NCBI GenBank assembly: GCA_037189845.1 | Contig: JBBCIS010000003.1 | Coordinates: 385,477 to 449,476, forward strand | DNA length: 64,000 nt | Direction: 5' to 3' | DNA from: a bacterium | GTDB taxonomy: Bacteria; Bacteroidota; Bacteroidia; Chitinophagales; JADIYW01 | Shown: positions 1 through 64,000 of the stretch, piece by piece | Position numbering within the stretch: position 1 is the first letter of the stretch | Layout: every line of letters begins with the position of its first letter | The notes under the pieces: generated by a model | The model's input: the letters and a program-made list of their open reading frames with translations, nothing else | What the model was told of the DNA's origin: nothing | Databases searched by the model: none | Translations under genes and position numbers: made by a program

Positions 1-549
1 CACACCTGAAGCAGGGATGCTTGCAGAAGCAGCTTCAACAGCAGCAGAACCGCTACCTTTCACTGCACCGAAAGAATTAGGAACAAGACCTACGATTTTA
101 ACAGCAGTTTCTACTTTCACGAAAGCAAAAGCTTTTCCGGAGAAAGCAGCTTTTTTCACTACGAAACCGTTAGAAGTATCAGGAAGCGCAACAGCACCGG
201 ATACTAAACCAGCCTGTAATTTTACAGATAATCTCGGAGCAACTGCTTTACCAGTTGAGCTTTGAGATAATACTACTACCTGAGCACCTGCAGACTGAGC
301 TACCTGTGCCAATACAGAAGCGTACACTCCTGAGTCGAATGCATCTAAAGAAGCGTCAGCAACATGCAAAACTTTTGCAGCGCCGTACTCTCCTAAAGCA
401 GCTAAATCACCAGCAGCTACTGAACCCAAAGCAACACCTACTGCTTCTGTACCTAACTGGCTTGCAACAGCAGCAGCATAAGAAGCTGCTTCGAAGCTAT
501 TTTTCTTAACGTGACCACCTACTGAGTCAACTAAAAATAATACTGACAT
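1..549 (-). CDS. etfA: electron transfer flavoprotein alpha subunit, N-terminal part (gene runs off window start)
   Basis: Minus-strand ATG at 549, 3 nt after the etfB stop. Translation MSVLFLVDSVGGHVKKNSFEAASYAAAVASQ... resembles an EtfA N-terminus and the frame stays open to position 1. The order matches the conserved etfB-etfA arrangement. Confidence 0.8.
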   Translation of the reverse strand, partial: MSVLFLVDSVGGHVKKNSFEAASYAAAVASQLGTEAVGVALGSVAAGDLAALGEYGAAKVLHVADASLDAFDSGVYASVLAQVAQSAGAQVVVLSQSSTGKAVAPRLSVKLQAGLVSGAVALPDTSNGFVVKKAAFSGKAFAFVKVETAVKIVGLVPNSFGAVKGSGSAAVEAASASIPASGV

Positions 550-552
550 GGA

Positions 553-1296
553 TTAGATTGCTTTTGCTTCGTTATGTAATAATGTTACAAGTTCTTCTAC
601 GTTATCAGGAGATATCAATTTCACTGCAGCTTTAGCCGGAGGTAATTCATATTTCACGATAGAAGTCAATGCAGGAGCAGCAACAGCAGGAACCACTTTC
701 AAAGGTTTGGTTTTTGCAGCCATGATACCTTTCATATTAGGGATTCTTTGCTCAGCCATACCTTTAGCAGCGCTCAATACAAACGGAGCAGCTACTTCTA
801 CTACTTCTTTACCACCTTCAATCTCACGTGTAACTGTAGCAGTACTACCGCTCACTTCTAATTTAGTAGCATAAGAAACAAAAGGACTATCCAATAACTC
901 AGCTAACATACCACCGATGTTAGAACCGTTATAGCTGATAGTTTCTTTACCTAAAAGGATTACATCATAACCACCATCTTTAGCAACAGCAGCGATGTTG
1001 GAAGCAACTCCGAAAGCGTCCAATTCATCAGCGCCATCTATACGGATAGCATCATCAGCACCGATAGCCAATGCTTTACGAATCACCTGATCATTAGCAG
1101 CAGGACCTACGTTTACAACTGTAACGGATCCACCATTTGCTTCTTTTAATTCCAAAGCACGCACCAAAGCGTACCACTCGTCGTAAGGATTCAGAATCCA
1201 CTGAACCTTATCGTTGTTAAATTTAGTGTCGTTATCTACAAACGAAATCTTTGTAGTTGTATCCGGCACTAAACTAATGCATACCAAGAATTTCAT
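553..1296 (-). CDS. etfB: electron transfer flavoprotein beta subunit
   Basis: 247 aa, starts MKFLVCISLVPDTTTKI. Contains RALELKE...VTVVNVGP...IRKALAIGADDAIRI, typical of EtfB. Confidence 0.9.
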   Translation of the reverse strand: MKFLVCISLVPDTTTKISFVDNDTKFNNDKVQWILNPYDEWYALVRALELKEANGGSVTVVNVGPAANDQVIRKALAIGADDAIRIDGADELDAFGVASNIAAVAKDGGYDVILLGKETISYNGSNIGGMLAELLDSPFVSYATKLEVSGSTATVTREIEGGKEVVEVAAPFVLSAAKGMAEQRIPNMKGIMAAKTKPLKVVPAVAAPALTSIVKYELPPAKAAVKLISPDNVEELVTLLHNEAKAI

Positions 1297-1357
1297 ATTT
1301 TTGAAAGAATTTTGTTTTAAGCTTTGCGAAAATATACATTTTTAAGGATTTTTTATA

Positions 1358-1684
1358 ATGATGGACAGGTTAGAAAGACTAAAGGTGCTGGCACAGGAAC
1401 GACCGGATGATGCATTCACGATTTTTGCGCTTGCAAAAGAGTATGAGAAAAATGGTGATACAGAAAATTCATTGAAGCACTACTATCAGATCACGGAACA
1501 AAATCCGGACTATGTCGGGACTTATTATCATTTAGGAAAGCTTTTAGAACTGGATAATCAGGAAAATGAAGCATTATCTGTGTATAAAAAAGGAATAGAA
1601 ATCGCTCAGAAAGTCAATGACCTCCACGCCTTGGCTGAGCTCAGAAATGCTTATCAGAATCTTCAGATCGAAATGGATCTTTAA
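1358..1684 (+). CDS. small TPR-like repeat protein
   Basis: 108 aa helical protein with TPR-like residue pattern (YYHLGKLLELDNQENEALSVYKKGIEIAQK). Confidence 0.5.
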   Translation: MMDRLERLKVLAQERPDDAFTIFALAKEYEKNGDTENSLKHYYQITEQNPDYVGTYYHLGKLLELDNQENEALSVYKKGIEIAQKVNDLHALAELRNAYQNLQIEMDL

Positions 1685-1717
1685 ACCTTAATTAGATTCA
1701 TTCTTAAAAATTATTTA

Positions 1718-3094
1718 ATGCTGGACAACGTAAAAAACGCCCTCATTTCTTCCAATTTATTCAATAAATCGACTTCTTTGTTGATTGCATGCAGCGGAGG
1801 AAGAGATTCCATGGCATTATTGCACGCTTTTGTTTCAGCCGAATTTTCAAAGATAGAGGTCGCTCACTGCAACTTCCAGTTGAGAAACGAGGAGTCTGAT
1901 GGTGATGAGATTTTTATCCGGGACTACTGCCAAAAACACAACATACCATTTCATACTGTACGTTTTGAAACTTCGGTTTTTGCCAAAGAAAATAGTGTAT
2001 CCACACAAATGGCAGCCCGTACTCTGAGATACGAATGGCTGGAAACAGTCCGGAAAGAAAGGCAATTGCATCTTATAGCTGTCGCACATCACCAGGATGA
2101 TCAGGTTGAAACAATTTTGCTTCAGCTGATACAAGGTACCGGCATACACGGACTCAAAGGCATGCTGGCTAAAAATGACAAAATCGTCCGCCCGTTTTTG
2201 AATATTTCCCGCCAGGAAATCAATCAGTATGTGGAAGAGAATAAAATTTCTTACAGAGAAGACAGCTCAAATAATTCAACATATTATAAAAGGAATTTTG
2301 TCCGTCACGAAATCAGTCCGTTGCTGAAAAAAATTAATTCCAACTATTTACAGGAGTTATCAGAGTTTTCCCAAAGAATGCAGGAATCAGAATTTCTCTT
2401 TAATGAACAGGTAGAAAAAATCAGAAAAAAAGTGCTGGTTCCATGGAAAGAGGGATATCAGCTATACCTGACTTATTTACTGAATCATCCGGCTTGTAAT
2501 ACGCTTTTTCATGAGATGCTGACTCCGTTTGGATTGGGCAAGGAGCAAATCAAAGAGCTGTTGCTGACAGCCAAAGGTCTGAAAAAAGAGAATGCATCCG
2601 GTCAGACTTTCTATTCCGGCACACACAGGATGATTATGGACAAAAAATCTCTTTTCATTTTACCATTAGAGAATGAATTGACCTCTCTCCTAACCTATGA
2701 TAAATGGCCGAATCAAATTATTTTCAATGATTATAAAATAGATGTGAGGTTGCAACCTGTTTCCAAAGTCAATATGCATCAATCTTCCCGCCATGCTTAT
2801 CTGGATGCAGATAAGATCAACTTTCCGATACAAATCAGATTTCCTGAAACGGGTGATTATTTTTATCCCTTTGGTTTGGGTAAAGCGAAAAACGCTGAAA
2901 AAGCCGGCAAGAAAAAATTGTCCAAATTCTTTAAAGACATTAAATTATCTGTTGCAGAACGGGAACGGATTCCAGTTATCAAAAGCGGAGAAAGAATTCT
3001 TTGGATAGTCAATCACAGAATAGATGACAGGTACAAAGTAACTGAAAGTACGAAAAATGTAGTCGTGCTGCTGATTACAAAAGGGTATGAGTGA
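1718..3094 (+). CDS. tilS: tRNA(Ile)-lysidine synthetase
   Basis: N-terminal PP-loop SGGRDSMALLH and the HHQDDQVET motif; ~458 aa, typical TilS size. Confidence 0.9.
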   Translation: MLDNVKNALISSNLFNKSTSLLIACSGGRDSMALLHAFVSAEFSKIEVAHCNFQLRNEESDGDEIFIRDYCQKHNIPFHTVRFETSVFAKENSVSTQMAARTLRYEWLETVRKERQLHLIAVAHHQDDQVETILLQLIQGTGIHGLKGMLAKNDKIVRPFLNISRQEINQYVEENKISYREDSSNNSTYYKRNFVRHEISPLLKKINSNYLQELSEFSQRMQESEFLFNEQVEKIRKKVLVPWKEGYQLYLTYLLNHPACNTLFHEMLTPFGLGKEQIKELLLTAKGLKKENASGQTFYSGTHRMIMDKKSLFILPLENELTSLLTYDKWPNQIIFNDYKIDVRLQPVSKVNMHQSSRHAYLDADKINFPIQIRFPETGDYFYPFGLGKAKNAEKAGKKKLSKFFKDIKLSVAERERIPVIKSGERILWIVNHRIDDRYKVTESTKNVVVLLITKGYE

Positions 3095-3616
3095 GCAATT
3101 ACGATTTTTGATTGACGATTGACGATTGACGATTTCGCTGACGCAGGGAGACTCGAAACCATAAACAGGGTTGCAGAATGAAATGGTTCTACCACGAATT
3201 TAGTAGAGATTTTGTCTTATTGTGGTTCGAAAGCGTTTCGACAACAATCTTAATTGCAATCATCAAACACCGTGATTTTCTTTTTTCTTTCATACTTTTT
3301 TAGAAAAAGTATGGCAAAAATCGCGCCCGACTTTTCGGCGACCCACTTCATGCTCAATGGCTAAATCTTCTAAACTCACCACCTTGTGGGCGGTTCAAAC
3401 AGTAGAAGATTTTACGCCATTTTCGTATTAGTGGGTATCCCGCCTGCAAAGCCAAGGGCGCAGAAAAGCACAGAGATTTGGGTGTAGATATATTTGTTTT
3501 ACTCTTTGGGGCTTATCGCAGAAAATTCTTTCTCCATTAAAATAGTGGTAGAACCAATGAAATAGACTAAAACTCCCAGCTATTTTTTAGAATACGGGAA
3601 AAATATCCATTTCAAT

Positions 3617-5014
3617 TCAAAAATGTTTATCGATAAATTTTCTGCAGTAAGTTGCTATCGTCACAACACCGGAACCGCAGAACATTTGACCACTGAAATA
3701 TAATCCGTTTTGCCCTTGCAGCTTTTTCATCGTGGCATACCATCCATTCCCGCTGGCCGGAAGCGACGCAGGATTGGAATACTCAAAATCTTCATAAGAG
3801 AGCATGTTGTTCATTTGGGTACCCATTTTAGGCAGGGTATGCTTCAATGCCGCCAGGTATTCATCTTCTGATTCTCCGGTATTTAAATAAACCGCTGCCA
3901 GAGCGACGGGTGCAGCATAAAATTTTTCTATACCATATACATCAGACCTTACCTTCATGTCCGGATGCCCCATTCTCAGACCATTACGCCCGTCACCCAC
4001 TAAGGCAGGAGCAGGGAATTTTTTGCTGTCCCATGATTTTAAGCTTATGGTCCAGACTCTGGTCTGCCTTTCGGGTTTTCCTTCCTGCATCAGCTGACTC
4101 AAATCCTTATCTCTTACAGATTGGGCTGCATGGTGAAGCGGACAACAAAAAATCAACGAATCAGCAGCAGCCGGATTTCCGTTGACATCAAAAAGCACAT
4201 TTCCGTTTTCAGACCGGATATTGCTGATAGTAGCATTCAGGCGAACATCCAGCTGATATTTTTCGACCAATCTTTGAAAAAACGGCTCATACCCTCCTTT
4301 GAAATACAGATAATTTCCTTTGGAAGGGCGGTTGATGAAATCTACCAGATCTTTATTCTTATTCCATTTCGGATGCCATCTGATAATAGTGGCAAATGGC
4401 TCTTTTGAAAGGAACTTGTGGAGGTAAGGTGTCAGGTAATACACTCTGGATGCCATGCTGTACGAAACCGGAAGAGTATGAGCAGGCCCCATGAAAAAGA
4501 GATCTACCACATAAGCAGCAAAAGTCGCGAATGCTTCCATCCCGGTTCTTTTTCCCCATTCTTCTATGTTTTCTCCCGGCAGACAAAGCCCCTTTTCGTG
4601 AATTTCTTCTACATCATAGCATTTTTCTATTTCACACAGAAAATCATATCCTTTTACAAAATCAGACAGCACTTTGAATATGCTGTACTTTTTCAAAGGC
4701 TCAGGAATTTTTATCCGCTTATTTTTCTCAAAATCATAAAAGACAGCATCAGGATAATTACCCATTAGAAATTCAGGAGAGCCTGCAATCTGCATAAAAT
4801 CCGTCTGTACATGATGTCCGTCGAGACTGATTGCAGGAATCAGCTTGGTAGAAAGATCATATGGTTTTCCCTCATAAAAAGCGGTACTGGTCGAACCGGC
4901 GATTTTTGCCCCTTTTTCATATAAAGTGACATCGTACCCTTTTTCTTTCAGATAAATAGTTTTTATGATGCCGGAAACTCCTGCACCAATGATGGCGATG
5001 TGTTTTTTATTCAT
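3617..5014 (-). CDS. FAD/NAD(P)-binding oxidoreductase (amine oxidase / phytoene desaturase-like)
   Basis: N-terminal dinucleotide-binding motif IAIIGAGVSGI...LYEKGAKIAGS; 465 aa. Confidence 0.65.
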   Translation of the reverse strand: MNKKHIAIIGAGVSGIIKTIYLKEKGYDVTLYEKGAKIAGSTSTAFYEGKPYDLSTKLIPAISLDGHHVQTDFMQIAGSPEFLMGNYPDAVFYDFEKNKRIKIPEPLKKYSIFKVLSDFVKGYDFLCEIEKCYDVEEIHEKGLCLPGENIEEWGKRTGMEAFATFAAYVVDLFFMGPAHTLPVSYSMASRVYYLTPYLHKFLSKEPFATIIRWHPKWNKNKDLVDFINRPSKGNYLYFKGGYEPFFQRLVEKYQLDVRLNATISNIRSENGNVLFDVNGNPAAADSLIFCCPLHHAAQSVRDKDLSQLMQEGKPERQTRVWTISLKSWDSKKFPAPALVGDGRNGLRMGHPDMKVRSDVYGIEKFYAAPVALAAVYLNTGESEDEYLAALKHTLPKMGTQMNNMLSYEDFEYSNPASLPASGNGWYATMKKLQGQNGLYFSGQMFCGSGVVTIATYCRKFIDKHF

Positions 5015-5040
5015 GAGTTGTTTACGTCAATTCTCTTCAA

Positions 5041-6537
5041 TTAATCTTTCACGCAACGGCAAGAATAACCGTCTCTAATTGTAGGAGCTGGTGATTGATA
5101 GCTGAAATTAGCAGAATTGTATGCCATAAAATACATATACGAAGTGCCGCCATACTGCGTATTATCATCAACCCACCAATAACCATACTCGTCCATTAAG
5201 AAAGATGATCCATCTCCACCCCAACGCATTCCGCCCGGCAAACCTGAAAAACCCAGATTGTTTGTAGCACCAGAGTTGGGCGATTTCCATAAACCCGTAC
5301 CATCTGTTTTATTGCCGGTAGCTTTCAATCCCCCATAGCTGCTGTTCTCATAATAGCTCAGAGAAACCAAATCCTGGATTGTAGGAATACGCCATCCCTG
5401 CGGACAGAGCTTTCCGGTATTCACCGCATACCAGTTGTATAACTTTCCATAAGGTACATTATACGAAACATCGTTATTATAATGACTCCAGGCTCCGGTA
5501 GTCAGATTCCCCCATGTAGCACCATCATTCACATTCGGTATAGGTGTACCGTCATTATATGTTGCTGTTCTGAGGTTTTCTGCCATCCACGTCTGTGTGC
5601 CTATCTGTATAGTAGCGTAATTATTACCTTCTATATCTGCTACGGCACCATAAGTCAGAACTGGATTCAGGTATGCTCCGTCAGCAAAATTTACTGTCAC
5701 GTCATCAGAGTTGATACCGCAGGCATTGCTGACAATCCAGCGCAGCACATAAGTCCTGCCCGGCACACCTGTAAAAGTGCTTGTTGCGCTTAACGGATTA
5801 CTAAAAATACCACCCTCACCATTTACGATTGTCCACAGACCTGTACCTGATGCTGCCAATGATGCCGGATTATAAAGATTCAGCTGGTCGGTACCGGCAT
5901 CAGCCTGTGAAGGAGGAGCACAAAACCTCACCAGCACGTCATGGAATGTACTGCCCGACTCATTGCTCACTGTCCAGCGCAGTATATATGTAGTTCCCGA
6001 TATACCTGTAAAAGCACTCACAGGGCTTGATGCATCGCTAAAACTGCCTCCTGCTCCGCTCACAATCTTCCACTGCCCTGTACCATCTAATGGCGACATG
6101 GCAGAAAGCCCCGTACTTGTTCCCGGTACATCCGTCTGGTCGCATCCTGCATGAGCTTGTGGTATGTAAACATTGGTTTTAACCATCGTGAATGTCCCTC
6201 CCCATACCCACTCCGAAGCATCTTCTGTAGTCCTTGCGGCAGTATTACACAGGGATTTTACCCGCCACTTATATATACCGGGAGGTACTGTCATGGTAGC
6301 AAAGCCTGCTCCGACAGAACTGTATCCTTTGGAGTTTTCACCCGTCTGCTCGTTTCTCAGCAATATGGCATGAATATCAGCACCTCCCGTACCTGTCCAC
6401 GAAAATGTCACTTGGTTTCCGGCAACAGATACTTGCAAGCCTACAGGCGTACCGCAACTGCCCTGCGCATAGGAGGATTCTGCCACGAACCCGAACACCG
6501 TGAGCAGGAGCAACGAAAGGATGTAATTTCTTATCAT
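5041..6537 (-). CDS. secreted protein with three N-terminal repeat modules and a C-terminal Fibrobacter succinogenes major paralogous (FISUMP) domain
   Basis: C-terminal QTWMAENL...GKLYNWYAV...CPQGWRIPT signature. Three SGTG(L/Q)W(K/T)IV...G..Y.LRW.VSN repeats. Signal peptide is reached from the internal Met at 6537; the ORF-track start at 6570 adds a non-signal extension. Confidence 0.75.
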   Translation of the reverse strand: MIRNYILSLLLLTVFGFVAESSYAQGSCGTPVGLQVSVAGNQVTFSWTGTGGADIHAILLRNEQTGENSKGYSSVGAGFATMTVPPGIYKWRVKSLCNTAARTTEDASEWVWGGTFTMVKTNVYIPQAHAGCDQTDVPGTSTGLSAMSPLDGTGQWKIVSGAGGSFSDASSPVSAFTGISGTTYILRWTVSNESGSTFHDVLVRFCAPPSQADAGTDQLNLYNPASLAASGTGLWTIVNGEGGIFSNPLSATSTFTGVPGRTYVLRWIVSNACGINSDDVTVNFADGAYLNPVLTYGAVADIEGNNYATIQIGTQTWMAENLRTATYNDGTPIPNVNDGATWGNLTTGAWSHYNNDVSYNVPYGKLYNWYAVNTGKLCPQGWRIPTIQDLVSLSYYENSSYGGLKATGNKTDGTGLWKSPNSGATNNLGFSGLPGGMRWGGDGSSFLMDEYGYWWVDDNTQYGGTSYMYFMAYNSANFSYQSPAPTIRDGYSCRCVKD

Positions 6538-6876
6538 AATAGTCAAAATATAAATACAGAAAATCTGCAAAAAGCGTTTTTAGACCAAACAGATTTAATA
6601 AATGTAGGAAAGCTATATATGAAAAAAAATAGCCAAATTGGCCATTTTTTTATACCGTTTAAGCGTTATTACTGTTTTTTGAAATGCTTCCGCCAACCAC
6701 CATACTTCGATAGATGGTTGTTGAATGAAACCGAAATACTCAGTGCCCATCCGCCACAGCGGATAAACTCGGATAAGCAAGCGGACAGGTACAGCATGAC
6801 AGAACTCACCTAAACCTTTACAAAAAATATTATTGGCTATGCCGAAATTCTGGTTTCTAAAAAGAACTCGTGGCAG

Positions 6877-7025
6877 CACGGCATTCGCATTTAACTTTTT
6901 AGCGATCGATCAAATGACAATCATCTAAAAATAGCCACGAATTCACTAATAAATGGATAAATATTCCTGTTTTTATCTTTCGTATATTAGTGGCAAACAG
7001 TAAATTTTTAAATGCGAATACCATG
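6877..7025 (+). repeat. MITE-like intergenic repeat, copy A (149 bp), imperfect TIR CACGGCATTCGCATTT / AAATGCGAATACCATG
   Basis: Near-identical internal blocks (AATCATCTAAAAATAGCCACGAATTCACTAAT...GTATATTAGTGGCAAACAG) recur at 36525-36740 and, reverse-complemented, at 15189-15380. Terminal inverted repeat match 14/16. TGGCAG occurs at both flanks. Confidence 0.7.
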
Positions 7026-7047
7026 TACTGGCAGTAAAAAATTCTTT

Positions 7048-10000
7048 TTATTCTTTCATCATCTCCAATTTTATCAGGCGTTTTTCGAGGTCTGAGTTGT
7101 GGGTTTTCTGAGTGCTCAGCTCGGCACCCAGGGTGTTGATGATTTGTTGCTGTTCCTGTATGGCTTTGGTGAGTACCCCTATTAGCTCCGTGGTGTTCAA
7201 TCCGAGATATTTTTCATCCAATTGGGAAACTAAGTTATAGCCTTCCATCTGGTGTGCCTGCAAATTGGATTGTACGTCCTGTGCTATAAATCCGATGGTT
7301 TTTCTTTCGGTATCCGAATTGTTATATACATATTCCACAGGCTGGAGCCGCATGACAAAATCCAATCCGGGTTTGAGGGGCTGTATATTATGCTTCAATC
7401 TTCTGTCGGAAGCATTTGTCCAGGAAGCAGCAAACATCCGGTACACGTTGTGTGCATTGTTTCCGATGGTCACTTCATTGCTCGCATTTATTGCAGAGGC
7501 CTGTGCATTATATCCTATCATGACATTATTGTCTCCCGTCACTAAAGCATCTCCGGCGGATGAACCCAGAGCCACATTGTTTGACCCTATGGTATTTCCA
7601 AGTAAGGCCTGATATCCTATAGCTGTATTCTGTCCCCCCAAAGTATTACTGACCAATGTATTTGTTCCCAATGTGACGTTCATCCCTCCTGAGCTGTTAT
7701 TTTGCAAAGAGCGAAAGCCTACGGCAGTGTTAGCATTTCCTGTGTTGATGGAAGGATTGTTTGAGCCTCTCAGCGCCCCTTTTCCTATTGCTACATTCTG
7801 ATTAATGAAAGCAGTAAGAGTATTATTTGCATAACACATAGCGCTATCCCCAATCGCAGTAGCCCCGGATCCGCGTATGTTCCTGAGTAGTGCATGCATA
7901 CCTACAGCAGTGTTCTGATTGCCGATGGTATTTTCAACAAGTGCTTCTACCCCGATAGCCGTGTTATTATTTCCCATTGTGTTTCGAAGAAGCGCACCTC
8001 TCCCGATGGCTGTATTTTGGTATCCCTCTGTGTTTTGCCAAAGTGTTCCCGACCCGATAGCAGTATTCCGGTAGCCTGTAGTATTTGCGTAAAGTGCACT
8101 TTCTCCCATTGCAGTATTAGCGTATCCGGTAGTAGTATTAAACATGGACTGATAACCCACAGCGATATTATTGTAGCCTGTATTATTTGCCGCATTGGCT
8201 GACCCCCTCAGTGCTTCATAGCCTATGGCAATGTTCTTGCTGTCAAATGAGGTAATTCTTGAATTGGCATAGTACATCGCTCTGTAGCCAATTGCAATAG
8301 TACGGGATACTGCCCTGTTGCTGTAAAGTGCTTCTACCCCGATGGCCGTATTATTATTTCCCACCGTGTTCTGATAAAGGGCCTGAAAACCGCATGCTAT
8401 ATTATTATATCCGCTTGTGTTCTGATAAAGGACCTGAGAACCGTATGCCATGTTATTATATCCGCTTGTATTCTGATAAAGGGCCTGATACCCATACACC
8501 GCATTATCATTTCCGCTTCTATTGGAAAAGAGCGACTGATACCCTGTCGCTGTATTATTATTTCCTATGTTGATTGCCGCATTGGTTGACCCTCTCAATG
8601 CTTCATAACCTACTGCAACATTATAATTTTCAAATGCAGTAACTCTGCTGCTGGTATAGTACATCGCCCTGCTACCGATAGCAGTGGCATGTGATCCGGC
8701 TACGTTGTTGTGAAGTGTCTCAAATCCTACCGCCGTATTCAGATTTCCGTCCATGTTCCGCATAAGTGCATCTCGTCCCACCACTGTATTTTCATATCCG
8801 GAATTATTATTCCAAAGAGCACCCTGCCCGAGTGCCGTATTTGAATATCCTGTTCGATTGGCCCAGAGCGTACGCTCACCGATTGCGGAGTTGGCATATC
8901 CTGTAGTATTCTCCCACATAGATTGATAGCCTACAACAGTATTATTGTAGCCCGTATTATTTACCGCATTGGTTGATCCTCTCAGTGCCTCATAACCAAT
9001 AGCGGTATTTCTGCTGTCAAACGAGGTAGCCGTTGAATTGGCATAATACATTGCCCCGCTACCGATAGCAACAGCTCTATAACCTGCCCTATTGCTGTAA
9101 AGGGACTCTGCACCGATGGCCGTATTATTATTTCCTGTAGTATTGTTGCGAAGTGCATTCATTCCAAAAGCAGAATTAGCAGTTCCTGTATTGGTCTCTA
9201 AACTTCTGTATCCCAAAGACGTATTCCTTCCTGTAGTGTCTATTCTCCCTGCTTTCTGGTTATTGACCCTGAAATTCAGCGGTACATTATCTGTCGTACC
9301 TATGAAATGTGTGCCGTCCATAGTGCCGGAATTTCCAGTGAGTGACCAATAGTTGGCCAGGGTTAAATTCTGCCAGCTTGCCACACCGTCTGCATCAGAA
9401 GTAAGGACTTTACCTGCGCCCGGTACACCACCGCGAATACGTATCTGTCCATTGATGTCCAAAGATTGGGTTGGAGTGCTGGTGCCTATCCCGACCCTGT
9501 TTCCTCCACCCTGCAATATCAAAGGTAAAAGTGTACTGCCGTCTGTGGCGATAGCATCAATAACCCCGACACCAAGAGAGCGACTGGGCATGATGCGAAC
9601 AACAGCACTGGTGGCATTAGGAGTGGTTACTGCATCCTGATCAGTTATCCAGAGTTGTTTGTTGTTGTTTCTGTTCACTCCGGCCATGATGGCAATACCG
9701 CTTGCAGCATTGCCGCTCGGGGTTACATATTCCTGTCCGCTGATGGTCAGGTTAGCCTGCCGCTGGGTGGTCTTGTTGATTTCTACGGCACCCGTATTGG
9801 CAGAAATCACTCTTCCGGCTCCTGCTCCTCCAAAATTATATGCTTCATTCAGTGTTCCTCCTCCGGTAATGGGTGTTTCCCATGTTGCTACTCCGCTTGC
9901 ATCGGAAGTGAGGACTTTTCCTCCCCCCGGTGCACCGCCCCGGATACGGACTTGTCCTACGATATCTAATTTTGCAGTAGGTGCACCAGTGCCTATTCCT

Positions 10001-10839
10001 ACATTTACATTGGTGGTATCACCGAGTACGAGACTATTGCTCATACTCACCTGGGCATTATAACCTATAGCCGTGGCATTTGTCAAATTACTAAATATAA
10101 CGCCTGCATTATAGCCAAGTGCTGTATTATTATTCCCGGAACCATTGGAGAAAAGTGAATACCTGCCAGTAGCAGTATTATTATTTCCCGTATTATTAGA
10201 ATAAAGCGCACCATCTCCATTGGCAGTATTATTTGTCCCTGTGGTATTATGCCTAAGTGCGGTATATCCATTAGCACTGTTATTGCTTCCTGTTGTATTG
10301 TTGAGGAGACTATACATTCCAAAAGCAGAGTTTCCTATTCCGGTATTAACATCCAGACTTCTGTACCCAATAGAGGTATTAGCCCTAATACTATCTATTC
10401 GCCCTGATTTTTGATTATTGACTCTGAAATTCAGCGGACTGCCGTCCGTAGTACCTATAAAATGTGTGCCGTCTACAGTGCCGGAGTTACCAGTAAGAGA
10501 CCAATCGTCACTAAGCTCTCCGGCTGTGATTAATTTTGTCCAGACAGGTGTAACAACACTGCCGGCATTATAATAAAAACCAGTTCCTCCCCCGATGGAG
10601 GAATTGATGTTCCAGACTAAGAGAGATGTAGCAGGATTGGGAATAGTAACAGCATCTGATGTACTGTTCAGAAAAACTCTGGGTATCAGCAGGCCTTTGT
10701 TGCTCGCACTGATGTCCAGCATGGCAGAGTTGTCAGGAGCAGCCCCGGTAGAATTGATACCGATATTTTGTGCCGGTGCCCCGGAATATTCGATAAATAA
10801 GAATACTATCAGTAAACTGATCTTTAATTTATCTTTCAT
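7048..10839 (-). CDS. secreted tail-fibre-like repeat protein with C-terminal intramolecular chaperone (peptidase S74-type) auto-processing domain
   Basis: Signal peptide MKDKLKISLLIVFLF. Dozens of ~14-17-aa N(T/N)xxGxxAL-type repeats, predicted beta-helix. Internal segmental duplications (WSLTGNSGT[VM]DGTHFIGTTD...NFRVNNQK and GIGT..P...LDI.GQ.RIRGG.PG.GKVLTSDA.GVA.W). C-terminus SDRRLKHNIQPL...IGFIAQDVQ resembles the endosialidase/tailspike chaperone domain with a DxRxK-type cleavage region. Confidence 0.8.
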   Translation of the reverse strand: MKDKLKISLLIVFLFIEYSGAPAQNIGINSTGAAPDNSAMLDISASNKGLLIPRVFLNSTSDAVTIPNPATSLLVWNINSSIGGGTGFYYNAGSVVTPVWTKLITAGELSDDWSLTGNSGTVDGTHFIGTTDGSPLNFRVNNQKSGRIDSIRANTSIGYRSLDVNTGIGNSAFGMYSLLNNTTGSNNSANGYTALRHNTTGTNNTANGDGALYSNNTGNNNTATGRYSLFSNGSGNNNTALGYNAGVIFSNLTNATAIGYNAQVSMSNSLVLGDTTNVNVGIGTGAPTAKLDIVGQVRIRGGAPGGGKVLTSDASGVATWETPITGGGTLNEAYNFGGAGAGRVISANTGAVEINKTTQRQANLTISGQEYVTPSGNAASGIAIMAGVNRNNNKQLWITDQDAVTTPNATSAVVRIMPSRSLGVGVIDAIATDGSTLLPLILQGGGNRVGIGTSTPTQSLDINGQIRIRGGVPGAGKVLTSDADGVASWQNLTLANYWSLTGNSGTMDGTHFIGTTDNVPLNFRVNNQKAGRIDTTGRNTSLGYRSLETNTGTANSAFGMNALRNNTTGNNNTAIGAESLYSNRAGYRAVAIGSGAMYYANSTATSFDSRNTAIGYEALRGSTNAVNNTGYNNTVVGYQSMWENTTGYANSAIGERTLWANRTGYSNTALGQGALWNNNSGYENTVVGRDALMRNMDGNLNTAVGFETLHNNVAGSHATAIGSRAMYYTSSRVTAFENYNVAVGYEALRGSTNAAINIGNNNTATGYQSLFSNRSGNDNAVYGYQALYQNTSGYNNMAYGSQVLYQNTSGYNNIACGFQALYQNTVGNNNTAIGVEALYSNRAVSRTIAIGYRAMYYANSRITSFDSKNIAIGYEALRGSANAANNTGYNNIAVGYQSMFNTTTGYANTAMGESALYANTTGYRNTAIGSGTLWQNTEGYQNTAIGRGALLRNTMGNNNTAIGVEALVENTIGNQNTAVGMHALLRNIRGSGATAIGDSAMCYANNTLTAFINQNVAIGKGALRGSNNPSINTGNANTAVGFRSLQNNSSGGMNVTLGTNTLVSNTLGGQNTAIGYQALLGNTIGSNNVALGSSAGDALVTGDNNVMIGYNAQASAINASNEVTIGNNAHNVYRMFAASWTNASDRRLKHNIQPLKPGLDFVMRLQPVEYVYNNSDTERKTIGFIAQDVQSNLQAHQMEGYNLVSQLDEKYLGLNTTELIGVLTKAIQEQQQIINTLGAELSTQKTHNSDLEKRLIKLEMMKE
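8366..8518 (-). repeat. 3 x 51-bp in-frame tandem repeat inside the tail-fibre-like gene (a further partial copy at ~8315-8365)
   Basis: Units GTGTTCTGATAAAGGGCCTGAAAACCGCATGCTATATTATTATATCCGCTT x3 at >85% identity, encoding 17-aa repeats. Confidence 0.85.
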
Positions 10840-10975
10840 CTCATGCTACTATAATGGTCAAACAAATACCGACAGACTTCCTGAAAAGAGCTGTCGCAGG
10901 GTAGTCGACAAATATATTGTTGAGATATATTTTAAAAAATAGCCATTTTAGCTATTTTTTAAAGATAAAGTGCGC

Positions 10976-11740
10976 TTAAATGCTCAACAAGTTACATACT
11001 TCCACTATAGCAGTATTGTTGCGTAATCCTAATCTGTTTCTGACAGCTTTCAGATGATTATTCACAGTATGTACACTGATAAATAATTTTGCTGCAATCT
11101 CGTTAACCTTCATACCTGCTGCCCAATGCCTGATACAGGACAACTCTATATCGGAAACAATTTCTTTGTTTCTTATTTTTTTCTGATCCGAAAACCAGGT
11201 ATATACATTTTCTCCGGTATTGATCCGGAACCAGTATACATCACCTTCCAGCAAATGAGTTACGTCTTTTTGATAAGACAAAAGTATCTTGGACTGTTTC
11301 TGTCCGTTTAATATCATAGGGACAACATGCCAGATCAATCTGATAGCATCTCCGCGTAAAGTTGTTGCCTTTGCCCCGCAAAAAGTGCTGCTGAAATACA
11401 TCTTTTCCTGATCGGAAAACTTTTCCATGAGTTCTTCATGCACCTTTATGCACTCACCAAGAGTTCGGATATCATCCAGGACTTTCGGATAAAACTCTTT
11501 AAAAGAATGAATACTTTCCGTTGTCTCTACTCCCCAAAACTGGTTGAAATTGGGAGTTACGTTTTCGTAATTGAGTGTGACTTTATTCAGAATCATCAAT
11601 ACGATATTATGACTCTCGGCATACTCATTTAAAAAAGCAAAATATTGCTTCAAATCGGATTCTTCTAATTTTTCAAAATCATCAATATTACTGATAGTAT
11701 TAAATATTGCTTCTGCCTTTGTAGTGATTAAAGAATTCAT
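10976..11740 (-). CDS. LuxR/GerE-family HTH transcriptional regulator with uncharacterised N-terminal domain
   Basis: C-terminal ELSCIRHWAAGMKVNEIAAKLFISVHTVNNHLKAVRNRLG is a GerE/LuxR HTH. No receiver or autoinducer-binding signature seen N-terminally. Confidence 0.75.
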   Translation of the reverse strand: MNSLITTKAEAIFNTISNIDDFEKLEESDLKQYFAFLNEYAESHNIVLMILNKVTLNYENVTPNFNQFWGVETTESIHSFKEFYPKVLDDIRTLGECIKVHEELMEKFSDQEKMYFSSTFCGAKATTLRGDAIRLIWHVVPMILNGQKQSKILLSYQKDVTHLLEGDVYWFRINTGENVYTWFSDQKKIRNKEIVSDIELSCIRHWAAGMKVNEIAAKLFISVHTVNNHLKAVRNRLGLRNNTAIVEVCNLLSI

Positions 11741-12266
11741 TGCTGTATTTCCCTGATATTATCAAAGATAAAATTTAATAACTCGTTAGCTGCTTTATCT
11801 TACAAGCAATTTTGAATCATTTCCTGCTGCCCTTTGACCACATTAATAAGCAACCAGTTTGCTTTTATCTATCAACCTGAAGGAATAGGATAACCGTTTC
11901 CTGATACGGCTCAGTGATGGTCTCTGGATGTTGAGATAGGAAGCGATGTGATAAAGTGGAAGCTGATTAAATATGTCGGGATGTCGTTTGATCAGGTTCA
12001 GATATCGCTGCTCCGTTTACCACAAAACCAAAATGTGTACAAACTGATTTCTATTGATTATAGAAATCTCCTTTATTGTACGTTCTGTATTGCCAGTATG
12101 ATAATGATTTCTCAAATTCCTCCGGAGCAAGCCCAGCGAAATGATGAAAAATCACGGATAATCTTTGATAGCCGGCATTCATGAACATTTAATTTATATT
12201 CATGAAATATATCATTATGAATAATTTATAAAAAATTACTCCTCTGAAAACAAAAGCAATTTTCCA

Positions 12267-13538
12267 TTATTTACTGATGACAAGCTTTGAAATGCTGCTC
12301 TGTCCGGCATCATCTGTCACAGTCACAAGATAAATTCCGTTTGGCGCATCCAGCTGAATTTCCTGTAGCATTTTTGTCAATCTGATTTCTTTCATCAGCT
12401 GACCGTTCATAGAGTGTATCTGTACAAGGGTCTTGGATTTTAATTCCGGAGTCTGTACTATAAAGCTTCCCTGGCTTGGATTCGGATATAGTCTGAGCGC
12501 TGTGATATTTCTGTTTTTCAACCCGGTAGTCACAGTAGTATCAGCATAATATTTGCATTGAGAATCGTATAAAAAATCTACTGCTTTTTCCAAAGCAAAT
12601 TCAGGCATCAGATCATCCACGGGATGTGCAGCACCATTTACGATGTGTTTTACAACCCGGGCACCGATGCTTTCTAATCTGGGAACATAATGCTGGGCTC
12701 CATAAAATTTACCAAGATGGCAGGCAGCAACATAGAAACATCCATGGTTATACGGTACTGACGGATCTGCATTGTGGTGTAACGCCATCACATCTACATC
12801 ATTCTTCTCTCCTATCCAGTCCACTTCAGCCAATGCGCCGCTGTCTACTATCAGATTTCTGACAGTATTGGTAGAACCGTATTGCAGATGTTCTGATGTA
12901 GTCCCTTCAAAATCACCTCCCAAAGTGGTCAGCGCCTGTCTCCATGACCCGCTCAATTCATCAGACTCATCCAGAAAAGCAGTATGAATCACTCCGATAG
13001 CTCCTGCTGACGAGCCGTATAAGGTAATGTTGTTCGTATCTATCCCAAAAGGGTTATCTGCTTCTGCAGCTGTGTACTTTAAATACCTGATAGCGCCTTT
13101 TATATCATGGACACTTCGGATAATGGCTCTGTACCAGTTGATCTTATTGGCAAAGTAAAGAATGGGAAGCCCGTCCGGATCTTCTGTTTGCTCCAGGCGA
13201 TACTGCACTGCTACTGCTACATAACCACGTTTGGAAAGCTCATTTCCCATCATTTTCATGGTACTGCCCGTTTTATCTCCGGCAACATATGCTCCGCCGT
13301 GCATCAATAAAACTACAGGTCTGACCCGCATCGTATCATCCAGTAGCTCAGGCATGTAAACATCCAGAAATAAATCCTGCTGCTTTCCTAAATTGTTGGT
13401 ATTAGATCCGTATTTCACATTGGAAATAACAGCATTTCTATCAAAAATCTTATCTCTGAATCTGGCATCGCTGCATTGTGCCTGAATAAAGTTCTGAAAA
13501 ATCAGAAAAGCTGTAACTGATAGTAACAGGTGTCTCAT
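12267..13538 (-). CDS. secreted alpha/beta-hydrolase (esterase/lipase) with T9SS C-terminal sorting domain
   Basis: Signal peptide present. LLMHGGAYVAGD (HGG oxyanion motif) and YGSSAGA (GxSxG). C-terminal ~75 aa LYPNPSQGSFIV...GIYLVTVTDDAGQ...KLVISK resembles a Por/T9SS CTD. Confidence 0.75.
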   Translation of the reverse strand: MRHLLLSVTAFLIFQNFIQAQCSDARFRDKIFDRNAVISNVKYGSNTNNLGKQQDLFLDVYMPELLDDTMRVRPVVLLMHGGAYVAGDKTGSTMKMMGNELSKRGYVAVAVQYRLEQTEDPDGLPILYFANKINWYRAIIRSVHDIKGAIRYLKYTAAEADNPFGIDTNNITLYGSSAGAIGVIHTAFLDESDELSGSWRQALTTLGGDFEGTTSEHLQYGSTNTVRNLIVDSGALAEVDWIGEKNDVDVMALHHNADPSVPYNHGCFYVAACHLGKFYGAQHYVPRLESIGARVVKHIVNGAAHPVDDLMPEFALEKAVDFLYDSQCKYYADTTVTTGLKNRNITALRLYPNPSQGSFIVQTPELKSKTLVQIHSMNGQLMKEIRLTKMLQEIQLDAPNGIYLVTVTDDAGQSSISKLVISK

Positions 13539-13669
13539 ATAGCGTGTTTAGTAGTAGTTTGAGCAACTAATATACTAAATAGTATAAACTATGATGATAC
13601 ATTTATATAGCACGCAAGCATATTATAATGCAATCTGTATAAATCAATAACAGGCAGGATATCTGTGTA

Positions 13670-13707
13670 TAACAAGAAAAGTGCTCCGGCAGACCTGAAG
13701 CACTTTT
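13670..13707 (-). terminator. putative intrinsic terminator downstream of the Nfu gene
   Basis: Hairpin AAAAGTGCT-N13-AGCACTTTT followed by a U-rich tract on the minus strand. Confidence 0.45.
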
Positions 13708-13728
13708 ATCTGTCAAAGTTTTATCTAC

Positions 13729-14319
13729 TTATTCTCCTTCTGCTACAACTTCCTGTACTTCCGGAACAAATCTTTTCATCAATCCGTCAATACCTTGTTT
13801 CAGGGTGACAGTAGATGATGGGCAACCACTGCAGGAGCCTTGTAATTGTAAAGTCAGCTTACCATTCTCAAAAGAGGAAAAAGAGATACTTCCGCCATCC
13901 ATTTCTACGGCAGGTTTTACGTATTTTTCCAAAACTCCTTTGATACGGATTTCAAGATCAGAATCTCCATCTGCAACGGTGTTGGATACTTGTGTAACTG
14001 GTTTTTCGAACCCTTCTTCAAATACCGGCTGACCTGAATCAAAGAAGGATTTGATAGCCTCTTTAGCATGAATCATCAGCTCTTGCCATGTGATGGATTC
14101 GTTTTTAGTAATCGTCACAAAATTATTGCTGATAAATACGCCTTCTACTCCTTCCATTCCAAACAGCATAGAAGCGAAGGGACTTTTTGCAGCATCTTCT
14201 ATTTTTTGTAAATCCACAAAGTCGTTGGGCATTAAAGGCCTGTTGATAACAAATTTCAAAGTCAGCGGATTCGGAGTAGCCTCCGTGTATATCATGACAG
14301 GTACGATTTTCTGTTCCAT
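13729..14319 (-). CDS. NifU/Nfu-type Fe-S cluster scaffold protein
   Basis: Nfu N-domain plus C-terminal NifU domain with CSGCPSS motif; 196 aa. Confidence 0.8.
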   Translation of the reverse strand: MEQKIVPVMIYTEATPNPLTLKFVINRPLMPNDFVDLQKIEDAAKSPFASMLFGMEGVEGVFISNNFVTITKNESITWQELMIHAKEAIKSFFDSGQPVFEEGFEKPVTQVSNTVADGDSDLEIRIKGVLEKYVKPAVEMDGGSISFSSFENGKLTLQLQGSCSGCPSSTVTLKQGIDGLMKRFVPEVQEVVAEGE

Positions 14320-14353
14320 AGTGCTTTTATATTGATAACCTTAAAAAAGGAAA

Positions 14354-15109
14354 TTAGTTTGAACGATGAAAAATAGTGGCAGATGCCTGAGCTGCAGGAA
14401 GAATGAAAATCTCTTCGATATTTACATGTTTAGGCTGGCTGGCCATAAAATAAACGCTTTCCGCCACATCTTCTCCTTTAAGTGGTTCAAATCCATCGTA
14501 AGTTTTATCTGCCAGTTCCTGATTTCCTTTATACCTTACTAATGAGAATTCCGTATCTGCTGCTCCCGGACTGACTACGGACACTTTGATCCCATGCTGT
14601 ACCAAATCTATTCTCATACTTCTGGTCAGCGCCCGTACTCCGTGCTTGGTAGCACAGTACACATTACCTCCGCCATAGGATTCAATGCCGGCAAGCGATG
14701 CAATATTGATGATATGACCTTTACCGTTTTTAATCAGTATCGGTGTCAGCTCCCGGGTTACATACAACAATCCTTTGAGATTGGTATCAATCATCCTTTC
14801 CCAGTCATCATAGATCCCTTCCTGGATAGGGCCTCTACCCACAGCCAGTCCTGCATTGTTCACCAATACATCTATCTGAGACCACTTTTCATCCAATGCT
14901 GCAATATTTTCTTTCACTGCAGGAAGATCTCTGACGTCATAATTTTGTATCAAAACATCTACCTGATATCTGGATAAAATCTGAGATTTTAATTCTTCCA
15001 ATCTTTCTCTCCGGCGACCGGTAATCACGATATCCCATCCCATTGAGGAGAATTTCCATGCACAAGCCTCGCCTATTCCGGATGTCGCTCCGGTGATGTA
15101 TGCTATCAT
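14354..15109 (-). CDS. short-chain dehydrogenase/reductase (SDR)
   Basis: ITGATSGIGEACA (TGxxxGxG), NNAG and a YxxxK-type catalytic region. Start set at the internal Met (MIAYITGATSGIG), because the ORF-track extension to 15202 overlaps repeat copy C and encodes no plausible sequence. Confidence 0.85.
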   Translation of the reverse strand: MIAYITGATSGIGEACAWKFSSMGWDIVITGRRRERLEELKSQILSRYQVDVLIQNYDVRDLPAVKENIAALDEKWSQIDVLVNNAGLAVGRGPIQEGIYDDWERMIDTNLKGLLYVTRELTPILIKNGKGHIINIASLAGIESYGGGNVYCATKHGVRALTRSMRIDLVQHGIKVSVVSPGAADTEFSLVRYKGNQELADKTYDGFEPLKGEDVAESVYFMASQPKHVNIEEIFILPAAQASATIFHRSN

Positions 15110-15188
15110 AATGAAAAACTCAGTTGAGTAAAGTAAGCTGCAAAAGTAAGGGAATACATGGAGAATAAGAAAACAACTGGAAATAAGA

Positions 15189-15380
15189 CACGGCGTTCGC
15201 ATATAAAAGTTTATTGTTTGCCACTAATACACAAATTGATTCTTTCAGCATGACAAAGAAGTTTTTATTATCATGATTTATAGTCAGACTGTCTGTTCAA
15301 GAAAGAAACAAGACTCTTTATCCATTGATTAGTGAATTCGTGGCTATCTATTTTGGATGATTACCTGGCGAACTTTCGCT
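15189..15380 (-). repeat. MITE-like intergenic repeat, copy C (reverse orientation, one end divergent)
   Basis: Reverse complement contains AATCATCCAAAATAGATAGCCACGAATTCACTAATCAATGGATAAA...TGTGTATTAGTGGCAAACAATAAACTTTTATATGCGAACGCCGTG, matching copies A and B. Confidence 0.65.
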
Positions 15381-15505
15381 AAGAGCATAAAATTCTGATA
15401 ATCAACTTCCATGTATACTACCCAGGAAGGTAGTCATCAAAACTACCTGATTTCTATCCCTGCTGAAATTCTTCAGAATAAAAAAAGTTTGGAATTTCAT
15501 CAGCT

Positions 15506-16498
15506 ATGAAAAAGCACATACACATTCAACTTTTCGCGGTTTTGATTTCTTTTCTTTTACTGTCTACGGCATGTGACAAAGATGGAACAGAAATCATTGA
15601 CATTAAACTTCCGGATGTAACTACAAACCCGGCAACTGGCATGACTGATAACTCAGTAGTGCTTCATGGCACGCTGAACAGCGATGGAAGTGCCAAGGTG
15701 ACTGAAAGAGGATTTGTATGGTCTGCAACAAATAAAATCCCATCTCTTGCTGACAATAAAATTATCTCAACGGGTACTACGGGAAACTTTGAGGCGACTC
15801 TCAGCGGGTTGAATGAATTTACAGTTTACTACGTCAGAGCTTATGCAACCAGCAAAGAAGGGACCGGATATGGTGTAAATACTGAATTTAAGACGTTACA
15901 AAAGGCTATTGATGTCACTTGTGAAGCAACTATAACAGATGTGGATGGCAATACTTATCAGGTGGTAAAAATAGGCAGCCAATGCTGGATGGAGTCCAAT
16001 CTGAAAACATCAAAGTATAACGATGGAACCACAATCAGCAATCTGACTGAGAATGATGCCTGGAACAATTCTACTTCCGGAGCATGGTGCTACTATAAAA
16101 ACAATTCTGACTCAGCAATGTATGGCAAACTCTATAACTGGTACACAGCCAATACCGGCAAACTGTGTCCTGCTGGCTGGAAAGTTCCTACAGATGATGA
16201 TGTAAAAAAGCTTCTGGACTTTGTCGGGAATCCGGGTGCAGCTGCAATAAAATCTGTTTCAGGATGGCCGGAAGGATTAAATGGTATCAACTCCAGCGGC
16301 TTTAATCTGTATCCTGCCGGTGACAGATTTGCAACCAGCGGATTCACAAATCTGGGCCAGGCTGCTTTCATGTGGATCTCTAATGAATACAGCACTGATA
16401 ACGGAATTATATACGGTATGGCAGGTACCGTCACGAATTTCACTCAGATGAATCAAAAGAAAAATACCGGAGCCTGTATCCGATGTATCAGAAAATAA
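15506..16498 (+). CDS. lipoprotein with C-terminal FISUMP domain (paralog of 5041-6537)
   Basis: Lipobox LLSTAC. C-terminal QCWMESNL...GKLYNWYTANTGKLCPAGWKVPT closely parallels the 5041-6537 C-terminus. Fn3-like N-terminal region. Confidence 0.75.
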   Translation: MKKHIHIQLFAVLISFLLLSTACDKDGTEIIDIKLPDVTTNPATGMTDNSVVLHGTLNSDGSAKVTERGFVWSATNKIPSLADNKIISTGTTGNFEATLSGLNEFTVYYVRAYATSKEGTGYGVNTEFKTLQKAIDVTCEATITDVDGNTYQVVKIGSQCWMESNLKTSKYNDGTTISNLTENDAWNNSTSGAWCYYKNNSDSAMYGKLYNWYTANTGKLCPAGWKVPTDDDVKKLLDFVGNPGAAAIKSVSGWPEGLNGINSSGFNLYPAGDRFATSGFTNLGQAAFMWISNEYSTDNGIIYGMAGTVTNFTQMNQKKNTGACIRCIRK

Positions 16499-16547
16499 AG
16501 GTCAATTATCTCTGGTTCTGAAGAAACTCAAATCAGAAAATCACACA

Positions 16548-16572
16548 TTGTTGAAAGGCTGCCCGAATGGGC
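16548..16572 (+). terminator. intrinsic terminator
   Basis: GGCTGCCC-GAAT-GGGCGGC stem followed by TTTTTT. Confidence 0.6.
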
Positions 16573-16861
16573 GGCTTTTTTAATGGAAAGAACCCTGGTT
16601 TCTGATGCAAAAACATTTCTGAGTTATCTGTAAAGATTTCGTTGCGTATGCTGCGATAGCGATAGAGCCGGTTCCGAACACATTCGGAACAAGGTGAAAG
16701 CGCGCCCGAAGGGATCGCCCCAAAATATTTTTAGAGTAAACGTTGTCTCTGCCAGAAAAATTGACTGTTTCTTAATACAGACAGAGTGATAAAAAGAAGC
16801 GGATTTTTTCGATAGTCGAATAGTAAATGTAATTTTGTTCAATCTTATAACATAAAAATAT

Positions 16862-18055
16862 ATGCTACCTACATCTGACCTGTTGAACAGATTAAGCGAG
16901 TCGGCAACTATCAAAATGGCTCAGTTGAGCCGTGAGCTCGCATCGAAAGGCGTGAACGTAATCAGTCTTAGCCTGGGAGAACCTGATTTCAGAGCCCCTC
17001 AACACATAAAGGATGCTGCCAAGAAGGCATTGGATGCAGGATTCGACGGATATTCTCCTGTAGCGGGATATCTGGATTTGAGACAGGCTATCTGTGAGAA
17101 ATTAAAAAGAGACAACAACTTAGAATACAAACCGGAACAAATCGTGGTTTCTACCGGTGCAAAACAATCTCTTGCCAACGTATTCCAAAGCTTCCTGAAC
17201 GAAGGTGATGAGGTCATCATCCCTGCGCCTTACTGGGTGAGCTATCCGGAGCAAATCAAAATGTGCAATGCTACTCCGGTATTTATCACTACCAATGTGG
17301 ACAGCAATTTCAAAATCACTCCTGAGCAATTAGAAGCTGCTATCACTCCTAAAACTAAATTCATCGTGTACTCTTCTCCATGTAACCCTACGGGTTCCGT
17401 ATACAGCAGAGAAGAACTGGCTGGTTTAGTGGCAGTTTTGGAAAAATATCCTGAAATCGTCGTGGTTTCTGACGAAATCTATGAGCACATCAACTATGTA
17501 GGCGAGCATGCAAGTATCGCTCAGTTCCCGTCTATGAAAGACAGAACGGTAGTGGTGAACGGGCAAGCAAAAGGTTATGCTATGCCGGGATGGAGAATCG
17601 GATATATCGCTGCTCCTCTTTACATCGCTAAAGCTTGTGATAAATTGCAGGGGCAAGTGACTTCCGGTACTAACTCTGTGGCTCAGAAAGCTACTGTAGA
17701 GGCACTTCTGGGCGACCAGACTCCTACTAAGGAAATGCGTGCAGCTTTCGAAAAAAGAAGAGAGCTGGTATTGAGCATTCTCAGCACTATCCCTAACGTA
17801 AAATGCAACGTTCCTGACGGAGCATTCTATGTTTTCCCGGATGTGAGCGCATACTTCGGTAAAACTTTTGAAGGTGAAGTACTAAAAGATGCTGATGATC
17901 TTTGCCTGTATTTATTGAATGTAGGTCACGTGGCAGCTGTTTCTGGCAGCGGATTTGGTGCTCCTGAGTGTATCAGATTCTCTTATGCTGCTTCTGAAGA
18001 AACTTTGAAAGAAGCTTTCACAAGGGTAAAGAATGCATTGGAAAAATTAGCTTAA
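16862..18055 (+). CDS. aspC: aspartate aminotransferase (class I PLP-dependent aminotransferase)
   Basis: LSESATIKMAQLSRELASKGVNVISLSLGEPDF N-terminus; NGQAKGYAMPGWRIGY lysine region; 397 aa. Confidence 0.85.
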   Translation: MLPTSDLLNRLSESATIKMAQLSRELASKGVNVISLSLGEPDFRAPQHIKDAAKKALDAGFDGYSPVAGYLDLRQAICEKLKRDNNLEYKPEQIVVSTGAKQSLANVFQSFLNEGDEVIIPAPYWVSYPEQIKMCNATPVFITTNVDSNFKITPEQLEAAITPKTKFIVYSSPCNPTGSVYSREELAGLVAVLEKYPEIVVVSDEIYEHINYVGEHASIAQFPSMKDRTVVVNGQAKGYAMPGWRIGYIAAPLYIAKACDKLQGQVTSGTNSVAQKATVEALLGDQTPTKEMRAAFEKRRELVLSILSTIPNVKCNVPDGAFYVFPDVSAYFGKTFEGEVLKDADDLCLYLLNVGHVAAVSGSGFGAPECIRFSYAASEETLKEAFTRVKNALEKLA

Positions 18056-18072
18056 CCCTAAGTTAGTTATCA

Positions 18073-18108
18073 ATATACAAACCCAGTGAGCCTTACGGCT
18101 CACTGGGT
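18073..18108 (+). terminator. intrinsic terminator
   Basis: CCCAGTGAGCC-TTAC-GGCTCACTGGG perfect 11-bp stem followed by TTTTTGTTTT. Confidence 0.85.
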
Positions 18109-18357
18109 TTTTGTTTTATGGAACTTCAGGAGGTATTATACCGATGGCCATTCAATATAGATCAATCCCGATTCACTTTGTTTTCGGGATTACGTTACTC
18201 TTCATTTCAACTCCGTTTAATTGGTATAGTTTGTTGTTCTCCCGACTTTTTAGATAAAATATGGATAAAATGCAGATATTTTATATTTTTATGTTTATCC
18301 TGAGCATCGCGAAGGGTAGCATTTTTGAAAAAAATATGAATAAAATATGAATAAAAT

Positions 18358-19431
18358 ATGGACAAGTTTATTCAGAAGCTCAATTTTGATTTTGTTACTA
18401 ACCAAAGAGTACTACAACTCATTGGCCACATTGATGGCTTCAAGGGCAAATGGAATATTGCCGAAAAACAGGAAAACCGTTATTTGAAAGAATTGCGGAA
18501 AATTGCCACCATTGAAAGTATTGGTTCATCTACAAGAATTGAGGGCGCAACACTTACCAACCAGGAAGTACGGGAACTTCTGAAAGACATCAAAATTACA
18601 AAGCTAAAAAGTCGTGATGAACAAGAGGTAATGGGATATTACAATGTTCTGGAACTCATTTATGATAATTATTCCGTTATACAACTTTCAGAAAGTTACA
18701 TTAAGCAACTCCACCAGATTCTTTTGAAATACAGTAGTAAAGACGAACGGCACAGGGGAGGCTACAAACACCTTTCCAACAAAGTAGTAGCGACTTATCC
18801 GACAGGTGAACAGAGAACAATTTTTTCAACTACTGAGCCTGCATTGGTTGCCGGAGAAATGCAGGAGTTAGTTGATTGGACAAAAGCACAATTAGAACAA
18901 AAAAGTATTCATCAACTAATTGTAATTGGTAGTTTTATTTACGATTTTTTAAGCATACATCCATTTCAGGATGGGAACGGCAGATTGTCCAGACTGCTTA
19001 CTACACTTTGCCTGTTACAAAATGATTATTCCTTTATTCAATACATCTCGTTTGAAAACCATATCGAGCAAAACAAAAAATCCTATTACGAAGCTCTGAT
19101 GAATGGTCAGAAAAATCGGGGAACAGATAACGAACGCATAGATCTTTGGCTAGTTTTCTTTCTGGAAAGCCTGAAAACACTTACTGAGAAATTAGAGCAG
19201 AAATATGACATATTCAAATCTAAAGGTGGTTATCTGAATGACCGGCAAAAGTTAATAAAAAATTTTATTGCAAATCGCCAACCTGTTAAGGTAAGTGATT
19301 TAGCAAAGCAATTTCCTGATATCGGGTTGAGTACTTTGAAGAAAGATTTGCAATACCTGCGAAATGAACAAGTGCTGACAATGATTGGACAGGGAAAAGG
19401 AAGCGTCTACATTTTGAAAAAACAAGACTAA
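18358..19431 (+). CDS. Fic-family protein (class II, N-terminal inhibitory motif) with C-terminal winged-helix domain
   Basis: Fic motif HPFQDGNGRLSRLL; N-terminal SxxxEG (STRIEG) inhibitory-helix motif; C-terminal wHTH-like segment KVSDLAKQFPDIGLSTLKKDLQYLRNEQVL. Confidence 0.85.
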   Translation: MDKFIQKLNFDFVTNQRVLQLIGHIDGFKGKWNIAEKQENRYLKELRKIATIESIGSSTRIEGATLTNQEVRELLKDIKITKLKSRDEQEVMGYYNVLELIYDNYSVIQLSESYIKQLHQILLKYSSKDERHRGGYKHLSNKVVATYPTGEQRTIFSTTEPALVAGEMQELVDWTKAQLEQKSIHQLIVIGSFIYDFLSIHPFQDGNGRLSRLLTTLCLLQNDYSFIQYISFENHIEQNKKSYYEALMNGQKNRGTDNERIDLWLVFFLESLKTLTEKLEQKYDIFKSKGGYLNDRQKLIKNFIANRQPVKVSDLAKQFPDIGLSTLKKDLQYLRNEQVLTMIGQGKGSVYILKKQD

Positions 19432-19518
19432 CATGAATACTGCTCAAAACCATGAATAAATGGATAGCTAAATAGCTTAAATATTGGTTGATTTCCATCA
19501 TAATAAAAACCAGTAGGT

Positions 19519-20322
19519 TTATACCGGACTATTCTTACCTTTCCTGTTGAAAGTATAGTAGACAGCCATTCCAGTGAAAAGCAGGCCTCCCACAATATTT
19601 CCGATAGTAACAATGGATTGGTTATACCACCAGTCTGCTATGGTGACATTGGCTCCGAAAAGGATGCCCGCCGGAATGACAAACATATTGACGACTGCAT
19701 GTTCAAAACCTAAAGCGAAAAAGATGAAAATAGGAATCCCTGCCGCTACTATTTTTCCTACAGTGGACTTTGATGTCATAGACATGACGACTCCCATGCA
19801 GACCATCCAGTTGCAAAGTATGGCTTTAATAAATGCTGAGACGGCTCCTGCGCTTCCATACTGCATATAGGCAATGGTTTTTTTTTCAGCAACTTTGACA
19901 ATCATTTGTTCTATCGGATCTCCGGTCTGAATTGCTCCCATCATCGATATAGCTGCCCAGTAAAATAATGCGTACAGCAAGCTACCGATGAGATTGCCCA
20001 GAAATACCCAGAACAGGTTGGAAAGCATGAGTCTGCCGGAAATCTGTTTCTCCATATATGCGATAGGAATTATTGCAAAGCTGCCAGTCACCAGCTCCAG
20101 CCCCAGCAGAACGATAATGACGAATCCTACAGGAAAAACAATGGCTCCTATCAGAGGCGTATTTGTCTGTGTAACTGCTGCGAACGCAAGTGTGACCGAT
20201 ATAGCAAGCAATGCTCCGGAAAGCATTCCCCTGATGATGAGGTCTTTGGTGGGTAATGCTGATTTTGTAAGGGCGGCACTGAGCATTGTGCCTGCAACTT
20301 CTTTGGGTGATACGTAATCCAT
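19519..20322 (-). CDS. formate/nitrite transporter family protein (likely nitrite transporter NirC-like)
   Basis: FNT-family membrane protein, 267 aa, last gene of a co-oriented nirB-nirD cluster. Confidence 0.8.
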   Translation of the reverse strand: MDYVSPKEVAGTMLSAALTKSALPTKDLIIRGMLSGALLAISVTLAFAAVTQTNTPLIGAIVFPVGFVIIVLLGLELVTGSFAIIPIAYMEKQISGRLMLSNLFWVFLGNLIGSLLYALFYWAAISMMGAIQTGDPIEQMIVKVAEKKTIAYMQYGSAGAVSAFIKAILCNWMVCMGVVMSMTSKSTVGKIVAAGIPIFIFFALGFEHAVVNMFVIPAGILFGANVTIADWWYNQSIVTIGNIVGGLLFTGMAVYYTFNRKGKNSPV

Positions 20323-20506
20323 AGTTTTTTTGTTTAAGGTTTAAGGTTTGATGTTTAAAGTTTTGCTGTCGCCCGGTGGCTGAGCAGTTCGACTACGTGG
20401 TTGTTGAGCCCAGTCGAAACACTTACTGACCACGGAGTTGGAGCCTGATTGAGTCCACGGTCCACAGACCGCCGTATTTGTCGTCTGTCATCCGTGGTCT
20501 GTTGAG

Positions 20507-20905
20507 TTAAAACTTGTAGCCTATACCTATTCCCGGATGCCACCGGCCACTGACAGCCGATGTTTTGGGATTATAGAATACAGGTAGTTGCAAAGCAAAA
20601 TGTTTATAAGAAAGCGTGAGTCCTGCTCCCAGAGACGGCATGACAAATGAATTGGATACTTCATTGTTGTCTTTTTTGAACCGCAGGGAAGGCAAGACTC
20701 CGGCTAAAAGTGTAAATGATTTCTTCTTCCACTTGATAGCGGGCCCGGTGAAATTGAGATAAGCGCCTTTATCTACATATCCGGCTATTATATATCCCTC
20801 CCAGATCGAGAATGAGATATTTTTTTCCTTTTTACTTTCTTCTTTGGTGGATTCAGCAACGACCAGCAAGGGGAGCAACATGAATAGAGTAATGATGATT
20901 TTCAT
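20507..20905 (-). CDS. small predicted outer-membrane beta-barrel protein of unknown function
   Basis: Signal peptide, alternating amphipathic strands, C-terminal GIGYKF (terminal aromatic). Embedded between nirD and the FNT gene. Confidence 0.5.
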   Translation of the reverse strand: MKIIITLFMLLPLLVVAESTKEESKKEKNISFSIWEGYIIAGYVDKGAYLNFTGPAIKWKKKSFTLLAGVLPSLRFKKDNNEVSNSFVMPSLGAGLTLSYKHFALQLPVFYNPKTSAVSGRWHPGIGIGYKF

Positions 20906-20929
20906 ACAGTTTGGTTTTGACTACAGTAA

Positions 20930-21289
20930 TTAAAAGATTCCGATATAGACGATTCCATCATCAATCTTTACGGGATAGGTTTTGATGGCACATTCATCTC
21001 CGTTCAGGCATTCTCCTGTCTGGAGTGAAAATGTTTTTTTGTGGAATGGACAAGCTACTTTGGGTACTTCTCCGTGACTACCCAGCATTCCCCTGCTGAG
21101 TGCCATTTGCTTTTTGTGGGGACATTCATTTTGAGTAGCATACCATTCATCTCTGCGGGTAAAATAGAACAGAGCTATCTGCTGATCTTCATATTTGACA
21201 CATGCGCCTCCATTTTCGATGACATCTTCTGTCCTGCAGGCTGCAAACCATGTGCTGACAGCTGTTTTCGTTTCTTTTTCTTGTATCAT
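20930..21289 (-). CDS. nirD: nitrite reductase [NAD(P)H] small subunit (Rieske-type)
   Basis: CPHKKQMALS...VACPFHKKTF Rieske CxH...CxxH; 119 aa. Confidence 0.85.
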   Translation of the reverse strand: MIQEKETKTAVSTWFAACRTEDVIENGGACVKYEDQQIALFYFTRRDEWYATQNECPHKKQMALSRGMLGSHGEVPKVACPFHKKTFSLQTGECLNGDECAIKTYPVKIDDGIVYIGIF

Positions 21290-21478
21290 GGTTGTAGTTT
21301 AAAGTTCAATGTTTTTTTAGTCCACGGTCAACAGTCCACAGATCACCGTTTTGATGATTAGTTCACAGACCGCGGTTCATCCGCCTCGACAGATCGTTTT
21401 TGCTGTTATCGTTTGCGTTGTCTGTTTTCAGTCGTCCGTTGTCTAAAGTCTTTCATCTTTTCTCTTATGTCTTGAGCA

Positions 21479-23968
21479 TTACCCCCAATTCGCAGCTCTC
21501 TTTTGCTCTCTCATCGGGTCAAATTTTACAGAAGGATCTTTCTCTTCCGTTGCGTTGACGAAGTGGCTGAATTTTTTTCTGATTTCAGGATTTTCGACTG
21601 CTGCTTTCCATTCGCATTGATAAGCACTGATGAGTGTCGCTATTTCGGCTTCTAATTCGCCTCCGATACCTAAGCTATCGTGCACAATCACATCTTTGAG
21701 ATAACTGATGCCGCCTTCGAGCTTGTTGAGCCATGGTGCAGTCCGGGTCAGCGGATCAGCTGTTTTAATGTAAAACATCAAAAATCTATCTATGTATCTG
21801 ATGCAGGTTTCACTGTCTATATCTGCTGCCAGAAGCTGTGCATGCTGGGGTTTGCTTCCTCCGTTACCGCATACATACAGGTTCCATCCTTTTTCAGTAG
21901 CAATAATTCCGAAATCTTTACCCTGTGCTTCCGCACACTCTCTGACACATCCCGAAACAGCAGATTTGAGCTTATGGGGTGCCCGGATACCTTTGTATCT
22001 GTCTTCTATCTGAATAGCAAAAGTGACGCTGTCGTGCAATCCGAATCTGCACCATGTAGAGCCTACGCAGCTTTTGACTGCACGGAGAGATTTACCGTAT
22101 GCGTGTCCGCTTTCAAACCCGGCAGCAATAAGTTCTTCCCATATATAGGGCAGGTCATTCAGATGCGCCCCGAACATATCTACCCGCTGAGCACCGGTAA
22201 TCTTGGTGTACAGATTGTATTTTTTCGCTACTTCACCTATTACAATGAGCTTCTCAGGAGTGATCTCTCCACCGGGAATTCTGGGCACTACGGAATATGT
22301 ACCGCCTTTCTGGATATTGGCTAAAAATCTGTCGTTGGTATCCTGAGAGGCATGATGCTGTTTCGCAACGACCAGGTCATTCCATGCGCTTGCCAGTATA
22401 GAACTGACTGCCGGACGGCATACTTCACAACCATCGCCGTGCCCTACACCATTTAAAACTTCGTCATATGTCCGGAAATTCTTTATTTTAACCAGGCTGA
22501 ATAACTCCTGCCTGGAAAACTGAAAATGCTCACAGATAATATTTCTGATAACTTTGCCCTGCTTTTTCAAAGTACTGTTGACAATATCTTTGACCATAGG
22601 CACACAGCCTCCGCAACCTGTGCCAGATCTGGTACATTTCTTCACTGCATCAAAATTTTCACAGCCCTGATTTACAGCATCGGCAATTTGCCCTTTGGTG
22701 ACACCTTCACAGCTACAAATCAACGCATCGTCCGGAAGCTCAAATCCATCATCAGCACCGGAGCTGTTAGATTTCACAATCAGGTTGAGCGGATTCCCTT
22801 TGATTTCTATCTTGTTTTTGTACATCTGCAAAAGCTTGTTGTATTCTTCTGCATCCCCGACCAGGCTTCCCCCAAGCAGGAATTTACCATCATTGGAGAT
22901 ATTTATTCTCTTATATATTCCGGAGAGAGTATCATTATATAAGATGCTTTCGGCCTCATTTCCGTCGATAAAGGGATCTCCGAAACTGGCAACATCTACT
23001 CCTATCAGCTTCAGCTTGGTGCTCATATCAAAGCCACTGAACTTTTTGCTCTGAGTTCTGGCCAGCTGCTGAGCTACAATTTCAGCCATTTCATACCCGG
23101 GAGCGACCAACCCGTATATAGTATTTTCATGGAGTGCACATTCTCCGATGGCAAATATTCTCGGATCGCTGGTCTGCATAGTATCATTGACAATAATACC
23201 TCCACGGGGGCCAATATCCAGCCCGCATTTTTTCGCCAGCTCATCTCTCGGTCGTATCCCTGCTGAGATGACTGCTATATCTGCTGTCAAAGTGGTTCCA
23301 TCAGAGAAAATAAGGCTATGTATGGAATCATTTCCCAGCACCGCCATAGTATTCTTATTATTGTGAGTAGTAATACCCAGTTCCTTCAGCTTTCTTTTCA
23401 GAGTATCTGAACCTTCACTGTCTATCTGTCTAGGCATCAGCCTCTGTGAAAACTCAACGATGCTGATATCTTTTATTCCTAAATCCAAGAGTGCTTTTGC
23501 TGCTTCAAGCCCTAACAGGCCTCCGCCAATGACAGCCCCGGTTTTACAGCTGCCTGCATAGCTTTTTATCATATTGAGATCTTCAATAGTCCGGTAAACA
23601 AAAACTCCCGACTTGTCTATGCCATACATATCAGGTACAAAAGGAGCGGATCCTGTGGCCATGATAAGGTAGTCATAAGAAACTTTGCATCCTTCAAAGG
23701 AGGTAATTCTCCTGTTTGCCCTGTCTATTTGCATAACAGGATCGCCCAGATGAAGGTCGATTTGATTTTCTCTGTACCACTTCATAGGTTTCATGCACAA
23801 ATCCTTTACAGTCTTTCCGGCAAAGTATTCACTCAGGTGCACTCTGTCATAAGCTGAGATCGGCTCTTCTCCAAAGACAGTCAACGCCAAATCGGGTATC
23901 TGCAATTCTGCCAGTTTCTCACAGAGCCGCTGCCCGACCATTCCATTTCCGATAATAGTAATTTTCAT
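21479..23968 (-). CDS. nirB: nitrite reductase [NAD(P)H] large subunit
   Basis: N-terminal FAD/NAD Rossmann fold (KITIIGNGMVGQRL); BFD-like [2Fe-2S] Cys cluster; C-terminal sirohaem/4Fe-4S nitrite-sulfite reductase domain (CVGSTWCRFG); 829 aa. Confidence 0.9.
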   Translation of the reverse strand: MKITIIGNGMVGQRLCEKLAELQIPDLALTVFGEEPISAYDRVHLSEYFAGKTVKDLCMKPMKWYRENQIDLHLGDPVMQIDRANRRITSFEGCKVSYDYLIMATGSAPFVPDMYGIDKSGVFVYRTIEDLNMIKSYAGSCKTGAVIGGGLLGLEAAKALLDLGIKDISIVEFSQRLMPRQIDSEGSDTLKRKLKELGITTHNNKNTMAVLGNDSIHSLIFSDGTTLTADIAVISAGIRPRDELAKKCGLDIGPRGGIIVNDTMQTSDPRIFAIGECALHENTIYGLVAPGYEMAEIVAQQLARTQSKKFSGFDMSTKLKLIGVDVASFGDPFIDGNEAESILYNDTLSGIYKRINISNDGKFLLGGSLVGDAEEYNKLLQMYKNKIEIKGNPLNLIVKSNSSGADDGFELPDDALICSCEGVTKGQIADAVNQGCENFDAVKKCTRSGTGCGGCVPMVKDIVNSTLKKQGKVIRNIICEHFQFSRQELFSLVKIKNFRTYDEVLNGVGHGDGCEVCRPAVSSILASAWNDLVVAKQHHASQDTNDRFLANIQKGGTYSVVPRIPGGEITPEKLIVIGEVAKKYNLYTKITGAQRVDMFGAHLNDLPYIWEELIAAGFESGHAYGKSLRAVKSCVGSTWCRFGLHDSVTFAIQIEDRYKGIRAPHKLKSAVSGCVRECAEAQGKDFGIIATEKGWNLYVCGNGGSKPQHAQLLAADIDSETCIRYIDRFLMFYIKTADPLTRTAPWLNKLEGGISYLKDVIVHDSLGIGGELEAEIATLISAYQCEWKAAVENPEIRKKFSHFVNATEEKDPSVKFDPMREQKRAANWG

Positions 23969-24136
23969 TCCTGTTTGTTTTATTCCGACAACTCGGTTTA
24001 TTAAAAAATATATGTGAATTATTTTCAGAAAAACAACAAATAAATATATTGATATCCTGAAATTATAAATGAAATTATTGTAAAATCAAGATAGTTTTTC
24101 ATTTTTAAGATTAATTTAGAGTAAATTATATTACAT

Positions 24137-24973
24137 ATGAAAAATCATAAAGTAAAAAGATTGACATTGCTGGGAGCAGGTCCAGGAGACCCGGAGCTCT
24201 TTACTTTAAAGGGGGTCCGGGCATTAGAGGAGGCTGATGTGGTATTGTATGACGCATTGGTCAATGTGGAATTATTGAAATATGCAAAAAATGCTAAAGA
24301 GAAGATTTTTGTGGGAAAAAGGTTTGGATGTCATGCGCTTTCTCAAAAAGAAATCAATGAGCTGATTCAGGAAAAGGGGACGCAGTATAAAGATGTCGTC
24401 CGGCTGAAAGGGGGCGATCCTTTTGTTTTTGGCAGAGCACAGGAAGAAATTATTGCAGCCACCGAAGCCGGGATGGAAGTCCGTGTTATCCCCGGCATTT
24501 CTAGTGCGCTGGCAGTGCCTGCATCTCAAATGATATCGCTGACTTCCAGAGGAGTAAGTGACAGCTTCTGGGTGGTCACGGGTACAACCTGCTCGGGAGA
24601 GGTATCTTCTGATATTCATCTGGCGGCTCAATCAAAATCTACAATTGTCATCCTGATGGCGATGAATAAGCTGGAACAAATCATGGAACTCTTTTCTGAA
24701 TACGGAAAAGGGGATACACCTGTTGCTATTATACAGAACGGAACTACAGATACTGCTAAAATTGTAAGAGGCAGAGTAAGGGACATTTATTATCGTTCGC
24801 TTTACGCTGAAATCGGAAATCCTGCTGTCATCGTTGTAGGGGAAGTGGTAGAGCTGAATGAAAATATTGTCCGGCAACTGAAATCAGAGCGCTTTTTGAC
24901 GGCAGAAAATTTGTTCCTTGAAGACAATACAATAAATATAGACCGGGAACGGACAGGCGGGCTGAGCAGATAA
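24137..24973 (+). CDS. cobA: uroporphyrinogen-III C-methyltransferase (sirohaem synthesis)
   Basis: LLGAGPGDPELFTLKG...VVRLKGGDPFVFG SUMT signature; divergent from nirB, consistent with sirohaem supply. Confidence 0.85.
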   Translation: MKNHKVKRLTLLGAGPGDPELFTLKGVRALEEADVVLYDALVNVELLKYAKNAKEKIFVGKRFGCHALSQKEINELIQEKGTQYKDVVRLKGGDPFVFGRAQEEIIAATEAGMEVRVIPGISSALAVPASQMISLTSRGVSDSFWVVTGTTCSGEVSSDIHLAAQSKSTIVILMAMNKLEQIMELFSEYGKGDTPVAIIQNGTTDTAKIVRGRVRDIYYRSLYAEIGNPAVIVVGEVVELNENIVRQLKSERFLTAENLFLEDNTINIDRERTGGLSR

Positions 24974-25069
24974 ACACAGAAGAAAATCATTATTCATCAT
25001 ATCAATCAGTGTTACCAGCGTGCTATCTTAATTTATCCTGCTTACCAAAATGTCGTACTTTTATGACAG

Positions 25070-25762
25070 ATGAAAAAGAGCATAGTGCTGTCGGCTGAGA
25101 ATTGTTTCTTATATGAAAAATGCCAGGAGGCCTGGTGGCCGGCACTGGATGCTCATACGAAGCAAATCCGTATCAGAAAAGGGCAACAGATATTTACTGA
25201 GGGAGAGAAGGTTTCCGGAATCTATTTCATGGTAGAAGGTGTTGTCAAAGTACACAAACGGTGGAGTAATGACAAGGAGTTGATTGTGAGATTTGCTCAA
25301 AAGAAAGACATCCTCGGACACAGAGGATTGACTACACACACAGATATTTACCCGATATCGGCAACTGCATTGACAGATGCTGTTGTTTGCTTTATAGATT
25401 TACCATTTTTTTTCGCCAGCCTGAAAGTGAACGCTGCTCTGGCTCATGATATGATGATGTTTTTTGCTGACGAACTGATGCTATCTGAACAAAATCTGCA
25501 GGTACTGGCCAATCTGCATGTGAAAGGAAGGCTTGCAAGATTGCTTGTTTCACTGGAGAAAAAATTCGGAGTTGATGAAAACGGAGCAATATCTTTCCCT
25601 GTTTCCCGTCAGGATATGGCTTCCTGTATAAGTACTGTATACGAAACTGTTTATAAGCTGCTACTGGAATTTACAGATGCTGGTTGGGTGGAGACAAACG
25701 GAAAGCATCTTATTCTGAAGAACAAAGCTGCACTAAAAGAATTGTTCCAAAGTCCGGAATAG
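25070..25762 (+). CDS. Crp/Fnr-family transcriptional regulator
   Basis: cNMP-binding-like beta-roll plus C-terminal HTH (SRQDMASCISTVYETVYKLL). Only two N-terminal Cys (C12, C18), so not a classical 4-Cys FNR. Confidence 0.8.
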   Translation: MKKSIVLSAENCFLYEKCQEAWWPALDAHTKQIRIRKGQQIFTEGEKVSGIYFMVEGVVKVHKRWSNDKELIVRFAQKKDILGHRGLTTHTDIYPISATALTDAVVCFIDLPFFFASLKVNAALAHDMMMFFADELMLSEQNLQVLANLHVKGRLARLLVSLEKKFGVDENGAISFPVSRQDMASCISTVYETVYKLLLEFTDAGWVETNGKHLILKNKAALKELFQSPE

Positions 25763-25989
25763 TCCTGCATCTCCCGTCATCAAAGCAAGCTCTCTCCATA
25801 GCAAGATCCTGGCAATCGGTTTGAAATATATCATCAACAAAATGGCACATTTACTATATTTTATTGTGTATAGTCAATAAAAATTACAATTTTACATTTT
25901 TTATAACTTATACTCAATAAAAATAGTCATCAGAATAATTCTCGCAGATAATTGAAACTTCAAGCTTCACATAGCGTAGTAAATAATCA

Positions 25990-28900
25990 TCAATTATCTC
26001 CACCTCTTTTTCCAAGCAGCTTCACCAGTTTCTGCATGTGCTCATTCAGCCCGGAGAATTGCATCAGTACCTGTGCAGTCTTGTCATCATCAGCGATACC
26101 GGAAAACTGGTTGTTTTTGCGGAAGGTTTCTGTGATGTGCAAATAGCGGGCCTGCTCTTCCGGAGTGGCGATATGCATCAGATGTTTCAGCTTTAAAAGA
26201 TTGGCTTCGGCATCGGAAGTGAGTGTCTGCGCATCTGCCTCATAAGATCCGATCACCAGCTGTATCAGCTCCTGCTCATTCATTAACGGGACGACTTTCG
26301 TGACCATTTTATTCATGTTGCGGTATGAACCCTGTAATTTGAACGCAGGTTCTGTACGGTAGGTGTCTTTCATTCCTGCGCTCTGAATGTATAGTTCGTT
26401 GACCTGAAGAATAATATTTCTGATGTACAGACAGTTTTTCAGAACAGCTATGCTGTCTTCGATTTCGGCAGCTGTATGGTTGGCTTCCAACTCCGGACTG
26501 TATTCTTCTTTGCGCTCGATATACTGTATGAGCTTGTACAGATCATTGATGTTTTTGTGGGCTATCGCCTGGAGATACCTGTTTTCGCTGATGGCATTTT
26601 CTATCAGGCTGAGGTCAAAATATTGCCTGCTCTCTCCTGCCACATCTCCCAGATTATATACATCCGAACGATTGGCCAGCATGTCCGGGATTTTGAAAAG
26701 ATTACCGCTTTCTGTATATGGATTACCCGCCATGACCACGCAGAATCTTTTGCCACGAAGGTCATAAGTTTTACTTTCTGATTCAAAGATGCCGTCTATC
26801 TTGCGCTGTCCGTCTGCCAGAGAGATAAACTGCTGTAAAAATTCAGGGCTGCAATGCTGGATATCATCTACATACAGCATGACATTGTCCGCCATCTCAA
26901 AGGAGAGGTTAATTTTTTCCAACTCTGCTTTTGCTCCTGAATTGGTAGCTTCTGACGGATCGATGCTGGTGATGCGGTGACCGATAGTAGGGCCGTTGAT
27001 TTTTACAAAATGTAGTCCCATCGTTGCTGCCAGATATTCCATCAGAGTGGTTTTACCATAACCCGGAGGAGAAATCAACAACAGCATACCCATTCTTGCT
27101 GTCCGCTTGTCATTGCCGATAGTACCCAGCTGCTTGGACAAATTGGCTCCAATCATAGGGAAATAGACTTCATTGATGAGCTTATTTCTCATGAATGAGC
27201 TGAGTACTTTGGGACGCATTTCCTGAATTTTTAACCGCTGCTCATATTTTTGGATGAGTCCGCGTTTGGTTTCCCTGAATGAGTCATACAACGGAACTGT
27301 TGTCTCATCGAAATGCTGTAAACGATTCAGAAAATCATGGTACTGAATATGATATCCCTGATCTGAGATCACCGGATGAGTACCCTTTAAGTCATGAATG
27401 GTCATGGCATCTGTACCGATGTGTTCCCGGTATGCATCAAATTCAAAAACCAGCAGACAGGCTGCTTCTTCTATATATTTGAGATTATAGGAATTTTCTT
27501 TTTGTGTAGTAACGAAGGCCTCTATCCAGTCCGAAATGGTATGGTAGCGTTCATAGAGGCTATACTGCTGATTGCGCGCATCTTCTTCAAAACGCTCCAT
27601 CTGATGGAGGTCATTCAGGTGCCTGATAAAATCATTTTTGATATGGATAGCCGGAATACTGGCGGTAAAAACCGGAGTATCCTCAAATTCAGCTATCAGA
27701 TATGATGCTATTGAATGAATGGTCCGCTGATGTAATTCGGGGTGAATTTTTTGTATCTCCTGTGTCAGTGCTTTGAAGGATTTCAATTCTTCAAATGGTG
27801 TCTGAAATAATTGATGAATCTTATGGGCTGATTGTATCCATTGGGATAATTTTTCCCTGGTTGCTTCTTCCAATTGTTTCCAGTACAATTGAGCCTGCAC
27901 CCTGATTTCTACAGAAAATCTCAGCACACCGAGTTCTTCATACATTTTCAGTAATGCTTCAAATATCATCAAGGCATCTGTATTGTGTACACCTTTTACA
28001 TATCCGCCTGCGTAATCTCTTTCTATTAAATTATCAATATAGGTCAATGCAGAAAATCCGTTATCCGTTTTGGTATAAGCTATAAAGGTGAGATAAGCCA
28101 GATATTCCGCCCGGTAAACGCCCGGATTTTCTGAACGGTAATCCTGATCCCAGACACTGATATATTGCTGAAAGATTTTCTGATCAATAGGCTGGTAAAA
28201 GTTGGTTCCCATCAGGTGATACATGAGCCTGTCCTGATGTTTGACGATGGTGAGCGATAATTCCTGCTTATTGACCGCAAACTTATATGTACCAAGTGCG
28301 ATAATATTTTGTCCGTCCACAAAAAGTTCGGCCTGATCATGCAAGACCCTCACTGCATTTTCCTGCGCCAGCTTGAGACTGTTAAGCAGGTTTTCAGCTT
28401 TCCCGACATCACCGAGCTGCTGAAGCTCCTGCGCAAGATTCCGGATTTTTTCTATCATGAGATCGCCGGCAAAAAAGCTGAAGATTTCTTCTGTTGAGCT
28501 AAAGCTACGGGCTTTGGTTTCCACACTTTTCAGGACACGAAGTCCTATTTGCTCAAGATTCCCGGTCCGTTTATTGATCTGTGCGATCAACATTTCTTTT
28601 TTACCATTGAAAGCTTTGACTACCTCATCCCGCTTATCAGCTATTTTCATTATAAACTCATCAAAGTCCGCAAACTTGCTTTCCAGCTCTTCGATGTGGA
28701 CACTGATTTTGGTGAAATAGTTGTCTGTTTTTTCGACAGTATCTGAAAGGTCCAGGAAATTGACAATGCTTTGTTCGAGCAAGGTCAGCTGTGCATGAAA
28801 CTCCCCGACTGCTTCACTGGACTTCAGGGTACTTATTTTCCTGTTCAATAAAGCTCTGACTTCATTCAATGTTGAAAAAAGCAAAGAGATATTCTCAATG

Positions 28901-30837
28901 ATTTTAGTCGTTTGAGTGGTATCTTCTATTTTAAGGCTGTTCAGTATGTCAATGAGCAATTCTAATTGTCCTGCTATGCTCAGACATTCCTTTTCAATGA
29001 CCTGTGCATCTATGACTTTACTGACAGCTTCGATAGCCTGACGTTGTGCTTCGATATTTTTCTCATAAGGCAGTAAAGCATTCTCCTGTAATAAAAAGTT
29101 GATGGTTTCCTGTGAAAGTTGTTCATTGAATGCTTTAACCTGCTCTGACAAAGCCTGAATTGCCTGCTCATCAATATATCTTACCTGTAATAATTCAATG
29201 ATACTGCCCTGCGCCAGGCGGACAGTATGTAGCTGTCTGACCAGCTCATCGACTGCGGTATAACGGGCATTCCTGATGGTTTGACTCAATTGTGCAATGC
29301 GTTCCTGCATGAGCTTTTCTTGTGCGGATGCGTACTGACGCTGTGCCTGTACTTTGGCAAATTCATCTATAGCTGTATTGGCTATCTCGCTGATGGCTTT
29401 CAGCGGTTCTGCAAGATTGAAAGTTTCTTCGTCAGCCAGCCAGAAATAGCTGTCTGTCATCGCACGGGACAATCTGGCTATATCTTCATACAATCCTTCA
29501 TAACTGTCTTCTTTCCTGAGCAGCTGTACTATCTCATATCCTTCAGACATGGCGTGTACGATATCTTTATTGCCGATTTTGTACAGGACATTGTTTCTCA
29601 TTTCCCGATTTTCCACCAGGATTGCGGTATATGGAGTCTGCCAGATTTGTACCTGATGATGCCTGATGGCTTCACGTTCTGATTTGAAATAAATCAGCTT
29701 TCCATCCTGAAAAATTGTAAATCCATTGCAGATGATGGGCGTATTGACCTGCTGCTGAATCACGTTGTAAGACATCAATACATAGGTATTGGAGGTCTTC
29801 TGATAATAAACATACAGATAGTCTTCTCCATTCGGAGCTATCATGGTACGCATGTATTCCAGCTCATCTATTCCGTTGTCGAAGAGCTTATATTCTCCGT
29901 TTTGCAGATAATAGCCGTTGGAAAAGATAATTCCCTGCTGATCCGGCAATAGAACTCCGCTGTACAACAGGCTCGGAATATTATGGACTTCTTTTGTCCT
30001 GATGTTATAAATATAGGCTCTGGACTCTTCCTGGTAGGGCTGTATTTTGATAGCAATCAGGTTGCCTAAATCCGCATAAAAATAGTTGGCATCATCCAGC
30101 TGCTGATCCTTGTTGCTGACTGGTTCTGAGTAAATTCCCAGTCCACTCTCCGTATTATCTTCAATTTTGAAGGTGATGTCTCCGTTGATCGCTTCGATAA
30201 ACACCTTGTCCAGGATAGATATATGCGGATGTACCCCCAATCGCCTGTCTTCCAGACTGGTCTTTTTGAAATCAAAGCTATACTGTGGTGCAGTTCTGAC
30301 CTCATGAATGCTTCTGTCATCTATGTATTGCAGGCGATTTCCATCTATATACCACTTAAAAGCTTTCCTGTCGGCTACATTTTTTGAGCTCTGGAAAATC
30401 ATGTACAGATAATTCTCCGTCTTGTAGAATTTGGAGAAAAAGGCTTCTCTGTAGTATTTATAGAGGTTTTTAAAATCTGCTTCAAACTGTGGATCTGCAA
30501 TCAAATCCAGTGTCGTAGGCTCAAATTGTATATCCTGAAAATGATAGATACTGAATACATCATCCAGTGAGATCTCTTCTCTCAATCCAAAGTGAACATT
30601 GTAAGCAAAAATGCAATGCTCGCCCAATGCTATTATACCTCTCGCTACTCCATTGTGCTCGGTAGTGATACGCTGATTGGCAATCAGTGCAAACTGTTCG
30701 GTATTGAAAATGGCTTTTCTTCCAACATTCAATGCTGCCAAGCGATCGCTCAGTATCTTGCTCTGCTCCTGTAAACGATTACGGATAATTTCGTAAGTAC
30801 CCGCTTCTAAAGACATCATTGGATTGGATTTTGGCAT
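25990..30837 (-). CDS. giant (1615 aa) multidomain protein with MoxR-type AAA+ ATPase core; function unknown
   Basis: Uninterrupted ORF. Walker A LLLISPPGYGKTT at ~27061-27090, Walker B MLYVDDIQ, and MoxR-like sensor-1/helix-2 region FCVVMAGNPYTESGNLFKIPDMLANRSDVY. ~450-aa beta-rich N-domain and ~600-aa Q/E/L-rich helical middle. Confidence 0.7.
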   Translation of the reverse strand: MPKSNPMMSLEAGTYEIIRNRLQEQSKILSDRLAALNVGRKAIFNTEQFALIANQRITTEHNGVARGIIALGEHCIFAYNVHFGLREEISLDDVFSIYHFQDIQFEPTTLDLIADPQFEADFKNLYKYYREAFFSKFYKTENYLYMIFQSSKNVADRKAFKWYIDGNRLQYIDDRSIHEVRTAPQYSFDFKKTSLEDRRLGVHPHISILDKVFIEAINGDITFKIEDNTESGLGIYSEPVSNKDQQLDDANYFYADLGNLIAIKIQPYQEESRAYIYNIRTKEVHNIPSLLYSGVLLPDQQGIIFSNGYYLQNGEYKLFDNGIDELEYMRTMIAPNGEDYLYVYYQKTSNTYVLMSYNVIQQQVNTPIICNGFTIFQDGKLIYFKSEREAIRHHQVQIWQTPYTAILVENREMRNNVLYKIGNKDIVHAMSEGYEIVQLLRKEDSYEGLYEDIARLSRAMTDSYFWLADEETFNLAEPLKAISEIANTAIDEFAKVQAQRQYASAQEKLMQERIAQLSQTIRNARYTAVDELVRQLHTVRLAQGSIIELLQVRYIDEQAIQALSEQVKAFNEQLSQETINFLLQENALLPYEKNIEAQRQAIEAVSKVIDAQVIEKECLSIAGQLELLIDILNSLKIEDTTQTTKIIENISLLFSTLNEVRALLNRKISTLKSSEAVGEFHAQLTLLEQSIVNFLDLSDTVEKTDNYFTKISVHIEELESKFADFDEFIMKIADKRDEVVKAFNGKKEMLIAQINKRTGNLEQIGLRVLKSVETKARSFSSTEEIFSFFAGDLMIEKIRNLAQELQQLGDVGKAENLLNSLKLAQENAVRVLHDQAELFVDGQNIIALGTYKFAVNKQELSLTIVKHQDRLMYHLMGTNFYQPIDQKIFQQYISVWDQDYRSENPGVYRAEYLAYLTFIAYTKTDNGFSALTYIDNLIERDYAGGYVKGVHNTDALMIFEALLKMYEELGVLRFSVEIRVQAQLYWKQLEEATREKLSQWIQSAHKIHQLFQTPFEELKSFKALTQEIQKIHPELHQRTIHSIASYLIAEFEDTPVFTASIPAIHIKNDFIRHLNDLHQMERFEEDARNQQYSLYERYHTISDWIEAFVTTQKENSYNLKYIEEAACLLVFEFDAYREHIGTDAMTIHDLKGTHPVISDQGYHIQYHDFLNRLQHFDETTVPLYDSFRETKRGLIQKYEQRLKIQEMRPKVLSSFMRNKLINEVYFPMIGANLSKQLGTIGNDKRTARMGMLLLISPPGYGKTTLMEYLAATMGLHFVKINGPTIGHRITSIDPSEATNSGAKAELEKINLSFEMADNVMLYVDDIQHCSPEFLQQFISLADGQRKIDGIFESESKTYDLRGKRFCVVMAGNPYTESGNLFKIPDMLANRSDVYNLGDVAGESRQYFDLSLIENAISENRYLQAIAHKNINDLYKLIQYIERKEEYSPELEANHTAAEIEDSIAVLKNCLYIRNIILQVNELYIQSAGMKDTYRTEPAFKLQGSYRNMNKMVTKVVPLMNEQELIQLVIGSYEADAQTLTSDAEANLLKLKHLMHIATPEEQARYLHITETFRKNNQFSGIADDDKTAQVLMQFSGLNEHMQKLVKLLGKRGGDN

Positions 30838-30890
30838 TGATTTGAGGTTAAAGACATGAGACGAGAGACAATAGACTTAAGAAGTTTAAG

Positions 30891-30950
30891 GTTTAAAGTC
30901 TAAGGTTTAAAGTTTGCTCACGCAACGATTGAAAACCTTAGACTTTAAAC
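30891..30950. promoter_or_regulatory. 18-bp perfect inverted repeat GTTTAAAGTCTAAGGTTT-N24-AAACCTTAGACTTTAAAC between the flotillin and giant-ATPase genes
   Basis: Arms at 30891-30908 and 30933-30950 are exact reverse complements. No U-tract follows on the coding (minus) strand. Adjacent direct repeats AAGGTTTAAAGT x2. Confidence 0.6.
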
Positions 30951-30962
30951 AACTTATCAGAT

Positions 30963-33038
30963 TTACGAAAGCTTTTTATTAGACAATCCGAGATTGCTGG
31001 CCATATTCAAAAGATTATTGATTAACGGCCGGTCAGAATCATCACTCTGCTGATGCATTTTGAGTAAGATGCTGGAAATCGTCAGATTCTTAATATCGTT
31101 GGTGCTGACATTGTATTTGTCAGCAAAATCTCTGATTTTATCCAGTAGATCTCCGTTGGAAGAGCCATCTCCAATCAATGCATTTTTGATATGCGTGGCA
31201 TTCTCACTTTCGTTGATTAATCTATCGAAACCTTTGGCGTTAGAAACCTGATCGACAATATTCCGGAAGAACATGGTCTCTCCACCTACGATATCTATGT
31301 TGGCTGATTTCAGTGCCTCGGAAAGGACATCTGCCTGAGCCACTGCAACATCTTTCTGGATATTGATCTGTGCAAGTGCAATATCTTTATCTTTCTGCAC
31401 AAGGATTTTGAACTCTTCGTGGTCTTTGCCAACGCCGTCCAGCTTCTTCATTGCCTCTGCTTTCTCTTCAATACCGGATGCTTCTGCCAACGCTTTCTCT
31501 TTTGTTCCTTCTGCTTCCGCAAATGCTTTTTGTTTCATCACTTCCGCTTCCATCAGACCTTCTTTGCGTTTCGCATCTGCCATTTTCTCTACTACATTCG
31601 CCTCGACGATACCCTGGCGCTCAGTTGCAGCTGCTTTTGCCATCATTACTTCTGCTTCAGATAAACCGATAGTCGCTTCCTCACGTGCCTGGGCTTCTGC
31701 AAGAATTTTCCTTGCTTCTGCTTGTTTTGTAGCTGCATCTTTACGAGCTTCTGCATCGATCAGCATTTCTTTGGCTTTTTCTTCCGCCGCCTTTTTGTCC
31801 GCTTCTGCCGCTTTCACGGTATAGATTAATTTTTCTTCTGCCTGACGGGAAGCTTCGGTGATACCGACTGTTTTCACTCTTTCCACCTCACGGAAAGCTT
31901 CAATATCTTTGATGTTCTGCTCTTCTTCGACTACGCCTTTTTCTAATTTGACGCGCTCTTTGATGACATCCTGGATGTTTTTGCGTTCGATCTCGACCGT
32001 TTTTTCTTTCTCTATCTGGGCGAGTGTGACAATTTTCTCTTTTTCTGTCTGCTCCAATAATTTGTCTTTCTCTACTCTTTCAGTCTCTACCGCATCTGTT
32101 CTCAGCTTATTTTTCTCTGCAATGATGATCTGACGGAGCTTATTTTCTTCCTGAATGGCTAATTGTTCTTCTGTACGGATTCTGACCGTTTCAGATTTTA
32201 GTCTTTCTTCTTCTCTGACTTTGAGAATTTCTGCTTCTTCCCTGGATTTAATATTGTCAATTTCTCTTTTTTGCTTCTCTTCTTTTTCAGCCATCTGACG
32301 TTCCAATTCCAGTATAGCTTCTCTGGCTTCTACATTTTGTTTTTTGATGACTTTCTCCTCTTCTCTGCGGATCAGATTGGATTTGATATTCTGAGCGGCA
32401 GTCAGTTCCGTGATCTTTTTGATACCTTCTGAATCAAGGATATTTTCTGCACTTAAAAATCTTAGTTCCGTCTGTTCTAAATAATCGATAGCACAATCAT
32501 CTAAAATATATCCATTGAGGTCAGTACCGATCACATCCAGAATCTCATCCCTGAACTCCCGACGTGCTTCATACAGCTCTATGAAATCGAATTTTTTACC
32601 CGCAGTTTTAAGTGCTTCAGAAAATTTGGCTTCAAAAACGTTATTCAGCGTATCTACATCACTGGCACGGTCGCAACCTATCACCTGCGCTACATTGATG
32701 ACGTCATCAACACTTTTGTTGACCCGTACAAAAAATGCAACTTTGATATCTGCCCGGATATTATCCTTACAAATCAAACCATCGTGTTCCATCCGGTCGA
32801 TTTGTAATTTTTTTACGGAAATATCCATTATTTCCATTTTATGCAAAATAGGAATCACGTACATACCACTGTTAAAAGCAACCTTGCTGCCTCCGACACC
32901 TGTCCTTACGATAGCCTTGCCTTGCGGAATTTTTTTGTAAAATGTCGCAAATGCAAATAGTACAACGACGATAATGAAGATCACTCCGCATATCAACAGG
33001 ATGAGTAATCCTCCCAAATTGTCAAATAATGTTCCCAT
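30963..33038 (-). CDS. flotillin-family SPFH (band 7) protein
   Basis: N-terminal TM segment; SPFH domain; ~350 aa of E/K/A/R-rich coiled coil; 691 aa. Architecture of YqiK/FloT-type flotillins. Confidence 0.85.
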   Translation of the reverse strand: MGTLFDNLGGLLILLICGVIFIIVVVLFAFATFYKKIPQGKAIVRTGVGGSKVAFNSGMYVIPILHKMEIMDISVKKLQIDRMEHDGLICKDNIRADIKVAFFVRVNKSVDDVINVAQVIGCDRASDVDTLNNVFEAKFSEALKTAGKKFDFIELYEARREFRDEILDVIGTDLNGYILDDCAIDYLEQTELRFLSAENILDSEGIKKITELTAAQNIKSNLIRREEEKVIKKQNVEAREAILELERQMAEKEEKQKREIDNIKSREEAEILKVREEERLKSETVRIRTEEQLAIQEENKLRQIIIAEKNKLRTDAVETERVEKDKLLEQTEKEKIVTLAQIEKEKTVEIERKNIQDVIKERVKLEKGVVEEEQNIKDIEAFREVERVKTVGITEASRQAEEKLIYTVKAAEADKKAAEEKAKEMLIDAEARKDAATKQAEARKILAEAQAREEATIGLSEAEVMMAKAAATERQGIVEANVVEKMADAKRKEGLMEAEVMKQKAFAEAEGTKEKALAEASGIEEKAEAMKKLDGVGKDHEEFKILVQKDKDIALAQINIQKDVAVAQADVLSEALKSANIDIVGGETMFFRNIVDQVSNAKGFDRLINESENATHIKNALIGDGSSNGDLLDKIRDFADKYNVSTNDIKNLTISSILLKMHQQSDDSDRPLINNLLNMASNLGLSNKKLS

Positions 33039-33188
33039 GAAAATTGATTTAGTTTTAAATGTTTAAGGTTTTTTTAGTTTAAAGCCGATGAGTTTCGACA
33101 GGTGGTTTCCGGATCATTTCGACTCCGCTCAATGACCTCTTCAACACTCTATAGTGTTAACAAATTCGGCAATCGTAAATTGTAATTT

Positions 33189-33848
33189 TTAGTCTTGTAA
33201 TACATTTTGAACAGTAATCTCCGGAATGACCCAGTAGTATTTTCCTCCGTCTCCTTCATCTACCAGCATAACCTCTGCATTATATGAAATACGTTGTTTT
33301 GATTTACTTTTTACCAAAACCCTGATAACATCTTTCATAATGATAACTTCAGCATATCCCAGCTTGTCTCCTTCGATAGTAGATTTCATAAATCCTGTCC
33401 GCCCGATCAGCTCATGTGCTTCTTCGCCATTATATCCCATTGTTTTATACACTTTGATGAGTGGTTTGGTGGCCCATCTGGTCAAAAAATATGCAATGAA
33501 AAAAACCGGTAACAATATCAAAGCAGACTTCCAGCCCCATGCACCGATGTTCCAGATCATAGAAGCAGCTAAAGTAAACAACCAGGAAATCAGCTTGAAT
33601 GTACTGAGGACGACCATTATCGGCACTTTACCTACGTTAATAAATTCCAGCGCTTTGGAAAAAAAAGATGGTTCTGCGCCGTCAAGATCTGTGTCTACAT
33701 CTAATCCTTCCGGTGCTCCTACATCCAGGTCTCCCAGAAAATCTCCTGAAACGAATGTGACTAACCAATATATAGCAGACAGTCCTACTAAAGCCGTCAT
33801 GATAGCATTCGGTAAAGGGTCAAACAGATAGCTGATAATTGTTACCAT
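33189..33848 (-). CDS. NfeD-like membrane protein (YuaF/YqiJ-type, C-terminal OB-fold)
   Basis: Multi-TM N-terminus; C-terminal ...GDKLGYAEVIIMKDVIRVLVKSKSKQRISYNAEVMLVDE beta-barrel pattern. Sits immediately upstream of the flotillin gene, as in yuaF-floT / yqiJK. Confidence 0.65.
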   Translation of the reverse strand: MVTIISYLFDPLPNAIMTALVGLSAIYWLVTFVSGDFLGDLDVGAPEGLDVDTDLDGAEPSFFSKALEFINVGKVPIMVVLSTFKLISWLFTLAASMIWNIGAWGWKSALILLPVFFIAYFLTRWATKPLIKVYKTMGYNGEEAHELIGRTGFMKSTIEGDKLGYAEVIIMKDVIRVLVKSKSKQRISYNAEVMLVDEGDGGKYYWVIPEITVQNVLQD

Positions 33849-33867
33849 TGATTTTTATTCTTTTTGT

Positions 33868-34566
33868 TTACATACCCAGCTTGCTTTTGATTTCCGCAAG
33901 CTCTTTTTGAATAGAAAACCGATCATCTTTACAGATCTCGTCTATTTCATCTTTCACGCTGTGCTGAGCCTGAGCAATTTCTCCATACGCTTTAGCGAGT
34001 GCTTCCTGATCTTCAACTTTATCTTTCATTCTCTCCAGCATAGAAATCGTACTGTTGCTTTCAATCTGAGCGATTTGCTTATTCACCTGTTGTGTAGCAG
34101 CACTCACTTTGACTCTTGCACGTAACGTTTTCAGCTCCTTTTCCCATTTCGCCAGATTTTCTTTCAAGATCTGGATATTCTTCAGCATCTCTACTCCGGT
34201 CTGCTCATGAGTTTCCGCTTGTTGACCCAGCATTTCCGCATCCTCCAGATATTTTCTTTTCAGCGAAAGTGCCTCTGTTGCCAATTGCTCGGCTTTTTCA
34301 ATTTCCAGTTCCTGATCCTGTGCTTTTTTCAAAATCAGGATCGCCTTGTCTCCATAACTGACAGATTCCTTTTCACAGTGTGTCTGCTCATTTCGGGCAC
34401 GGATGCCCAAAGCTTTTACTCTGGCATACGCCTCTGTCGCTTGTGTCAAATCTTCTCTCAATTCTCTCAAACCCTGCTCTGTCATCTTCACAGGATCTTC
34501 CATTTTTTCTACAGCGGCATGAATCTCTGCCTGACCGATTCGAAATAATCTCTTGAAAATATTCAT
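33868..34566 (-). CDS. pspA: PspA/IM30 (ESCRT-III superfamily) protein
   Basis: MNIFKRLFRIGQAEIHAAVEKMEDPVKMTEQGLRELREDL aligns with the PspA/Vipp1 N-terminus (E. coli [28 protein letters not shown]); all-helical; 232 aa. Confidence 0.85.
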   Translation of the reverse strand: MNIFKRLFRIGQAEIHAAVEKMEDPVKMTEQGLRELREDLTQATEAYARVKALGIRARNEQTHCEKESVSYGDKAILILKKAQDQELEIEKAEQLATEALSLKRKYLEDAEMLGQQAETHEQTGVEMLKNIQILKENLAKWEKELKTLRARVKVSAATQQVNKQIAQIESNSTISMLERMKDKVEDQEALAKAYGEIAQAQHSVKDEIDEICKDDRFSIQKELAEIKSKLGM

Positions 34567-34585
34567 AACTTATAAATTTTAAAAA

Positions 34586-34984
34586 TTATCGTTTAGAAAA
34601 ATATATTATCTGCTCTCTGTATTCATAGAGTAGTAACCCTAATGAGTTCAGTGCAGCTTCCAGCTCGTTGAAATCCATATTCTCAATCTGCATGGTATAC
34701 CTGTACAAAACTTTATCACCCTCTTCGTTGATCACAAAGGCCCCATGCAGCATATCCCTGTTTTTCTGCAGCAATGCCTTGAACATTTCAAGATTATCTT
34801 CCTTGAATGAAAAGAGATAATACTCCATGATCAACAAGGGTGGCACTACGCCAATAATCAGATTCCTGATTCCGTCCTGCTCATTCTCAATTTTCATGAT
34901 TCCGGACAACTCATCTGCATAAGTCACTTTGTACTCTGCCTGGTGAATCAACTCCCTGATTTTATCCATGTATGATACTCTCAT
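34586..34984 (-). CDS. YbjN/DUF2170-like (type III secretion chaperone-fold) small protein, PspA-adjacent
   Basis: ~133 aa from Met MRVSYMDKIREL. Size, alpha/beta pattern and position next to pspA resemble E. coli yjfI-yjfJ and YbjN-family proteins. The ORF-track N-extension to 35074 is rejected. Confidence 0.45.
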   Translation of the reverse strand: MRVSYMDKIRELIHQAEYKVTYADELSGIMKIENEQDGIRNLIIGVVPPLLIMEYYLFSFKEDNLEMFKALLQKNRDMLHGAFVINEEGDKVLYRYTMQIENMDFNELEAALNSLGLLLYEYREQIIYFSKR

Positions 34985-35051
34985 AGGCAATTTATTTTTA
35001 GATTGAAAATATTGCTTACCTTTAAGCATAATAAAATTAGCAAAAAATATT

Positions 35052-35078
35052 TTAATTGCAAATATTTTTTGCAATTAA
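35052..35078. promoter_or_regulatory. perfect palindromic operator TTAATTGCAAA-N5-TTTGCAATTAA in the divergent promoter between the XRE regulator and the PspA cluster
   Basis: 11-bp arms are exact reverse complements. Additional half-site-like AATTAGCAAAA (35033) and AATTAGCACAT (35087, overlapping the XRE start codon). Confidence 0.7.
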
Positions 35079-35097
35079 GGAAAAATAATTAGCACAT

Positions 35098-35775
35098 ATG
35101 ACAAAGTTCGGTGTAAATATTAAGAAAATCAGGAAGACAAAAGGGCTAAGCCAACAGTCTCTTGCCGATATTTTCAATATTACCAGGGGGAACATCTCTT
35201 CTTATGAAGATAACCGCGCTGAGCCCAGACTAGAAACTATTATATCAATTGCTAATTATTTTGGCATTACAATTGAAAAATTATTAACAAAAGACCTCAC
35301 TATTAATGAGATCCTGCAGTTCAATTCAGATAAAATCATAGAAGATGAACAGAGATTGAGCAATCTGAAGCTGAAAGATGTTTATTTTATTAGCGATGAT
35401 ATTTTAGCAAAAGGCCTGCATCAGGATATCAGCTTTGAGGATTTTGACCAGTTTCCGCTTATTAAAATTCCGGACACCAGCACTTCATCTATTATCGCAT
35501 TGAGCTTCAATTCTAATATCCCGCATCATCAATATTTTGAGCAGTTTCCTTTAAATGATTTGTTGTTTTTCAGAAATATAGACCCTGCAAATATTCATCT
35601 TCTGGATCAGAAAATGGGGATGTCACTGAGTTCTCATAGCATTGTTTTAGGTCAATTTATTCAAGAACCTGATCAGGAAATTACTTTTTTTCTGAATCAG
35701 CAGTATCAGGAAAAAGTGGACTTGCAACAGACCAAGAGATACTGGAAGTTATTTGCCAGCTACAAGCATTTATAG
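35098..35775 (+). CDS. XRE (Cro/cI-type) HTH transcriptional regulator with uncharacterised C-terminal domain
   Basis: N-terminal IKKIRKTKGLSQQSLADIFNITRGNISSYEDNRAEPRLETIISIANYFGITIEKLL is a canonical XRE HTH; 225 aa. Confidence 0.8.
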   Translation: MTKFGVNIKKIRKTKGLSQQSLADIFNITRGNISSYEDNRAEPRLETIISIANYFGITIEKLLTKDLTINEILQFNSDKIIEDEQRLSNLKLKDVYFISDDILAKGLHQDISFEDFDQFPLIKIPDTSTSSIIALSFNSNIPHHQYFEQFPLNDLLFFRNIDPANIHLLDQKMGMSLSSHSIVLGQFIQEPDQEITFFLNQQYQEKVDLQQTKRYWKLFASYKHL

Positions 35776-36085
35776 TTGAACCTTATTTTTCTGCCACTAA
35801 GGCACCAAGGTACAAAGATATTTAACTATAAAAATTAGACTAAAAATTTCGAGTCTTTGTGTCTTAGTGGCAAATATTACAATTCTGACACGAAGCCACA
35901 AAGGTGTTTAGCAATAAGAATCAGATGATAAGACATTTGTAACCAACTCCATTTACGGCTATATTTTTTCAAAAAAATCACTACGAAATGAGCTTCACGC
36001 ATGAGACAAGATGCATGAATTTTTCTTTGGAGAGCTATCTACAACTTTCACTTTTTAGATGGATATTTGATTAAAATCTACATAT

Positions 36086-36484
36086 ATGAAACACCTTGCT
36101 TTTTGTTTTTTAGCACTATTTACATATAAGGCAAATGCCCAACTAATTATCACAACATCTTTACGCCAAGATGCTGTCTGGGATGAAAATAAAGAAGAAT
36201 GGGAGGTACTTTCTTCTGAAGAAGGGAGTACACTTTTTGAGTTTGACCGCGAACTGACGCAATTCAAGCATACTACTCCAAGTATATCATCTGTTTATTA
36301 CATCGAAGATTGGGAGTACAATGAAGAAAATGTAAAATACACGATGGATGTTACGAGTGATGCAGGGAATGAGTATGAGTTAATCATTGACGGTATCAAC
36401 AATTGTGTGGCATTTTTTTACTGGAAGCAGGATAAATATATTCTCGTCAGACACACGATTGCTGAGACCAGGTTTGAAGAGTAG
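36086..36484 (+). CDS. hypothetical small secreted protein
   Basis: Signal peptide MKHLAFCFLALFTYKANAQ; no recognisable motif. Confidence 0.4.
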   Translation: MKHLAFCFLALFTYKANAQLIITTSLRQDAVWDENKEEWEVLSSEEGSTLFEFDRELTQFKHTTPSISSVYYIEDWEYNEENVKYTMDVTSDAGNEYELIIDGINNCVAFFYWKQDKYILVRHTIAETRFEE

Positions 36485-36524
36485 GTAAGTTCTTATTCTG
36501 AAAAATATCAACCGGTAGACAAAT

Positions 36525-36740
36525 CACGGCATTCGCATTTAACTTTTTAGAGAATAGTAGAAAAATAATCATTTAAAATTTAGCTACGAATTCACTTATT
36601 AGAGGATAAATATTCCTGTTCTTTTCATGAAACGAGTGGCATCATGATAATATAATGATATCAAAAGCTTCTTTTCCCTGTTGAAAAATTCAATTCGTGT
36701 ATTAGTGGCAAACAATCTGCTTTTAATTGCGAGCGCCGTG
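36525..36740 (+). repeat. MITE-like intergenic repeat, copy B (216 bp), imperfect TIR CACGGCATTCGCATTT / AATTGCGAGCGCCGTG
   Basis: Shares both end blocks with copy A and carries an extra internal ~70-bp segment. Confidence 0.7.
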
Positions 36741-36842
36741 CCGACAAATATTGTTTGCTGGTTGAATTCAGCGTTCATCGTTTTAAACTATTGTAAAAAT
36801 TTAAGATTTTATACATATTTTCATGCATACAAAGATATAGCT

Positions 36843-39503
36843 ATGAAAAAAATCTTTACGGGACTATTACTACTTACATTTCTGACTGGTGCAAAAGCAC
36901 AGTATGTAGAATTAGATAATTATTTCATCAGAAAAGCACTGATAAAACTTGCTCCGGAATGTTTTGATACGCAAGAAAGATTAGATACTACCTGTACAAA
37001 ACTACAAGAAATCAAAGATTTTTATGCGACAGACTACGAGTTAGTGGATGCCAGTGGAAATGTAAATGAAGACTTGTATAATGAGATATACGGAGAAGGA
37101 GACCCTTGGAGTATGATTTTTTCTGTAAATGGACTTCAATATCTAACCAATCTGGAAGGACTTGACTTAGCATTTGGAAACACAGGAGTGTCAGCTGAAA
37201 GAAGGCATTTACCGAATAAAATTACAAGTATCTATGCCGCAGGCGTAGCATATTTTATAGATAATTACAATGGATTTAGCATTGAAATTCCTGAATCCGT
37301 TAAACACCTAAGTTTAGTTGGATATGGATATCAAAATGGAGGGCCAGTTGGATGCAGTCTTCCCGTTGGATCTCAATTAGAAAGCATATCCATCAGGGGT
37401 ACTAATAACGTCAGTGGTATAATGAATACTCAGGTAAAAAAAATAATCGATGATGGTGCCAATATTTTTTCTGTCCCTAGTGGTCTTTTTAGACAAATCC
37501 CAAATACTGTCGAAGAAATTCATTTCTATGATTTGAACAATAATTTTAGTACTATATCTTTTGACTCTGAATTGCCCTCATCTTTACCTTCAATCAAAAA
37601 AATAAGTTTTAATGACGTTGAATTTGAAGAAAACATTTCACTCCTTTCTATTTCTAACTACAATACACTTGAAGAAATCTCATTTATATCTACTAGTAAT
37701 TGTCCTGCTTTAATTTACCCTCAAAGCTTAAAGAAAATAACCTATGACGGGTGTTTTATTTCGAGCGGAGGCACTGAATGTATACCCCCTCATATAAATT
37801 TAGAATTCCTCGAAGGTCTTGAGTCTCTTCATATTTCTAATTTCCCTGATTTAGAGTTCATTGAACCTGCCTATCCTCAGACCTTACAAAATCTAACACT
37901 GTCCAATATCAATATATCAGTTCTTACCGATATCCCTTCCACACTCAAAACCTTAGATATCTCTTCTAATAAATTAGAAATAATAGAAAGCATTCCTGCC
38001 CAATTAGAATCTCTCAATGTTTCTGGGAATGTCAGCTTGAAATGTCTTCCAACATTGCCCGCTTCATTAAACTCTCTATATGTTGTCGGCTCAAAGATTA
38101 CCTGTATACCTAACGAGACGAATAAGATCAAAGCAACAGCAGCTTTGCCACTTTGCCCTGGACCCTGCGGAGAGATTCCTGATTTACTTTCGGGAATAGT
38201 ATTCTTAGATCTTAACAAAAATGGAAGACTTGATGGTTCTGACAGGAAAATACAAGGTGCATTTATACATGCTGATGATAAAATTCTGACAACAAATTTT
38301 AATGGGGAATACAGATTTTATGCAAATCCTGATGAAGCAAGTAAAATTTCTGTCACGTATAAACACCCGCATTTAGATAAAATTTTACCCGCTGAACGTA
38401 TCTATTCGAATTCAGGAAATAACGATAAAATTGACACTATGCACTTTGCTATACAGCTGCGTGATGTCAAAGATGTAGAGGTAATTATTACACCTTTTGT
38501 TGCAAGGAATGGTTTCACACCTACCGCAAGGATAACCGTTACCAACAGGGGAACTCTTCCTGTAAATAATTTTAATCTTTCACTGCATGCTCCTTTACAT
38601 TGGACTTTTGTCAGCTCATCACCAGTAGCTCAAAACACTACAGACAGCATTCTTTGGAGCAATATTTCTCTCGCTGTTAATACCAGCAGAACCTTTCAGG
38701 TAAATCTGACAGTACCTGCAACTGATACTATTGGAACTCCTTTTGCGCTGACAGCTAAAGTACATAATGTAACTGAAGATGAAACACCTCAGAATAACAC
38801 TTCCCTTTACTCATCTGCCATCCGTGGTTCGTTTGACCCGAATGACAAATTAGTCTATCCTGAAACATTGCCACCGGGATATGCAGAAGGTACCGAGCTG
38901 ATATATACCGTCAGATTTCAGAATACAGGAAATGACACAGCTTTTACAGTAGTAGTCAAAGATACTATTCAGGCAAATCTCGACCCGCTGAGTTTCAGAT
39001 TTATCTCCGGCACTCATCCTCTGGTATGGTCGCTCAATGAGCAAGGAGTGATTACTTTAACTTTTGAAAATATTCTTTTACCTGACAGCAATGTCAATGA
39101 ACCGGCTTCCAATGGTCAGGTGACTTTTGCTATTCAGCCAAAAGCCGGATTGGGCTCAGGTGTATCGGTAGAAAATAAAGCGGCTATCTATTTCGATTTC
39201 AATGCGCCTATCATTACGAATACGGCAGTCTCCAGAGTCGGGGTAATTACTTCTGTAAACAAAAGAAATTCTATCAGCTTAGCTGTATATCCTAATCCTG
39301 CTAAAGATATCGTCCATCTGCAATGGTCAGAAGGAGGAAAAACAAATATATCTGTTGCTGATATTTCCGGGAAGGTGATACATCAGTCTGTTATCAGCGG
39401 CAACTATACTGAGATTCCTGTGCAAAATCTAAGCAAAGGAATGTATCTTATTCAGATTCAAAATGAGCAGGGAATCGGTGTTTTGAAAGTGATTATTCAA
39501 TAA
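36843..39503 (+). CDS. secreted leucine-rich-repeat / conserved-repeat (DUF11-like) protein with T9SS C-terminal sorting domain
   Basis: Start set at MKKIFTGLLLLTFLTGAKAQ (signal peptide); the ORF-track extension from 36681 overlaps repeat copy B. LRR-like LxxLxLSxN repeats; GSFDPNDK motif; C-terminal LAVYPNPAKDIVHLQW...GMYLIQIQNEQGIGVLKVIIQ T9SS CTD. Confidence 0.7.
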   Translation: MKKIFTGLLLLTFLTGAKAQYVELDNYFIRKALIKLAPECFDTQERLDTTCTKLQEIKDFYATDYELVDASGNVNEDLYNEIYGEGDPWSMIFSVNGLQYLTNLEGLDLAFGNTGVSAERRHLPNKITSIYAAGVAYFIDNYNGFSIEIPESVKHLSLVGYGYQNGGPVGCSLPVGSQLESISIRGTNNVSGIMNTQVKKIIDDGANIFSVPSGLFRQIPNTVEEIHFYDLNNNFSTISFDSELPSSLPSIKKISFNDVEFEENISLLSISNYNTLEEISFISTSNCPALIYPQSLKKITYDGCFISSGGTECIPPHINLEFLEGLESLHISNFPDLEFIEPAYPQTLQNLTLSNINISVLTDIPSTLKTLDISSNKLEIIESIPAQLESLNVSGNVSLKCLPTLPASLNSLYVVGSKITCIPNETNKIKATAALPLCPGPCGEIPDLLSGIVFLDLNKNGRLDGSDRKIQGAFIHADDKILTTNFNGEYRFYANPDEASKISVTYKHPHLDKILPAERIYSNSGNNDKIDTMHFAIQLRDVKDVEVIITPFVARNGFTPTARITVTNRGTLPVNNFNLSLHAPLHWTFVSSSPVAQNTTDSILWSNISLAVNTSRTFQVNLTVPATDTIGTPFALTAKVHNVTEDETPQNNTSLYSSAIRGSFDPNDKLVYPETLPPGYAEGTELIYTVRFQNTGNDTAFTVVVKDTIQANLDPLSFRFISGTHPLVWSLNEQGVITLTFENILLPDSNVNEPASNGQVTFAIQPKAGLGSGVSVENKAAIYFDFNAPIITNTAVSRVGVITSVNKRNSISLAVYPNPAKDIVHLQWSEGGKTNISVADISGKVIHQSVISGNYTEIPVQNLSKGMYLIQIQNEQGIGVLKVIIQ

Positions 39504-39523
39504 TATCTGATTTCTACCAATAC

Positions 39524-39560
39524 AAACCAATGGGTTGTCACAGACTCATTGGTTTTTTAT
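39524..39560 (+). terminator. intrinsic terminator
   Basis: AAACCAATG-N14-CATTGGTTT followed by TTTT. Confidence 0.6.
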
Positions 39561-39635
39561 TTAGTGCATTGCTACAGCTAATTCGGGTAACAATATTTCA
39601 CACATCATTTAATGTCAATCGTTTATATTTGATAC

Positions 39636-40232
39636 ATGAGTGATTTTTTAGAAAATTTCAGACAGGAAAAGAAAACGATTGATATCGTCAAAGCGAATGT
39701 TTATGGTTTATTTCTGATTATTCCCTGGGCAATTGCTTTTGCTGTTCCTTATTTCTTTATATGGAGAGAACAATTCTCTATGGATTATATAAAAAATTCA
39801 TTTTCGGCTTTGGGGGTCTGGGGTTCTATCGGGATCTCAACAATGATTTTATTAGTGATGATTGTTGGAATTGTTATTCATGAGCTGATTCACGGTGCAT
39901 TTTTTGGTTATTACGCACGAGGGGGTTACAAGACTATCAAATTTGGAATCATATGGAAATATCTTACACCGTACTGCCACTGTAATGAACCGTTAAAAGT
40001 CAAACATTACTTATTGGGAGCTGCTGCACCTGGCATTATTCTGGGAATCTTACCTTCTATTGCAGCACTTTTCATGGGAAATATCCTGATGCTGGCATTC
40101 GGAGGATTTTTTACGATTGCAGCTATTGGCGATCTGATGATTATACAACTGATCTGGAATGAGGACAGAAATGCTTATGTGCAGGATCATCCAAGTGAGG
40201 CGGGTTGTTATATTTACAGACCAGTAGAGTAA
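39636..40232 (+). CDS. DUF3267-like membrane protein, putative zincin metallopeptidase
   Basis: Four TM segments with HELIHG (HExxH) in a TM-proximal position; 198 aa. Confidence 0.6.
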   Translation: MSDFLENFRQEKKTIDIVKANVYGLFLIIPWAIAFAVPYFFIWREQFSMDYIKNSFSALGVWGSIGISTMILLVMIVGIVIHELIHGAFFGYYARGGYKTIKFGIIWKYLTPYCHCNEPLKVKHYLLGAAAPGIILGILPSIAALFMGNILMLAFGGFFTIAAIGDLMIIQLIWNEDRNAYVQDHPSEAGCYIYRPVE

Positions 40233-40343
40233 ATGGGTATCTTGTATTGAGTATTGAGACGGCTGACGCAACATAGTTGTTTACGGTAAATAGCTCGCTC
40301 TGCGTTAAATCCTTTGTTTCCAAAGGAACAAAAACTACCTGTA

Positions 40344-41711
40344 TTAAATAGATTTCAGGAAATACAATAGTTGCTCTCTTTCTTTTTTAGTCAGTCTGGT
40401 ATAATTCATCTTGATATTTTCGGCTTCGCCGCCATGCCATAAGATGGCTTCCTCTAAAGTTTTTGCTCTTCCATCATGCAAGAACCTTGCATTGGGATTG
40501 ACAATTTGAGCCAACCCGATTCCCCACAACGGCGGTGTACGCCATTCCATCCCGGTCGCCTTGAAATCCGGTCTGTTATCTGCCAGGCCTTCTCCCATGT
40601 CATGCAGCAATAAATCTGTATAAGGAAAAATTTTCTGATCGCTCAAAGCTGCTATAGGATGAGCTCCTGTGGTATATGACGGTTTGTGGCAACTTGCACA
40701 GCCAATTTTAGTAAATAGATTTTTTCCGGATAAATAATCAGCTTGTGTTGTATTTCTGGCTGCAGGTACAGCTATTGTCTGAAAATAAAATGCCATCATG
40801 TTGACAATTGTATCATGAATATCCAAATCAGCTTGTAAGCCAATATTACAATTTCCCTGTCCGTTGCATTGTTCTTCTCTGAAAAAAGAATTTGTCAGTC
40901 CCATATCCTGAAAAGCAGCATCTGCAGCTTGTTGGTGTGCAGTAGGATTATTGGCTTTCCATCCAAAACGTCCCAGTACGCTCCGTCCTTTGATAATATC
41001 CCAAACCAGATTTGCCTTGCCACTGATGCCATTTCCATCCGCATCAGAAATATCTTCCTGTGATAATATATCGCTTTCACTGATGGCTTCAAGAAGTCCC
41101 AAACCAAAGATGGCCGGAGCCTGTCTGGCGGATGTCAGTACCGGTACGGAAAGCGGTAAATAGGTATTAGCAATGGTATAGGTAGGTTTTGTTAAAGCAA
41201 CTATTGCTCCATCCAGAAACTTTATAATTTCCTGCACTTCATTATATGCCAGCTGTCCCTCCGGTATACCGCTATAGAGTGCTTTTGTTTGAAGCTGAGT
41301 GCCAAAATCCGGTACTGCCAAGGGACCTCCAAAACTATTCTCTCCATCTATGCTCAACCGAAGGAGTAATCCTGTGGAATTGTCTCCCAAAGCAGTCGGA
41401 ACAGAACCGCGTCCGTTTCTGGTATGACAGGAAACACAGCTATTTTGATTAAATAATGGCCCCAGACCACCAAATTTGGTAGCCGGAGCCGTTACAAATT
41501 GTTGGGAAAATAATTTATCTGCTATCAGATGTTCTGCGACACCTTTTGCATCCAGATTCGCCAAAGGATAGCTGTAAGCATCTGCGCCGGTGGAGAAGAT
41601 CGTGGTTTTTCCTCCCGAAAGACGTTCGTCGTCAGTTACAGGAGCGGGGCCGTCCTTTTTACATGAGTATAAACTCAATGCAATAAATCCAGCCAATAAC
41701 CAACTTCTCAT
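40344..41711 (-). CDS. di-haem cytochrome c peroxidase-like oxidoreductase (DUF1111 family)
   Basis: Two CxxCH haem motifs (CVSCH, CASCH); lipoprotein-type signal; typical partner of imelysin. Confidence 0.8.
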   Translation of the reverse strand: MRSWLLAGFIALSLYSCKKDGPAPVTDDERLSGGKTTIFSTGADAYSYPLANLDAKGVAEHLIADKLFSQQFVTAPATKFGGLGPLFNQNSCVSCHTRNGRGSVPTALGDNSTGLLLRLSIDGENSFGGPLAVPDFGTQLQTKALYSGIPEGQLAYNEVQEIIKFLDGAIVALTKPTYTIANTYLPLSVPVLTSARQAPAIFGLGLLEAISESDILSQEDISDADGNGISGKANLVWDIIKGRSVLGRFGWKANNPTAHQQAADAAFQDMGLTNSFFREEQCNGQGNCNIGLQADLDIHDTIVNMMAFYFQTIAVPAARNTTQADYLSGKNLFTKIGCASCHKPSYTTGAHPIAALSDQKIFPYTDLLLHDMGEGLADNRPDFKATGMEWRTPPLWGIGLAQIVNPNARFLHDGRAKTLEEAILWHGGEAENIKMNYTRLTKKEREQLLYFLKSI

Positions 41712-41736
41712 TCTCCTGTATTATCTCCTATAAAAA

Positions 41737-42789
41737 TTATAGATTGGATACTAATGGAACTAATTCGCTTTCTAAGGTTTCCTGAAGATCACGTACAGCA
41801 GCCTGAGCTGCAGCAATGGAAGGTCTGGAAGATGTAATCGCTTGTGTAAAAGTTCCATCAATCGCTAAAATGGCGTTGATAGCTGCATCAATCTGAGCTC
41901 TGATTTTTGTATCCAAAGCTTCATTTTTAGCTTTTACGATTGTTGTCAGAGAAATTCCATTTCCGGTTGTACCATAAGTTCCGGTATAGATATTTTTTAC
42001 ACTTCTGATATTATCTGAAAAGTCAGATTTTGAGTTGGCACTGAATCTTGATTCTTCCAGAGTCACATCTGATGCAGCGAACGGATCATTGATTTTACCA
42101 TTACCCACTTCATCTGCTATAACTACCAATGCATTTGCTACTTCTTCCAGAGCCGCTTTTTCGCTAACATATAAAATACTTCCAACCCCGGCTTTTGTCA
42201 GATTAGCAATAAAATTACCACTCGATGGACTCCATAAATCATATAACTTTTTAGTATCTCCTGCCAAAGCTCCGGCACAAGCAGTCAGGTATTCAAATTG
42301 TCTTACAGAAAGCTGATCAACTGTTTTATCTCCATTCTCACCCCAAAGCAAAAATTCTATTGTGTGGAATCCTTTTAATGTTCCTTCCTGACTATTGAGA
42401 TAAGTCACAGTCAATGCGTCAGAGCTCGCTAAAACAGCATTCAGATCGACCACATTCACCGGCCATGAATCTATAGACGGATCTATTCCTTCCTGATCAA
42501 CCGGACCAAATAAAAATCCCTCTGCCTGTTCCCAGAATACACGCATGTCTACCCATGCTTTACGGGCAGCAGTAAGATTTGCTGCAGATGGGTCGCTTTG
42601 TAATTTTTGTATTGCTGTTTGCAAAACAACTCCTGCATCCGCAAGATTTTTGTAAGTAGGAATAATAACATTGCTGCCGATGTTATTCAGCTCGTCTTTG
42701 TAATCTGCTGATTCAATGACTTCTTCTTTATCGCAGGCAGTCAAAAATAAGCCTGCTGACAAAAACATTAGATAAAATGATTTTTTCAT
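41737..42789 (-). CDS. imelysin-family (peptidase M75 / EfeO-like) lipoprotein
   Basis: Lipobox LFLTAC; conserved GFHTIEFLLWG (HxxE) imelysin motif. Confidence 0.8.
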   Translation of the reverse strand: MKKSFYLMFLSAGLFLTACDKEEVIESADYKDELNNIGSNVIIPTYKNLADAGVVLQTAIQKLQSDPSAANLTAARKAWVDMRVFWEQAEGFLFGPVDQEGIDPSIDSWPVNVVDLNAVLASSDALTVTYLNSQEGTLKGFHTIEFLLWGENGDKTVDQLSVRQFEYLTACAGALAGDTKKLYDLWSPSSGNFIANLTKAGVGSILYVSEKAALEEVANALVVIADEVGNGKINDPFAASDVTLEESRFSANSKSDFSDNIRSVKNIYTGTYGTTGNGISLTTIVKAKNEALDTKIRAQIDAAINAILAIDGTFTQAITSSRPSIAAAQAAVRDLQETLESELVPLVSNL

Positions 42790-42816
42790 TTTGATAGTGA
42801 TTAAAAATGATGAATA

Positions 42817-44073
42817 TTAAAAACTAAAACCTACACCCATGGCGAAAGTCTTTTCCTTTTGTTCTGTACCAAGTATCCTCCATGCATAGCTTGCCTTGAG
42901 GACGATCTGTTTGATAGGCAAATAATTTAATCCGACTGTATATACCTGGCGTTCGTATCTCGGATTATTAAAAATATTTCCCTGTGTTTTCAACATAGAG
43001 TCGTACCATTCCAACCTTGTAAACGGGTATAGCTCCTGTTTGATGTCTTTTTTTACAAATGACAACACGTCATATCCTGCTTCCACATACGCTCCGGCTG
43101 CCATCTTGCCGACAGGCGTACGTTTTACATCCAGATTATTGGAAAGATTTCTATTGGCATTACTAAGCGCTTCACTGTTCTGAATATGTCCGAACATAGC
43201 TAAAGCCGATACTCTCCACGGATGTTTGGAATAAGTAAAGTGCACATCTCCATAAATCAGCCAGGATTTCTGCTTAAAATCATTTTTAGGTCTGTTGGGA
43301 GAAGGATTATTGGCATACACATTGAATCCTACCTCACTACCTTTCCCAAACACATAATCCAACCGACCGGCATAAGCAAAACTGTTGGCGTTGATGGTTT
43401 CAAAACGAGTCTGATATCCCCGCTTTATCCAGTTCAGTGAGCTGAAACCTGTATTATCCAATCCACTCATCACATATACTTTGTATGACAGCTTAGGATA
43501 TTCTTCTTGTTTTCTCAATTCAAAATCTCCACTCAGCTCCACACCGGTTTCATACCAGCCCAGCGGCAGGATTGTATTTTCGAGCTCCGATCTGTAAGGG
43601 GTAAAATATTGTACAGGTCTGTCCTGTTTGGAAGCGTTGCCCAAATACACTCTCATTTTTCCCAGCCGGATATTGATGGCCTTATTGACTTTGAATAAGA
43701 TATTGATCTGTTCCAGCGTAACAGCTCCGCCATGCTCGATTTCTTCTTCAAATTCTCCAAACTCTTCCAACGGGTCAAAAGACATTGCTGCTCCGGTGCC
43801 ACCATGCTCAAACTCAATTTCTGCTTTAAATTCTATCTTGTCATTAAAGTTGTATTTCAGATACATATTCAAACGCTCAGGGTCTATAGCGTTTCTTTTG
43901 TCCGGCAATGTTTCCCATTTGTAATTGTAATAATTGACGACACCATAGCCGCTTAAAGTAAATTTTTCTAACCAGGCTGGCTTATTTCTTTTTGAGGATG
44001 TACTATCTTCTTCTGCTGATAATTGGGCGGTCATTAACCCAAAAACTATCAGCAACCATATTTTTTTCGACAT
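42817..44073 (-). CDS. predicted outer-membrane beta-barrel protein (porin-like), imelysin-cluster associated
   Basis: Signal peptide; C-terminal ...AMGVGFSF with terminal Phe; alternating strand pattern. Confidence 0.5.
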   Translation of the reverse strand: MSKKIWLLIVFGLMTAQLSAEEDSTSSKRNKPAWLEKFTLSGYGVVNYYNYKWETLPDKRNAIDPERLNMYLKYNFNDKIEFKAEIEFEHGGTGAAMSFDPLEEFGEFEEEIEHGGAVTLEQINILFKVNKAINIRLGKMRVYLGNASKQDRPVQYFTPYRSELENTILPLGWYETGVELSGDFELRKQEEYPKLSYKVYVMSGLDNTGFSSLNWIKRGYQTRFETINANSFAYAGRLDYVFGKGSEVGFNVYANNPSPNRPKNDFKQKSWLIYGDVHFTYSKHPWRVSALAMFGHIQNSEALSNANRNLSNNLDVKRTPVGKMAAGAYVEAGYDVLSFVKKDIKQELYPFTRLEWYDSMLKTQGNIFNNPRYERQVYTVGLNYLPIKQIVLKASYAWRILGTEQKEKTFAMGVGFSF

Positions 44074-44485
44074 AGGAAAATATGCGGTTCTTATTTTTAT
44101 TCAATATAAATAACGAAGCGAATTTAACGACATTATTGAAAGTAAATCTGTGACTTTTGACATAGTAATTCCGAATCAGATATTTTAACAGAAAATTACA
44201 AATTTACACCACAACACACTATTTTTCAGATATTTACATCATACTAAAATTTAGGTATTCAAATGTATTCAATTAGGTATTTTACACTAATAAAAAGATG
44301 CAATCTGAGCAAAAACAAACTGTAAAAACTGAGGAACAGGATAGACAATTCAACAAAGTCAAATTATAAAATAAATTCATTTCATTGAATATTCAAAGAG
44401 TTATAAAATACAATCAATCCGGGCAACTCTCCTGGAAATCATTTTGTACACTCATAAAATAATGAGAATTACTAACTTCACTTTT

Positions 44486-46126
44486 ATGAAAATAGCGATA
44501 GCGCAGCAGAATTATATTGCAGGAGATTTTGAAGGGAATTATCAGAAAATTGTTCAGGCTGTAGATACGGCTTTCGCACAGGGTGCTGATATCTTATTAC
44601 TGGCTGAACTGACTGTATGCGGCTATCCGGCCAGAGATTTTCTGGATTACAGAGATTTTACCCATCGGTCATTACAGGTCGTTCAAAGGGTAGCAGACTA
44701 CGCCAAAAATAAACTGGCGGTAGTGATTGGAACTCCTACTTTCAATCCGGTATTGGACGGAAAGGATTTGTATAATTCTGCGTGCTTTCTGGTGGATGGC
44801 AACATTGAATTTACTGCCAATAAAGCTCTGCTTCCTACTTATGATATCTTTGACGAGTACAGATATTTTGAGCCTGCAAAAGAATTCAATGTTCTCGAAT
44901 ACAAAGGATATAAAATAGCGCTGACTGTCTGTGAAGATATCTGGAATATCAAGAATGAAAATCCTTTGTACCCAATGAGCCCGATGGATGAGCTGGTCAG
45001 ACAATCACCTGACCTGATGCTGAATCTTTCTGCTTCTCCGTTTGCCAGAGGTCATGCCCGTAACAGAAAAGAGATTGTAAAAGCAAATGCCATCCAGTAC
45101 AATGTTCCTGTTTTTTATTGCAATCAATATGGTGCACAGACAGATATCATCTTTGACGGAGGTTCTATCGTGTGCAGTCCGTATGGAAAAATTTATGAGG
45201 AGCTGTCGTATTTTGAAGAATCGGTCATGACATTTGATCTCGAATCTGTCAAAAATTATCAGGGTGCAGATCAGGAACAACAAGAGGAAGATATCACACT
45301 AGTACATGACGCTTTGGTTTTGGGTATCCGGGATTATTTTGCCAAATCAGGTTTCAAAAAAGCTATCGCCGGACTTTCAGGGGGTGTAGATTCTGCTTTA
45401 GTAGTAGCGCTGGCTGCAAAAGCTTTAGGCCCTGAAAATATCTTTTCTGTATTGATGCCGTCTCAGTATTCCAGTGATCACTCCATTAATGATTCACTAA
45501 AATTGGTAGAAAATCTGGGGTCTCCTCATGCTATCATGCCTATCAAAGATGTTTTTGATGCTTTTGAACAAACACTTGTGCCGCATTTTGAAGGACTTCC
45601 ACCAAATGTCACAGAAGAAAATCTTCAGTCCAGAATCAGAGCTGTTTATCTGATGGCTTTTTCCAACAAATTCGGCTATATCCTGCTCAATACTTCCAAC
45701 AAAAGTGAAGCGGCTGTAGGTTACGGAACTTTGTACGGTGATATGTGCGGTGCCATAGGTGTGATAGGCGATTTGTATAAAACCCAGGTGTACGAATTGT
45801 GCCGCTATATCAACAGAGACGGGGAAATTATTCCTGAAAATATTCTGACAAAAGCTCCCTCAGCAGAATTGAGACCGGATCAGAAGGACAGTGACTCTTT
45901 GCCGGATTATGATATTCTGGATAAAATTTTATACCAATACATAGAAAGATGTCAAAGTCCTCAGGAAATCGCCGCTCAGGGATTTGACACGGCTTTGGTA
46001 CAAAGAGTTTTAAAACTTGTCAATAATGCAGAGTTTAAAAGATTTCAGACTCCGCCTTATCTGAGAGTTTCTCCAAGAGCTTTTGGTGTAGGAAGAAGAT
46101 TACCTATCGTTGCGAGATACCTTTGA
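44486..46126 (+). CDS. nadE: glutamine-dependent NAD+ synthetase
   Basis: N-terminal CN-hydrolase domain (MKIAIAQQNY..., catalytic Cys in TVCED) plus C-terminal NAD synthetase SGGVDSALV PP-loop. Start set at the internal MKIAIAQ rather than the ORF-track start at 44444. Confidence 0.9.
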   Translation: MKIAIAQQNYIAGDFEGNYQKIVQAVDTAFAQGADILLLAELTVCGYPARDFLDYRDFTHRSLQVVQRVADYAKNKLAVVIGTPTFNPVLDGKDLYNSACFLVDGNIEFTANKALLPTYDIFDEYRYFEPAKEFNVLEYKGYKIALTVCEDIWNIKNENPLYPMSPMDELVRQSPDLMLNLSASPFARGHARNRKEIVKANAIQYNVPVFYCNQYGAQTDIIFDGGSIVCSPYGKIYEELSYFEESVMTFDLESVKNYQGADQEQQEEDITLVHDALVLGIRDYFAKSGFKKAIAGLSGGVDSALVVALAAKALGPENIFSVLMPSQYSSDHSINDSLKLVENLGSPHAIMPIKDVFDAFEQTLVPHFEGLPPNVTEENLQSRIRAVYLMAFSNKFGYILLNTSNKSEAAVGYGTLYGDMCGAIGVIGDLYKTQVYELCRYINRDGEIIPENILTKAPSAELRPDQKDSDSLPDYDILDKILYQYIERCQSPQEIAAQGFDTALVQRVLKLVNNAEFKRFQTPPYLRVSPRAFGVGRRLPIVARYL

Positions 46127-46267
46127 GTAAAGACTGCAGACCTAAGACTACTAACTCCAATGTAAAACACAACTAACGAAGTATAAGTGCGAATTTGCAG
46201 ACGCCTACCGATAGTAAATTCACCGTCAAAAACGTTAGTCTGTGGTCAGAAGCTCAACTACCCCCTT

Positions 46268-48616
46268 TCAATTCTTAACTAAATGTAGCCGGGAAATCAA
46301 TTCCTGCAATTTGGTCTGATGGAGAGAGCCATCCGGATGCTGTGTCCATAATGCTTCCTGGATCTGAGCCTCGTCTTTCAGCTCATTTTCTCCCAGAATA
46401 TGTAACACACCTATCAGCTTGTGAAAGATTAAAGATATATTTTCCGGATTGCCACTTCCGGCCTGATTTTCCAACTGAGTGATATAAGTTTTGAGTTCTG
46501 TTCTGGCCTGATCGATAATGGGCTTGTGCTCAGGATTATTTTCGTCAAAAATCAACTCTTCCGTTTCTGTTCCGAAATCCTCATCAAATGCGAAATACTT
46601 GTGGATGACTTTCAGTAATTGTATCTCTGTAAATGGCTTTTCCAGAATATCACTGAATCCAAACTCATCCAGAACATCTTTCGTGTAATGAGCTGCTGTC
46701 ACCGCTATTACAGGCAGAGATCTCACATCTTCTTTTTCGTGATTTCTGATCGCCCGGCAGATTTGCTTTCCTGAAATTTCCTGAAGATTCATATCCAGCA
46801 ATACTAAATCGAAATGATTTTCTGCTAAAGCTGGTATTACCTGATGGCCATCTTCCAGCTGGGTGAGCTGTACATTGTATTTTTTTAGAATATACTCTAT
46901 CAATTGTAAGTTGACTTTCACATCGTCCACTACTAAAATTCTCGCCTGCTCAATATTCTTTCCTAAGTCAGCCTTCTGCTCATCAGAAATTACTTCCTCA
47001 ATATCACCTTCTCCGCTTTTATACGGGATGAAGAATCCGAAAACAGTTCCTTTCCCTACTTCACTTTTTACTTCTAGCTCCCCACCCTGCAATTCTATCA
47101 GTTCTTTGGTAATGCTCAATCCCAGCCCTGTCCCCTGCGAATTGACCTGGTCACGTGTGGAAGCCTGTTCGAATGCGTTAAAGATTTTTTTCAAATCCTC
47201 TTCAGTCATCCCCACACCTGTATCAGCAACTTTCACATGCAGATTACCTTGCCGGTCCGACAGTGGCTCATACTTTAAAGTGACATTGACAGATCCTTCT
47301 GACGTGTATTTTATGGCATTATCCACTATATTCAGGAGTACCTGTCTTAGTCTCAATGCATCACCTTCTAATTTTTCCGGTAATGTTCCTGTAATCTCAA
47401 AAGTGGATTTCAAACCTTTTTCTGATGCATTTTTTTCAACGATCAGCTCTAGCTCTCTTGCCATCTGACCCGGATCAAAAGTAATATTCTTCAGAGAAAA
47501 TTTGCCTGCATTCAATTTGCTGAAATCCAGAATATCGTTCAGAATGTGCTTTAAATGCCGTGCAGATTTGTAAATAATCTGAGAGATTTCTGCTCTTTTA
47601 TGATCGTCCCTTTCATTTTCCAGCTGCTCGGAAAATCCTATCACAGCATTCAATGGTGTTCTCAATTCATGACTGACATTGTAGAGGAATGTTTCTTTGG
47701 CTTTTGCAAAAGCTTCCACTTCATGATTGGCTTTTTGTAGTGCAGCAGTATAGCTTTTACTTTTCTTAATAAAGTTGATGATCACGACAATGGTCACCAA
47801 CATCAGCAAAGTTCCCAACAAACAAAAAATAGTAATGAACTTATAGGTTTTTGCAGTCAGCTCAGATGACTCCAGCGTATTTTTTACAATCTGCTGCTTT
47901 TCTATTTCCTGCAATTGGAATATCAGTGAGCGTATCCGGCCCATAATTTCCTCATCTTGCTTCAAAAGAGCAAATTCCTGATATTTAATGTCTTTCAATT
48001 GTGTCAGCTGATCGCTTTTTACTCCTGTAAGCTCATTCCCTATTTCGGTTTTCATTCTCGCAAGAACATTTTCCGGCTTAGCAGCTTCTTTTTCTTTTTT
48101 GATTCTGTTGCGTTCTTCTTTACCTACAAACAATTTTTTACTTTTTGTAATTTTCTTGTTCGCTTCATCAGCAATGCTGAGCTTGGAATCAATACGCTTG
48201 AGTTCTTCAGTGACCAATTCATTGTTCCTGAGCAGCAAAATTGCTTCCAGCACATCATTTTTATGCTGTACCAAACCCTTTAATGAATCTGCCAGTATCC
48301 TGCTTTTAGGGTCACCGGAAGCGTTATGGGAAATGGAGTCCATCAGACCATATACACCATCCAGAATTTTTGCATAAGGTTCCAGATATTGTTTATCTCT
48401 CGTGAGATTATAAGATTTTACACTACTTTCAGCATGAGACAGCTCCGAAGTAAGAGACTCCAGCAATAATAACTTAAGGTCGGGATTACTCGCCTTATTG
48501 ATATTATCTACAACCCGGTTCAGATTGACAAATGCTAAAATTCCTGTACCTGCAATGAAAATAAAAGCCATCGAAAGTACAATTATGCTAATCTTTTCCA
48601 GATTAATTTTCCTCAT
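46268..48616 (-). CDS. hybrid sensor histidine kinase (TM sensor - HisKA - HATPase - receiver - HPt)
   Basis: H-box NVSHELRTPLNAV; G-box GTGLGLSI; receiver ILVVDDVKVNLQL...LLDMNLQ; C-terminal HPt-like FHKLIGVLHILG. Confidence 0.85.
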   Translation of the reverse strand: MRKINLEKISIIVLSMAFIFIAGTGILAFVNLNRVVDNINKASNPDLKLLLLESLTSELSHAESSVKSYNLTRDKQYLEPYAKILDGVYGLMDSISHNASGDPKSRILADSLKGLVQHKNDVLEAILLLRNNELVTEELKRIDSKLSIADEANKKITKSKKLFVGKEERNRIKKEKEAAKPENVLARMKTEIGNELTGVKSDQLTQLKDIKYQEFALLKQDEEIMGRIRSLIFQLQEIEKQQIVKNTLESSELTAKTYKFITIFCLLGTLLMLVTIVVIINFIKKSKSYTAALQKANHEVEAFAKAKETFLYNVSHELRTPLNAVIGFSEQLENERDDHKRAEISQIIYKSARHLKHILNDILDFSKLNAGKFSLKNITFDPGQMARELELIVEKNASEKGLKSTFEITGTLPEKLEGDALRLRQVLLNIVDNAIKYTSEGSVNVTLKYEPLSDRQGNLHVKVADTGVGMTEEDLKKIFNAFEQASTRDQVNSQGTGLGLSITKELIELQGGELEVKSEVGKGTVFGFFIPYKSGEGDIEEVISDEQKADLGKNIEQARILVVDDVKVNLQLIEYILKKYNVQLTQLEDGHQVIPALAENHFDLVLLDMNLQEISGKQICRAIRNHEKEDVRSLPVIAVTAAHYTKDVLDEFGFSDILEKPFTEIQLLKVIHKYFAFDEDFGTETEELIFDENNPEHKPIIDQARTELKTYITQLENQAGSGNPENISLIFHKLIGVLHILGENELKDEAQIQEALWTQHPDGSLHQTKLQELISRLHLVKN

Positions 48617-48807
48617 ATAAATAATGAATTGTAAAGGATAAAATTAAAAATATCCACTTGATTTTTAATAAATAACAAAAAAACCTGTTGAAAATTATAA
48701 CAATTATAAAGCGTTTGTAAAGTTATATTATATAAAATGTTATTTTATATTTACATGTTAGTTGTATACAGGAATGACTTGTAACTTAATGCCACAATGT
48801 CCGCAAT

Positions 48808-49446
48808 ATGCTTTTAGTTCTTATCGATGATCAACAACTGATTACCGGTGCGTTGAAAATACTCCTCTCTGATATTTTTGAAGAAGCAGAAATATTGTCT
48901 TTTAATAATCCTCAAACCTTTCTGGATACTTTTGAAGAAGGCAAAAATCCTGATATTATTTTCATTGACATCATCATGCCGGATATCAACGGTATTAAAC
49001 TGATAGAAATTGCGAAGAAAAAATTCAAAGGCAAAACCAAGCTGATTGCACTCAGCTCTTTAAGGGATATTTCTACCATCAAAAACGCATTGAATATCGG
49101 GGTAAATGGATATCTCTCAAAAGATGTTTCACCGGAAGAGCTTAAAGCCGCGATAGAAGAAGTGATGGCAGACAATACTTATGTAGAGAAAAACCTCCGC
49201 AGCCGGGCCATGCATTGTTTTGTAACAGAAGAAGATGTGGTATTGCAGCTGACTGACAGGGAACAGGAAGTTCTCAATGGCATCTGTGATGGGTTCTCTA
49301 TCAAAGAGATTGCTGCTCAATTGTACTTAAGCCATCACACTGTACAGTTTTATCACAAAAACATCATGAATAAGTTCAAGATCAAAAAGAATACTGAACT
49401 AATCGTTTTTGCAATTAAGCATGGGTTGTATGTGCCTAAGGGTTGA
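48808..49446 (+). CDS. response regulator, NarL/FixJ (LuxR HTH) family
   Basis: Receiver (MLLVLIDDQQL...FIDIIMPDINGI) plus LuxR HTH (LTDREQEVLNGICDGFSIKEIAAQLYLSHHTV); divergent from the hybrid kinase. Confidence 0.85.
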   Translation: MLLVLIDDQQLITGALKILLSDIFEEAEILSFNNPQTFLDTFEEGKNPDIIFIDIIMPDINGIKLIEIAKKKFKGKTKLIALSSLRDISTIKNALNIGVNGYLSKDVSPEELKAAIEEVMADNTYVEKNLRSRAMHCFVTEEDVVLQLTDREQEVLNGICDGFSIKEIAAQLYLSHHTVQFYHKNIMNKFKIKKNTELIVFAIKHGLYVPKG

Positions 49447-49447
49447 T

Positions 49448-50335
49448 CTACAATTTATTTCTGTCAAAAATCAGACTTCCCTTATTAAACAATAAAAGTC
49501 CCAGCAGTATAATTATTGAGCTGACCAGGAAGTTTTTGTCAGGTATCTCATTCAGTATAAATACTCCGAATACTGTAGCCAGCAATGGTGTGACAAACAT
49601 ATAATTGCTCACCTGTGAAGTGTTTTCTGCCAGTGAAAACGCTTTTGCCCAGGACACATAGGCTATTGCGGAAGAAAAAACGCCCATTGTCAAAATTACC
49701 AGCCCGGTAACAAGATTCATGCTTATAATTTCGGGATAAGATGCCGGCAGAAAATATAAAAAAGGTACTGTTCCCAGAAAAATACTGTACACAGATACCT
49801 GGAGAGAAGTATATTTTTTAGTCAGCTGCTTTTGAAAAATATTATACACACTCAGACAAAATGAAGCAAGCAGCAGCCACAGAATTCCAGTGTTTGCATT
49901 CAGATTTTTAACGCCGCCTGCCAGGAGGTAAATTCCCCAGAACTGTAACGCAATAGCTCCCCATTGAAACCATCTCAGCTTTTCTTTGTAAAAAATACTC
50001 GCAATCAATGCCGTAATAATCGGCACTGTAGCCATAATAACACTACTTGTTGCGGCTGTAACAGTTTGTGCGCCCTTATTGAATGTCAGCATAAAAAGGA
50101 AAAATCCACAGGTCCCGGAAAGTATAAATCCTTTCAGATCTTTCTTGTCAAATAATTGAACCTTGATAAAAAACAACATTATTATCAACGCAATCGAAGC
50201 AATCCCGTTGCGCAGCAATCCTACTGTCGTATAATGAAGCTCCTGCAGGGCAAGCCTGGTAAATACAAATGCCAGTCCCCACCCTACGATCGTTATCATT
50301 GCGTAGAGATGATAACTACTTCTCCATCGACTCAT
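49448..50335 (-). CDS. DMT-superfamily (EamA-like) transporter
   Basis: 10-TM duplicated EamA pattern; 295 aa. Confidence 0.75.
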   Translation of the reverse strand: MSRWRSSYHLYAMITIVGWGLAFVFTRLALQELHYTTVGLLRNGIASIALIIMLFFIKVQLFDKKDLKGFILSGTCGFFLFMLTFNKGAQTVTAATSSVIMATVPIITALIASIFYKEKLRWFQWGAIALQFWGIYLLAGGVKNLNANTGILWLLLASFCLSVYNIFQKQLTKKYTSLQVSVYSIFLGTVPFLYFLPASYPEIISMNLVTGLVILTMGVFSSAIAYVSWAKAFSLAENTSQVSNYMFVTPLLATVFGVFILNEIPDKNFLVSSIIILLGLLLFNKGSLIFDRNKL

Positions 50336-50677
50336 TCCTTATAATTCTAAGGCGAATTTATACTTATTCAATCACTTTAATAGTCACCAAAATATTATTT
50401 AGTTGTCAAAACAAGTAGTATTGAGTATTCGAACTGCTGATGAAATTGATGTCTGGACGTAAGCCTTTTCCTGAATCGTCATGTTGAACTTGATTCAGCA
50501 GCTGTACCTGAATCAGTATCTCTTTCAATCTGACAAATTCCGTGTCAGGCACTGAATGACGAATCAAACGACAACTGGCGTAAGCAAACTTTAAATCCGT
50601 GACACACTTAGAATAATCTCAGTGCCCGACGGCAAGACTTCAAACTTTAAAATGGTGGACAGTGAACAGTTGAACAT

Positions 50678-53476
50678 TTAATTCATCACAAACTGATAAG
50701 GTGAAAATTTATAGGCATCCGGATTTGCATTCTGGACAAATGGGATATCCGGATTTAAAATTTCTTCCAATAGATTAGTGAGCTGTTCAATGAACATACT
50801 TTGTGTTTCTGCAGGAATTTGTAATCCATCATTGAGATATTGAATTCCTTTGGATAAATCTCTGATACTATAAAAACCAATGATGGCAGAAGATTCATTT
50901 AATAAAAACTGATAAAACAATCCCTGAAATGTCTGCGGTTTTGTAGTATGATTGAATCGTTCAAAAACTTTGGAAAGATCCCTCAGATCACCTGCGAGTT
51001 CTACTTTTCCCGTTTTGTAATCCAGTATCCTGACTCCGGAACTGATCTTATCTACACGGTCAATTTTCCCCTGAAAGGAAATTTCCTGACGATCTTTCAA
51101 TGTAACAGATCGTTGCCGCTCTCCTTCCAGCAACAAAATTTCAAATGGCTCTTCTTCCGCCATTCTGATATCCGTTTCAATGATTTTTTTCAACGATTGC
51201 AAAATGATATCATATGCCAAAAGATTTTGGCCTTTGAGCTGATTAAAAGACTGGTATTCTGTTTCAAAAGCTTCTTTCAAAGTAATTTCCAACAGAGGGA
51301 GCTTTGCTCTGATTTTGTCTGCGGTCACTTGCTGCTGTAAAAAATCCTGATACAGGATCTCTATTGTTTTATGTAAAACATTTCCAAAAGAGCCCGCATC
51401 CATGATTTCCTCCGTTTCCCTGGGTTCTTCTATTTCTGCTACGTATTTCAGGTAAAATTGTACAGGACATCTGAGGTACAGAACCAATGCACTCTGAGAA
51501 TAACTTCTGTTCCGGAGAATTTCTATATGTTCAGGTGTTTTCTTTATAATTATTCGCCCGGTACTTTCTTCAGAACTCTTCTCCTTGGTGTGATCTTTCA
51601 ACGGATATGACCAGCTGGTTCGGGTGATGATATTTTCCGGGGTGTTCAATTCCAGCATGATCTGTCCCAGAAATCTGCTTCTCTCAAAAGGCTGCTCACC
51701 CGGAACATTGTTATAAATCAGATGGCTTTCTTCCGATCTTTTGAGCAGTCTGTAAAAATGATAAGCATATATTCCATCAAAAGCTTTCAAAGTAGGTAAT
51801 CCGAAAGGCTTCCTAAGATTATAAGGAATATAGGAGTTACCTCTTCTCGATCTGGGTAAAATCTCTTCATTGGCACCCACTATAATCACTCTGTCAAAAT
51901 CCATCAATCTAGATTCAAGAAAGCCCATCACTTGAACAGGCATTTTCTGATCAGAGAGGAATGGAACTGCTATTGATTTAATATGTGAAAGCAACAGCTG
52001 ATATATTGCCTTAAAAGATACTTTTGATTCAAATGGCTCCAATATGACCTGCTTATCATAAATGGCCTGGATAAAATACGGGATAATGATTCCCAGCTGT
52101 TGGTTTTGCCCCTGGATATTTTCTTTTAGTTTTTCCAGTGACCGGATCCAGAATCTGCACAATTCTCTCAGGCTAGCAAAGCGCTCTCCCTCTCCGGAAA
52201 GTAACAGATCTATATGGCCGCTCAGATTTTTCTTGCTGAAGAAAAAAACAGATGAATCCAGAAATCTCTTTTTAAACTGTCTGACGTTGGCATCATCCAC
52301 CAGTATTCTGAAATAGGAATGCTTGAATAATCTGTTCAGCTCCGATTTATGTATCGTTTCACTGCTGTTGATCCGGTATAAGATCTCCAGCCAATCTGTC
52401 ACAGAAGACTCACCAACCGGAAAGCTCATAGTGATATTCGTCATATCCAGATCCTTCAGCTCATATAAAAATGATTCCAGTATATTTTCCTCACAAAGTA
52501 CAACTCCGGTTCTTTTCCCGTCATTGAGCGCAATATATTTTTTCAGAATGTCTGCAGCTACTTTGACCTGACCCTGATGAAGAGGAGCTCCGTGAAGGTG
52601 ATATTTCTTCCGGGTACTGAGTACGCTTCCATCTTTCCAGAAAGATTTGATTCCCGGGAAAAGAGTCTTATACACCCGTAAGAAATCTCCGGCCTCATGA
52701 TAATTATTGTCCATGAAGTAATCATCAGCATCCCAATACATCGCTACATCTGACAAATCAGCGAGCTTTTTAATCAGCAATACATCCAGATCCGCAAAAG
52801 CATTAAACCCTGCAAAATGAATGTGGCTATACGGGAAAACAACAGATTCTGCATTCTTTATTTCATGATAATAGGTACGGAATGCGAGTCCCTCATACGC
52901 CAGCATCTTATTTTTTAAAGCCAGCGCATATTCCTGGTAAATTTTCCCAACGACTTCCCATGTTTTAATAAATGATTGCTCATAAGGCTTATCGGCATGT
53001 ACTACTTTCCAGAAATGCCGCATGATTTCTTTCAGCTCTTCATCTATTTTGAAATGCTCATCAATTTCTTTGATGTCCTGAATAATGGTGAAAAGCTTCT
53101 TCGCATCTACATTGTATTTATCTATCTCATCAAAATCCGAGAGCATCATCCTGCCCCAGGGTAGAAATTCCTCAAAAGATATTTCGTCCGGCCAGTGCTT
53201 CTGATAAATTTCGTAAAGCTCCAGCAGCAGAATATCATTATCAGGAACAGCAAATCCACTCAGCCTGGTCCAGAATTCATTGATAGAAATGACCTCCGGC
53301 ATCAGAAAAGCCCGTTCAGGATATGATTCCATTAAATACTGCATCAATACGGTACATGCTCTGCGTGACGGCAAAACGACAACTGTAGAAATCATACTTT
53401 CCACATCAGTTTCACAGATCTTCTGAGCAGCCCATTCCAGGAACGGAACATCTTTTTCGTCTTGATTCAGCAACAT
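50678..53476 (-). CDS. PD-(D/E)XK nuclease superfamily protein (AddB/RecB-like, inactivated helicase-like N-region)
   Basis: C-terminal ...RIDRVDKISSGVRILDYKTGKVE matches the PD-(D/E)XK D...(D/E)xK core; 932 aa; no adjacent AddA/UvrD-like partner. Confidence 0.6.
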   Translation of the reverse strand: MLLNQDEKDVPFLEWAAQKICETDVESMISTVVVLPSRRACTVLMQYLMESYPERAFLMPEVISINEFWTRLSGFAVPDNDILLLELYEIYQKHWPDEISFEEFLPWGRMMLSDFDEIDKYNVDAKKLFTIIQDIKEIDEHFKIDEELKEIMRHFWKVVHADKPYEQSFIKTWEVVGKIYQEYALALKNKMLAYEGLAFRTYYHEIKNAESVVFPYSHIHFAGFNAFADLDVLLIKKLADLSDVAMYWDADDYFMDNNYHEAGDFLRVYKTLFPGIKSFWKDGSVLSTRKKYHLHGAPLHQGQVKVAADILKKYIALNDGKRTGVVLCEENILESFLYELKDLDMTNITMSFPVGESSVTDWLEILYRINSSETIHKSELNRLFKHSYFRILVDDANVRQFKKRFLDSSVFFFSKKNLSGHIDLLLSGEGERFASLRELCRFWIRSLEKLKENIQGQNQQLGIIIPYFIQAIYDKQVILEPFESKVSFKAIYQLLLSHIKSIAVPFLSDQKMPVQVMGFLESRLMDFDRVIIVGANEEILPRSRRGNSYIPYNLRKPFGLPTLKAFDGIYAYHFYRLLKRSEESHLIYNNVPGEQPFERSRFLGQIMLELNTPENIITRTSWSYPLKDHTKEKSSEESTGRIIIKKTPEHIEILRNRSYSQSALVLYLRCPVQFYLKYVAEIEEPRETEEIMDAGSFGNVLHKTIEILYQDFLQQQVTADKIRAKLPLLEITLKEAFETEYQSFNQLKGQNLLAYDIILQSLKKIIETDIRMAEEEPFEILLLEGERQRSVTLKDRQEISFQGKIDRVDKISSGVRILDYKTGKVELAGDLRDLSKVFERFNHTTKPQTFQGLFYQFLLNESSAIIGFYSIRDLSKGIQYLNDGLQIPAETQSMFIEQLTNLLEEILNPDIPFVQNANPDAYKFSPYQFVMN

Positions 53477-53650
53477 TTTCAGGACTCTTGTTAAAAATAC
53501 AGATTATCTGAAAAGATGGCTAACGAACGGCAGATTTTGTCCCTTTTGCATTTGAATAAGCGGTGATACAAAATTATTTTGTCCAATATTTACTCTTTTT
53601 ATATATTATAATACTGCAAAAATATTTATAAATTCAGCAAATCTTATTTT

Positions 53651-55198
53651 ATGAAATATATTGCATCAATAGTATTTACCTCATTCATAATTTCTCTTGT
53701 TAGTGCGCAAAATCCTACTGTTAAATGGAGTCCGTTTTTCGAATCAAAAACAGATAGATTTATTAGGATTCCTTATTTTGATGCAAACTGTGTTTATACA
53801 ATTCGAATAAATCCTCAAAACTCCCAAGATTATATATTAGAAAAATACAATAGTGACTTTAAATTGAATGAAACTTTTAAGTTAAACGATGTTGATCTAA
53901 ATTACAATTTAGATAATAATACTGCTGATAATAAAGTTATACATGGATTGTTTCGTCTATCAGAAAAGAAGCAATCAAAAATGGCATATACACTTAGATC
54001 TTACGATCTTAGCAATGGTTCATTAATTAAAAAAACAGAGTTAGAACCAATAGCTGTATCTTCTGACATATATGAGCAAAACTTTCTTAATACCTCTGAA
54101 AACAAGAAATTCTCAATACTGTTACTAACCAACTATACACATTCAAAAAAATACTCAACGCCTAAAACGCTTAATATCACATTGTTTGATGCTAACGGAG
54201 AAAAAATTTGGCAGAAGAAAATTGCAAGTCCTGGTTTTAATACTTATCAAAGTAAAACTATTGATGTAAAGACAAACAATCAAGGCGATGTAATCATTTT
54301 GGAAAAAAATTACAATACTGAAAGCAATTCAACAAATGATATTCAACTCAAAGGCAGAAAAATTGTAACTAATTATAAATATTTCTATACCCTGATTACA
54401 GAAAATGGTAAAAAACAAGAAAGATTTGAACTTAAACACAACGAGGGCAGTCTGTATAATATAAAAATTGTAACAAATAAAACGAATGATAATTTTCAAA
54501 TTTTTGGTCATTGCTTTATGCAAGAAAAAGGAAATGCTATATACTATGGCGAAATTAGTCCAAAGGGAGAAATAGTTAAATCAGATGATAAATTACTAGA
54601 GAAAGATTTATTTGTTGACATAAATAAAAACAATAATGCAATCGATTTGCTTGGTACAAGCTTCCCGTTAGACGTAAGATTAAAAATAAATGCATTTATA
54701 GGCAAACAAGATGGTGGTGCATTTGCTGTTTTAGAATTTTATGATGTAATGAATGGAATATTTAATTCAAGCGGCAGATATGTTCAATATGATCACTATT
54801 ATGGCAGTATGTTAATTGTATCAATCAATCAACAAGGAGAAATTGTTTGGATTAAGAAGATCCCAAAAAATCAAGTTCATAAATCAGAAGATCACTCATC
54901 AGTCTTCGCATTTGTAAATAATAACCAATTAGGTTTAGTGTATAATGATCATCCGGAAAATTTAGACAAAGGATTAGAAGACAAATTTTCTTATACTAAA
55001 AACTTTAAAAACTCCATATGTATCCTGAGAAACATAGATTCCGAAGGAAAAGTATCAACTAAGAAATTATTTGACAATAAAGATATAGAAGGTATATTTA
55101 GCCCTGGAAAATCGAAGTATAATATAATATCGAAGATACTTATTATCAGAACTAATGAAAATGACAATTTCAAGATAGGTTTTGTCAACTTGGACTAA
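53651..55198 (+). CDS. hypothetical secreted protein in markedly AT-rich gene
   Basis: Signal peptide MKYIASIVFTSFIISLVSAQ; N/K/I-rich composition; GC visibly lower than flanking genes. Confidence 0.5.
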   Translation: MKYIASIVFTSFIISLVSAQNPTVKWSPFFESKTDRFIRIPYFDANCVYTIRINPQNSQDYILEKYNSDFKLNETFKLNDVDLNYNLDNNTADNKVIHGLFRLSEKKQSKMAYTLRSYDLSNGSLIKKTELEPIAVSSDIYEQNFLNTSENKKFSILLLTNYTHSKKYSTPKTLNITLFDANGEKIWQKKIASPGFNTYQSKTIDVKTNNQGDVIILEKNYNTESNSTNDIQLKGRKIVTNYKYFYTLITENGKKQERFELKHNEGSLYNIKIVTNKTNDNFQIFGHCFMQEKGNAIYYGEISPKGEIVKSDDKLLEKDLFVDINKNNNAIDLLGTSFPLDVRLKINAFIGKQDGGAFAVLEFYDVMNGIFNSSGRYVQYDHYYGSMLIVSINQQGEIVWIKKIPKNQVHKSEDHSSVFAFVNNNQLGLVYNDHPENLDKGLEDKFSYTKNFKNSICILRNIDSEGKVSTKKLFDNKDIEGIFSPGKSKYNIISKILIIRTNENDNFKIGFVNLD

Positions 55199-55216
55199 TC
55201 ACTAAACAATATGTAA

Positions 55217-55250
55217 ATGAGGAGCTGCAGTTGTGGCTCCTCATTTTTTT
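55217..55250 (+). terminator. intrinsic terminator
   Basis: ATGAGGAGC-N10-GCTCCTCAT followed by TTTTTTT. Confidence 0.8.
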
Positions 55251-55487
55251 ATTAGTAAAAATTTCTTTTTAGACATCTAAACTCATAAGCAATTTCCACC
55301 AACATAAAACACAATTAATTGATTATCAAAAATAATTCAAAAAACAATCCTATAAGTTCACACAATCTACACTTTTGACATAAAGTATTCTCATAAAACC
55401 CTGACAAATCCTACACAAACTCCCTTGTCAATCCTCTTTGCGGTAAAATCCAACCAAACTTAGCGTCGTAATCTTGCAGTGTAATCA

Positions 55488-58334
55488 ATGCAACAATTAC
55501 ACATGTTCAATTTTATTAAAAACCAGCCAAAAAAATCCTGCAAAATCTTTACAGCCATATTGGTTTTGCTAGGTTGGAGCTCCATAGCCTTTGCGCAGAA
55601 CGGCTCTATCACAGGTAACATTTTCGACAAAAATTCTCAGGAACCACTTATCGGAGCTACTGCTGTTATTGAAAACACCACTCAGGGAGCTTCATCAGAT
55701 TTCGATGGAAATTACACGATCTATGAGGTAAAGCCAGGTAAATACAAAGTAAAAGTTTCTTATATCGGTTACGATTCCAGAATTATTGAAGATGTCACTG
55801 TAGAAGCAAATAAAGCAATCACTCTGAACGTCGCACTCAGTGAAACGATCGGAGAGCTTGAAGTCACAGAAGTAGTTGCCTTCAAAAGATCTAATACCGA
55901 ATCTGCTGTATTGATGGAGATCAAAAATACAGACCTGATAGCAAGCGGTATTTCTGCTCAGCAAATCGGAAAATCTCTGGACAGAGATGCAGCGCAGGTC
56001 GTCAGACGTGTTCCCGGCGTCACACTCATGGGCAATTTCATCAATATCCGTGGTCTGAATCCGAGATATAATAATGTATTGCTGCACAATTCGGTAGCAC
56101 CGAGCCTAGAAACCGATATCAAATCTTTCTCTTTTGATATGATTCCAAGTGGCCAGATCGACAGGATCCTTATCATGAAAAGCCCCTCTGCAGAGATCAC
56201 AGGAGATTTTGCCGGTGGTGTGGTAAAAGTTTTCACGAAGTCCATCCCAAATGAAAATTTTTATACCATCCAATATAGCACACAATACAGAACAGGTACT
56301 ACTCTGAAAGATTTCTATCAGGGCGACCAGGGATCTTTATTTCATCTGGGATTCGACAGTAAGCATGCCTTACCTTCCGGATTTCCGACAGATTTGAGAA
56401 AGTCTTCAGCTCAAACCCTTGTCAATGCAGGAAGGTCCATGAGCAACAATTGGGTAGCTAATAAGACTATGGCTATCCCCGATCAGAGGTTTGCTTTCAC
56501 AATGGGTCATAGAATCATTGGCAAAAAAGCGCTTATCGGCGAAATCACGGCTATCAATTACAGCAATACCAGAAGCACTTTCGATGTAAAAAGGTCTGAT
56601 TATAATATCTATAATACTGAACAAAAAACATCTTCTCCGATCTTTGATTTTCAGGATGTACAGTACAACACGAATGTAAGACTAGGTATTATTCACAACT
56701 GGTCTTTCAAATTCAAAAGGGGTTCTACAATTGATTTTAAAAATCTTGCCAACTTTAACTCTTCCAGCCAGTATATTCACAGAGGTGGTCAACACTATGA
56801 ATTTGGATATTTTCCTAATAACCACTCCTTTGATCAGGTATTCAAAGGACTCTATTCTGGTCAGCTGGTTGGTAAACATGAATTATCTGAAGGCGCAGCT
56901 AATCTGGACTGGGTAGCAGGAGCAGGAATTACCTACAGAAACCAGCCGGATTATAAAAGATATCGTTCGGATCTGGATACTGCATCCGGCAAATCTATTC
57001 TTTATGTACCGGTAGGGAATGCTCAACCTTTCTTTTTAGGAAGATTTTACTCAGAAATGAAAGAGTATGTCGGAAGTGTACAGGTCAATTATGCCTATAA
57101 AATCGGCTACAAAAAATCTAAATCTTTCATCCCAACGCTTTATGCAGGGTTGAATGTTGAATATAAAGACAGAAACTTTAAAGCCAGAAACATCGGTTTT
57201 ATCCGCTCTCCTCAGTTTGACATGAACAATCTGGAAAATAGCATTGACGAACTTTTCCAGCCTGAAAATATCAATACAACTACAGGTGTTATTCTCGATG
57301 AGCAAAGTAATCCGAGTGATTCATATTCTGCCAGCAGCCTGTTAGGTGCTGCCTATTCAAAAATTGAGCTACCTATCAATAAATTCAAAGTAGTAGCAGG
57401 TGTAAGATATGAGTATTTTTTACAAAAGCTCAACTCTGCCACATTGACAAATGATCCGGTGAATGTCAACAGACCCAATCACTTCGTTCTGCCGTCAGTG
57501 AATACCAGCTACTCATTCATGGACAATAAAATGGTAGCACGTATCGCTTACGGTATGAGCGTCAATAATCCTGAGTTCAGAGAAATTGCACCATTCGGAT
57601 TTTACGACTTCAATTACAATTATACATTCTCAGGAAATCCGAATCTGGTTTCCAGCAAAATCCACAATGCTGAGATCAAATGGGAATACTATCCAACTAC
57701 ATCGGATGTTATCAACTTTTCAGTATTCTATAAAAGATTTCTCAATCCGATAGAAGTCATCATTGTACAAGGTGCAGGTGGTTCGGGAGGTTCAAAATCC
57801 TTTACTTTCAGCAATGCAGAGCACGCAAATCTATACGGAGCAGAGCTCGAGCTGAAAAAATCTTTCACGAAAGCACCTGTTAAATTTCTACAGAATACAG
57901 GTATCATGTTAAATGCAACTTACTTAGTAAGCAATGTATTCCTGGGAGAAAAAGTAGCAGGTCAATCCAATAACAGACCGCTCCAGGGGCAATCTCCATA
58001 TGTGATTAACTCAGGAATTTTCTATCAGGATCAGGAAAAAAATTATCAGATCAATCTGATGTACAATGTTACCGGCAGGAAAATCATGTTTGTAGGATCT
58101 GATGACTATCCGGATATCTACGAAATGCCGAGACATACTTTAGACCTGAGCGCTTCCTATATGTTCCCTAAAAATGTAGAAATCAGCGCAGGTATCTCTG
58201 ACATTCTCAATGCTGAATTCCTTTGGCTGCAGGACGGAAACGGAGATGGCAAGTTCAGCAGGAAAAATGATCAGATCATTCAGCAGTACAAACCGGGCAG
58301 AGTGATCTCCCTCGGCGTAAAATATAACTTTTAA
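55488..58334 (+). CDS. TonB-dependent outer-membrane receptor with N-terminal carboxypeptidase-regulatory-like domain
   Basis: Signal peptide; GSITGNIFDKNSQEPLIGATAVIENT...DFDGNYTI (CarbopepD_reg); plug and barrel regions; C-terminal ...GVKYNF. Confidence 0.85.
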   Translation: MQQLHMFNFIKNQPKKSCKIFTAILVLLGWSSIAFAQNGSITGNIFDKNSQEPLIGATAVIENTTQGASSDFDGNYTIYEVKPGKYKVKVSYIGYDSRIIEDVTVEANKAITLNVALSETIGELEVTEVVAFKRSNTESAVLMEIKNTDLIASGISAQQIGKSLDRDAAQVVRRVPGVTLMGNFINIRGLNPRYNNVLLHNSVAPSLETDIKSFSFDMIPSGQIDRILIMKSPSAEITGDFAGGVVKVFTKSIPNENFYTIQYSTQYRTGTTLKDFYQGDQGSLFHLGFDSKHALPSGFPTDLRKSSAQTLVNAGRSMSNNWVANKTMAIPDQRFAFTMGHRIIGKKALIGEITAINYSNTRSTFDVKRSDYNIYNTEQKTSSPIFDFQDVQYNTNVRLGIIHNWSFKFKRGSTIDFKNLANFNSSSQYIHRGGQHYEFGYFPNNHSFDQVFKGLYSGQLVGKHELSEGAANLDWVAGAGITYRNQPDYKRYRSDLDTASGKSILYVPVGNAQPFFLGRFYSEMKEYVGSVQVNYAYKIGYKKSKSFIPTLYAGLNVEYKDRNFKARNIGFIRSPQFDMNNLENSIDELFQPENINTTTGVILDEQSNPSDSYSASSLLGAAYSKIELPINKFKVVAGVRYEYFLQKLNSATLTNDPVNVNRPNHFVLPSVNTSYSFMDNKMVARIAYGMSVNNPEFREIAPFGFYDFNYNYTFSGNPNLVSSKIHNAEIKWEYYPTTSDVINFSVFYKRFLNPIEVIIVQGAGGSGGSKSFTFSNAEHANLYGAELELKKSFTKAPVKFLQNTGIMLNATYLVSNVFLGEKVAGQSNNRPLQGQSPYVINSGIFYQDQEKNYQINLMYNVTGRKIMFVGSDDYPDIYEMPRHTLDLSASYMFPKNVEISAGISDILNAEFLWLQDGNGDGKFSRKNDQIIQQYKPGRVISLGVKYNF

Positions 58335-58395
58335 GGACTCAGGACAATTTACTTCACAAATCAAAAATTCATAATTCATAAATCCATATCTAAGC

Positions 58396-59886
58396 ATGAA
58401 AACTATGAGATTTCAAACACCATTTAAAAAAGCTTTCACGAAAGCTACTTTGGGACTATTGATGTCAGCAGCAGTAATTACCGGCTGTAAAAAAGACGAA
58501 GTAATCGACGACGATGACGACACTCCTATTGTCACAGAAAAACCCGTAAAAGAAATATCCGGTACTTTTTCAGGAGAGGTAAAATTCTCAGCAGATACTA
58601 TCTACTTATTGAAAGGATTCGTAAGAATCGGAGAAGATGATGGATCTACTATAAAATCTACCGGAAAATTAACCATCGATCCGGGAACATTGATCATGGG
58701 TGACAGAGAAACGAAAGGCACATTGATCATTCAAAGAGGTAGCCAGATCTTTGCTGAAGGTACTGCAGAAAAACCAATTGTATTTACCTCAGAAAGAGCT
58801 ATCGGATTAAGACAGCCAGGTGACTGGGGCGGCGTAGTGATCTGCGGAAAAGCTAAAAATAACATCCCGGGCGGAACTGCACAACTAGAAGGCGGTTACG
58901 GCGCATTTCACGGAGGAGACAATGACGATGACAACTCCGGTATCTTCAAATATATCAGAATTGAATACGCAGGTATTGCTATCAATCCTAATGAAGAGGT
59001 CAACAGTTTGACAATGGGTTCTGTAGGTCGTGGTACCCAAATCAGTTACGTACAGGCTTCTTACGGGCTGGATGATGCTTTCGAGTGGTTCGGTGGAACT
59101 GTAAATGCATCACATCTTGTTGCATATAGAGGTTTAGATGATGATCTGGACTTAGACCTAGGTTATTCAGGTAATATCCAGTTTGCATTATTGATCCGCG
59201 ACAATCAGCTTTCTGACCAGTCAGGTTCTAACGGTTTTGAAGTAGACAATGATGGTTCAGGAACGAACAATACTCCTTTCACTTCTGCTATCGTTTCTAA
59301 CGTAACAGTTATCGGTCCGAAAGGAAACAGAGAAACTCCTATCGGTCAAAACTTCCAACACGCTTTACACTTGAGAAGAAACAGCAGAATCCAGATCCAC
59401 AACTCTTTCTTCACAGGATATCCTAATGGATTCTATCTGCAAAGCTCAGGAACAACCACCAATACTGTATTAAAAAATAACGTACTTGCTGCTGTAGAAA
59501 ACTGGGGTGGCAATGGTTTCGGTGAAAAAGGTGACCTGTATGTAAACAGCATTGTCGGAACTGATACATCTAAAAATGCACATGGTGGTGCACAACCAAA
59601 AGGTGTTCCTTATAAAACGGATGTTGTTGGATTTGACTTAAAAGAAACTTTCCTTGCAACCAATTCATTCCTAGCTAAATGGCAGGATGCAGGTATTGAC
59701 GCTTCCATCTTTGATGTTGTAAATCCTAAGGTAACACCTAACTCTGGTTCTATCTTGTTGGCAGGTGCTGACTTCGCTGGATTGTCAGGGTTCCAGAATG
59801 TAGCATTCCGTGGTGCATTCGGCTCTGAAAACTGGACTCAGGGATGGGCGGAATTCAACCCTAACGCAAAAGATTATTCAAAATAG
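58396..59886 (+). CDS. lipoprotein of unknown function, likely surface partner of the TonB-dependent receptor
   Basis: Lipobox VITGCKKDE; 61 bp downstream of the receptor with no intervening terminator. Confidence 0.55.
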   Translation: MKTMRFQTPFKKAFTKATLGLLMSAAVITGCKKDEVIDDDDDTPIVTEKPVKEISGTFSGEVKFSADTIYLLKGFVRIGEDDGSTIKSTGKLTIDPGTLIMGDRETKGTLIIQRGSQIFAEGTAEKPIVFTSERAIGLRQPGDWGGVVICGKAKNNIPGGTAQLEGGYGAFHGGDNDDDNSGIFKYIRIEYAGIAINPNEEVNSLTMGSVGRGTQISYVQASYGLDDAFEWFGGTVNASHLVAYRGLDDDLDLDLGYSGNIQFALLIRDNQLSDQSGSNGFEVDNDGSGTNNTPFTSAIVSNVTVIGPKGNRETPIGQNFQHALHLRRNSRIQIHNSFFTGYPNGFYLQSSGTTTNTVLKNNVLAAVENWGGNGFGEKGDLYVNSIVGTDTSKNAHGGAQPKGVPYKTDVVGFDLKETFLATNSFLAKWQDAGIDASIFDVVNPKVTPNSGSILLAGADFAGLSGFQNVAFRGAFGSENWTQGWAEFNPNAKDYSK

Positions 59887-59910
59887 TTGCATACATCTTC
59901 AAAAGGTGTG

Positions 59911-59953
59911 ACCCCGATATGGCTGGCTGGCTGTATCGGGGGTTTGCTTTTTA
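59911..59953 (+). terminator. intrinsic terminator
   Basis: CCCCGATA-N14-TATCGGGG followed by GTTTGCTTTTT. Confidence 0.65.
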
Positions 59954-60152
59954 TAGTTCTCATCGGAATAATAAAAATGGCGTTAACGAGCCACCACATT
60001 ATCATATAATAAAATATAACTTATAGGCACATAAAATAACTTATAAATAAAACTTTCCTAAAAGAAGTTTTTAAGTTCTGAGTATACGCTTCTTTTATTA
60101 CAATGTTCATCTATTTAATTTTTTAAAGTATTTTTAGATAAAATCACTATTC

Positions 60153-61115
60153 ATGAAAAAGTTGTTCAAATTCTTAGTGCTTATCATAGCTATACTTGTT
60201 GCCGGAATCTTCTTTTTAATGAAAGACCCGATTCCTTTGGAAGCTCTGAAAGAAAAATATGTCAATGAAAATTCTAAGTGGATAGATATCGAAGGTCTGA
60301 ATGTACACTACAGAGATGAGGGTCAAGGACAACCTGTTGTACTGGTGCATGGAACCGGAGCCTCTTTACAGACTTTTGATCAATGGACAGATACTTTAAA
60401 GAAATATTACAGAGTCATCCGCATGGATATTCCTGCATTCGGGTTGACAGGACCTAATACTGCCAATGATTATTCTATTGCAGCTTATGTGAAGTTTATA
60501 GAGGATTTTACAAAAAAGCTGGGTGTTACTGATTTTATATTAGGGGGAAATTCTTTGGGAGGAGAAATTGCATGGAAATATGCATACTATCACCCTGAAA
60601 ATGTAAAAGGACTGATACTTCTTAATCCGGCAGGTTCACCGGTACAAAAATATGACATGCCGTTATTTTCAGCATTCAGACTGGCAAGAATACCTGTTAT
60701 CTCAGGTCTCTTTGGAAAACTGGATCCTAAATTTACCGTAGAGAAAACAGTCAAACAAGCCTATGAAAAAGACGAGCTTGTCACTCCTGAGAAAGTAGAG
60801 ATGTATTATGAAATGTCCATGAGAGAAGGAAACAGAGCTGCATTTGTACACAGATTGCAACAAGTAGACAAAGATCCTGTTCTTCAACCTGAGAAGGTAG
60901 AAAATCCAACTCTCATCATGTGGGGAGATAAAGATGCGATCTTATTGATTGAGCAGTTTGATGGTTTCAAAGACATGAAAAAGATGCAATCCATCATTTA
61001 TCCCGGAGTAGGTCATACACCGCAGGATGAAGTAGCTGTAGAAAGTGTCCACGATGCGATGAAATTTATTCAAAACCTTACTACTGTTGCCGACACTGCA
61101 AAAGTTTTGAACTAA
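60153..61115 (+). CDS. alpha/beta-fold hydrolase
   Basis: VLVHGTGAS...GNSLGG (GxSxG)...GHTPQDE catalytic triad layout; N-terminal TM anchor. Confidence 0.8.
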   Translation: MKKLFKFLVLIIAILVAGIFFLMKDPIPLEALKEKYVNENSKWIDIEGLNVHYRDEGQGQPVVLVHGTGASLQTFDQWTDTLKKYYRVIRMDIPAFGLTGPNTANDYSIAAYVKFIEDFTKKLGVTDFILGGNSLGGEIAWKYAYYHPENVKGLILLNPAGSPVQKYDMPLFSAFRLARIPVISGLFGKLDPKFTVEKTVKQAYEKDELVTPEKVEMYYEMSMREGNRAAFVHRLQQVDKDPVLQPEKVENPTLIMWGDKDAILLIEQFDGFKDMKKMQSIIYPGVGHTPQDEVAVESVHDAMKFIQNLTTVADTAKVLN

Positions 61116-61140
61116 GACTGGAATCAGTTGTTATCTGAGA

Positions 61141-61764
61141 ATGAGAATGTTTTTGAGTCTGGTCATCATGAGTCTGGTATCATGTACCAATGCGCAGCAT
61201 TCTACTGAGCAGAAATCTGAAAAAAATAAAATGAATCATACAATCACATTAGGCGGAGGGTGCTTCTGGTGCACAGAAGCTGTCTTTCAGAGACTGGAAG
61301 GTGTGGACACCGTCATCTCAGGATATATGGGAGGACACACCAAAAATCCTACATATAAAGAAGTTTGCACCGGGGAAACAGGTCATGCTGAAGTCATTCA
61401 GATCTCTTACAATCCTGAAAAAATTTCTTTGGGAGAAATCTTTGAAGTATTTTTTGCAACCCACGATCCTACTACACTGAATCGTCAGGGTGCAGATACA
61501 GGAACACAATATCGCTCTGTTATTTTTTATGAGAATGAAGAGCAAAGAGCTTTAGCTGCACAGACCATTGCCGGACTCACTCAGGAAAAGATTTTTGAAG
61601 ACCCGATTGTTACTGAAATCAGCCCGGCAGCAGTATTCTATCCGGCTGAAGATTATCATCAGAACTATTACAATCTTCACGGCACCCAGCCATTCTGTTC
61701 AATGGTCATTTCTCCGAAAGTCCAAAAGCTACACAAATACTTTCAGGATAAGCTGAAAAAGTGA
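61141..61764 (+). CDS. msrA: peptide methionine sulfoxide reductase MsrA (exported form)
   Basis: GGGCFWCTEAVFQ active-site motif; N-terminal signal/lipoprotein-like MRMFLSLVIMSLVSCTNA. Confidence 0.9.
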   Translation: MRMFLSLVIMSLVSCTNAQHSTEQKSEKNKMNHTITLGGGCFWCTEAVFQRLEGVDTVISGYMGGHTKNPTYKEVCTGETGHAEVIQISYNPEKISLGEIFEVFFATHDPTTLNRQGADTGTQYRSVIFYENEEQRALAAQTIAGLTQEKIFEDPIVTEISPAAVFYPAEDYHQNYYNLHGTQPFCSMVISPKVQKLHKYFQDKLKK

Positions 61765-61882
61765 TCTTATACTATTTAATGTCGTTTAGTTAACAAAAAA
61801 GATTGCCTTTAGATTCTTTCAGAATGACATAAATCAATCCTTTTTGTATAGGTAGGTCATGCTGTAAGCATCTCACTTATTA

Positions 61883-61923
61883 TAAAAAATGCCTCTGTTA
61901 TTATTAAACAGAGGCATTTTTAT
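61883..61923. terminator. bidirectional intrinsic terminator between msrA and sucB
   Basis: AATGCCTCTGTT-N7-AACAGAGGCATT 12-bp stem with A-tract upstream and T-tract downstream. Confidence 0.8.
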
Positions 61924-61939
61924 TCTTACTGTTTATTGA

Positions 61940-63184
61940 TTAAATACCGAACAGCATTCGCTCCGGATTTTCTAAATAATCTTTTACTGCGACGAGGAAT
62001 CCTACCGATTCTTTACCATCTACGATTCTATGATCATAAGAAAGTGCCAGGTACATCATAGGACGTGCCACAATCTGACCGTTGATGACCATCGGTCGAT
62101 CCTGAATTTTATGCATTCCCAGAATAGCTGATTGAGGCTGGTTGATAATCGGAGTACTCAATAATGAGCCAAATACGCCGCCATTAGTGATAGTGAATGT
62201 ACCGCCTTCCATATCTTCCATTGTCAGCTGACCATCTCTGCCTAATGTAGCTAATCTTTTTACATCTTTTTCGATATCTACAAAGCTCATAGCTTCAGTA
62301 TTCCTGATCACCGGAACAACCAGACCTTTTGGGGTAGAAACTGCAATAGACACATCACAGAAATCGTGGTAGATAATTGAATCTTCATTGATATAGGCAT
62401 TGATAGCCGGATATTTTTGCAATGCCAACGTACATGCTTTTACGAAAAAAGACATAAATCCGAGATTGATTCCGTGCTCATTTGCAAAATCATCTTTGTA
62501 CTGTTTGCGCAACTCCATGATACGGGTCATATCTACTTCATTGAAAGTAGTAAGCATCGCAGTGTTATTTTTTACCTCCACGAGTCTTCTGGAAATCGTT
62601 TTGCGCAGACGTGTCATTTTCTCTACACGTTCATTTCTGGAGCCCGGCACTACCGGAGCTGCTTTTGCCGGTGCCTCTGCTTTTTTCTCAGGAGCAGGTG
62701 ATGGTTTGGGAGCTGGTTCAGCTGGCTGTGCTTTAGATGCATCGTCTTTAGTGATACGGCCGTCTACTCCTGTACCTTTGACAGATGCCGGTTCTACACC
62801 TTTTTCATCCAGAATTTTCTTCGCCGCAGGTGATGGATGTGCAGTAGCATAAGTTGCTTCTTTAGCCGGCTCTTCTGCTTTCGGAGTTTCCTGAACAGGA
62901 GCTTCTTCTGTTTTCTCCTCTTTTTTCACAGGAGCTTTACCCGCCGCACCTTCTGTTTCTATATAGCAAACTAAATCGCCTATTTTCAAGTCATCACCTT
63001 CTCCTGCTACTCGTGTTACCACCCCTGCAACCTCAGCAGGCAATTCCAATGTAGCTTTATCTGATTCGAATTCACAAAGGGATTCATCCATGGCTACAGT
63101 TGCCCCATCTTCTACCAACCAGGAAGATAAGGTCACCTCTGTTACAGATTCACCTATGGACGGTACTCTGATTTCTACTTTCAT
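61940..63184 (-). CDS. sucB: 2-oxoglutarate dehydrogenase E2 component (dihydrolipoamide succinyltransferase)
   Basis: Lipoyl domain ...[11 protein letters not shown]; P/A-rich linker; catalytic ...SYDHRIVDG; immediately downstream of sucA. Confidence 0.9.
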
Positions 63185-63206
63185 ATATATCGTTTTTCTC
63201 TAAAAA

Positions 63207-64000
63207 TTAACCGTTAAACGTTTTATCGACCACCTCTTTCTGCTCTCTTTCATGAATTCTGGCAAATCCAGTGGCAGGGGATGCACTCGCAGATCTGGAA
63301 ACCAGATTCCAATTGACATCTTCACGGGCATTACGCATATACCACCATGCTCCCATATTGGACGGTTCTTCCTGTGTCCAGTACACTTTTGCTTTAGGAT
63401 ATTTTTTGAGGACAGCATTGAATTGTGTATGTGCCAACGGATACAATTGTTCTACACGAACCAATGCTACATCATCACGTTTATTCTCTCTTTTATATGC
63501 TAAAAGGTCATAGTAAATTTTACCGGTGCAAAAAACTACTCTTTTTACCTTCTCAGGCTTTTCTACCAGCTGATCGTCTATAATCTCTTTGAACTTGCCT
63601 TCGTACAATTCTCTTACATCAGATGTACAGTCAGGATGTCTGAGCAGAGATTTGGGAGACATATTGATCAAAGGTTTACGGAAATCCCAGGCCAGCTGTC
63701 TTCTGATCGCATGAAAAAGATTAGCCGGCGTTGTGATATTTGTTACCACCATGTTCAACTCGGCACAAGCCTGTAAAAATCTTTCTAATCTCGCGCTGGA
63801 ATGCTCAGGCCCTGCACCTTCATAACCGTGAGGCAATAAAAGAACCATACCGGTATTCCTGTTCCATTTTGTTTCACAGGAGGCAATAAACTGATCTAAA
63901 ATAATCTGAGCACCATTGATAAAATCTCCGAACTGCGCTTCCCAAAGAACTAAATGATCGGGATGTGTCAATGAATATCCGAATTCAAAACCCAAAACTC
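63207..64000 (-). CDS. sucA: 2-oxoglutarate dehydrogenase E1 component, C-terminal part (N-terminus beyond window end)
   Basis: ...LLLPHGYEGAGPEHSSARLERFLQ... matches the OGDH E1 C-terminal region; frame open to the window end. Confidence 0.85.
   Translation of the reverse strand, partial: VLGFEFGYSLTHPDHLVLWEAQFGDFINGAQIILDQFIASCETKWNRNTGMVLLLPHGYEGAGPEHSSARLERFLQACAELNMVVTNITTPANLFHAIRRQLAWDFRKPLINMSPKSLLRHPDCTSDVRELYEGKFKEIIDDQLVEKPEKVKRVVFCTGKIYYDLLAYKRENKRDDVALVRVEQLYPLAHTQFNAVLKKYPKAKVYWTQEEPSNMGAWWYMRNAREDVNWNLVSRSASASPATGFARIHEREQKEVVDKTFNG

Follow-up and report, generated by a model that had tools for sequence, protein, structure and literature searches.

The three repeats of 150-215 bp described here, found in a stretch of 64,000 nucleotides (the window), are probably decayed copies of an old non-autonomous transposon (MITE) of a Chitinophagales-type bacterium. 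Their size, their inverted termini, the duplications that flank two of them, the lack of coding capacity, their dispersed intergenic sites and the presence of a fourth copy in a related species are all in agreement with this reading. MITEs are defined as elements of ~50-800 bp whose inverted termini measure at least 10-15 bp and whose flanking duplications measure 2-10 bp (bioRxiv 10.1101/2024.01.18.576219; PMC4596501), and the MITE-like family presented here is lineage-restricted and of a familiar kind.

Copies of the repeat family

Our study identified the following copies, designated A to D:

6877..7025, + strand: copy A, 149 bp, complete short form with both terminal repeats (nhmmer E=1.9e-34, model positions 1-214)
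36525..36740, + strand: copy B, 216 bp, complete long form with both terminal repeats (nhmmer E=9.9e-64)
15189..15392, - strand: copy C, 204 bp, long form, 5'-truncated (nhmmer E=4e-60, model positions 13-214)
15827-15918 of contig L009 (Logan SRR27749064): copy D, the fourth copy, in a related species

The three copies in the window had been claimed in a preliminary description of this DNA, and all of them are homologous and lie at or near the places given there, although copy C ends at about 15392 and not at 15380. Their pairwise identity is 71-79%, and the similarity breaks off sharply at CACGG or CCGTG in all copies. The 18-mer AGCCACGAATTCACTAAT occurs three times in the window at three or fewer mismatches, against 0.02 occurrences expected, while the terminal 18-mer is present at five element ends, together with one chance-level match, against 0.05 expected. 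The sequence blocks listed earlier as shared are indeed common to the copies, but in an approximate way, with B differing at several positions. Copy C is in reverse orientation, as had been noted, but its left terminus, which was thought to have diverged, is in fact missing: the first 12 positions of the element, corresponding to the left terminal repeat, are absent. Similarly, the segment that had been interpreted as an internal insertion in B is carried by C and by the L009 copy as well, and A, which has an internal deletion of 66 nt relative to B, C and D, must therefore be regarded as the internal-deletion form.

As previously stated, all three copies are intergenic; their locations are dispersed and lie just outside promoters or terminators. 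Copy A has a gene of 1263 aa and a palindrome as its neighbours, and copy B a gene of 132 aa and a T9SS gene. Three copies within ~81 kb of the source contig and one in the related species make up the four copies known, and no others were found in the DNA adjoining the window (8.3 kb on its left side, 9 kb on its right).

Termini and flanking duplications

The ends of the copies and the short direct repeats next to them are as follows:

6877..6894, + strand: left terminal inverted repeat of A, CACGGCATTCGCATTTAA, 0 mismatches
7008..7025, - strand: right terminal inverted repeat of A, CATGGTATTCGCATTTAA read inward, 16/18 against the left repeat
36525..36542, + strand: left terminal inverted repeat of B, same sequence as in A
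36723..36740, - strand: right terminal inverted repeat of B, CACGGCGCTCGCAATTAA read inward, 15/18 against the left repeat
15189..15206, + strand: right terminal inverted repeat of C, CACGGCGTTCGCATATAA read inward, the sole terminus that C retains
6868..6876, + strand: 9-mer adjoining A on the left, TCGTGGCAG; putative target-site duplication
7026..7034, + strand: 9-mer adjoining A on the right, TACTGGCAG; putative target-site duplication, 7/9 against the left
36516..36524, + strand: 9-mer adjoining B on the left, TAGACAAAT; putative target-site duplication
36741..36749, + strand: 9-mer adjoining B on the right, CCGACAAAT; putative target-site duplication, 7/9 against the left

The terminal inverted repeats of A and B are 18 nt long and start with CACGG. 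In the case of A, the earlier count of 14/16 matching positions was reproduced exactly, and the match extends to 16/18 over 18 nt and to 80% over 25 nt. TGGCAG had been reported on both sides of A, and we find it at 6871-6876 and 7029-7034; a second, independent flanking duplication, which adds to the one already described, is present at B (GACAAAT; 7/9 as a 9-mer). Under the window null, the probability of at least 7/9 matches between flanking 9-mers is 0.00325 per copy, which gives a joint chance of ~1e-5, and in a looser test that counts exact repeats of at least 6 or at least 7 nt within 12-nt flanks the probabilities are 0.02 and 0.005. Considered as exact repeats, the duplications measure 6 and 7 nt, with offsets of 3 and 2 nt at the right end. 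The flanking 9-mers fit a decayed 9-bp target-site duplication, with a length that may lie anywhere between 6 and 9 bp as judged from two copies.

Coding capacity and false gene starts

In each copy, stops occur in all six frames, and the longest stop-free stretch, which is not conserved between copies, comprises 48 aa within a 59-aa ORF that runs into the flank. When the stop-free six-frame peptides of the three copies were concatenated and compared with 5.8 billion proteins, in search of ORFs wrongly called through further copies, nothing was obtained at E<=10. The earlier statement that the window holds no transposase agrees with our Pfam scans: among the window genes scanned, either directly or through precomputed matches of L002, L013 and L016, no transposase family was found, and a few of the window genes have no Pfam match of any kind. 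Neither an autonomous element nor a transposase with matching ends was detected in the window, in 17 kb of extra flank or in ~130 kb of DNA from relatives.

Spurious N-terminal extensions had also been suspected through two of the copies, and they are seen at the ORFs 14354-15202 (- strand) and 36681-39503 (+ strand), which begin inside C and B, respectively. The SDR protein has 282 aa in its NCBI record, compared with 251 aa in its orthologues. Because gene callers extend through the element, at least two gene starts are wrong, one of them being the public SDR annotation. The main value of the family is practical, and lies in explaining such wrong gene starts, in the point of rearrangement that it marks and in its use as a lineage marker.

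Comparison with relatives and searches beyond the window

The organism that is the source of L009 has an SDR 88% identical to that of the window, and its copy D is 84% identical to B and ends in the same ...GCGAGCGCCGTG terminus (...CGCCGTG). The gene downstream of this copy matches Sigma70_r2 faintly, and the locus does not correspond to any in the window; the contig breaks inside the copy, which could reflect a repeat or merely low coverage. Copy D occupies a non-orthologous site in the relative. No orthologous position yielded a clean empty site, so that the mobility of the element is an inference. Copy C has the SDR promoter on one side and a Fib_succ_major gene on the other, at a point where synteny breaks, and so one copy marks a point of rearrangement. 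The SDR promoter region, which is kept in relatives and has a TAnnTTTG-type -7 box, starts within ~10 nt of the right terminus of C. In six relatives the region upstream of SDR has no element and synteny is broken there, the closest relatives carrying GldB upstream of SDR instead. At a locus related to that of A (L021), GerE is directly followed by a Fib gene, and both the 1263-aa gene and A are absent. A search with the concatenated Fib1 and Fib2 proteins, conducted for orthologous or paralogous loci, returned mostly distant multi-domain proteins, and the three contigs taken from it (L017, L018 and L021) contain no copy.

Collections of plasmids and phages gave no match by blastn, and no family member was identified when 185,579 species genomes, JGI metagenomes and viral contigs were scanned with sequence patterns. 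The pattern used on the species genomes, ACGAATTCACTNATNNNNGGATAA, was scanned exactly and matches A, B and C; it had a single match in the 185,579 genomes, in an Acidobacteriota MAG (L001). That match shares ~52 nt with the left-central block and includes neither the termini nor the right arm, and the 52-nt stretch is located upstream of a gene in this unrelated MAG, with a P of ~0.001 for the similarity outside the scanned pattern. The meaning of this partial sequence match is doubtful, and we do not count it as a family member. The metagenome pattern, TATTAGTGGCAAACANTNNNNTTTT, gave five loci, all of them chance matches within unrelated sequence; in the viral contigs, the exact terminal-repeat scan gave one chance match and the core pattern none.

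Proposed history of the family

If the copies are those of a MITE, a transposase encoded elsewhere, or since lost, would have recognised the ~18-bp termini (left CACGGCATTCGCATTTAA; right consensus CACGGCGYTCGCATTTAA read inward) and cut at the CACGG...CCGTG ends; the element would have entered staggered target cuts, whose repair would leave a duplication of ~9 bp. Duplications of 9 bp suit, for example, elements of the IS4 family or of the IS5/IS903 group. The parent element would be bounded by inverted CACGGCRYTCGCATTTAA and would encode a DDE transposase, and an ancestor of ~215 bp would have been followed by forms in which A lost 66 internal nt and C its left end. We infer transposition in trans, the 9-bp length of the duplication and the loss of activity. 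The family is old, given that its copies are 71-84% identical and that the duplications are only 7/9 intact, and it was probably present before the source organism and the SRR27749064 relative split.

Alternative explanations

It is important to consider that the copies might instead be a host-function cassette, such as a gene for a structured small RNA, or a module for cis regulation or termination, that acts on neighbouring genes for secreted proteins and that either spread by recombination or arose from a transposon by exaptation. We consider this explanation unlikely. The core that is best conserved among all copies is the following:

6934..6994, + strand: internal inverted repeat of A, GCCAC(gaattc)ACTAAT ... 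ATTAGTGGC

Copy A is far more stably folded than its shuffles (+ strand, z=-4.3; - strand, z=-6.7), but B (z=-1.6) and C (z=+0.2) fold no better than theirs. The consensus fold retains an inner stem of 11 pairs alone, in which 0/11 show compensatory changes. In the window, Rfam 15 gave 0 matches at gathering thresholds, and its permissive mode returned noise alone (E>0.7, with E>=0.77 for the matches obtained), made up of eukaryotic snoRNA and miRNA models. The structured small RNA or regulatory cassette, which the preliminary description had offered as an alternative, received no positive support from Rfam, from covariation or from the folding of B and C.

The positions of the copies provide further arguments in both directions. 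The right ends of B, C and D lie 73-103 nt upstream of gene starts, in the same orientation, a spacing that could reflect function instead of, or besides, an insertion preference. Both Fib_succ_major genes of the window, the only ones that it contains, have an upstream copy with its left end proximal (post-hoc chance ~0.005), and the 52-nt left-central stretch recurs upstream of a gene in L001. Against a cassette, a terminator-like palindrome at 6615-6650 sits between copy A and fib1, which places A outside the fib1 promoter; no TAnnTTTG-type promoter box was seen by eye on either strand of the element; the two Fib proteins are just 32% identical; copy D adjoins a different type of gene; and spread by recombination would not give flanking duplications. 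A related idea, which we consider quite improbable, is that the element is a domesticated mobile cassette, inserted or retained in one orientation ~70-100 nt upstream of the start codons of genes for secreted or surface proteins and of other genes. Were this true, it would serve these genes as a structured leader, as an operator or as an upstream element of the promoter, its conserved core AATCAT.TAAAATAGCCACGAATTCACTAAT....GGATAA would be a module that binds protein or RNA, and a related copy would exist in another phylum (L001).

It is very improbable that the copies are leftovers of a segmental duplication of a promoter region, carried along with paralogous genes and never inserted. Such an origin would account for the fact that A and C both precede Fib_succ_major paralogues and are oriented alike with respect to them, but it is largely refuted by the fact that the ~78% DNA similarity is limited to the element, the adjacent upstream DNA being unalignable, and by B and D, which are away from Fib genes; it is also at odds with the low identity (32%) of the Fib proteins, and it leaves the inverted termini and the flanking direct repeats unexplained. 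Finally, the inverted arrangement of A and C, with their right ends facing inward, would suit the two ends of one composite transposon with the 8.1-kb segment 7026-15188, a reading that we reject as hardly credible, given that A is flanked by a duplication of its own, a sign of simple insertion, that the outer end of C is missing, that the segment holds a housekeeping SDR-NifU pair whose promoter is conserved in relatives, and that GerE and Fib are adjacent across the position of A in the relative L021, which may be the older arrangement.

Comparison with known elements

Bacterial MITEs include Correia/NEMIS in Neisseria, RUP in Streptococcus pneumoniae, ERIC/IRU in enterobacteria and Nezha in cyanobacteria. 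Like them, the family we interpret as a MITE is small, non-coding, AT-rich and intergenic, with inverted termini and flanking duplications, and it is present as several diverged copies, has internal-deletion variants and tends to adjoin promoters or terminators. It has no sequence likeness to any of these elements, as judged by the Rfam, plasmid and phage searches. Its termini begin with CACGG, and its target duplication probably measures 9 bp, whereas that of Correia and RUP is TA.

In the same phylum, the MITE-like elements of Porphyromonas gingivalis (BrickBuilt and MITE239/293/464/700) are described Bacteroidota MITEs (PMC4596501, PMC2575886). They too are exclusively intergenic, occur as full and partial copies together, are found in some cases at points of rearrangement and have spurious ORFs predicted through them by annotation pipelines. 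They possess, however, IS5-family-type termini (GAGACCTTTGCA) and internal tandem repeats of 23 or 41 nt, whereas the termini here are unrelated, tandem repeats are absent and the order is a different one (Chitinophagales-like). REP/BIME sequences are extragenic palindromes mobilised by RAYT transposases (PMC3733652), and they resemble our family as dispersed intergenic repeats able to form hairpins. REPs, however, are single palindromes of 20-40 bp that have GTAG or CGTC heads and leave the target unduplicated; with its 150-215 bp, its distinct terminal and internal inverted repeats and its flanking direct repeats, our element is not one of them.

The family is a real but ordinary feature that opens no new mechanism, and it can be used as a marker specific to one lineage, an uncultured group that is Chitinophagales-like. 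The parent transposase, if found, would add one MITE/IS pair to a Bacteroidota catalogue that is thin outside Porphyromonas and Bacteroides.

Other inverted repeats in the window

Two regions had been proposed as degenerate remnants of the family, and neither one proved to be so. The region 3185-3440 gave no profile match even at E<=100 in a 1.6-kb search and is a separate segment of 373 bp, bounded by its own 26-nt inverted repeat. In the region 35790-35900, just ~30 nt resemble the right inner block (E=0.086 across all the DNA searched, 2.5e-4 in the small search), and these form an arm of the following structure, which may, from this resemblance, be a distant relative of the element:

35792..35875, + strand: separate hairpin of ~82 nt, arms TGCCACTAAGGCAC / GTGTCTTAGTGGCA, with weak likeness to the right inner block

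Only a 10-mer, AAAATAGCCA, is common to the element and to a GerE-associated palindrome, with three occurrences against 0.35 expected, a number equalled in 1 of 100 shuffles.

Copies and anatomy of the repeat family

Our study identified three members of a homologous repeat family in the window by reading of the region, repeat detection and alignment, in agreement with the preliminary description:

6877-7025, + strand, copy A
36525-36740, + strand, copy B
about 15189-15392, - strand, copy C

The copies are 71-79% identical pairwise, and a profile made from them recovers B with E=1e-63, C with 4e-60 and A with 2e-34, with no other convincing match in the window. The left core motif is seen three times (0.02 expected in dinucleotide-shuffled sequence) and the terminal 18-mer six times (0.05 expected). 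Copies A and B have CACGGCATTCGCATTTAA as their left end and an imperfect reverse complement of it as their right end, the inverted termini matching at 16 of 18 positions in A and 15 of 18 in B. Conservation is best in another inverted repeat, internal to the element, GCCAC(GAATTC)ACTAAT ... ATTAGTGGC, and stops break all six frames in every copy.

The end of a 21-kb SRR27749064 Logan contig (L009 15827-15918) yielded a fourth member, copy D; in this organism the SDR is 88% identical to that of the window. Across 92 nt copy D, within which the contig breaks, is 84% identical to B; it has the internal segment of the long form and ends in ...GCGAGCGCCGTG, the same stop point as in B. Its locus is unrelated to those of A, B and C, and the gene 73 nt downstream has a faint Sigma70_r2 match. 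Since D is nearer to B than C is, the sequence comparison suggests that the family probably diversified before the lineages of the window and of SRR27749064 separated. B, C and D have CACGGCG(C/T)TCGCA in common at their right ends, and the family consensus ends are therefore slightly asymmetric. A lacks about 66 nt of internal sequence that B, C and D have; thus, what had been described as an insertion in B is instead a deletion in A, which makes A an internal-deletion derivative. The reverse orientation reported for copy C was confirmed, but its supposedly diverged terminus was not: the alignment begins at model position 13, and the 12 nt at the expected left terminus are unrelated to the element.

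Flanking duplications and classification

The 9-mers touching the ends are TCGTGGCAG / TACTGGCAG in copy A and TAGACAAAT / CCGACAAAT in copy B, each pair matching at 7 of 9 positions. Under a null of 9-mer pairs placed at random in the window with a spacing of 149 or 216 nt, a match of at least 7/9 has a probability of 0.00325, and of about 1e-5 for both copies jointly; a looser test, accepting any exact repeat between the 12-nt flanks, gave P values of 0.02 (at least 6 nt) and 0.005 (at least 7 nt). To judge from the sequence, these matches bear the mark of a staggered-cut insertion followed by decay, with a duplication length of 6-9 bp in the two copies, which supports the target-site duplication suggested earlier for A.

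Prokaryotic MITEs are defined for working purposes as non-coding, intergenic elements of 50-800 bp with inverted ends of at least 10-15 bp and a 2-10 bp duplication (bioRxiv 10.1101/2024.01.18.576219; PMC4596501), and the element agrees with this definition in size, inverted ends, flanking duplication and its non-coding, intergenic nature, as the initial proposal of a MITE-like family had it. Likewise as proposed, no window gene has a transposase domain. The element is alike in kind to the MITEs of Porphyromonas gingivalis (PMC4596501; PMC2575886), although these have IS5-type ends and internal tandem repeats and the window element has neither. We consider it likely that A, B, C and D constitute a MITE family. 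The MITE-like family is real, old and lineage-restricted; the family is new, and the kind of element is already known.

The alternative raised in the preliminary description, an RNA or regulatory cassette, appears improbable. In B, C and D a start codon does follow the right end at a distance of 73-103 nt, and each of the two Fib_succ_major genes has a copy upstream; however, this pattern of orientation and distance is post hoc, the survival of promoter-sparing insertions explains it equally well, and a terminator-like hairpin stands between A and its Fib_succ_major gene. Moreover, there is no Rfam match, folding is better than that of shuffles in A but not in B or C, and the consensus fold has 11 pairs and zero compensatory changes, a comparison of three sequences with little power. 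Sharp boundaries of similarity and a protein identity of just 32% contradict a reading of the copies as promoter regions duplicated along with paralogues; A's own flanking duplication and the housekeeping genes in the segment do the same for a composite transposon from A to C.

Regarding distribution, 17 kb of additional flank of the source contig and about 130 kb of sequence in seven further related samples contained zero further copies. Exact-pattern scans of 185,579 species (one genome each), JGI metagenome contigs and IMG/VR found zero family members, with the consideration that they demand an exact match at 19-20 fixed bases and diverged relatives would escape them; blastn found no match in plasmid and phage collections. 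Contig L001 (CAZYAF010000011.1), from an Acidobacteriota-labelled MAG with 38% GC, resembles the left-central block of A at 4404-4504 (-), with 81% identity over about 52 nt; the likeness beyond the scanned pattern has P of about 0.001. This match, not counted as a family member, lacks both the terminal repeats and the right arm. About 110 nt downstream of it, and headed by a Shine-Dalgarno sequence, is a 516-aa gene whose N-terminus is carboxyltransferase-like in appearance.

Gene context and synteny

The main consequences of the family are mis-called gene starts and the marking of a rearrangement breakpoint. A 1263-aa gene with a Peptidase_S74 domain ends 22 nt before copy A, which in turn precedes a Fib_succ_major gene by 340 nt; a terminator-like palindrome stands in the interval between A and the latter gene. 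Copy C separates a second, divergent Fib_succ_major gene from the SDR promoter (80 nt from the start codon). Copy B follows a 132-aa gene at a distance of 40 nt, and the likely true start of a T9SS-sorted protein is about 100 nt beyond it. The spurious N-terminal extensions noticed previously are borne out by two ORFs, 14354-15202 (-) and 36681-39503 (+), which open inside C and B, respectively. The SDR has 282 aa in the NCBI record, starting inside C, whereas its 251-aa orthologues open with MIAYITG (window 15109). For the T9SS protein, MKKIFTG (about 36843) is the probable beginning, in place of the TTG within B. The window belongs to the 965-kb contig JBBCKK010019223.1 of NCBI assembly GCA_037189325.1. 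Homologues of the SDR gene carry Chitinophagales MAG protein names, and the closest, 84-90% identical, come mostly from Logan assemblies.

Upstream of the SDR, relatives share a conserved block of about 65 nt that contains a TAnnTTTG-type -7 box; in the window it starts at most about 10 nt from the right terminus of C. The upstream neighbour of the SDR is GldB in the three closest relatives, whereas in the window it is copy C and then a Fib_succ_major gene, which places C exactly at a synteny breakpoint. C is also the copy with the lost end, and both observations fit a rearrangement through the element, as we infer. In the related contig L021, the Fib_succ_major orthologue directly follows GerE, and both the 1263-aa gene and copy A are missing; this arrangement fits a later acquisition of the segment in the window's lineage, but it does not amount to a clean empty site for A.

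The 1263-aa protein (7048-10839, - strand) is internally repetitive, with units of 387 nt (129 aa) and 51 nt; its C-terminal domain is Peptidase_S74 (endosialidase chaperone), and the precomputed annotation also gives a PTL_trimer match. The protein has a tail-fibre-like architecture, in a chromosomal setting adjoining the GerE regulator. Its gene and copy A are enclosed by two terminator-like palindromes, AAAAATAGCCAaatTGGCTATTTTT, at 6615-6650 and 10925-10960, which are spaced by 4310 nt and have 81% identity across 36 nt. Relatives have a single such palindrome between GerE and the Fib_succ_major orthologue (L021 about 893-915; contig L018 1-25), so the 4.3-kb segment looks like an insertion or duplication at the hairpin. 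Between A and the palindrome, about 225 nt (6651-6876, - strand) are seemingly GC-richer than their surroundings, contain just short unconserved ORFs, end at the terminator-like hairpin and have no second copy in the window, flanks or relatives' contigs compared; they may correspond to a small transcript or to what is left of the acquired segment's 3' region.

Other inverted repeats and minor observations

Neither of the two possible remnants of the family was upheld. The one at 3185-3440 has no profile similarity and is part of a different segment, found by repeat detection:

3184-3556, 373-bp intergenic segment between TilS and an amine-oxidase gene

This segment has its own 26-nt inverted repeat (3184-3209 / 3531-3556, TGGTTCTACCAC..., 85% complementary) and no further copy in the window, flanks or relatives' contigs compared. 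L014 and L015, Logan contigs of the same organism, both stop inside it, at window 3317. The other, at 35790-35900, is an approximately 82-nt hairpin with a stem of roughly 14 bp and arms like GTGTATTAGTGGCA; its profile match is weak (E=0.086 overall), making it a distant relative at best.

Short tandem motifs of the GTTTAAGG/GTTTAAAG type (AAACCTTAAAC on the coding strand) occur at 20321-20363, 30880-30915 and 33043-33071, 0-45 nt upstream of three minus-strand gene starts (20322, 30837 and 33038), and may represent a common leader or regulatory motif. Finally, the gene run at 25990-35074 (-) encodes a 1615-aa DUF3686/DUF7902/AAA protein, 691-aa and 219-aa proteins with no Pfam matches, and PspA/IM30 and CesT/YbjN-like proteins, and has the look of an uncharacterised cluster of stress or defence type.

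What the first reader, a model, noticed from the sequence alone, without database searches (positions are those of the whole stretch)
7048..11740. Stand-alone tail-fibre-like protein with self-cleaving intramolecular chaperone domain, outside any prophage, next to a LuxR-type solo regulator
The 1263-aa secreted protein combines beta-helix-type N(T)xxGxxAL repeats, two classes of internal segmental duplication (DNA near-identity between ~9270-9480 and ~10420-10560), and a C-terminal SDRRLKHNI... chaperone-of-endosialidase-type domain that in phage tailspikes is auto-excised after trimerisation. No capsid, terminase, integrase or other phage gene lies within 10 kb; the flanks are a FISUMP protein, a LuxR regulator, an esterase and Nfu. 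This suggests a domesticated trimeric fibre used as a cell-surface adhesin or contact-dependent structure. It may be regulated by the adjacent LuxR-family protein, whose ~190-aa N-terminal domain is uncharacterised.
Basis: partly seen in the sequence, partly recalled or inferred. Interest (0 to 1): 0.6.

Follow-up and report, generated by a model that had tools for sequence, protein, structure and literature searches.

The report
Cellular phage-like fibre with self-cleaving chaperone
This is an intact, non-prophage gene for a secreted phage-tail-fibre-like protein with a self-cleaving folding domain; it is an ordinary member of a very large, already named but functionally unstudied Bacteroidota family, sitting behind a regulator gene whose locus carries a conserved DNA palindrome.

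Summary
ORF 7048-10839(-) encodes a 1263-aa protein with a Sec signal peptide, 17-residue NTAxG repeats and a C-terminal Peptidase_S74 chaperone domain (Pfam E=8e-15; Ser1144/Lys1149 invariant in homologues). No phage gene lies anywhere in the 64-kb window. Only "DNA near-identity" is overstated (75-84%).

It is not rare. More than 4,300 homologues exist, mostly Bacteroidota chromosomal "tail fiber domain-containing proteins". About 90% carry signal peptides, and C-terminal tips vary (S74, T9SS CTD, Lcl_C). Phage fibres match only residues ~510-1259. The N-terminal half is cellular. Its node motif matches solved Bdellovibrio MAT fibres (E=2e-8), the closest characterised analogue.

New here: orthologues of the adjacent LuxR-family gene (Chitinophagales only) always precede a variable slot. 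The slot holds a fibre (window, L087), a decayed fibre pseudogene (L083), FISUMP proteins or an amine oxidase. Each cargo gene is preceded by the palindrome ATAGCCA-N3-TGGCTAT, 22 nt (21 in one) before a TAnnTTT(G/A) box (11 sites, 8 genomes). This palindrome is absent from 77 other fibre loci. That supports LuxR control, although the palindrome could equally be a terminator hairpin.

Verdict: new member of a known kind, moderate interest.

The parts
10771..10839 (-). Sec signal peptide (aa 1-23, ...SGAPA|Q); no lipobox Cys
   Evidence: Read from the translation. About 90% of homologues have a comparable N-terminal hydrophobic segment.
10516..10770 (-). N-terminal 'GINxxGxxPDxSAMLD..KGLLIPRV' domain (aa 24-108)
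   Evidence: phmmer finds 91 copies in 41 of the top homologues, both N-terminal and internal. No phage match covers it. By eye it is roughly 65-70% identical to the N-terminus of the LuxR-linked fibre P0118 in L087.
10009..10503 (-). Module 1 (aa 113-277): start motif WSLTGNSGTxDGTHFIGTTD..PLNFRVNNQK.GRID followed by 17-residue NTAxG repeats
   Evidence: The start motif occurs 1-6 times per homologue, 304 copies in all. The direct repeats D2-D4 cover this module.
9877..10008 (-). Node 1 (aa 278-321): VGIGTGAPTAKLDIVGQVRIRGG..GKVLTSDASGVATWE
   Evidence: 200 copies in 74 homologues. The profile containing this motif hits Bdellovibrio MAT fibres in the PDB: Bd2133 8ond at 2e-8 and Bd3182 8ojn at 1e-5.
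9499..9876 (-). Middle domain (aa 322-447), core ..SGQEY..GVNR..NKQLWITDQD..IDAIATDG..
   Evidence: Absent from the top 120 homologues. It has 377 representatives at E<=1e-3 in the 1.84-billion-protein library. These sit in fibres with S74, C1q or collagen parts. The AF2 core has pLDDT 84-91 but the whole model is only 69.
9370..9498 (-). Node 2 (aa 448-490), a duplicate of node 1 (72% identical)
7411..9348 (-). Module 2 (aa 498-1143): second start motif, about 35 17-residue repeats (by my count) including three 129-aa super-repeats, and a terminal cap. This is the phage-like shaft.
   Evidence: Repeat families D1-D4. Super-repeats are 51-66% identical to each other. The region is 29-36% identical to phage fibres in 108 phage records. 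The AF2 model shows one short strand per repeat, and the best non-ICA fold hits are the YadA head and left-handed beta-helices.
7051..7410 (-). Peptidase_S74 / ICA intramolecular chaperone (aa 1144-1263) with Ser1144-Lys1149 and a C-terminal coiled-coil helix. Predicted self-cleavage lies between Ala1143 and Ser1144.
   Evidence: Pfam E=8.2e-15. Ser and Lys are invariant in 22 homologues. The profile hits MyRF ICA 7dc3 at 3e-13, phage fibre 6f45, T5 pb1 8hqz and phi29 gp12 3gud. AF2 pLDDT is 81-93 in this part, and the top 13 Foldseek PDB hits are all ICA domains. The cleavage position is by analogy with Bd3182 A781|S782 (PMC10769870).
10939..10955 (-). Palindrome ATAGCTA-AAA-TGGCTAT, 21 nt after the LuxR stop and 100 nt before the fibre ATG. 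Candidate LuxR operator or terminator hairpin.
   Evidence: One of only two matches with <=1 mismatch in the window. It is conserved in 8 LuxR loci and absent from 77 other fibre loci. As RNA it folds at -13.2 kcal/mol, z=-6.
10909..10916 (-). TATATTTG, matching the Bacteroidetes -7 promoter consensus TAnnTTTG (consensus recalled from memory), 22 nt after the palindrome
   Evidence: The spacing is 22 nt in 10 of 11 sites and 21 nt in one. The motif alone is not enriched in the window (59 found against 65 expected).
10976..11740 (-). GerE/LuxR-family regulator (254 aa). HTH at aa 196-247; the N-terminal ~190 aa have no recognisable family.
   Evidence: Pfam GerE E=9e-12. Only 9 homologue clusters exist, and those with names are Chitinophagales. 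PDB profile hits cover the HTH only.
6629..6645 (-). Second copy of the palindrome (ATGGCCA-ATT-TGGCTAT) upstream of the FISUMP gene, followed 22 nt later by TACATTTA at 6599-6606
5041..6570 (-). FISUMP/PKD secreted protein (509 aa), the most frequent downstream partner of this LuxR clade
   Evidence: Pfam Fib_succ_major E=5e-33. A FISUMP gene lies downstream of the LuxR orthologue in L082, L083, L085, L086 and L089.
3617..5014 (-). FAD amine-oxidase-like gene, 26 nt after the FISUMP gene. It is part of the conserved LuxR-linked block.
   Evidence: The same gene follows the LuxR or FISUMP gene in L083, L086 and L088.

Best explanation
The gene encodes a cellular, non-viral member of the S74-terminated mosaic trimeric fibre class. 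NCBI names these "tail fiber domain-containing protein", Pfam assigns PTL_trimer + Peptidase_S74, and the characterised analogue is the Bdellovibrio MAT fibres.

Proposed mechanism:
1. The 1263-aa precursor is exported by Sec and its signal peptide is removed after Ala23. The signal peptide is shown by sequence; the export itself is inferred.
2. The C-terminal S74 domain trimerises through its helical coiled coil and templates folding of the repeat shaft into a trimer. This is inferred from the family.
3. Ser1144, activated by Lys1149, then cleaves the Ala1143-Ser1144 bond. This releases the 120-aa chaperone and leaves a kinetically stable fibre of about 1120 residues per chain. The dyad is shown to be present and invariant; cleavage is inferred.
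4. The fibre is modular: N-domain, module 1, node, middle domain, node, module 2. All of these modules recur in other combinations elsewhere (shown).
5. The most likely role is a surface or extracellular adhesin (inferred). The route across the outer membrane is unknown, because the protein has no T9SS CTD.

The gene occupies a variable cargo slot downstream of a clade-specific GerE/LuxR-family regulator. The fibre, FISUMP and amine-oxidase genes in that slot each carry the same palindrome 22 nt (21 in one site) upstream of a -7-like box. This is most simply read as a small LuxR-controlled regulon of secreted proteins (inferred from comparative genomics).
For: Domain identity
- S74 is supported by Pfam, by the invariant Ser/Lys, by PDB profile hits to MyRF, T5, phi29 and phage LTF chaperones, and by the fold search.

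Non-phage status
- No phage family was found in 64 kb.
- The fibre's GC3 is 0.41, within the neighbours' range of 0.29-0.47.
- The protein has a signal peptide, as do about 90% of homologues.
- Phage matches cover only aa ~510-1259.
- The phage Venkman gp55 fibre has the same repeats and an S74 domain but no signal peptide, and it sits in a virion structural module.

Family size and mosaicism
- More than 4,387 homologues exist, on chromosomal contigs of up to 5 Mb.
- C-termini vary.
- At least 504 relatives were found among GTDB species genomes.

Link to MAT fibres
- The node profile hits Bd2133 at 2e-8, Bd3182 at 1e-5, 8ol4 at 8e-5 and Bd1334 at 2e-3.
- MAT properties are taken from PMC10769870.

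LuxR slot
- A fibre pseudogene survives in three reading frames in two independent assemblies.
- The palindrome is followed by a -7-like box at 22 nt (21 in one) at 11 sites in 8 genomes.
- The palindrome occurs only in LuxR loci among the 90 loci held.
- It has only two matches with <=1 mismatch in the window.
Against: - Trimerisation, auto-cleavage and surface exposure were not tested. No multimer prediction tool was available.
- There is no outer-membrane export signal. No T9SS CTD, autotransporter barrel or lipobox is present. A periplasmic or vesicle location therefore cannot be excluded.
- The Foldseek E-values for the S74 model are weak (best 4.5e-3), although probability is 1.0.
- The palindrome also folds as a 13-15-bp hairpin followed by a U-run (-12.5 to -14.3 kcal/mol). 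All its variants remain G-U or compensatory compatible, so it may be an intrinsic terminator rather than an operator.
- TAnnTTTG is not enriched window-wide.
- Only this window and +-10 kb of the contig were seen. A phage-tail-like particle cluster elsewhere in the genome cannot be ruled out.
Confidence: 0.72

Rival explanations
1. It is a leftover phage gene: a tail fibre or tailspike from a decayed prophage, with no cellular role.
For: The shaft and S74 domain are 29-36% identical to bona fide phage fibres in 108 phage records. PHROG hits are strong, down to 6e-106. The gene is variable among relatives: it is a pseudogene in L083 and absent in L082, L085, L086 and L088.
Against: No other phage gene was found in 64 kb. 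GC3 is native. The ORF is an intact 3.8 kb. The protein has a Sec signal peptide, which is incompatible with cytoplasmic virion assembly. The N-terminal ~500 aa have no phage match. Thousands of chromosomal homologues share the same signal-peptide architecture.
Confidence: 0.05
2. It is the target-binding fibre of a phage-tail-like machine (eCIS, tailocin or T6SS-related) encoded elsewhere in the genome.
For: S74-bearing fibres are used by such particles (eCIS fibre catalogues listed; titles and abstracts only, not read). The rest of the genome was not inspected.
Against: The signal peptide argues against cytoplasmic assembly. No sheath, tube or baseplate gene lies in the window. To my knowledge eCIS fibres are normally encoded inside their operon (from memory).
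Confidence: 0.05
3. It is a T9SS- or partner-dependent surface filament: exported across the outer membrane by type IX secretion, directly or piggy-backed on a CTD-bearing partner, like other Bacteroidota adhesins.
For: The organism has T9SS cargo, with Por_Secre_tail domains at 12267-13538 and 36681-39503. Some family members carry a T9SS CTD after the S74 domain (P0003, P0015, P0108, P0112). In 27 of 77 family loci a T9SS-CTD protein sharing a conserved N-terminal motif lies within 10 kb of the fibre gene. In at least 7 of them it is immediately upstream and small (~165 aa). In L022, L023, L045 and L049 it is followed by proteins that look like PorP/SprF and OmpA by sequence (not Pfam-checked).
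Against: This protein has no CTD and ends in the S74 coiled coil. No such partner is encoded in the window. This is a variant of the main explanation, concerning only the export route, rather than a true alternative.
Confidence: 0.15
4. The conserved palindrome is only an intrinsic, bidirectional transcription terminator copied along with the cargo genes. On this reading the LuxR-family gene does not regulate the fibre.
For: The element is an A-run, a 7-bp GC-containing stem and a T-run. It forms hairpins of -12.5 to -14.3 kcal/mol with z of -4 to -6. It lies 2-32 nt after the LuxR stop in 7 of 8 genomes. The variant copies differ only by G-U-compatible or compensatory changes.
Against: In L086 it lies 295 nt after the LuxR stop, and in the window 403 nt after the fibre stop, yet it is always 21-22 nt before a TAnnTTT(G/A) box. 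The 17-nt core is nearly invariant in sequence while LuxR identity falls to 61% and the rest of the spacer diverges. It is absent from the 77 other fibre loci and the phage locus held.
Confidence: 0.4
5. It is a trimeric autotransporter adhesin, as JGI annotates several homologues.
For: The repeats resemble YadA-head repeats. Some homologues hit PF05658, and the model weakly matches the YadA head 1p9h (prob 0.28).
Against: No YadA-type C-terminal membrane anchor was detected. The C-terminus is an S74 domain that is expected to be cleaved off.
Confidence: 0.02

Closest known systems
Bdellovibrio bacteriovorus MAT (mosaic adhesive trimeric) fibres, S74 subgroup, e.g. Bd3182 (PMC10769870)
   Same: - A chromosomal, non-phage protein of about 1000 aa with a signal peptide.
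- A long trimeric beta-helical shaft built from swappable modules.
- A C-terminal S74 domain with the SDxxxK motif, which self-cleaves before the Ser.
- Family members with alternative tips. MAT fibres use TNF-like or C-type-lectin tips; here the family uses C1q and Lcl_C/FISUMP.
- A shared VGxGTxxPxxxL node or capping-loop motif. The profile hits Bd2133 at 2e-8 and Bd3182 at 1e-5.
   Different: - Different phylum: Bacteroidota/Chitinophagales against Bdellovibrionota.
- The N-terminal domain is the Bacteroidota GINxxG..KGLLIPR type, which also recurs internally. Homology to the invariant MAT N-terminal domain was not tested.
- The shaft is dominated by 17-residue YadA-like NTAxG repeats.
- There is no evidence of predation or of the MAT vesicle.
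- Only one copy lies in this window, against 21 paralogues in Bdellovibrio.
Phage tail fibres and tailspikes with C-terminal intramolecular chaperone (endosialidase NF, phi29 gp12, T5 pb1; Methylophilales phage Venkman gp55)
   Same: The same 17-residue repeat shaft and S74 domain, at 29-36% identity over aa ~510-1259. The same Ser-Lys dyad and fold.
   Different: - Phage proteins lack a signal peptide, carry a virion-attachment N-terminus, and lie in structural gene modules.
- The window protein has a Sec signal and a cellular N-terminal half, and there are no phage neighbours.
Eukaryotic MyRF ICA domain (PDB 7dc3)
   Same: It is the best PDB match of the S74 profile (E=3e-13) and of the model (TM 0.54-0.57 normalised by target). 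It is another example of the phage chaperone used in a cellular protein.
   Different: MyRF is a membrane-bound eukaryotic transcription factor. The rest of its architecture and function is unrelated.
NCBI PGAP 'tail fiber domain-containing protein' / Pfam PF26696 (PTL_trimer) + PF13884 architecture in Bacteroidota
   Same: The identical protein (P0001) carries exactly this precomputed architecture. Homologues are named this way by NCBI.
   Different: This is an annotation class, not a characterised system. I found no functional study of the Bacteroidota proteins in the searchable literature.
LuxR/GerE-family transcription factors binding palindromic boxes near -42 (lux-box paradigm; from memory)
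   Same: A C-terminal GerE HTH. A 17-nt palindrome whose centre I estimate at about -43 of the putative start site (my estimate), repeated before each downstream gene.
   Different: No autoinducer-binding or receiver domain is present. The N-terminal 190 aa are unassigned. Binding is untested, and the palindrome may be a terminator.

Membership tests
Peptidase_S74 / ICA intramolecular chaperone domain | Profile match above the curated threshold | tested here: met
   PF13884 at aa 1144-1194, E=8.2e-15, 55.3 bits against a cut-off of 22. The family profile hits solved ICA domains: 7dc3 3e-13, 6f45 8e-11, 8jov 4e-9, 8hqz 4e-5.
Peptidase_S74 / ICA intramolecular chaperone domain | Catalytic Ser-Lys dyad in S-D-x-x-x-K | tested here: met
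   S1144-D-R-R-L-K1149. Ser and Lys are invariant, and Asp nearly so, in 22 diverse homologues. The motif is present in 68 of the 120 top hits.
Peptidase_S74 / ICA intramolecular chaperone domain | ICA fold ending in a long trimerising helix | tested here: met
   AF2 pLDDT is 81-93 for this part, with a helix at model residues 233-279. The top 13 Foldseek PDB hits are all ICA domains, with probability 0.69-1.0 and target-normalised TM up to 0.60, but E-values are >=4.5e-3.
Peptidase_S74 / ICA intramolecular chaperone domain | Trimerisation-dependent self-cleavage releasing the domain | not testable with these tools
   This needs expression of wild type against S1144A, or a multimer prediction.
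MAT-type cellular mosaic trimeric fibres (Bdellovibrio) | Signal peptide and a chromosomal, non-phage locus | tested here: met
MAT-type cellular mosaic trimeric fibres (Bdellovibrio) | Shared shaft or capping-loop motif (V-G-x-x-x-x-P-x-x-x-L) and homology to solved MAT fibres | tested here: met
   Profile A4 hits Bd2133 8ond at 2.1e-8, Bd3182 8ojn at 1.1e-5, 8ol4 at 8.4e-5 and Bd1334 8oml at 2e-3. The Foldseek hits to the same proteins are not significant.
MAT-type cellular mosaic trimeric fibres (Bdellovibrio) | Invariant MAT N-terminal ~130-aa beta-rich domain | not tested
   No MAT N-terminal sequence was available in the tools. The window's N-domain is a Bacteroidota-type module that also occurs internally.
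MAT-type cellular mosaic trimeric fibres (Bdellovibrio) | Interchangeable C-terminal tips within the family | tested here: met
   Homologues end in S74, S74+T9SS CTD or Lcl_C, and some carry collagen, C1q or FISUMP segments. The LuxR-linked relative P0118 shares the N-terminus but has a different distal part and no S74.
MAT-type cellular mosaic trimeric fibres (Bdellovibrio) | Cell-surface location and adhesion to a target | not testable with these tools
   This needs proteomics or microscopy.
Phage virion tail fibre / tailspike | Encoded in a phage structural module | tested here: not met
   No phage family was found in the 64-kb window. Contrast Venkman gp55.
Phage virion tail fibre / tailspike | Cytoplasmic protein with a virion-attachment N-terminus (no signal peptide) | tested here: not met
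   A signal peptide is present. No phage record matches aa 1-470.
Trimeric autotransporter adhesin | C-terminal YadA-type membrane anchor | tested here: not met
   Only Peptidase_S74 is found at the C-terminus.
T9SS cargo | C-terminal sorting domain (type A or B) | tested here: not met
   There is no Por_Secre_tail hit, and the protein ends in a coiled coil. The same search detects CTDs in two neighbouring proteins.
Quorum-sensing LuxR 'solo' | N-terminal autoinducer-binding domain plus GerE HTH | tested here: not met
   Only GerE (aa 196-247) was found by Pfam and NCBIfam. The 10-sequence profile matches PDB entries over the HTH only. The protein is a GerE/LuxR-family regulator with an unassigned sensor domain.

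The most novel reading that the evidence does not exclude
A clade-specific LuxR/GerE-family regulator with an unassigned 190-aa sensor domain binds a conserved 17-bp palindrome, which I estimate is centred near -43. Through it, the regulator controls an exchangeable cassette of secreted adhesin-like genes in Chitinophagales: an S74-matured MAT-like fibre, lectin-like FISUMP proteins and an amine oxidase. The fibre gene in this slot is gained, tip-swapped and lost between close relatives. More broadly, Bacteroidota would then have a phylum-wide, Sec-exported, phage-derived fibre system equivalent to the Bdellovibrio MAT fibres, with an unknown route across the outer membrane.
Probability: 0.3. 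Interest if true: 0.5.

Novelty: new member of a known kind. Interest (0 to 1): 0.35.

Why it matters
The gene itself is an ordinary member of a very large family. The family, however, is thousands of phage-derived, signal-peptide-bearing fibres in Bacteroidota genomes. I found no published function for it and no known export route. The only characterised cellular analogue mediates prey recognition in Bdellovibrio.

This locus offers a compact, testable handle:
- a single fibre gene;
- a predicted cleavage site (Ala1143|Ser1144);
- an adjacent dedicated regulator;
- a precisely positioned conserved palindrome shared with neighbouring secreted-protein genes.

It also documents gain, tip exchange and decay of such a fibre at one chromosomal slot among close relatives.

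Tried and rejected
- Single-sequence phmmer of the full protein and of the C-terminal 177 aa against PDB sequences found nothing. A profile was needed.
- The search for related loci with the S74 alignment failed because no stretch was conserved enough. The module-start motif worked instead.
- I tested whether the LuxR, FISUMP, esterase or amine-oxidase genes are conserved neighbours of the fibre family. They are not: at most one weak match each for LuxR and FISUMP among 77 loci, and the five esterase hits appear to be via its T9SS CTD.
- I tested whether the recurrent family partners are encoded in the window. These are small T9SS-CTD proteins with a conserved N-motif, PorP/SprF-like and OmpA-like proteins, and a 220-aa barrel-like protein. 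None is present.
- The regulator cluster seen near 32 of 77 family loci is a single-linkage mix of histidine kinases, response regulators and SpoIIE-like sensors. I judged it close to background expectation.
- The sigma-70 promoter scan was not above shuffles (16 found against 15 expected). The terminator scan missed the AT-rich hairpin. TAnnTTTG is not enriched window-wide.
- The metagenome scan for the palindrome plus box returned 58 stretches. All but one, which is the same contig as L083, lacked a LuxR gene and mostly lacked ORFs. They appear to be unrelated repeats or chance matches, so the scan gave no extension of the regulon.
- The fold search of the node-middle-node model (pLDDT 69) gave no significant match. 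The MAT fibres at the top of the list have E of 0.06-0.6.
- Literature searches for Peptidase_S74 with Bacteroidetes, for PTL_trimer, and for 'tail fiber domain-containing protein' found no functional study of the Bacteroidota family. The meaning of the Pfam name PTL_trimer was not established.
- Recent horizontal acquisition judged from base composition was rejected. The higher GC comes from codon positions 1 and 2, and GC3 is native.

Full report
**1. Observation**

ORF 7048..10839 on the minus strand encodes 1263 aa. The identical protein occurs on a 965-kb NCBI contig (GCA_037189325.1) and in an independent Logan assembly.

- The N-terminus (MKDKLKISLLIVFLFIEYSGAPA|Q) is a classical Sec signal with no lipobox.
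- The repeat finder shows a 51-nt (17-aa) unit, three 387-nt (129-aa) super-repeats, and a module duplicated 1155 nt apart.
Identity is 84% over 64 nt and 75% over 158 nt. At protein level it is 76% over 78 aa for the module start and 72% for the node motif.
- Pfam places Peptidase_S74 at aa 1144-1194 with E=8.2e-15.
- The flanks are as described: a FISUMP protein, a GerE/LuxR-family gene, an esterase with a T9SS CTD, and Nfu.
- Pfam scans of the other ORFs, including every ORF of at least 150 aa from 24 kb onward, found metabolic, regulatory and transport families and no phage family.
- The fibre's GC3 (0.41) lies within its neighbours' range (0.29-0.47). Its higher overall GC comes from codon positions 1 and 2.

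**2. The S74 domain is genuine**

- In an alignment of 22 diverse homologues, Ser1144 and Lys1149 (SDRRLK) are invariant and Asp1145 nearly so.
- The profile of that alignment hits solved ICA domains: MyRF 7dc3 (3e-13), a phage long-tail-fibre tip 6f45 (8e-11), 8jov (4e-9), T5 pb1 8hqz (4e-5) and phi29 gp12 3gud (0.06).
- An AF2 model of aa 984-1263 has pLDDT 81-93 over the S74 part and ends in a 47-residue helix.
- Its 13 best Foldseek PDB matches are all intramolecular chaperones. The next match is the YadA head, followed mostly by left-handed beta-helices, which fits the repeat region.
- The E-values are weak (>=4.5e-3), so the fold evidence is supportive rather than independent proof.

By analogy with Bd3182, where the crystal trace ends at A781 and S782 is catalytic (PMC10769870), cleavage is predicted between Ala1143 and Ser1144. 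That would give a mature chain of about 1120 aa and a 120-aa released chaperone.

**3. It belongs to a very large cellular family**

- The homology search scored 4,387 proteins at E<=1e-5 among a capped 8,000 candidates.
- The named ones are "tail fiber domain-containing protein" from Bacteroidia, Chitinophagales, Flavobacterium, Pedobacter and Ignavibacteria. JGI calls some "trimeric autotransporter adhesin".
- Many lie on contigs of 0.2-5 Mb.
- The precomputed architecture of the query is PF26696 (PTL_trimer) + PF13884.
- Roughly 90% of full-length homologues start with a signal-peptide-like segment.

The proteins are modular.
- A start motif (W.L.GN.GT....FIGTTDN.PLNFRVNNQKAGRI) occurs 1-6 times per protein. 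It is followed by 17-residue repeats and then by a node motif (VGIGTxxPxxxLxVxG...GKVLTSDxxGxAxW).
- C-termini vary: S74 with a coiled coil, S74 followed by a T9SS CTD, Lcl_C/DUF1566, or others. A FISUMP domain is embedded in P0061.
- The query's middle domain (aa 322-447) is absent from the 120 best hits.
- That domain has 377 representatives in the 1.84-billion-protein library. These sit in fibres with S74, C1q or collagen parts.

**4. Relation to phages**

tblastn against 50,697 phage records gives 108 hits. All cover only aa ~470-1259, mostly from ~510 onward, at 28-37% identity, and none covers the N-terminal half.

The best hit is Methylophilales phage Venkman gp55. It lies between tail-tube and tail-fibre genes. 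It has the same NTxGxxNTAxG repeats and an SDARDK S74 domain, but it starts MADIVLTGD... with no signal peptide.

The window protein is therefore a phage-type shaft and chaperone joined to a cellular, Sec-targeted N-terminal half.

**5. Closest characterised analogue**

The Bdellovibrio MAT fibres (PMC10769870) have these features:
- chromosomal proteins of about 1000 aa with a signal peptide;
- a trimeric beta-helical shaft;
- either an S74 end with SDxxxK or alternative adhesive tips;
- a conserved capping-loop motif;
- demonstrated S74 self-cleavage and surface location.

A profile of the query's node-middle-node region hits the solved MAT fibres: Bd2133 at 2.1e-8, Bd3182 at 1.1e-5, 8ol4 at 8.4e-5 and Bd1334 at 2e-3. 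It then hits MyRF at 0.16. Foldseek hits of the low-confidence model to the same proteins are not significant.

I therefore file the gene as a member of the S74-terminated mosaic fibre class. Homology of its N-terminal domain to the MAT N-terminal domain was not tested.

**6. Export and function**

The protein has no T9SS CTD, no autotransporter anchor and no lipobox.

In other genomes, family members are often encoded next to other components. The PorP/SprF, OmpA and barrel labels below are from reading the sequences and were not checked against Pfam.
- T9SS-CTD proteins with a conserved N-terminal motif lie within 10 kb in 27 of 77 loci.
- PorP/SprF-like proteins lie nearby in 6 loci and OmpA-like proteins in 11 loci.
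- A 220-aa barrel-like protein lies nearby in 5 loci.
- None of these is encoded in the window.

Surface display is thus plausible but unproven, and the outer-membrane route is unknown.

**7. The LuxR-family neighbour**

The 254-aa protein has only a GerE HTH (aa 196-247). Its N-terminal 190 aa match no Pfam, NCBIfam or PDB family. It should therefore not be called a quorum-sensing solo. It has only nine homologue clusters (59-91% identity), and those with names come from Chitinophagales MAGs.

Across 77 loci of the fibre family, no orthologue of this regulator is nearby. The single weak match (2e-7) is a 217-aa response-regulator-type GerE protein. From the regulator's side the picture differs. 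Its upstream neighbours vary, but downstream on the same strand lies one of the following:

| Locus | LuxR identity | Genes downstream of the LuxR orthologue |
|---|---|---|
| Window | 100% | fibre, FISUMP, amine oxidase |
| L083 / L084 | 76% | fibre remnants, FISUMP, amine oxidase |
| L087 | 61% | a 1795-aa fibre-family protein (P0118) |
| L082, L085, L089 | 65-69% | a FISUMP/PKD protein |
| L086 | 65% | amine oxidase, then FISUMP |
| L088 | 73% | amine oxidase only |

- The L083 and L084 remnants cover aa 4-39, 357-425 and 424-497 in three reading frames. They are identical in two independent assemblies.
- P0118 has PTL_trimer and YadA_head domains and no S74. Its first ~130 aa closely match the query, but its distal part differs.

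The fibre therefore occupies a variable slot and has been gained, tip-swapped and lost.

**8. A conserved palindrome**

Aligning the intergenic regions by eye revealed ATAGCCA-N3-TGGCTAT, flanked by an A-run and a T-run.

- It occurs at 11 sites in 8 genomes. In every case a TAnnTTT(G/A) box follows 22 nt later (21 nt in one site). This box matches the Bacteroidetes -7 promoter consensus, which I recall from memory. The intervening sequence varies.
- Each site precedes a cargo gene. In the window the sites are at 10939-10955 (fibre) and 6629-6645 (FISUMP).
- These are the only two matches with <=1 mismatch in the 64-kb window.
- The exact pattern is found only in the LuxR loci among the 90 loci held. 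It is absent from all 77 other fibre loci.
- In L086 the palindrome lies 295 nt after the LuxR stop, and in the window 403 nt after the fibre stop. Its position therefore tracks the downstream box rather than the upstream gene.
- I estimate the centre of the palindrome at about -43 of a start site placed just after the box. That is the classical position of a LuxR-type activator site (position recalled from memory; my estimate).

The same element also folds as a 13-15-bp RNA hairpin followed by a U-run (-12.5 to -14.3 kcal/mol, z -4 to -6). Its variants are G-U-compatible or compensatory. An intrinsic terminator is therefore a serious rival.

I put about 0.55-0.6 on an operator or combined function. 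A metagenome scan for the composite pattern gave only unrelated hits apart from the L083 contig.

**9. Verdict**

The sequence observation is confirmed. The "domesticated fibre" interpretation is right in kind, but it describes a common, already annotated class with a characterised analogue in Bdellovibrio. The novelty class is therefore "new member of a known kind".

Three added results make it moderately interesting (0.35):
- the chimeric split between a cellular N-terminal half and a phage-like distal half;
- the sequence-level link to MAT fibres;

Noticed in passing
window 25990-35775: A gene cluster of a 1615-aa DUF3686/DUF7902/AAA ATPase, two proteins with no Pfam family (691 and 219 aa), PspA/IM30 and a CesT_Tir_1/YbjN-like protein. 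A divergent XRE-type HTH regulator sits alongside. It looks like a conserved stress or defence-like module.
   Followed up: no
L083:8902-9497 and L084:1075-1670: A decayed fibre pseudogene sits between the LuxR orthologue and the FISUMP gene. It retains the signal peptide plus aa 4-39, then aa 357-425 and 424-497 of the window protein, in three different frames. It is identical in two independent assemblies.
   Followed up: yes
L006:753-1238, L028:8714-9208, L047:8478-9008, L066:345-809, L059:8613-9119; L022, L023, L045, L049: Small (~165 aa) T9SS type-A CTD proteins share an N-terminal motif (stGG...g.isYtiGE....tQGfQQP). They lie immediately upstream of fibre genes in at least 7 genomes (the five listed plus L048 and L050). 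The same motif with a type-B-like CTD is followed by proteins that look like PorP/SprF and OmpA (identified by eye, not Pfam-checked). This may be a conserved export partner of the family, and it is absent from the window.
   Followed up: partly
L074, L077, L055, L041, L034, L057, L065, L018, L022: Large sensor proteins lie within 10 kb of fibre genes in 9 of 77 loci, sometimes in several copies. They end in a motif (ADQFGG..GKKF....W.G...QxDDILVIGIRI) that I took, by eye, for a SpoIIE/PP2C-type phosphatase domain; it was not checked against Pfam.
   Followed up: no
P0067 (1622 aa, partial protein from the homology search): An S74-like SDARMK motif lies internally, at residue ~1174, and is followed by about 450 more residues of fibre-type sequence. 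This is an S74 domain that is not C-terminal.
   Followed up: no
L086:8766-9060: The LuxR-to-palindrome spacer contains several copies of a short hairpin-like repeat (ATCCCGAAGGGAT, with variants such as TTCCGAAGGGAT and ATCCCTTCGGGAT). They resemble REP-type intergenic elements.
   Followed up: no
window 15506-16498 and 18358-19431: A second FISUMP paralogue (330 aa) and a Fic-domain protein lie within 9 kb of the fibre. The second FISUMP gene has no close copy of the palindrome upstream; the nearest match, at 15280-15296, has 3 mismatches.
   Followed up: partly
L098-L145 (JGI Ga0307xxx / Ga0325xxx metagenome contigs): Dozens of contigs carry the exact palindrome-plus-box pattern but have no LuxR gene and mostly no ORF downstream. 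They probably carry an unrelated repeated element that happens to share the pattern.
   Followed up: no

What the first reader, a model, noticed from the sequence alone, without database searches (positions are those of the whole stretch)
20335..33095. Recurrent GTTTAAGG / GTTTAAAG(T) leader motif immediately upstream of several minus-strand genes
Occurrences: 20340-20368 (GTTTAAGGTTTAAGGTTTGATGTTTAAAGTT, upstream of the FNT gene); 21299-21310 (upstream of nirD); 30884-30950 (upstream of the giant ATPase, as direct plus inverted copies); 33055-33090 (upstream of flotillin); and as AACTTTAAA at 50593-50602 and 50645-50654 (between the nuclease and DMT genes). Read in gene orientation the motif is ...AAACCTTAAACCTTAAAC..., 10-60 nt before the ATG. 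It is neither a Bacteroidota sigma-A -7/-33 box nor a Shine-Dalgarno element. It may be a shared cis-regulatory element (operator of a common regulator or RNA leader element) linking the nitrite and membrane-cluster genes, or the footprint of a small repeat family.
Basis: seen in the sequence. Interest (0 to 1): 0.5.

Follow-up and report, generated by a model that had tools for sequence, protein, structure and literature searches.

The report
Seven-base tandem repeats in gene leaders
The recurring GTTTAAGG motif is real, but it is not a shared genetic switch: it is one flavour of short seven-base tandem repeats that fill the gaps between genes in this bacterium and across its phylum, ending up as G-free, unfolded stretches just ahead of start codons.

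Summary
The motif exists. It is a tandem heptanucleotide, (GTTTAAR)n on the + strand and (YTTAAAC)n in the minus-strand mRNA. It lies 7-46 nt upstream of four minus-strand start codons: FNT, nirD, the 691-aa gene and the giant ATPase. The two occurrences near 50.6 kb are chance single words.

It is not an operator or a regulon signal:
- The arrays sit inside operons, 7-9 nt from the ATG in three of the four cases, and no Bacteroidota -7 box lies in those spacers.
- They are absent from the orthologous spacers of the nearest relatives (67-81% protein identity).
- The same array occurs ahead of unrelated genes in at least 120 other genomes, 85% of them Bacteroidota.

It belongs to a known class, bacterial intergenic heptameric simple-sequence repeats (cyanobacterial STRR, Xanthomonas GGGAATC, Beggiatoaceae TAACTGA). 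It obeys the positional rule published for that class.

New here:
- This is an AT-rich, phylum-wide Bacteroidota member.
- The array typically ends 8-11 nt before the ATG, which places AAA on the known A-rich -11 to -14 initiation motif.
- Where an inverted copy is present, the two form an intercistronic hairpin.

Function is inferred. The arrays most likely arose by slippage and persist only in the orientation that gives an unstructured, G-free leader.

The parts
20332..20363 (-). Heptad array, 4.6 copies. On the + strand it reads GTTTAAG GTTTAAG GTTTGAT GTTTAAA GTTT. In the mRNA it reads AAACTTTAAACATCAAACCTTAAACCTTAAAC and ends 9 nt before the FNT start codon (20322), which puts AAA at -11 to -13.
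   Evidence: the last 41 nt of the leader are unpaired in the MFE fold
20364..20506 (-). The rest of the 184-nt spacer between the 132-aa ORF and FNT. It consists of degenerate heptads (GTCCACG GTCCACA GACCGCC ...) plus a small TTCGAC hairpin (about 20386-20421).
   Evidence: lag-7 z 4.1 for the whole spacer; register shown
21290..21478 (-). The 189-nt nirB-nirD spacer, built almost entirely of degenerate heptads. It begins with GTTTAAA GTTCAAT 7 nt from the nirD ATG (21289). The orthologous spacer in the nearest relative is 27 nt.
   Evidence: lag-7 z 5.5 and lag-14 z 3.6
30884..30915 (-). Heptad array, 4.9 copies (GTTTAAG GTTTAAA GTCTAAG GTTTAAA GTTT). It is the C/A-type 3' arm region in the mRNA. 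It lies 46 nt upstream of the first ATG of the giant ATPase ORF (30837), or 67 nt from the start called in the source annotation (30816).
30933..30950 (-). Inverted copy of the array, the G/U-type 5' arm in the mRNA. It starts 12 nt after the stop codon of the 691-aa gene (30963-30965). It pairs perfectly (18 of 18 bases, including the odd GTCTAAG unit) with 30891-30908 across a 24-nt loop.
   Evidence: RNA fold -29.6 kcal/mol, z -5.7, 0 of 200 shuffles as stable
30855..30883 (-). Degenerate heptads in the same register as the neighbouring array. One search prints them as CATGAGA CGAGAGA CAATAGA CTTAAGA; shifted by four bases they read GAGACGA GAGACAA TAGACTT.
   Evidence: lag-7 z 5.0 for the spacer
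33046..33084 (-). Degenerate array (GATTTAG TTTTAAA t GTTTAAG GTTTTTTTA GTTTAAAG), 7 nt upstream of the ATG of the 691-aa gene (33038).
   Evidence: family D10; leader unpaired in the fold; lag-7 z 2.4
3103..3137 (+). A different heptad array, (GATTGAC) x3.6. The run detected by Tandem Repeats Finder starts 15 nt after the stop (3094) of a + strand gene. It belongs to the same class and obeys the same positional rule.
   Evidence: z 3.2
40244..40258 (+). (GTATTGA) x2.1, 11 nt after the stop (40232) of a + strand gene.
58354..58381 (+). G-free heptads (AATTCAT type), 14 nt upstream of the ATG (58396) of a + strand gene. This is the mirror-image case of the minus-strand leaders.
   Evidence: z 3.6

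Best explanation
The GTTTAAR motif is a heptanucleotide simple-sequence repeat.

Shown:
- It is a tandem 7-nt array, one of several heptad types that fill this genome's intergenic spacers.
- It is lineage-specific: the orthologous spacers of relatives are short and lack it.
- It follows the positional rule of bacterial heptameric SSRs. The G/T-rich strand runs away from the adjacent gene end. [quoted passage not shown] - The leader is predicted to be unpaired.

Inferred:
- The arrays arise and turn over by replication slippage and local duplication.
- They survive only where and in the orientation in which they satisfy the Shine-Dalgarno-independent initiation requirements of Bacteroidota. Those requirements are an unstructured, A-rich leader with A at about -11 to -14.
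- They therefore act as generic ribosome-loading leaders, not as sites for a specific regulator.
- Where an inverted copy lies upstream (30933-50 with 30891-908), the transcript forms a strong intercistronic hairpin. That hairpin probably affects mRNA processing or stability, or the coupling between the two cistrons.
For: Tandem period 7:
- Tandem Repeats Finder rows at 20332-63 and 30882-915.
- Spacer-wide lag-7 z scores of 4-5.5.
- In 829 kb of related loci there are 73 perfect tandems of at least 3 copies with period 7. Periods 5, 6, 8 and 9 give 1-6 each.

Lineage-specific:
- Orthologous spacers in L122, L124 and L125 (ATPase 74, 70 and 67% identical) and in L127-L136 (FNT 81% identical) have no arrays.
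- Those spacers are 27-93 nt long, except L122's 1-kb 680aa-ATPase spacer, which is filled with an unrelated palindromic repeat. The window's are 125-189 nt.

Phylum-wide and not tied to a function:
- GTTTAARGTTTAARGTYT hit at least 120 loci, 102 of them Bacteroidota and none Bacillota.
- The downstream genes are functionally unrelated.

Geometry, from 129 arrays:
- 52 have an antisense start codon within 30 nt of the 5' side of the G-type strand. Only 10 have a sense start within 30 nt of the 3' side.
- The modal distance from array end to ATG is 8-11 nt.
- This is the same rule published for the GGGAATC and GGGGAYT heptamers (PMC4692102).

Leader properties:
- G is about 0 from -30 to -10 and A peaks at 0.50-0.58 from -13 to -10.
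- That peak coincides with the A peak of 498 leaders without arrays and with the -11 to -14 motif of F. johnsoniae (PMC6847099).
- The array words TTAAAC, CTTAAA and AAACTT are 2.5-3 times commoner in sense than in antisense in ordinary leaders.
- The sense spacer RNA is less structured than the antisense in 29 of 41 cases, p 0.002.
- The window's array leaders are unpaired in the MFE folds.

Inside operons:
- No TAnnTTTG box lies in the array spacers.
- The only terminator-like site on the gene strand within or beside these four spacers follows FNT.

Fast turnover:
- Flavobacterium strains with an identical FolD protein carry five unrelated heptad-built ffh-folD spacers.
- One of these shows a 14-nt duplication and module shuffling.
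Against: - No direct evidence that the arrays change translation. The leader role rests on position and composition only.
- The orientation bias would also arise if G-type leaders were merely harmful, with no positive role for the arrays.
- Slippage is inferred. Strain-level copy-number variation at the window's own loci could not be examined, because two metagenome scans found nothing.
- The array ahead of the giant ATPase is 46-67 nt from the ATG, not 8-11 nt.
- Some arrays, those ahead of 23S-IVS protein genes in L029 and L107, sit in the G-type sense orientation 4-5 nt from the ATG.
- The excess of G.U over A.C in stems (24 against 7) hints at RNA-level selection. That goes beyond a purely passive model.
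Confidence: 0.6

Rival explanations
1. A dedicated post-transcriptional module. The heptads are binding registers for a single-strand RNA-binding protein (bS1, a cold-shock protein or an RRM protein, one unit per heptad). Together with the inverted arm they form a selected hairpin-plus-leader cassette that sets translation, coupling or stability of the downstream cistron.
For: - The array ends at a sharp distance of 8-11 nt from the ATG.
- The architecture stop, G-arm, loop, C-arm, leader, ATG is kept at the Flavobacterium ffh-folD spacer while the sequence is replaced.
- Transition mismatches in stems are G.U on the sense strand 24 times and A.C 7 times.
- The hairpin at 30891-30950 is perfect, including a variant unit.
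- MacGregor 2015 proposed S1, Csp or CsrA binding for TAACTGA repeats in the same position.
Against: - No factor is known.
- The arrays are absent from orthologous leaders of relatives that express the same operons.
- Many different heptad sequences occupy the same position, which argues against sequence-specific recognition.
- The G.U bias could reflect C-to-T mutation pressure on the non-template strand.
Confidence: 0.25
2. An operator or regulon motif. A common transcription factor, for example the Crp/Fnr-type regulator at 25070-25762, binds the tandem motif and co-regulates the nitrite genes and the PspA/ATPase cluster.
For: The motif recurs in two clusters 10 kb apart, and a Crp/Fnr-family gene lies between them.
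Against: - It is not conserved in any orthologous spacer.
- It is located inside operons, next to start codons in three of four cases. It is absent from the divergent nirB promoter region 23969-24136.
- The same array precedes unrelated genes across a phylum.
- A 7-bp direct repeat is not a Crp/Fnr-type dyad.
Confidence: 0.03
3. A dispersed mobile miniature element (MITE- or REP-like) that has inserted ahead of these genes.
For: - Copies at 20321-49, 30880-908 and 33043-71 align at 72-76% (family D10).
- One site has an inverted pair.
- The window does hold a true MITE-like family elsewhere.
Against: - The similarity is only that of shared heptads.
- The copies have no common ends, no fixed length and no terminal inverted repeats. 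Their copy numbers differ.
- Other heptad sequences show the same behaviour.
Confidence: 0.07

Closest known systems
Heptameric G-rich SSRs GGGAATC (Xanthomonas) and GGGGA(C/T)T (Nostoc/Anabaena), Rehm et al. 2015, PMC4692102
   Same: - Tandem 7-nt units that are overwhelmingly intergenic.
- Identical positional rule: on the non-coding strand 0-50 bp upstream of a start codon, or on the coding strand 0-50 bp after (or overlapping) a stop codon.
- Neighbouring genes are functionally unrelated.
- Inverted pairs occur.
- Length and sequence vary between relatives (one search compared).
   Different: - Those units are G-rich and can form G-quadruplexes. GTTTAAR is AT-rich and cannot.
- The host phyla differ.
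- Here the array ends at a preferred 8-11 nt from the ATG.
TAACTGA direct repeats of marine Beggiatoaceae, some cyanobacteria and five Bacteroidetes, MacGregor 2015, PMC4679880
   Same: - Heptamer direct repeats, mostly 2-6 copies, within a few nucleotides upstream of start codons.
- No functional pattern in the downstream genes.
- Contain stop codons.
- Absent from the orthologous spacers of close relatives.
- Other heptamers share the same spacers in Gramella and Aequorivita.
   Different: - The unit is different.
- TAACTGA contains G in the mRNA sense.
- Its distribution was described as patchy and possibly due to horizontal transfer. GTTTAAR is spread over many Bacteroidota families.
STRR (short tandemly repeated repetitive) heptanucleotides of heterocystous cyanobacteria. 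These are the Calothrix PCC 7601 repeats cited in PMC4692102. The unit sequences CCCCAGT, TTGGTCA and CAACAGT are from my own memory of Mazel et al. 1990.
   Same: - Tandem heptanucleotides in spacers within operons.
- Several unit families per genome.
- The window's nir spacer even contains GGTCAACAGTCCACAG, which resembles the CAACAGT type.
   Different: - The phylum and the dominant units differ.
- STRR function is likewise unknown.
- The resemblance to the CAACAGT type is recalled from memory and was not tested.
A-rich translation-initiation motif of Bacteroidetes (A at -3, -6, -12 and -13, low structure, AUG depletion), Baez et al. 2019, PMC6847099
   Same: The array supplies AAA at about -11 to -13. 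It is G-free, AUG-free and unpaired, which are the properties reported to favour initiation without a Shine-Dalgarno sequence.
   Different: That motif is a compositional preference seen at most genes, not a tandem repeat. No experiment links heptad arrays to it.
REP/BIME-type intercistronic hairpins of enterobacteria (own knowledge)
   Same: The pair 30891-30908 and 30933-30950 forms a stable stem-loop between two cistrons of one operon. This is the position in which REP hairpins modulate mRNA decay.
   Different: - The arms are made of simple heptads, not a conserved about 35-nt palindromic unit.
- There is no evidence of a dispersed family or of RNase protection.

Membership tests
Bacterial intergenic heptameric simple-sequence repeats (long SSRs; STRR, GGGAATC and TAACTGA types) | Head-to-tail copies of a 7-nt unit | tested here: met
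   Tandem Repeats Finder reports period 7 with 4.6 and 4.9 copies. Lag-7 z scores are 4-5.5 in three spacers.
Bacterial intergenic heptameric simple-sequence repeats | Intergenic location, with period 7 over-represented relative to other non-triplet periods | tested here: met
   All window arrays lie in spacers. There are 73 perfect period-7 tandems against 1-6 each for periods 5, 6, 8 and 9. Those loci were chosen for holding one GTTTAAR array, but 31 of the 73 have other units.
Bacterial intergenic heptameric simple-sequence repeats | Positional rule of Rehm 2015: the G-rich strand is non-coding just upstream of a start codon, or coding just after a stop codon | tested here: met
   Of 129 arrays, 52 fit the start rule against 10 that break it. 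40 fit the stop rule against 15 that break it. All seven window arrays fit.
Bacterial intergenic heptameric simple-sequence repeats | Rapid length and sequence change between close relatives | tested here: inconclusive
   - The window arrays are absent from relatives at 67-81% protein identity.
- No closer strains could be found.
- For the class, five different ffh-folD spacers occur next to an identical FolD protein, and one carries a 14-nt duplication.
Transcription-factor operator or regulon motif | Conserved in orthologous regulatory regions | tested here: not met
   Absent from all four orthologous spacers.
Transcription-factor operator or regulon motif | Placed in or next to a promoter | tested here: not met
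   The arrays are intra-operonic spacers with no TAnnTTTG box, and three of four lie 7-9 nt from the ATG. TSS mapping was not possible.
Transcription-factor operator or regulon motif | Restricted to functionally linked genes | tested here: not met
   The downstream genes in other genomes are FolD, ETF-alpha, DUF58, PNP, HTS, CCG-domain, DUF1501 and 23S-IVS protein.
Known structured cis-regulatory RNA (Rfam family) | Match to a curated covariance model | tested here: not met
   No match at gathering score anywhere in the 64-kb window.
MITE- or REP-type dispersed repeat | Fixed-length copies with common termini or terminal inverted repeats | tested here: not met
   The copies share only heptads and differ in length and in flanking sequence. 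By contrast, a genuine family with terminal inverted repeats exists at 6877-7026, 15188-15347 and 36525-36740.
Bacteroidota Shine-Dalgarno-independent initiation region (works-like comparison, not a family) | A enrichment at -11 to -14, low G, low pairing, no upstream AUG | tested here: met
   compared with PMC6847099. The effect on translation itself is not testable with these tools.

The most novel reading that the evidence does not exclude
Bacteroidota, which cannot use Shine-Dalgarno pairing, maintain hypervariable heptad-repeat cassettes as a selected intercistronic module. A cassette consists of a G/U-type arm, a loop, a C/A-type arm and a G-free leader ending about 9 nt before the AUG. 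The 7-nt register would be read by a single-strand RNA-binding protein such as bS1 or a cold-shock protein. The hairpin would couple or gate translation and stability of the downstream cistron. Rapid repeat turnover would tune expression between strains.
Probability: 0.15. Interest if true: 0.7.

Novelty: new member of a known kind. Interest (0 to 1): 0.38.

Why it matters
For this window, the result removes a false lead. Nothing links the nitrite-assimilation operon to the PspA/giant-ATPase operon, because the shared motif is generic spacer filler.

More broadly, heptameric repeats are the most over-represented long SSR class in bacteria, and they remain functionally unexplained. The data here add three things:
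- an AT-rich member spread across Bacteroidota;
- the same orientation rule as in Xanthomonas and Nostoc;
- a concrete, testable link to Shine-Dalgarno-independent initiation, with the array ending 8-11 nt from the ATG so that its AAA falls on the A-rich -11 to -14 motif.

The Flavobacterium ffh-folD spacer offers a natural experiment on how such spacers evolve and whether they tune expression. Its sequence is completely replaced between strains that encode an identical FolD protein, while the architecture is kept.

Tried and rejected
- Rfam, gathering thresholds over the whole window: no hit. A permissive scan of one repeat module gave only a chance snoRNA match.
- Sigma-70-type promoter scan: counts at shuffle level and uninformative for Bacteroidota. 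TAnnTTTG search: none in the array spacers.
- Copy-number polymorphism at the FNT leader: a gapped pattern across the array was searched in metagenome contigs, with 0 hits. The same test on a Lake Mendota Flavobacterium folD leader also gave 0 hits. Both metagenome scans are now used.
- Close relatives of the source strain: none nearer than 74% (ATPase) or 81% (FNT) protein identity. Strain-level comparison of the window's own arrays was therefore impossible.
- Literature search for the repeat sequence itself: no paper contains it.
- Operator reading and MITE reading: rejected, as set out under rival explanations.
- Replication-strand explanation of orientation: considered and set aside. Start-adjacent and stop-adjacent arrays have opposite orientation relative to transcription. 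One fixed orientation relative to the replication fork would not produce that.
- Canonical intrinsic terminator for the 30891-30950 hairpin: rejected. The stem has few G-C pairs, no U-tract follows it, and the scan did not list it.


Full report
**What is in the sequence**

The motif is real. At four places the + strand carries GTTTAAR words immediately next to the start codon of a minus-strand gene.

| + strand position | Content | Distance to start codon |
|---|---|---|
| 20332-20363 | 4.6 tandem heptads | 9 nt from the FNT ATG (20322) |
| 21297-21304 | one GTTTAAAG word | 7 nt from the nirD ATG (21289) |
| 30884-30915 | 4.9 heptads | 46 nt from the first ATG of the giant ATPase ORF (30837) |
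| 33046-33084 | degenerate array | 7 nt from the ATG of the 691-aa gene (33038) |

- At the third site, positions 30933-30950 are a perfect 18-nt inverted copy of 30891-30908.
- The bare 8-mer is only marginally enriched: 11 matches against 5.7 expected.
- The tandem form is clearly enriched: 17 against 4.3 expected, reached by none of 100 shuffles. The two-heptad pattern gives 11 against 3.8.
- The two AACTTTAAA words near 50.6 kb are single copies in the opposite orientation, far from any start. Their spacer has no 7-nt periodicity (z 0.3). I treat them as chance.

**The motif is one face of a broader feature**

- The unit is seven bases. The 7-nt register runs well beyond the clean GTTTAAR copies.
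- The whole 189-nt nirB-nirD spacer has a lag-7 z of 5.5. The 184-nt spacer ahead of FNT has z 4.1. The 125-nt spacer ahead of the ATPase has z 5.0. All three are built of degenerate heptads.
- Other heptads occur elsewhere in the window:
  - (GATTGAC) x3.6, starting 15 nt after a stop codon at 3094;
  - (GTATTGA) x2, starting 11 nt after a stop at 40232;
  - G-free AATTCAT-type units, ending 14 nt before a + strand start at 58396.

**Source and gene context**

- The window comes from a 965-kb contig of assembly GCA_037189325.1.
- Its proteins are closest to Chitinophagales and Chitinophagaceae.
- nirB, nirD, a 132-aa ORF and the FNT transporter form one co-directional block. The only terminator-like site on their strand within or beside the array spacers lies after FNT (19527-19510).
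- None of the four array-bearing spacers has a Bacteroidota TAnnTTTG -7 box on the gene strand.
- I infer that the arrays lie inside polycistronic transcripts.

**Test 1: conservation**

- The operon CesT/YbjN, PspA, YqiJ, 680-691-aa protein, giant ATPase is conserved in relatives at 74, 70 and 67% ATPase identity.
  - In L124 and L125 the two corresponding spacers are 36-93 nt long, G-poor and A-rich, and have no arrays.
  - In L122 one spacer is 45 nt. The other is 1 kb, filled with an unrelated palindromic repeat, and also has no array.
- The nir operon of the nearest relative (FNT 81% identical, ten loci) has spacers of 27 and 79 nt, again without arrays.

**Test 2: distribution**

  - 102 are Bacteroidota of many families: Flavobacterium, Chitinophagaceae, Saprospiraceae, Cyclobacteriaceae, Prevotella, Bacteroides.
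  - None is from the equally AT-rich Bacillota.
- From my own knowledge, Bacteroidota are roughly a tenth to a seventh of GTDB species. The order of the scan is unknown, so these shares are approximate.
- The genes downstream are functionally unrelated: FolD, ETF-alpha, DUF58, PNP, homoserine O-succinyltransferase, DUF1501 and others.

**Geometry across the 129 arrays**

Each array was oriented so that it reads GTTTAAR.

- 52 arrays have the start codon of an opposite-strand gene within 30 nt of their 5' side. Only 10 have a same-strand start within 30 nt of their 3' side.
- 40 directly follow or overlap a same-strand stop codon. Only 15 lie close to an opposite-strand stop.
- The commonest layout is exactly that of the window: upstream stop, 30-60 nt, array read as AAACYTT in the mRNA, about 9 nt, ATG.
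- The distance from the array end to the ATG peaks at 8-11 nt.
- An inverted copy of at least 9 nt lies within 120 nt on the 3' side in 30 of 126 arrays. It lies on the 5' side in only 4.
- In the same loci, perfect tandems of at least three copies number 73 for period 7, of which 31 have other units. Periods 5, 6, 8 and 9 give 1-6 each.

**What is already known**

- Heptanucleotide repeats are the most abundant long simple-sequence repeats in bacteria. Polymerase slippage has been proposed as their source (Mrazek 2007, as summarised in PMC4679880 and PMC4692102).
- Rehm et al. 2015 studied GGGAATC in Xanthomonas and GGGGA(C/T)T in Nostoc.
  - They report the same rule I find: repeats lie on the non-coding strand within 0-50 bp upstream of a start, or on the coding strand within 0-50 bp after a stop.
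  - The neighbouring genes are functionally unrelated.
- MacGregor 2015 described TAACTGA heptamer repeats within a few nucleotides upstream of start codons in Beggiatoaceae, cyanobacteria and five Bacteroidetes.
  - The repeats were absent from the spacers of close relatives.
  - Other heptamers lay alongside them.
- The Calothrix heptanucleotides (STRR) belong to the same class.
- No paper in the library contains the GTTTAAR array sequence.
- The window's motif is therefore a new, AT-rich member of a known kind.

**How it most likely works**

- In the mRNA the arrays are G-free and AUG-free, and they carry TAA in all three frames. This can be read directly from the sequence.
- In the MFE folds, the last 40-46 nt before the FNT ATG and before the 691-aa gene's ATG are entirely unpaired.
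- Across 52 start-adjacent arrays, G is about 0 from -30 to -10 and A peaks at 0.50-0.58 from -13 to -10.
- 498 ordinary leaders from the same genomes show an A peak at -14 to -10. The array's words (TTAAAC, CTTAAA, AAACTT) are 2.5-3 times commoner there in sense than in antisense.
- This matches ribosome-profiling results for Flavobacterium johnsoniae. There, A at -12 and -13, which lie near bS1, and low structure favour Shine-Dalgarno-independent initiation (PMC6847099).
- Spacers that carry the C-type array are less structured as sense RNA than as antisense RNA in 29 of 41 cases, p 0.002.
- My best reading has two parts.
  - The arrays are born by slippage.
  - They persist only in the place and orientation in which they satisfy these generic leader requirements.
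- A positive role in ribosome loading is plausible but unproven.

**The hairpin ahead of the ATPase**

- In the transcript, the arm from 30950-30933 starts 12 nt after the stop codon of the 691-aa gene. It pairs with 30908-30891.
- The fold has -29.6 kcal/mol, z -5.7, and none of 200 shuffles is as stable.
- It has no U-tract and few G-C pairs, so it is not a canonical terminator.
- Stems of at least 10 Watson-Crick pairs occur in 27 of 70 co-directional spacers that hold arrays.
  - Their transition mismatches are G.U on the sense strand 24 times and A.C 7 times.
  - After removing two duplicate entries the count is 22 against 7.
  - This suggests selection on the RNA, but strand-biased C-to-T mutation could produce the same result.

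**Evolutionary dynamics**

- I could not find strains close to the source, so I used a Flavobacterium case that surfaced among the hits.
- Strains that encode an identical 294-aa FolD protein and share an identical or near-identical ffh 3' end (one base differs in L144) carry five unrelated ffh-folD spacers of 93-163 nt.
- Four of the five keep the same architecture: stop, G/T-type heptads, loop, complementary C/A-type heptads, nearly G-free leader, ATG. In the fifth, the 163-nt L137 type, the hairpin arms are not heptad-periodic.
- The heptad families differ between them.
- L142 carries a 14-nt (two-heptad) tandem repeat where L138 has a single, slightly different copy, and combines the L138 hairpin with the L144 leader.
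- Sequence turnover is therefore fast relative to protein change, while the architecture persists.
- This is the main reason I leave 0.25 for a dedicated post-transcriptional module.

**Verdict**

- The operator or regulon interpretation is rejected.
- Novelty: a new member of a known kind.
- Interest is moderate. The class is long known but unexplained, and these data make a link to Shine-Dalgarno-independent initiation directly testable.

Noticed in passing
window 6877-7026 (+), 36525-36740 (+), 15188-15347 (inverted): A genuine dispersed repeat, three copies of about 150-215 nt at about 80-88% identity. It has terminal inverted repeats, CACGGCRTTCGCATTTAA at one end and TTAAATGCGAAYRCCRTG at the other, and a variable internal insertion. 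It looks like a MITE. No Rfam family matches.
   Followed up: partly
L137-L146, L147-L159, L018, L118 (Flavobacterium ffh-folD spacer): Strains with an identical FolD protein (P0248) have five completely different intergenic sequences of 93-163 nt. Four keep the architecture heptad hairpin plus nearly G-free leader; the 163-nt type has a non-heptad hairpin. One variant holds a 14-nt tandem repeat and looks like a recombinant of two others. Another FolD group (P0347, ten loci) has one almost invariant 83-nt spacer, with a single base difference in L155.
   Followed up: partly
window 33090-33137 and about 20386-20421; L122 9000-10000: Palindromic TTCGAC/GTCGAA-type elements (for example GAGTTTCGACAGG...CATTTCGACTCCGCTCAATGACC) sit next to two of the heptad arrays. 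A relative has a 1-kb spacer made of tandem copies of a related element (gtcatttcgactgcagcgtagcggaatggagaaatctc). This is probably a REP-like family of Chitinophagales.
   Followed up: no
window 20323-20506 and 21290-21478, compared with L127-L136: The nir operon spacers are 184 and 189 nt here but 79 and 27 nt in the nearest relative. The 132-aa ORF (20507-20905, no Pfam or NCBIfam hit) between nirD and FNT is absent from that relative.
   Followed up: partly
It is part of a conserved operon: CesT_Tir_1/YbjN, PspA/IM30, YqiJ_N, this 680-691-aa protein, and a giant ATPase of about 1610 aa (DUF3686/DUF7902, AAA) that NCBI names 'DNA repair ATPase'. The operon occurs across Chitinophagaceae and some Cytophagales.
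   Followed up: partly
L029 153-184, L107 (array about 5 nt upstream of the gene at 7387-7755, minus strand), L013 2357-2825: Genes for 23S rRNA intervening-sequence (four-helix-bundle, bAvd-like) proteins lie directly next to GTTTAAR arrays in three of the four loci that hold such a gene. In two of them the array is in the exceptional G-type sense orientation, 4-5 nt from the ATG.
   Followed up: partly
L013 (Verrucomicrobia) and L022 (Gemmataceae): Two of the few non-Bacteroidota hits have the array 10-11 nt upstream of homologous DUF1501 genes (30% identity). In L022 it forms a 30-bp perfect hairpin.
   Followed up: no
window 18326-18360: An 11-nt tandem repeat (TGAATAAAATA x3.2) runs into the ATG (18358) of a Fic-domain gene.
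   Followed up: no
window 7939-10347 (-): The 1263-aa protein (PTL_trimer and Peptidase_S74 domains according to the source's gene calls) contains nested internal DNA repeats of 51 nt and 387 nt.
   Followed up: no
window 25851-25924: Two adjacent 34-nt AT-rich direct repeats (TTTACATTTTTTATAACTTATACTCAATAAAAAT type) lie in the convergent spacer downstream of both the Crp/Fnr-family gene and the giant ATPase gene.
   Followed up: no
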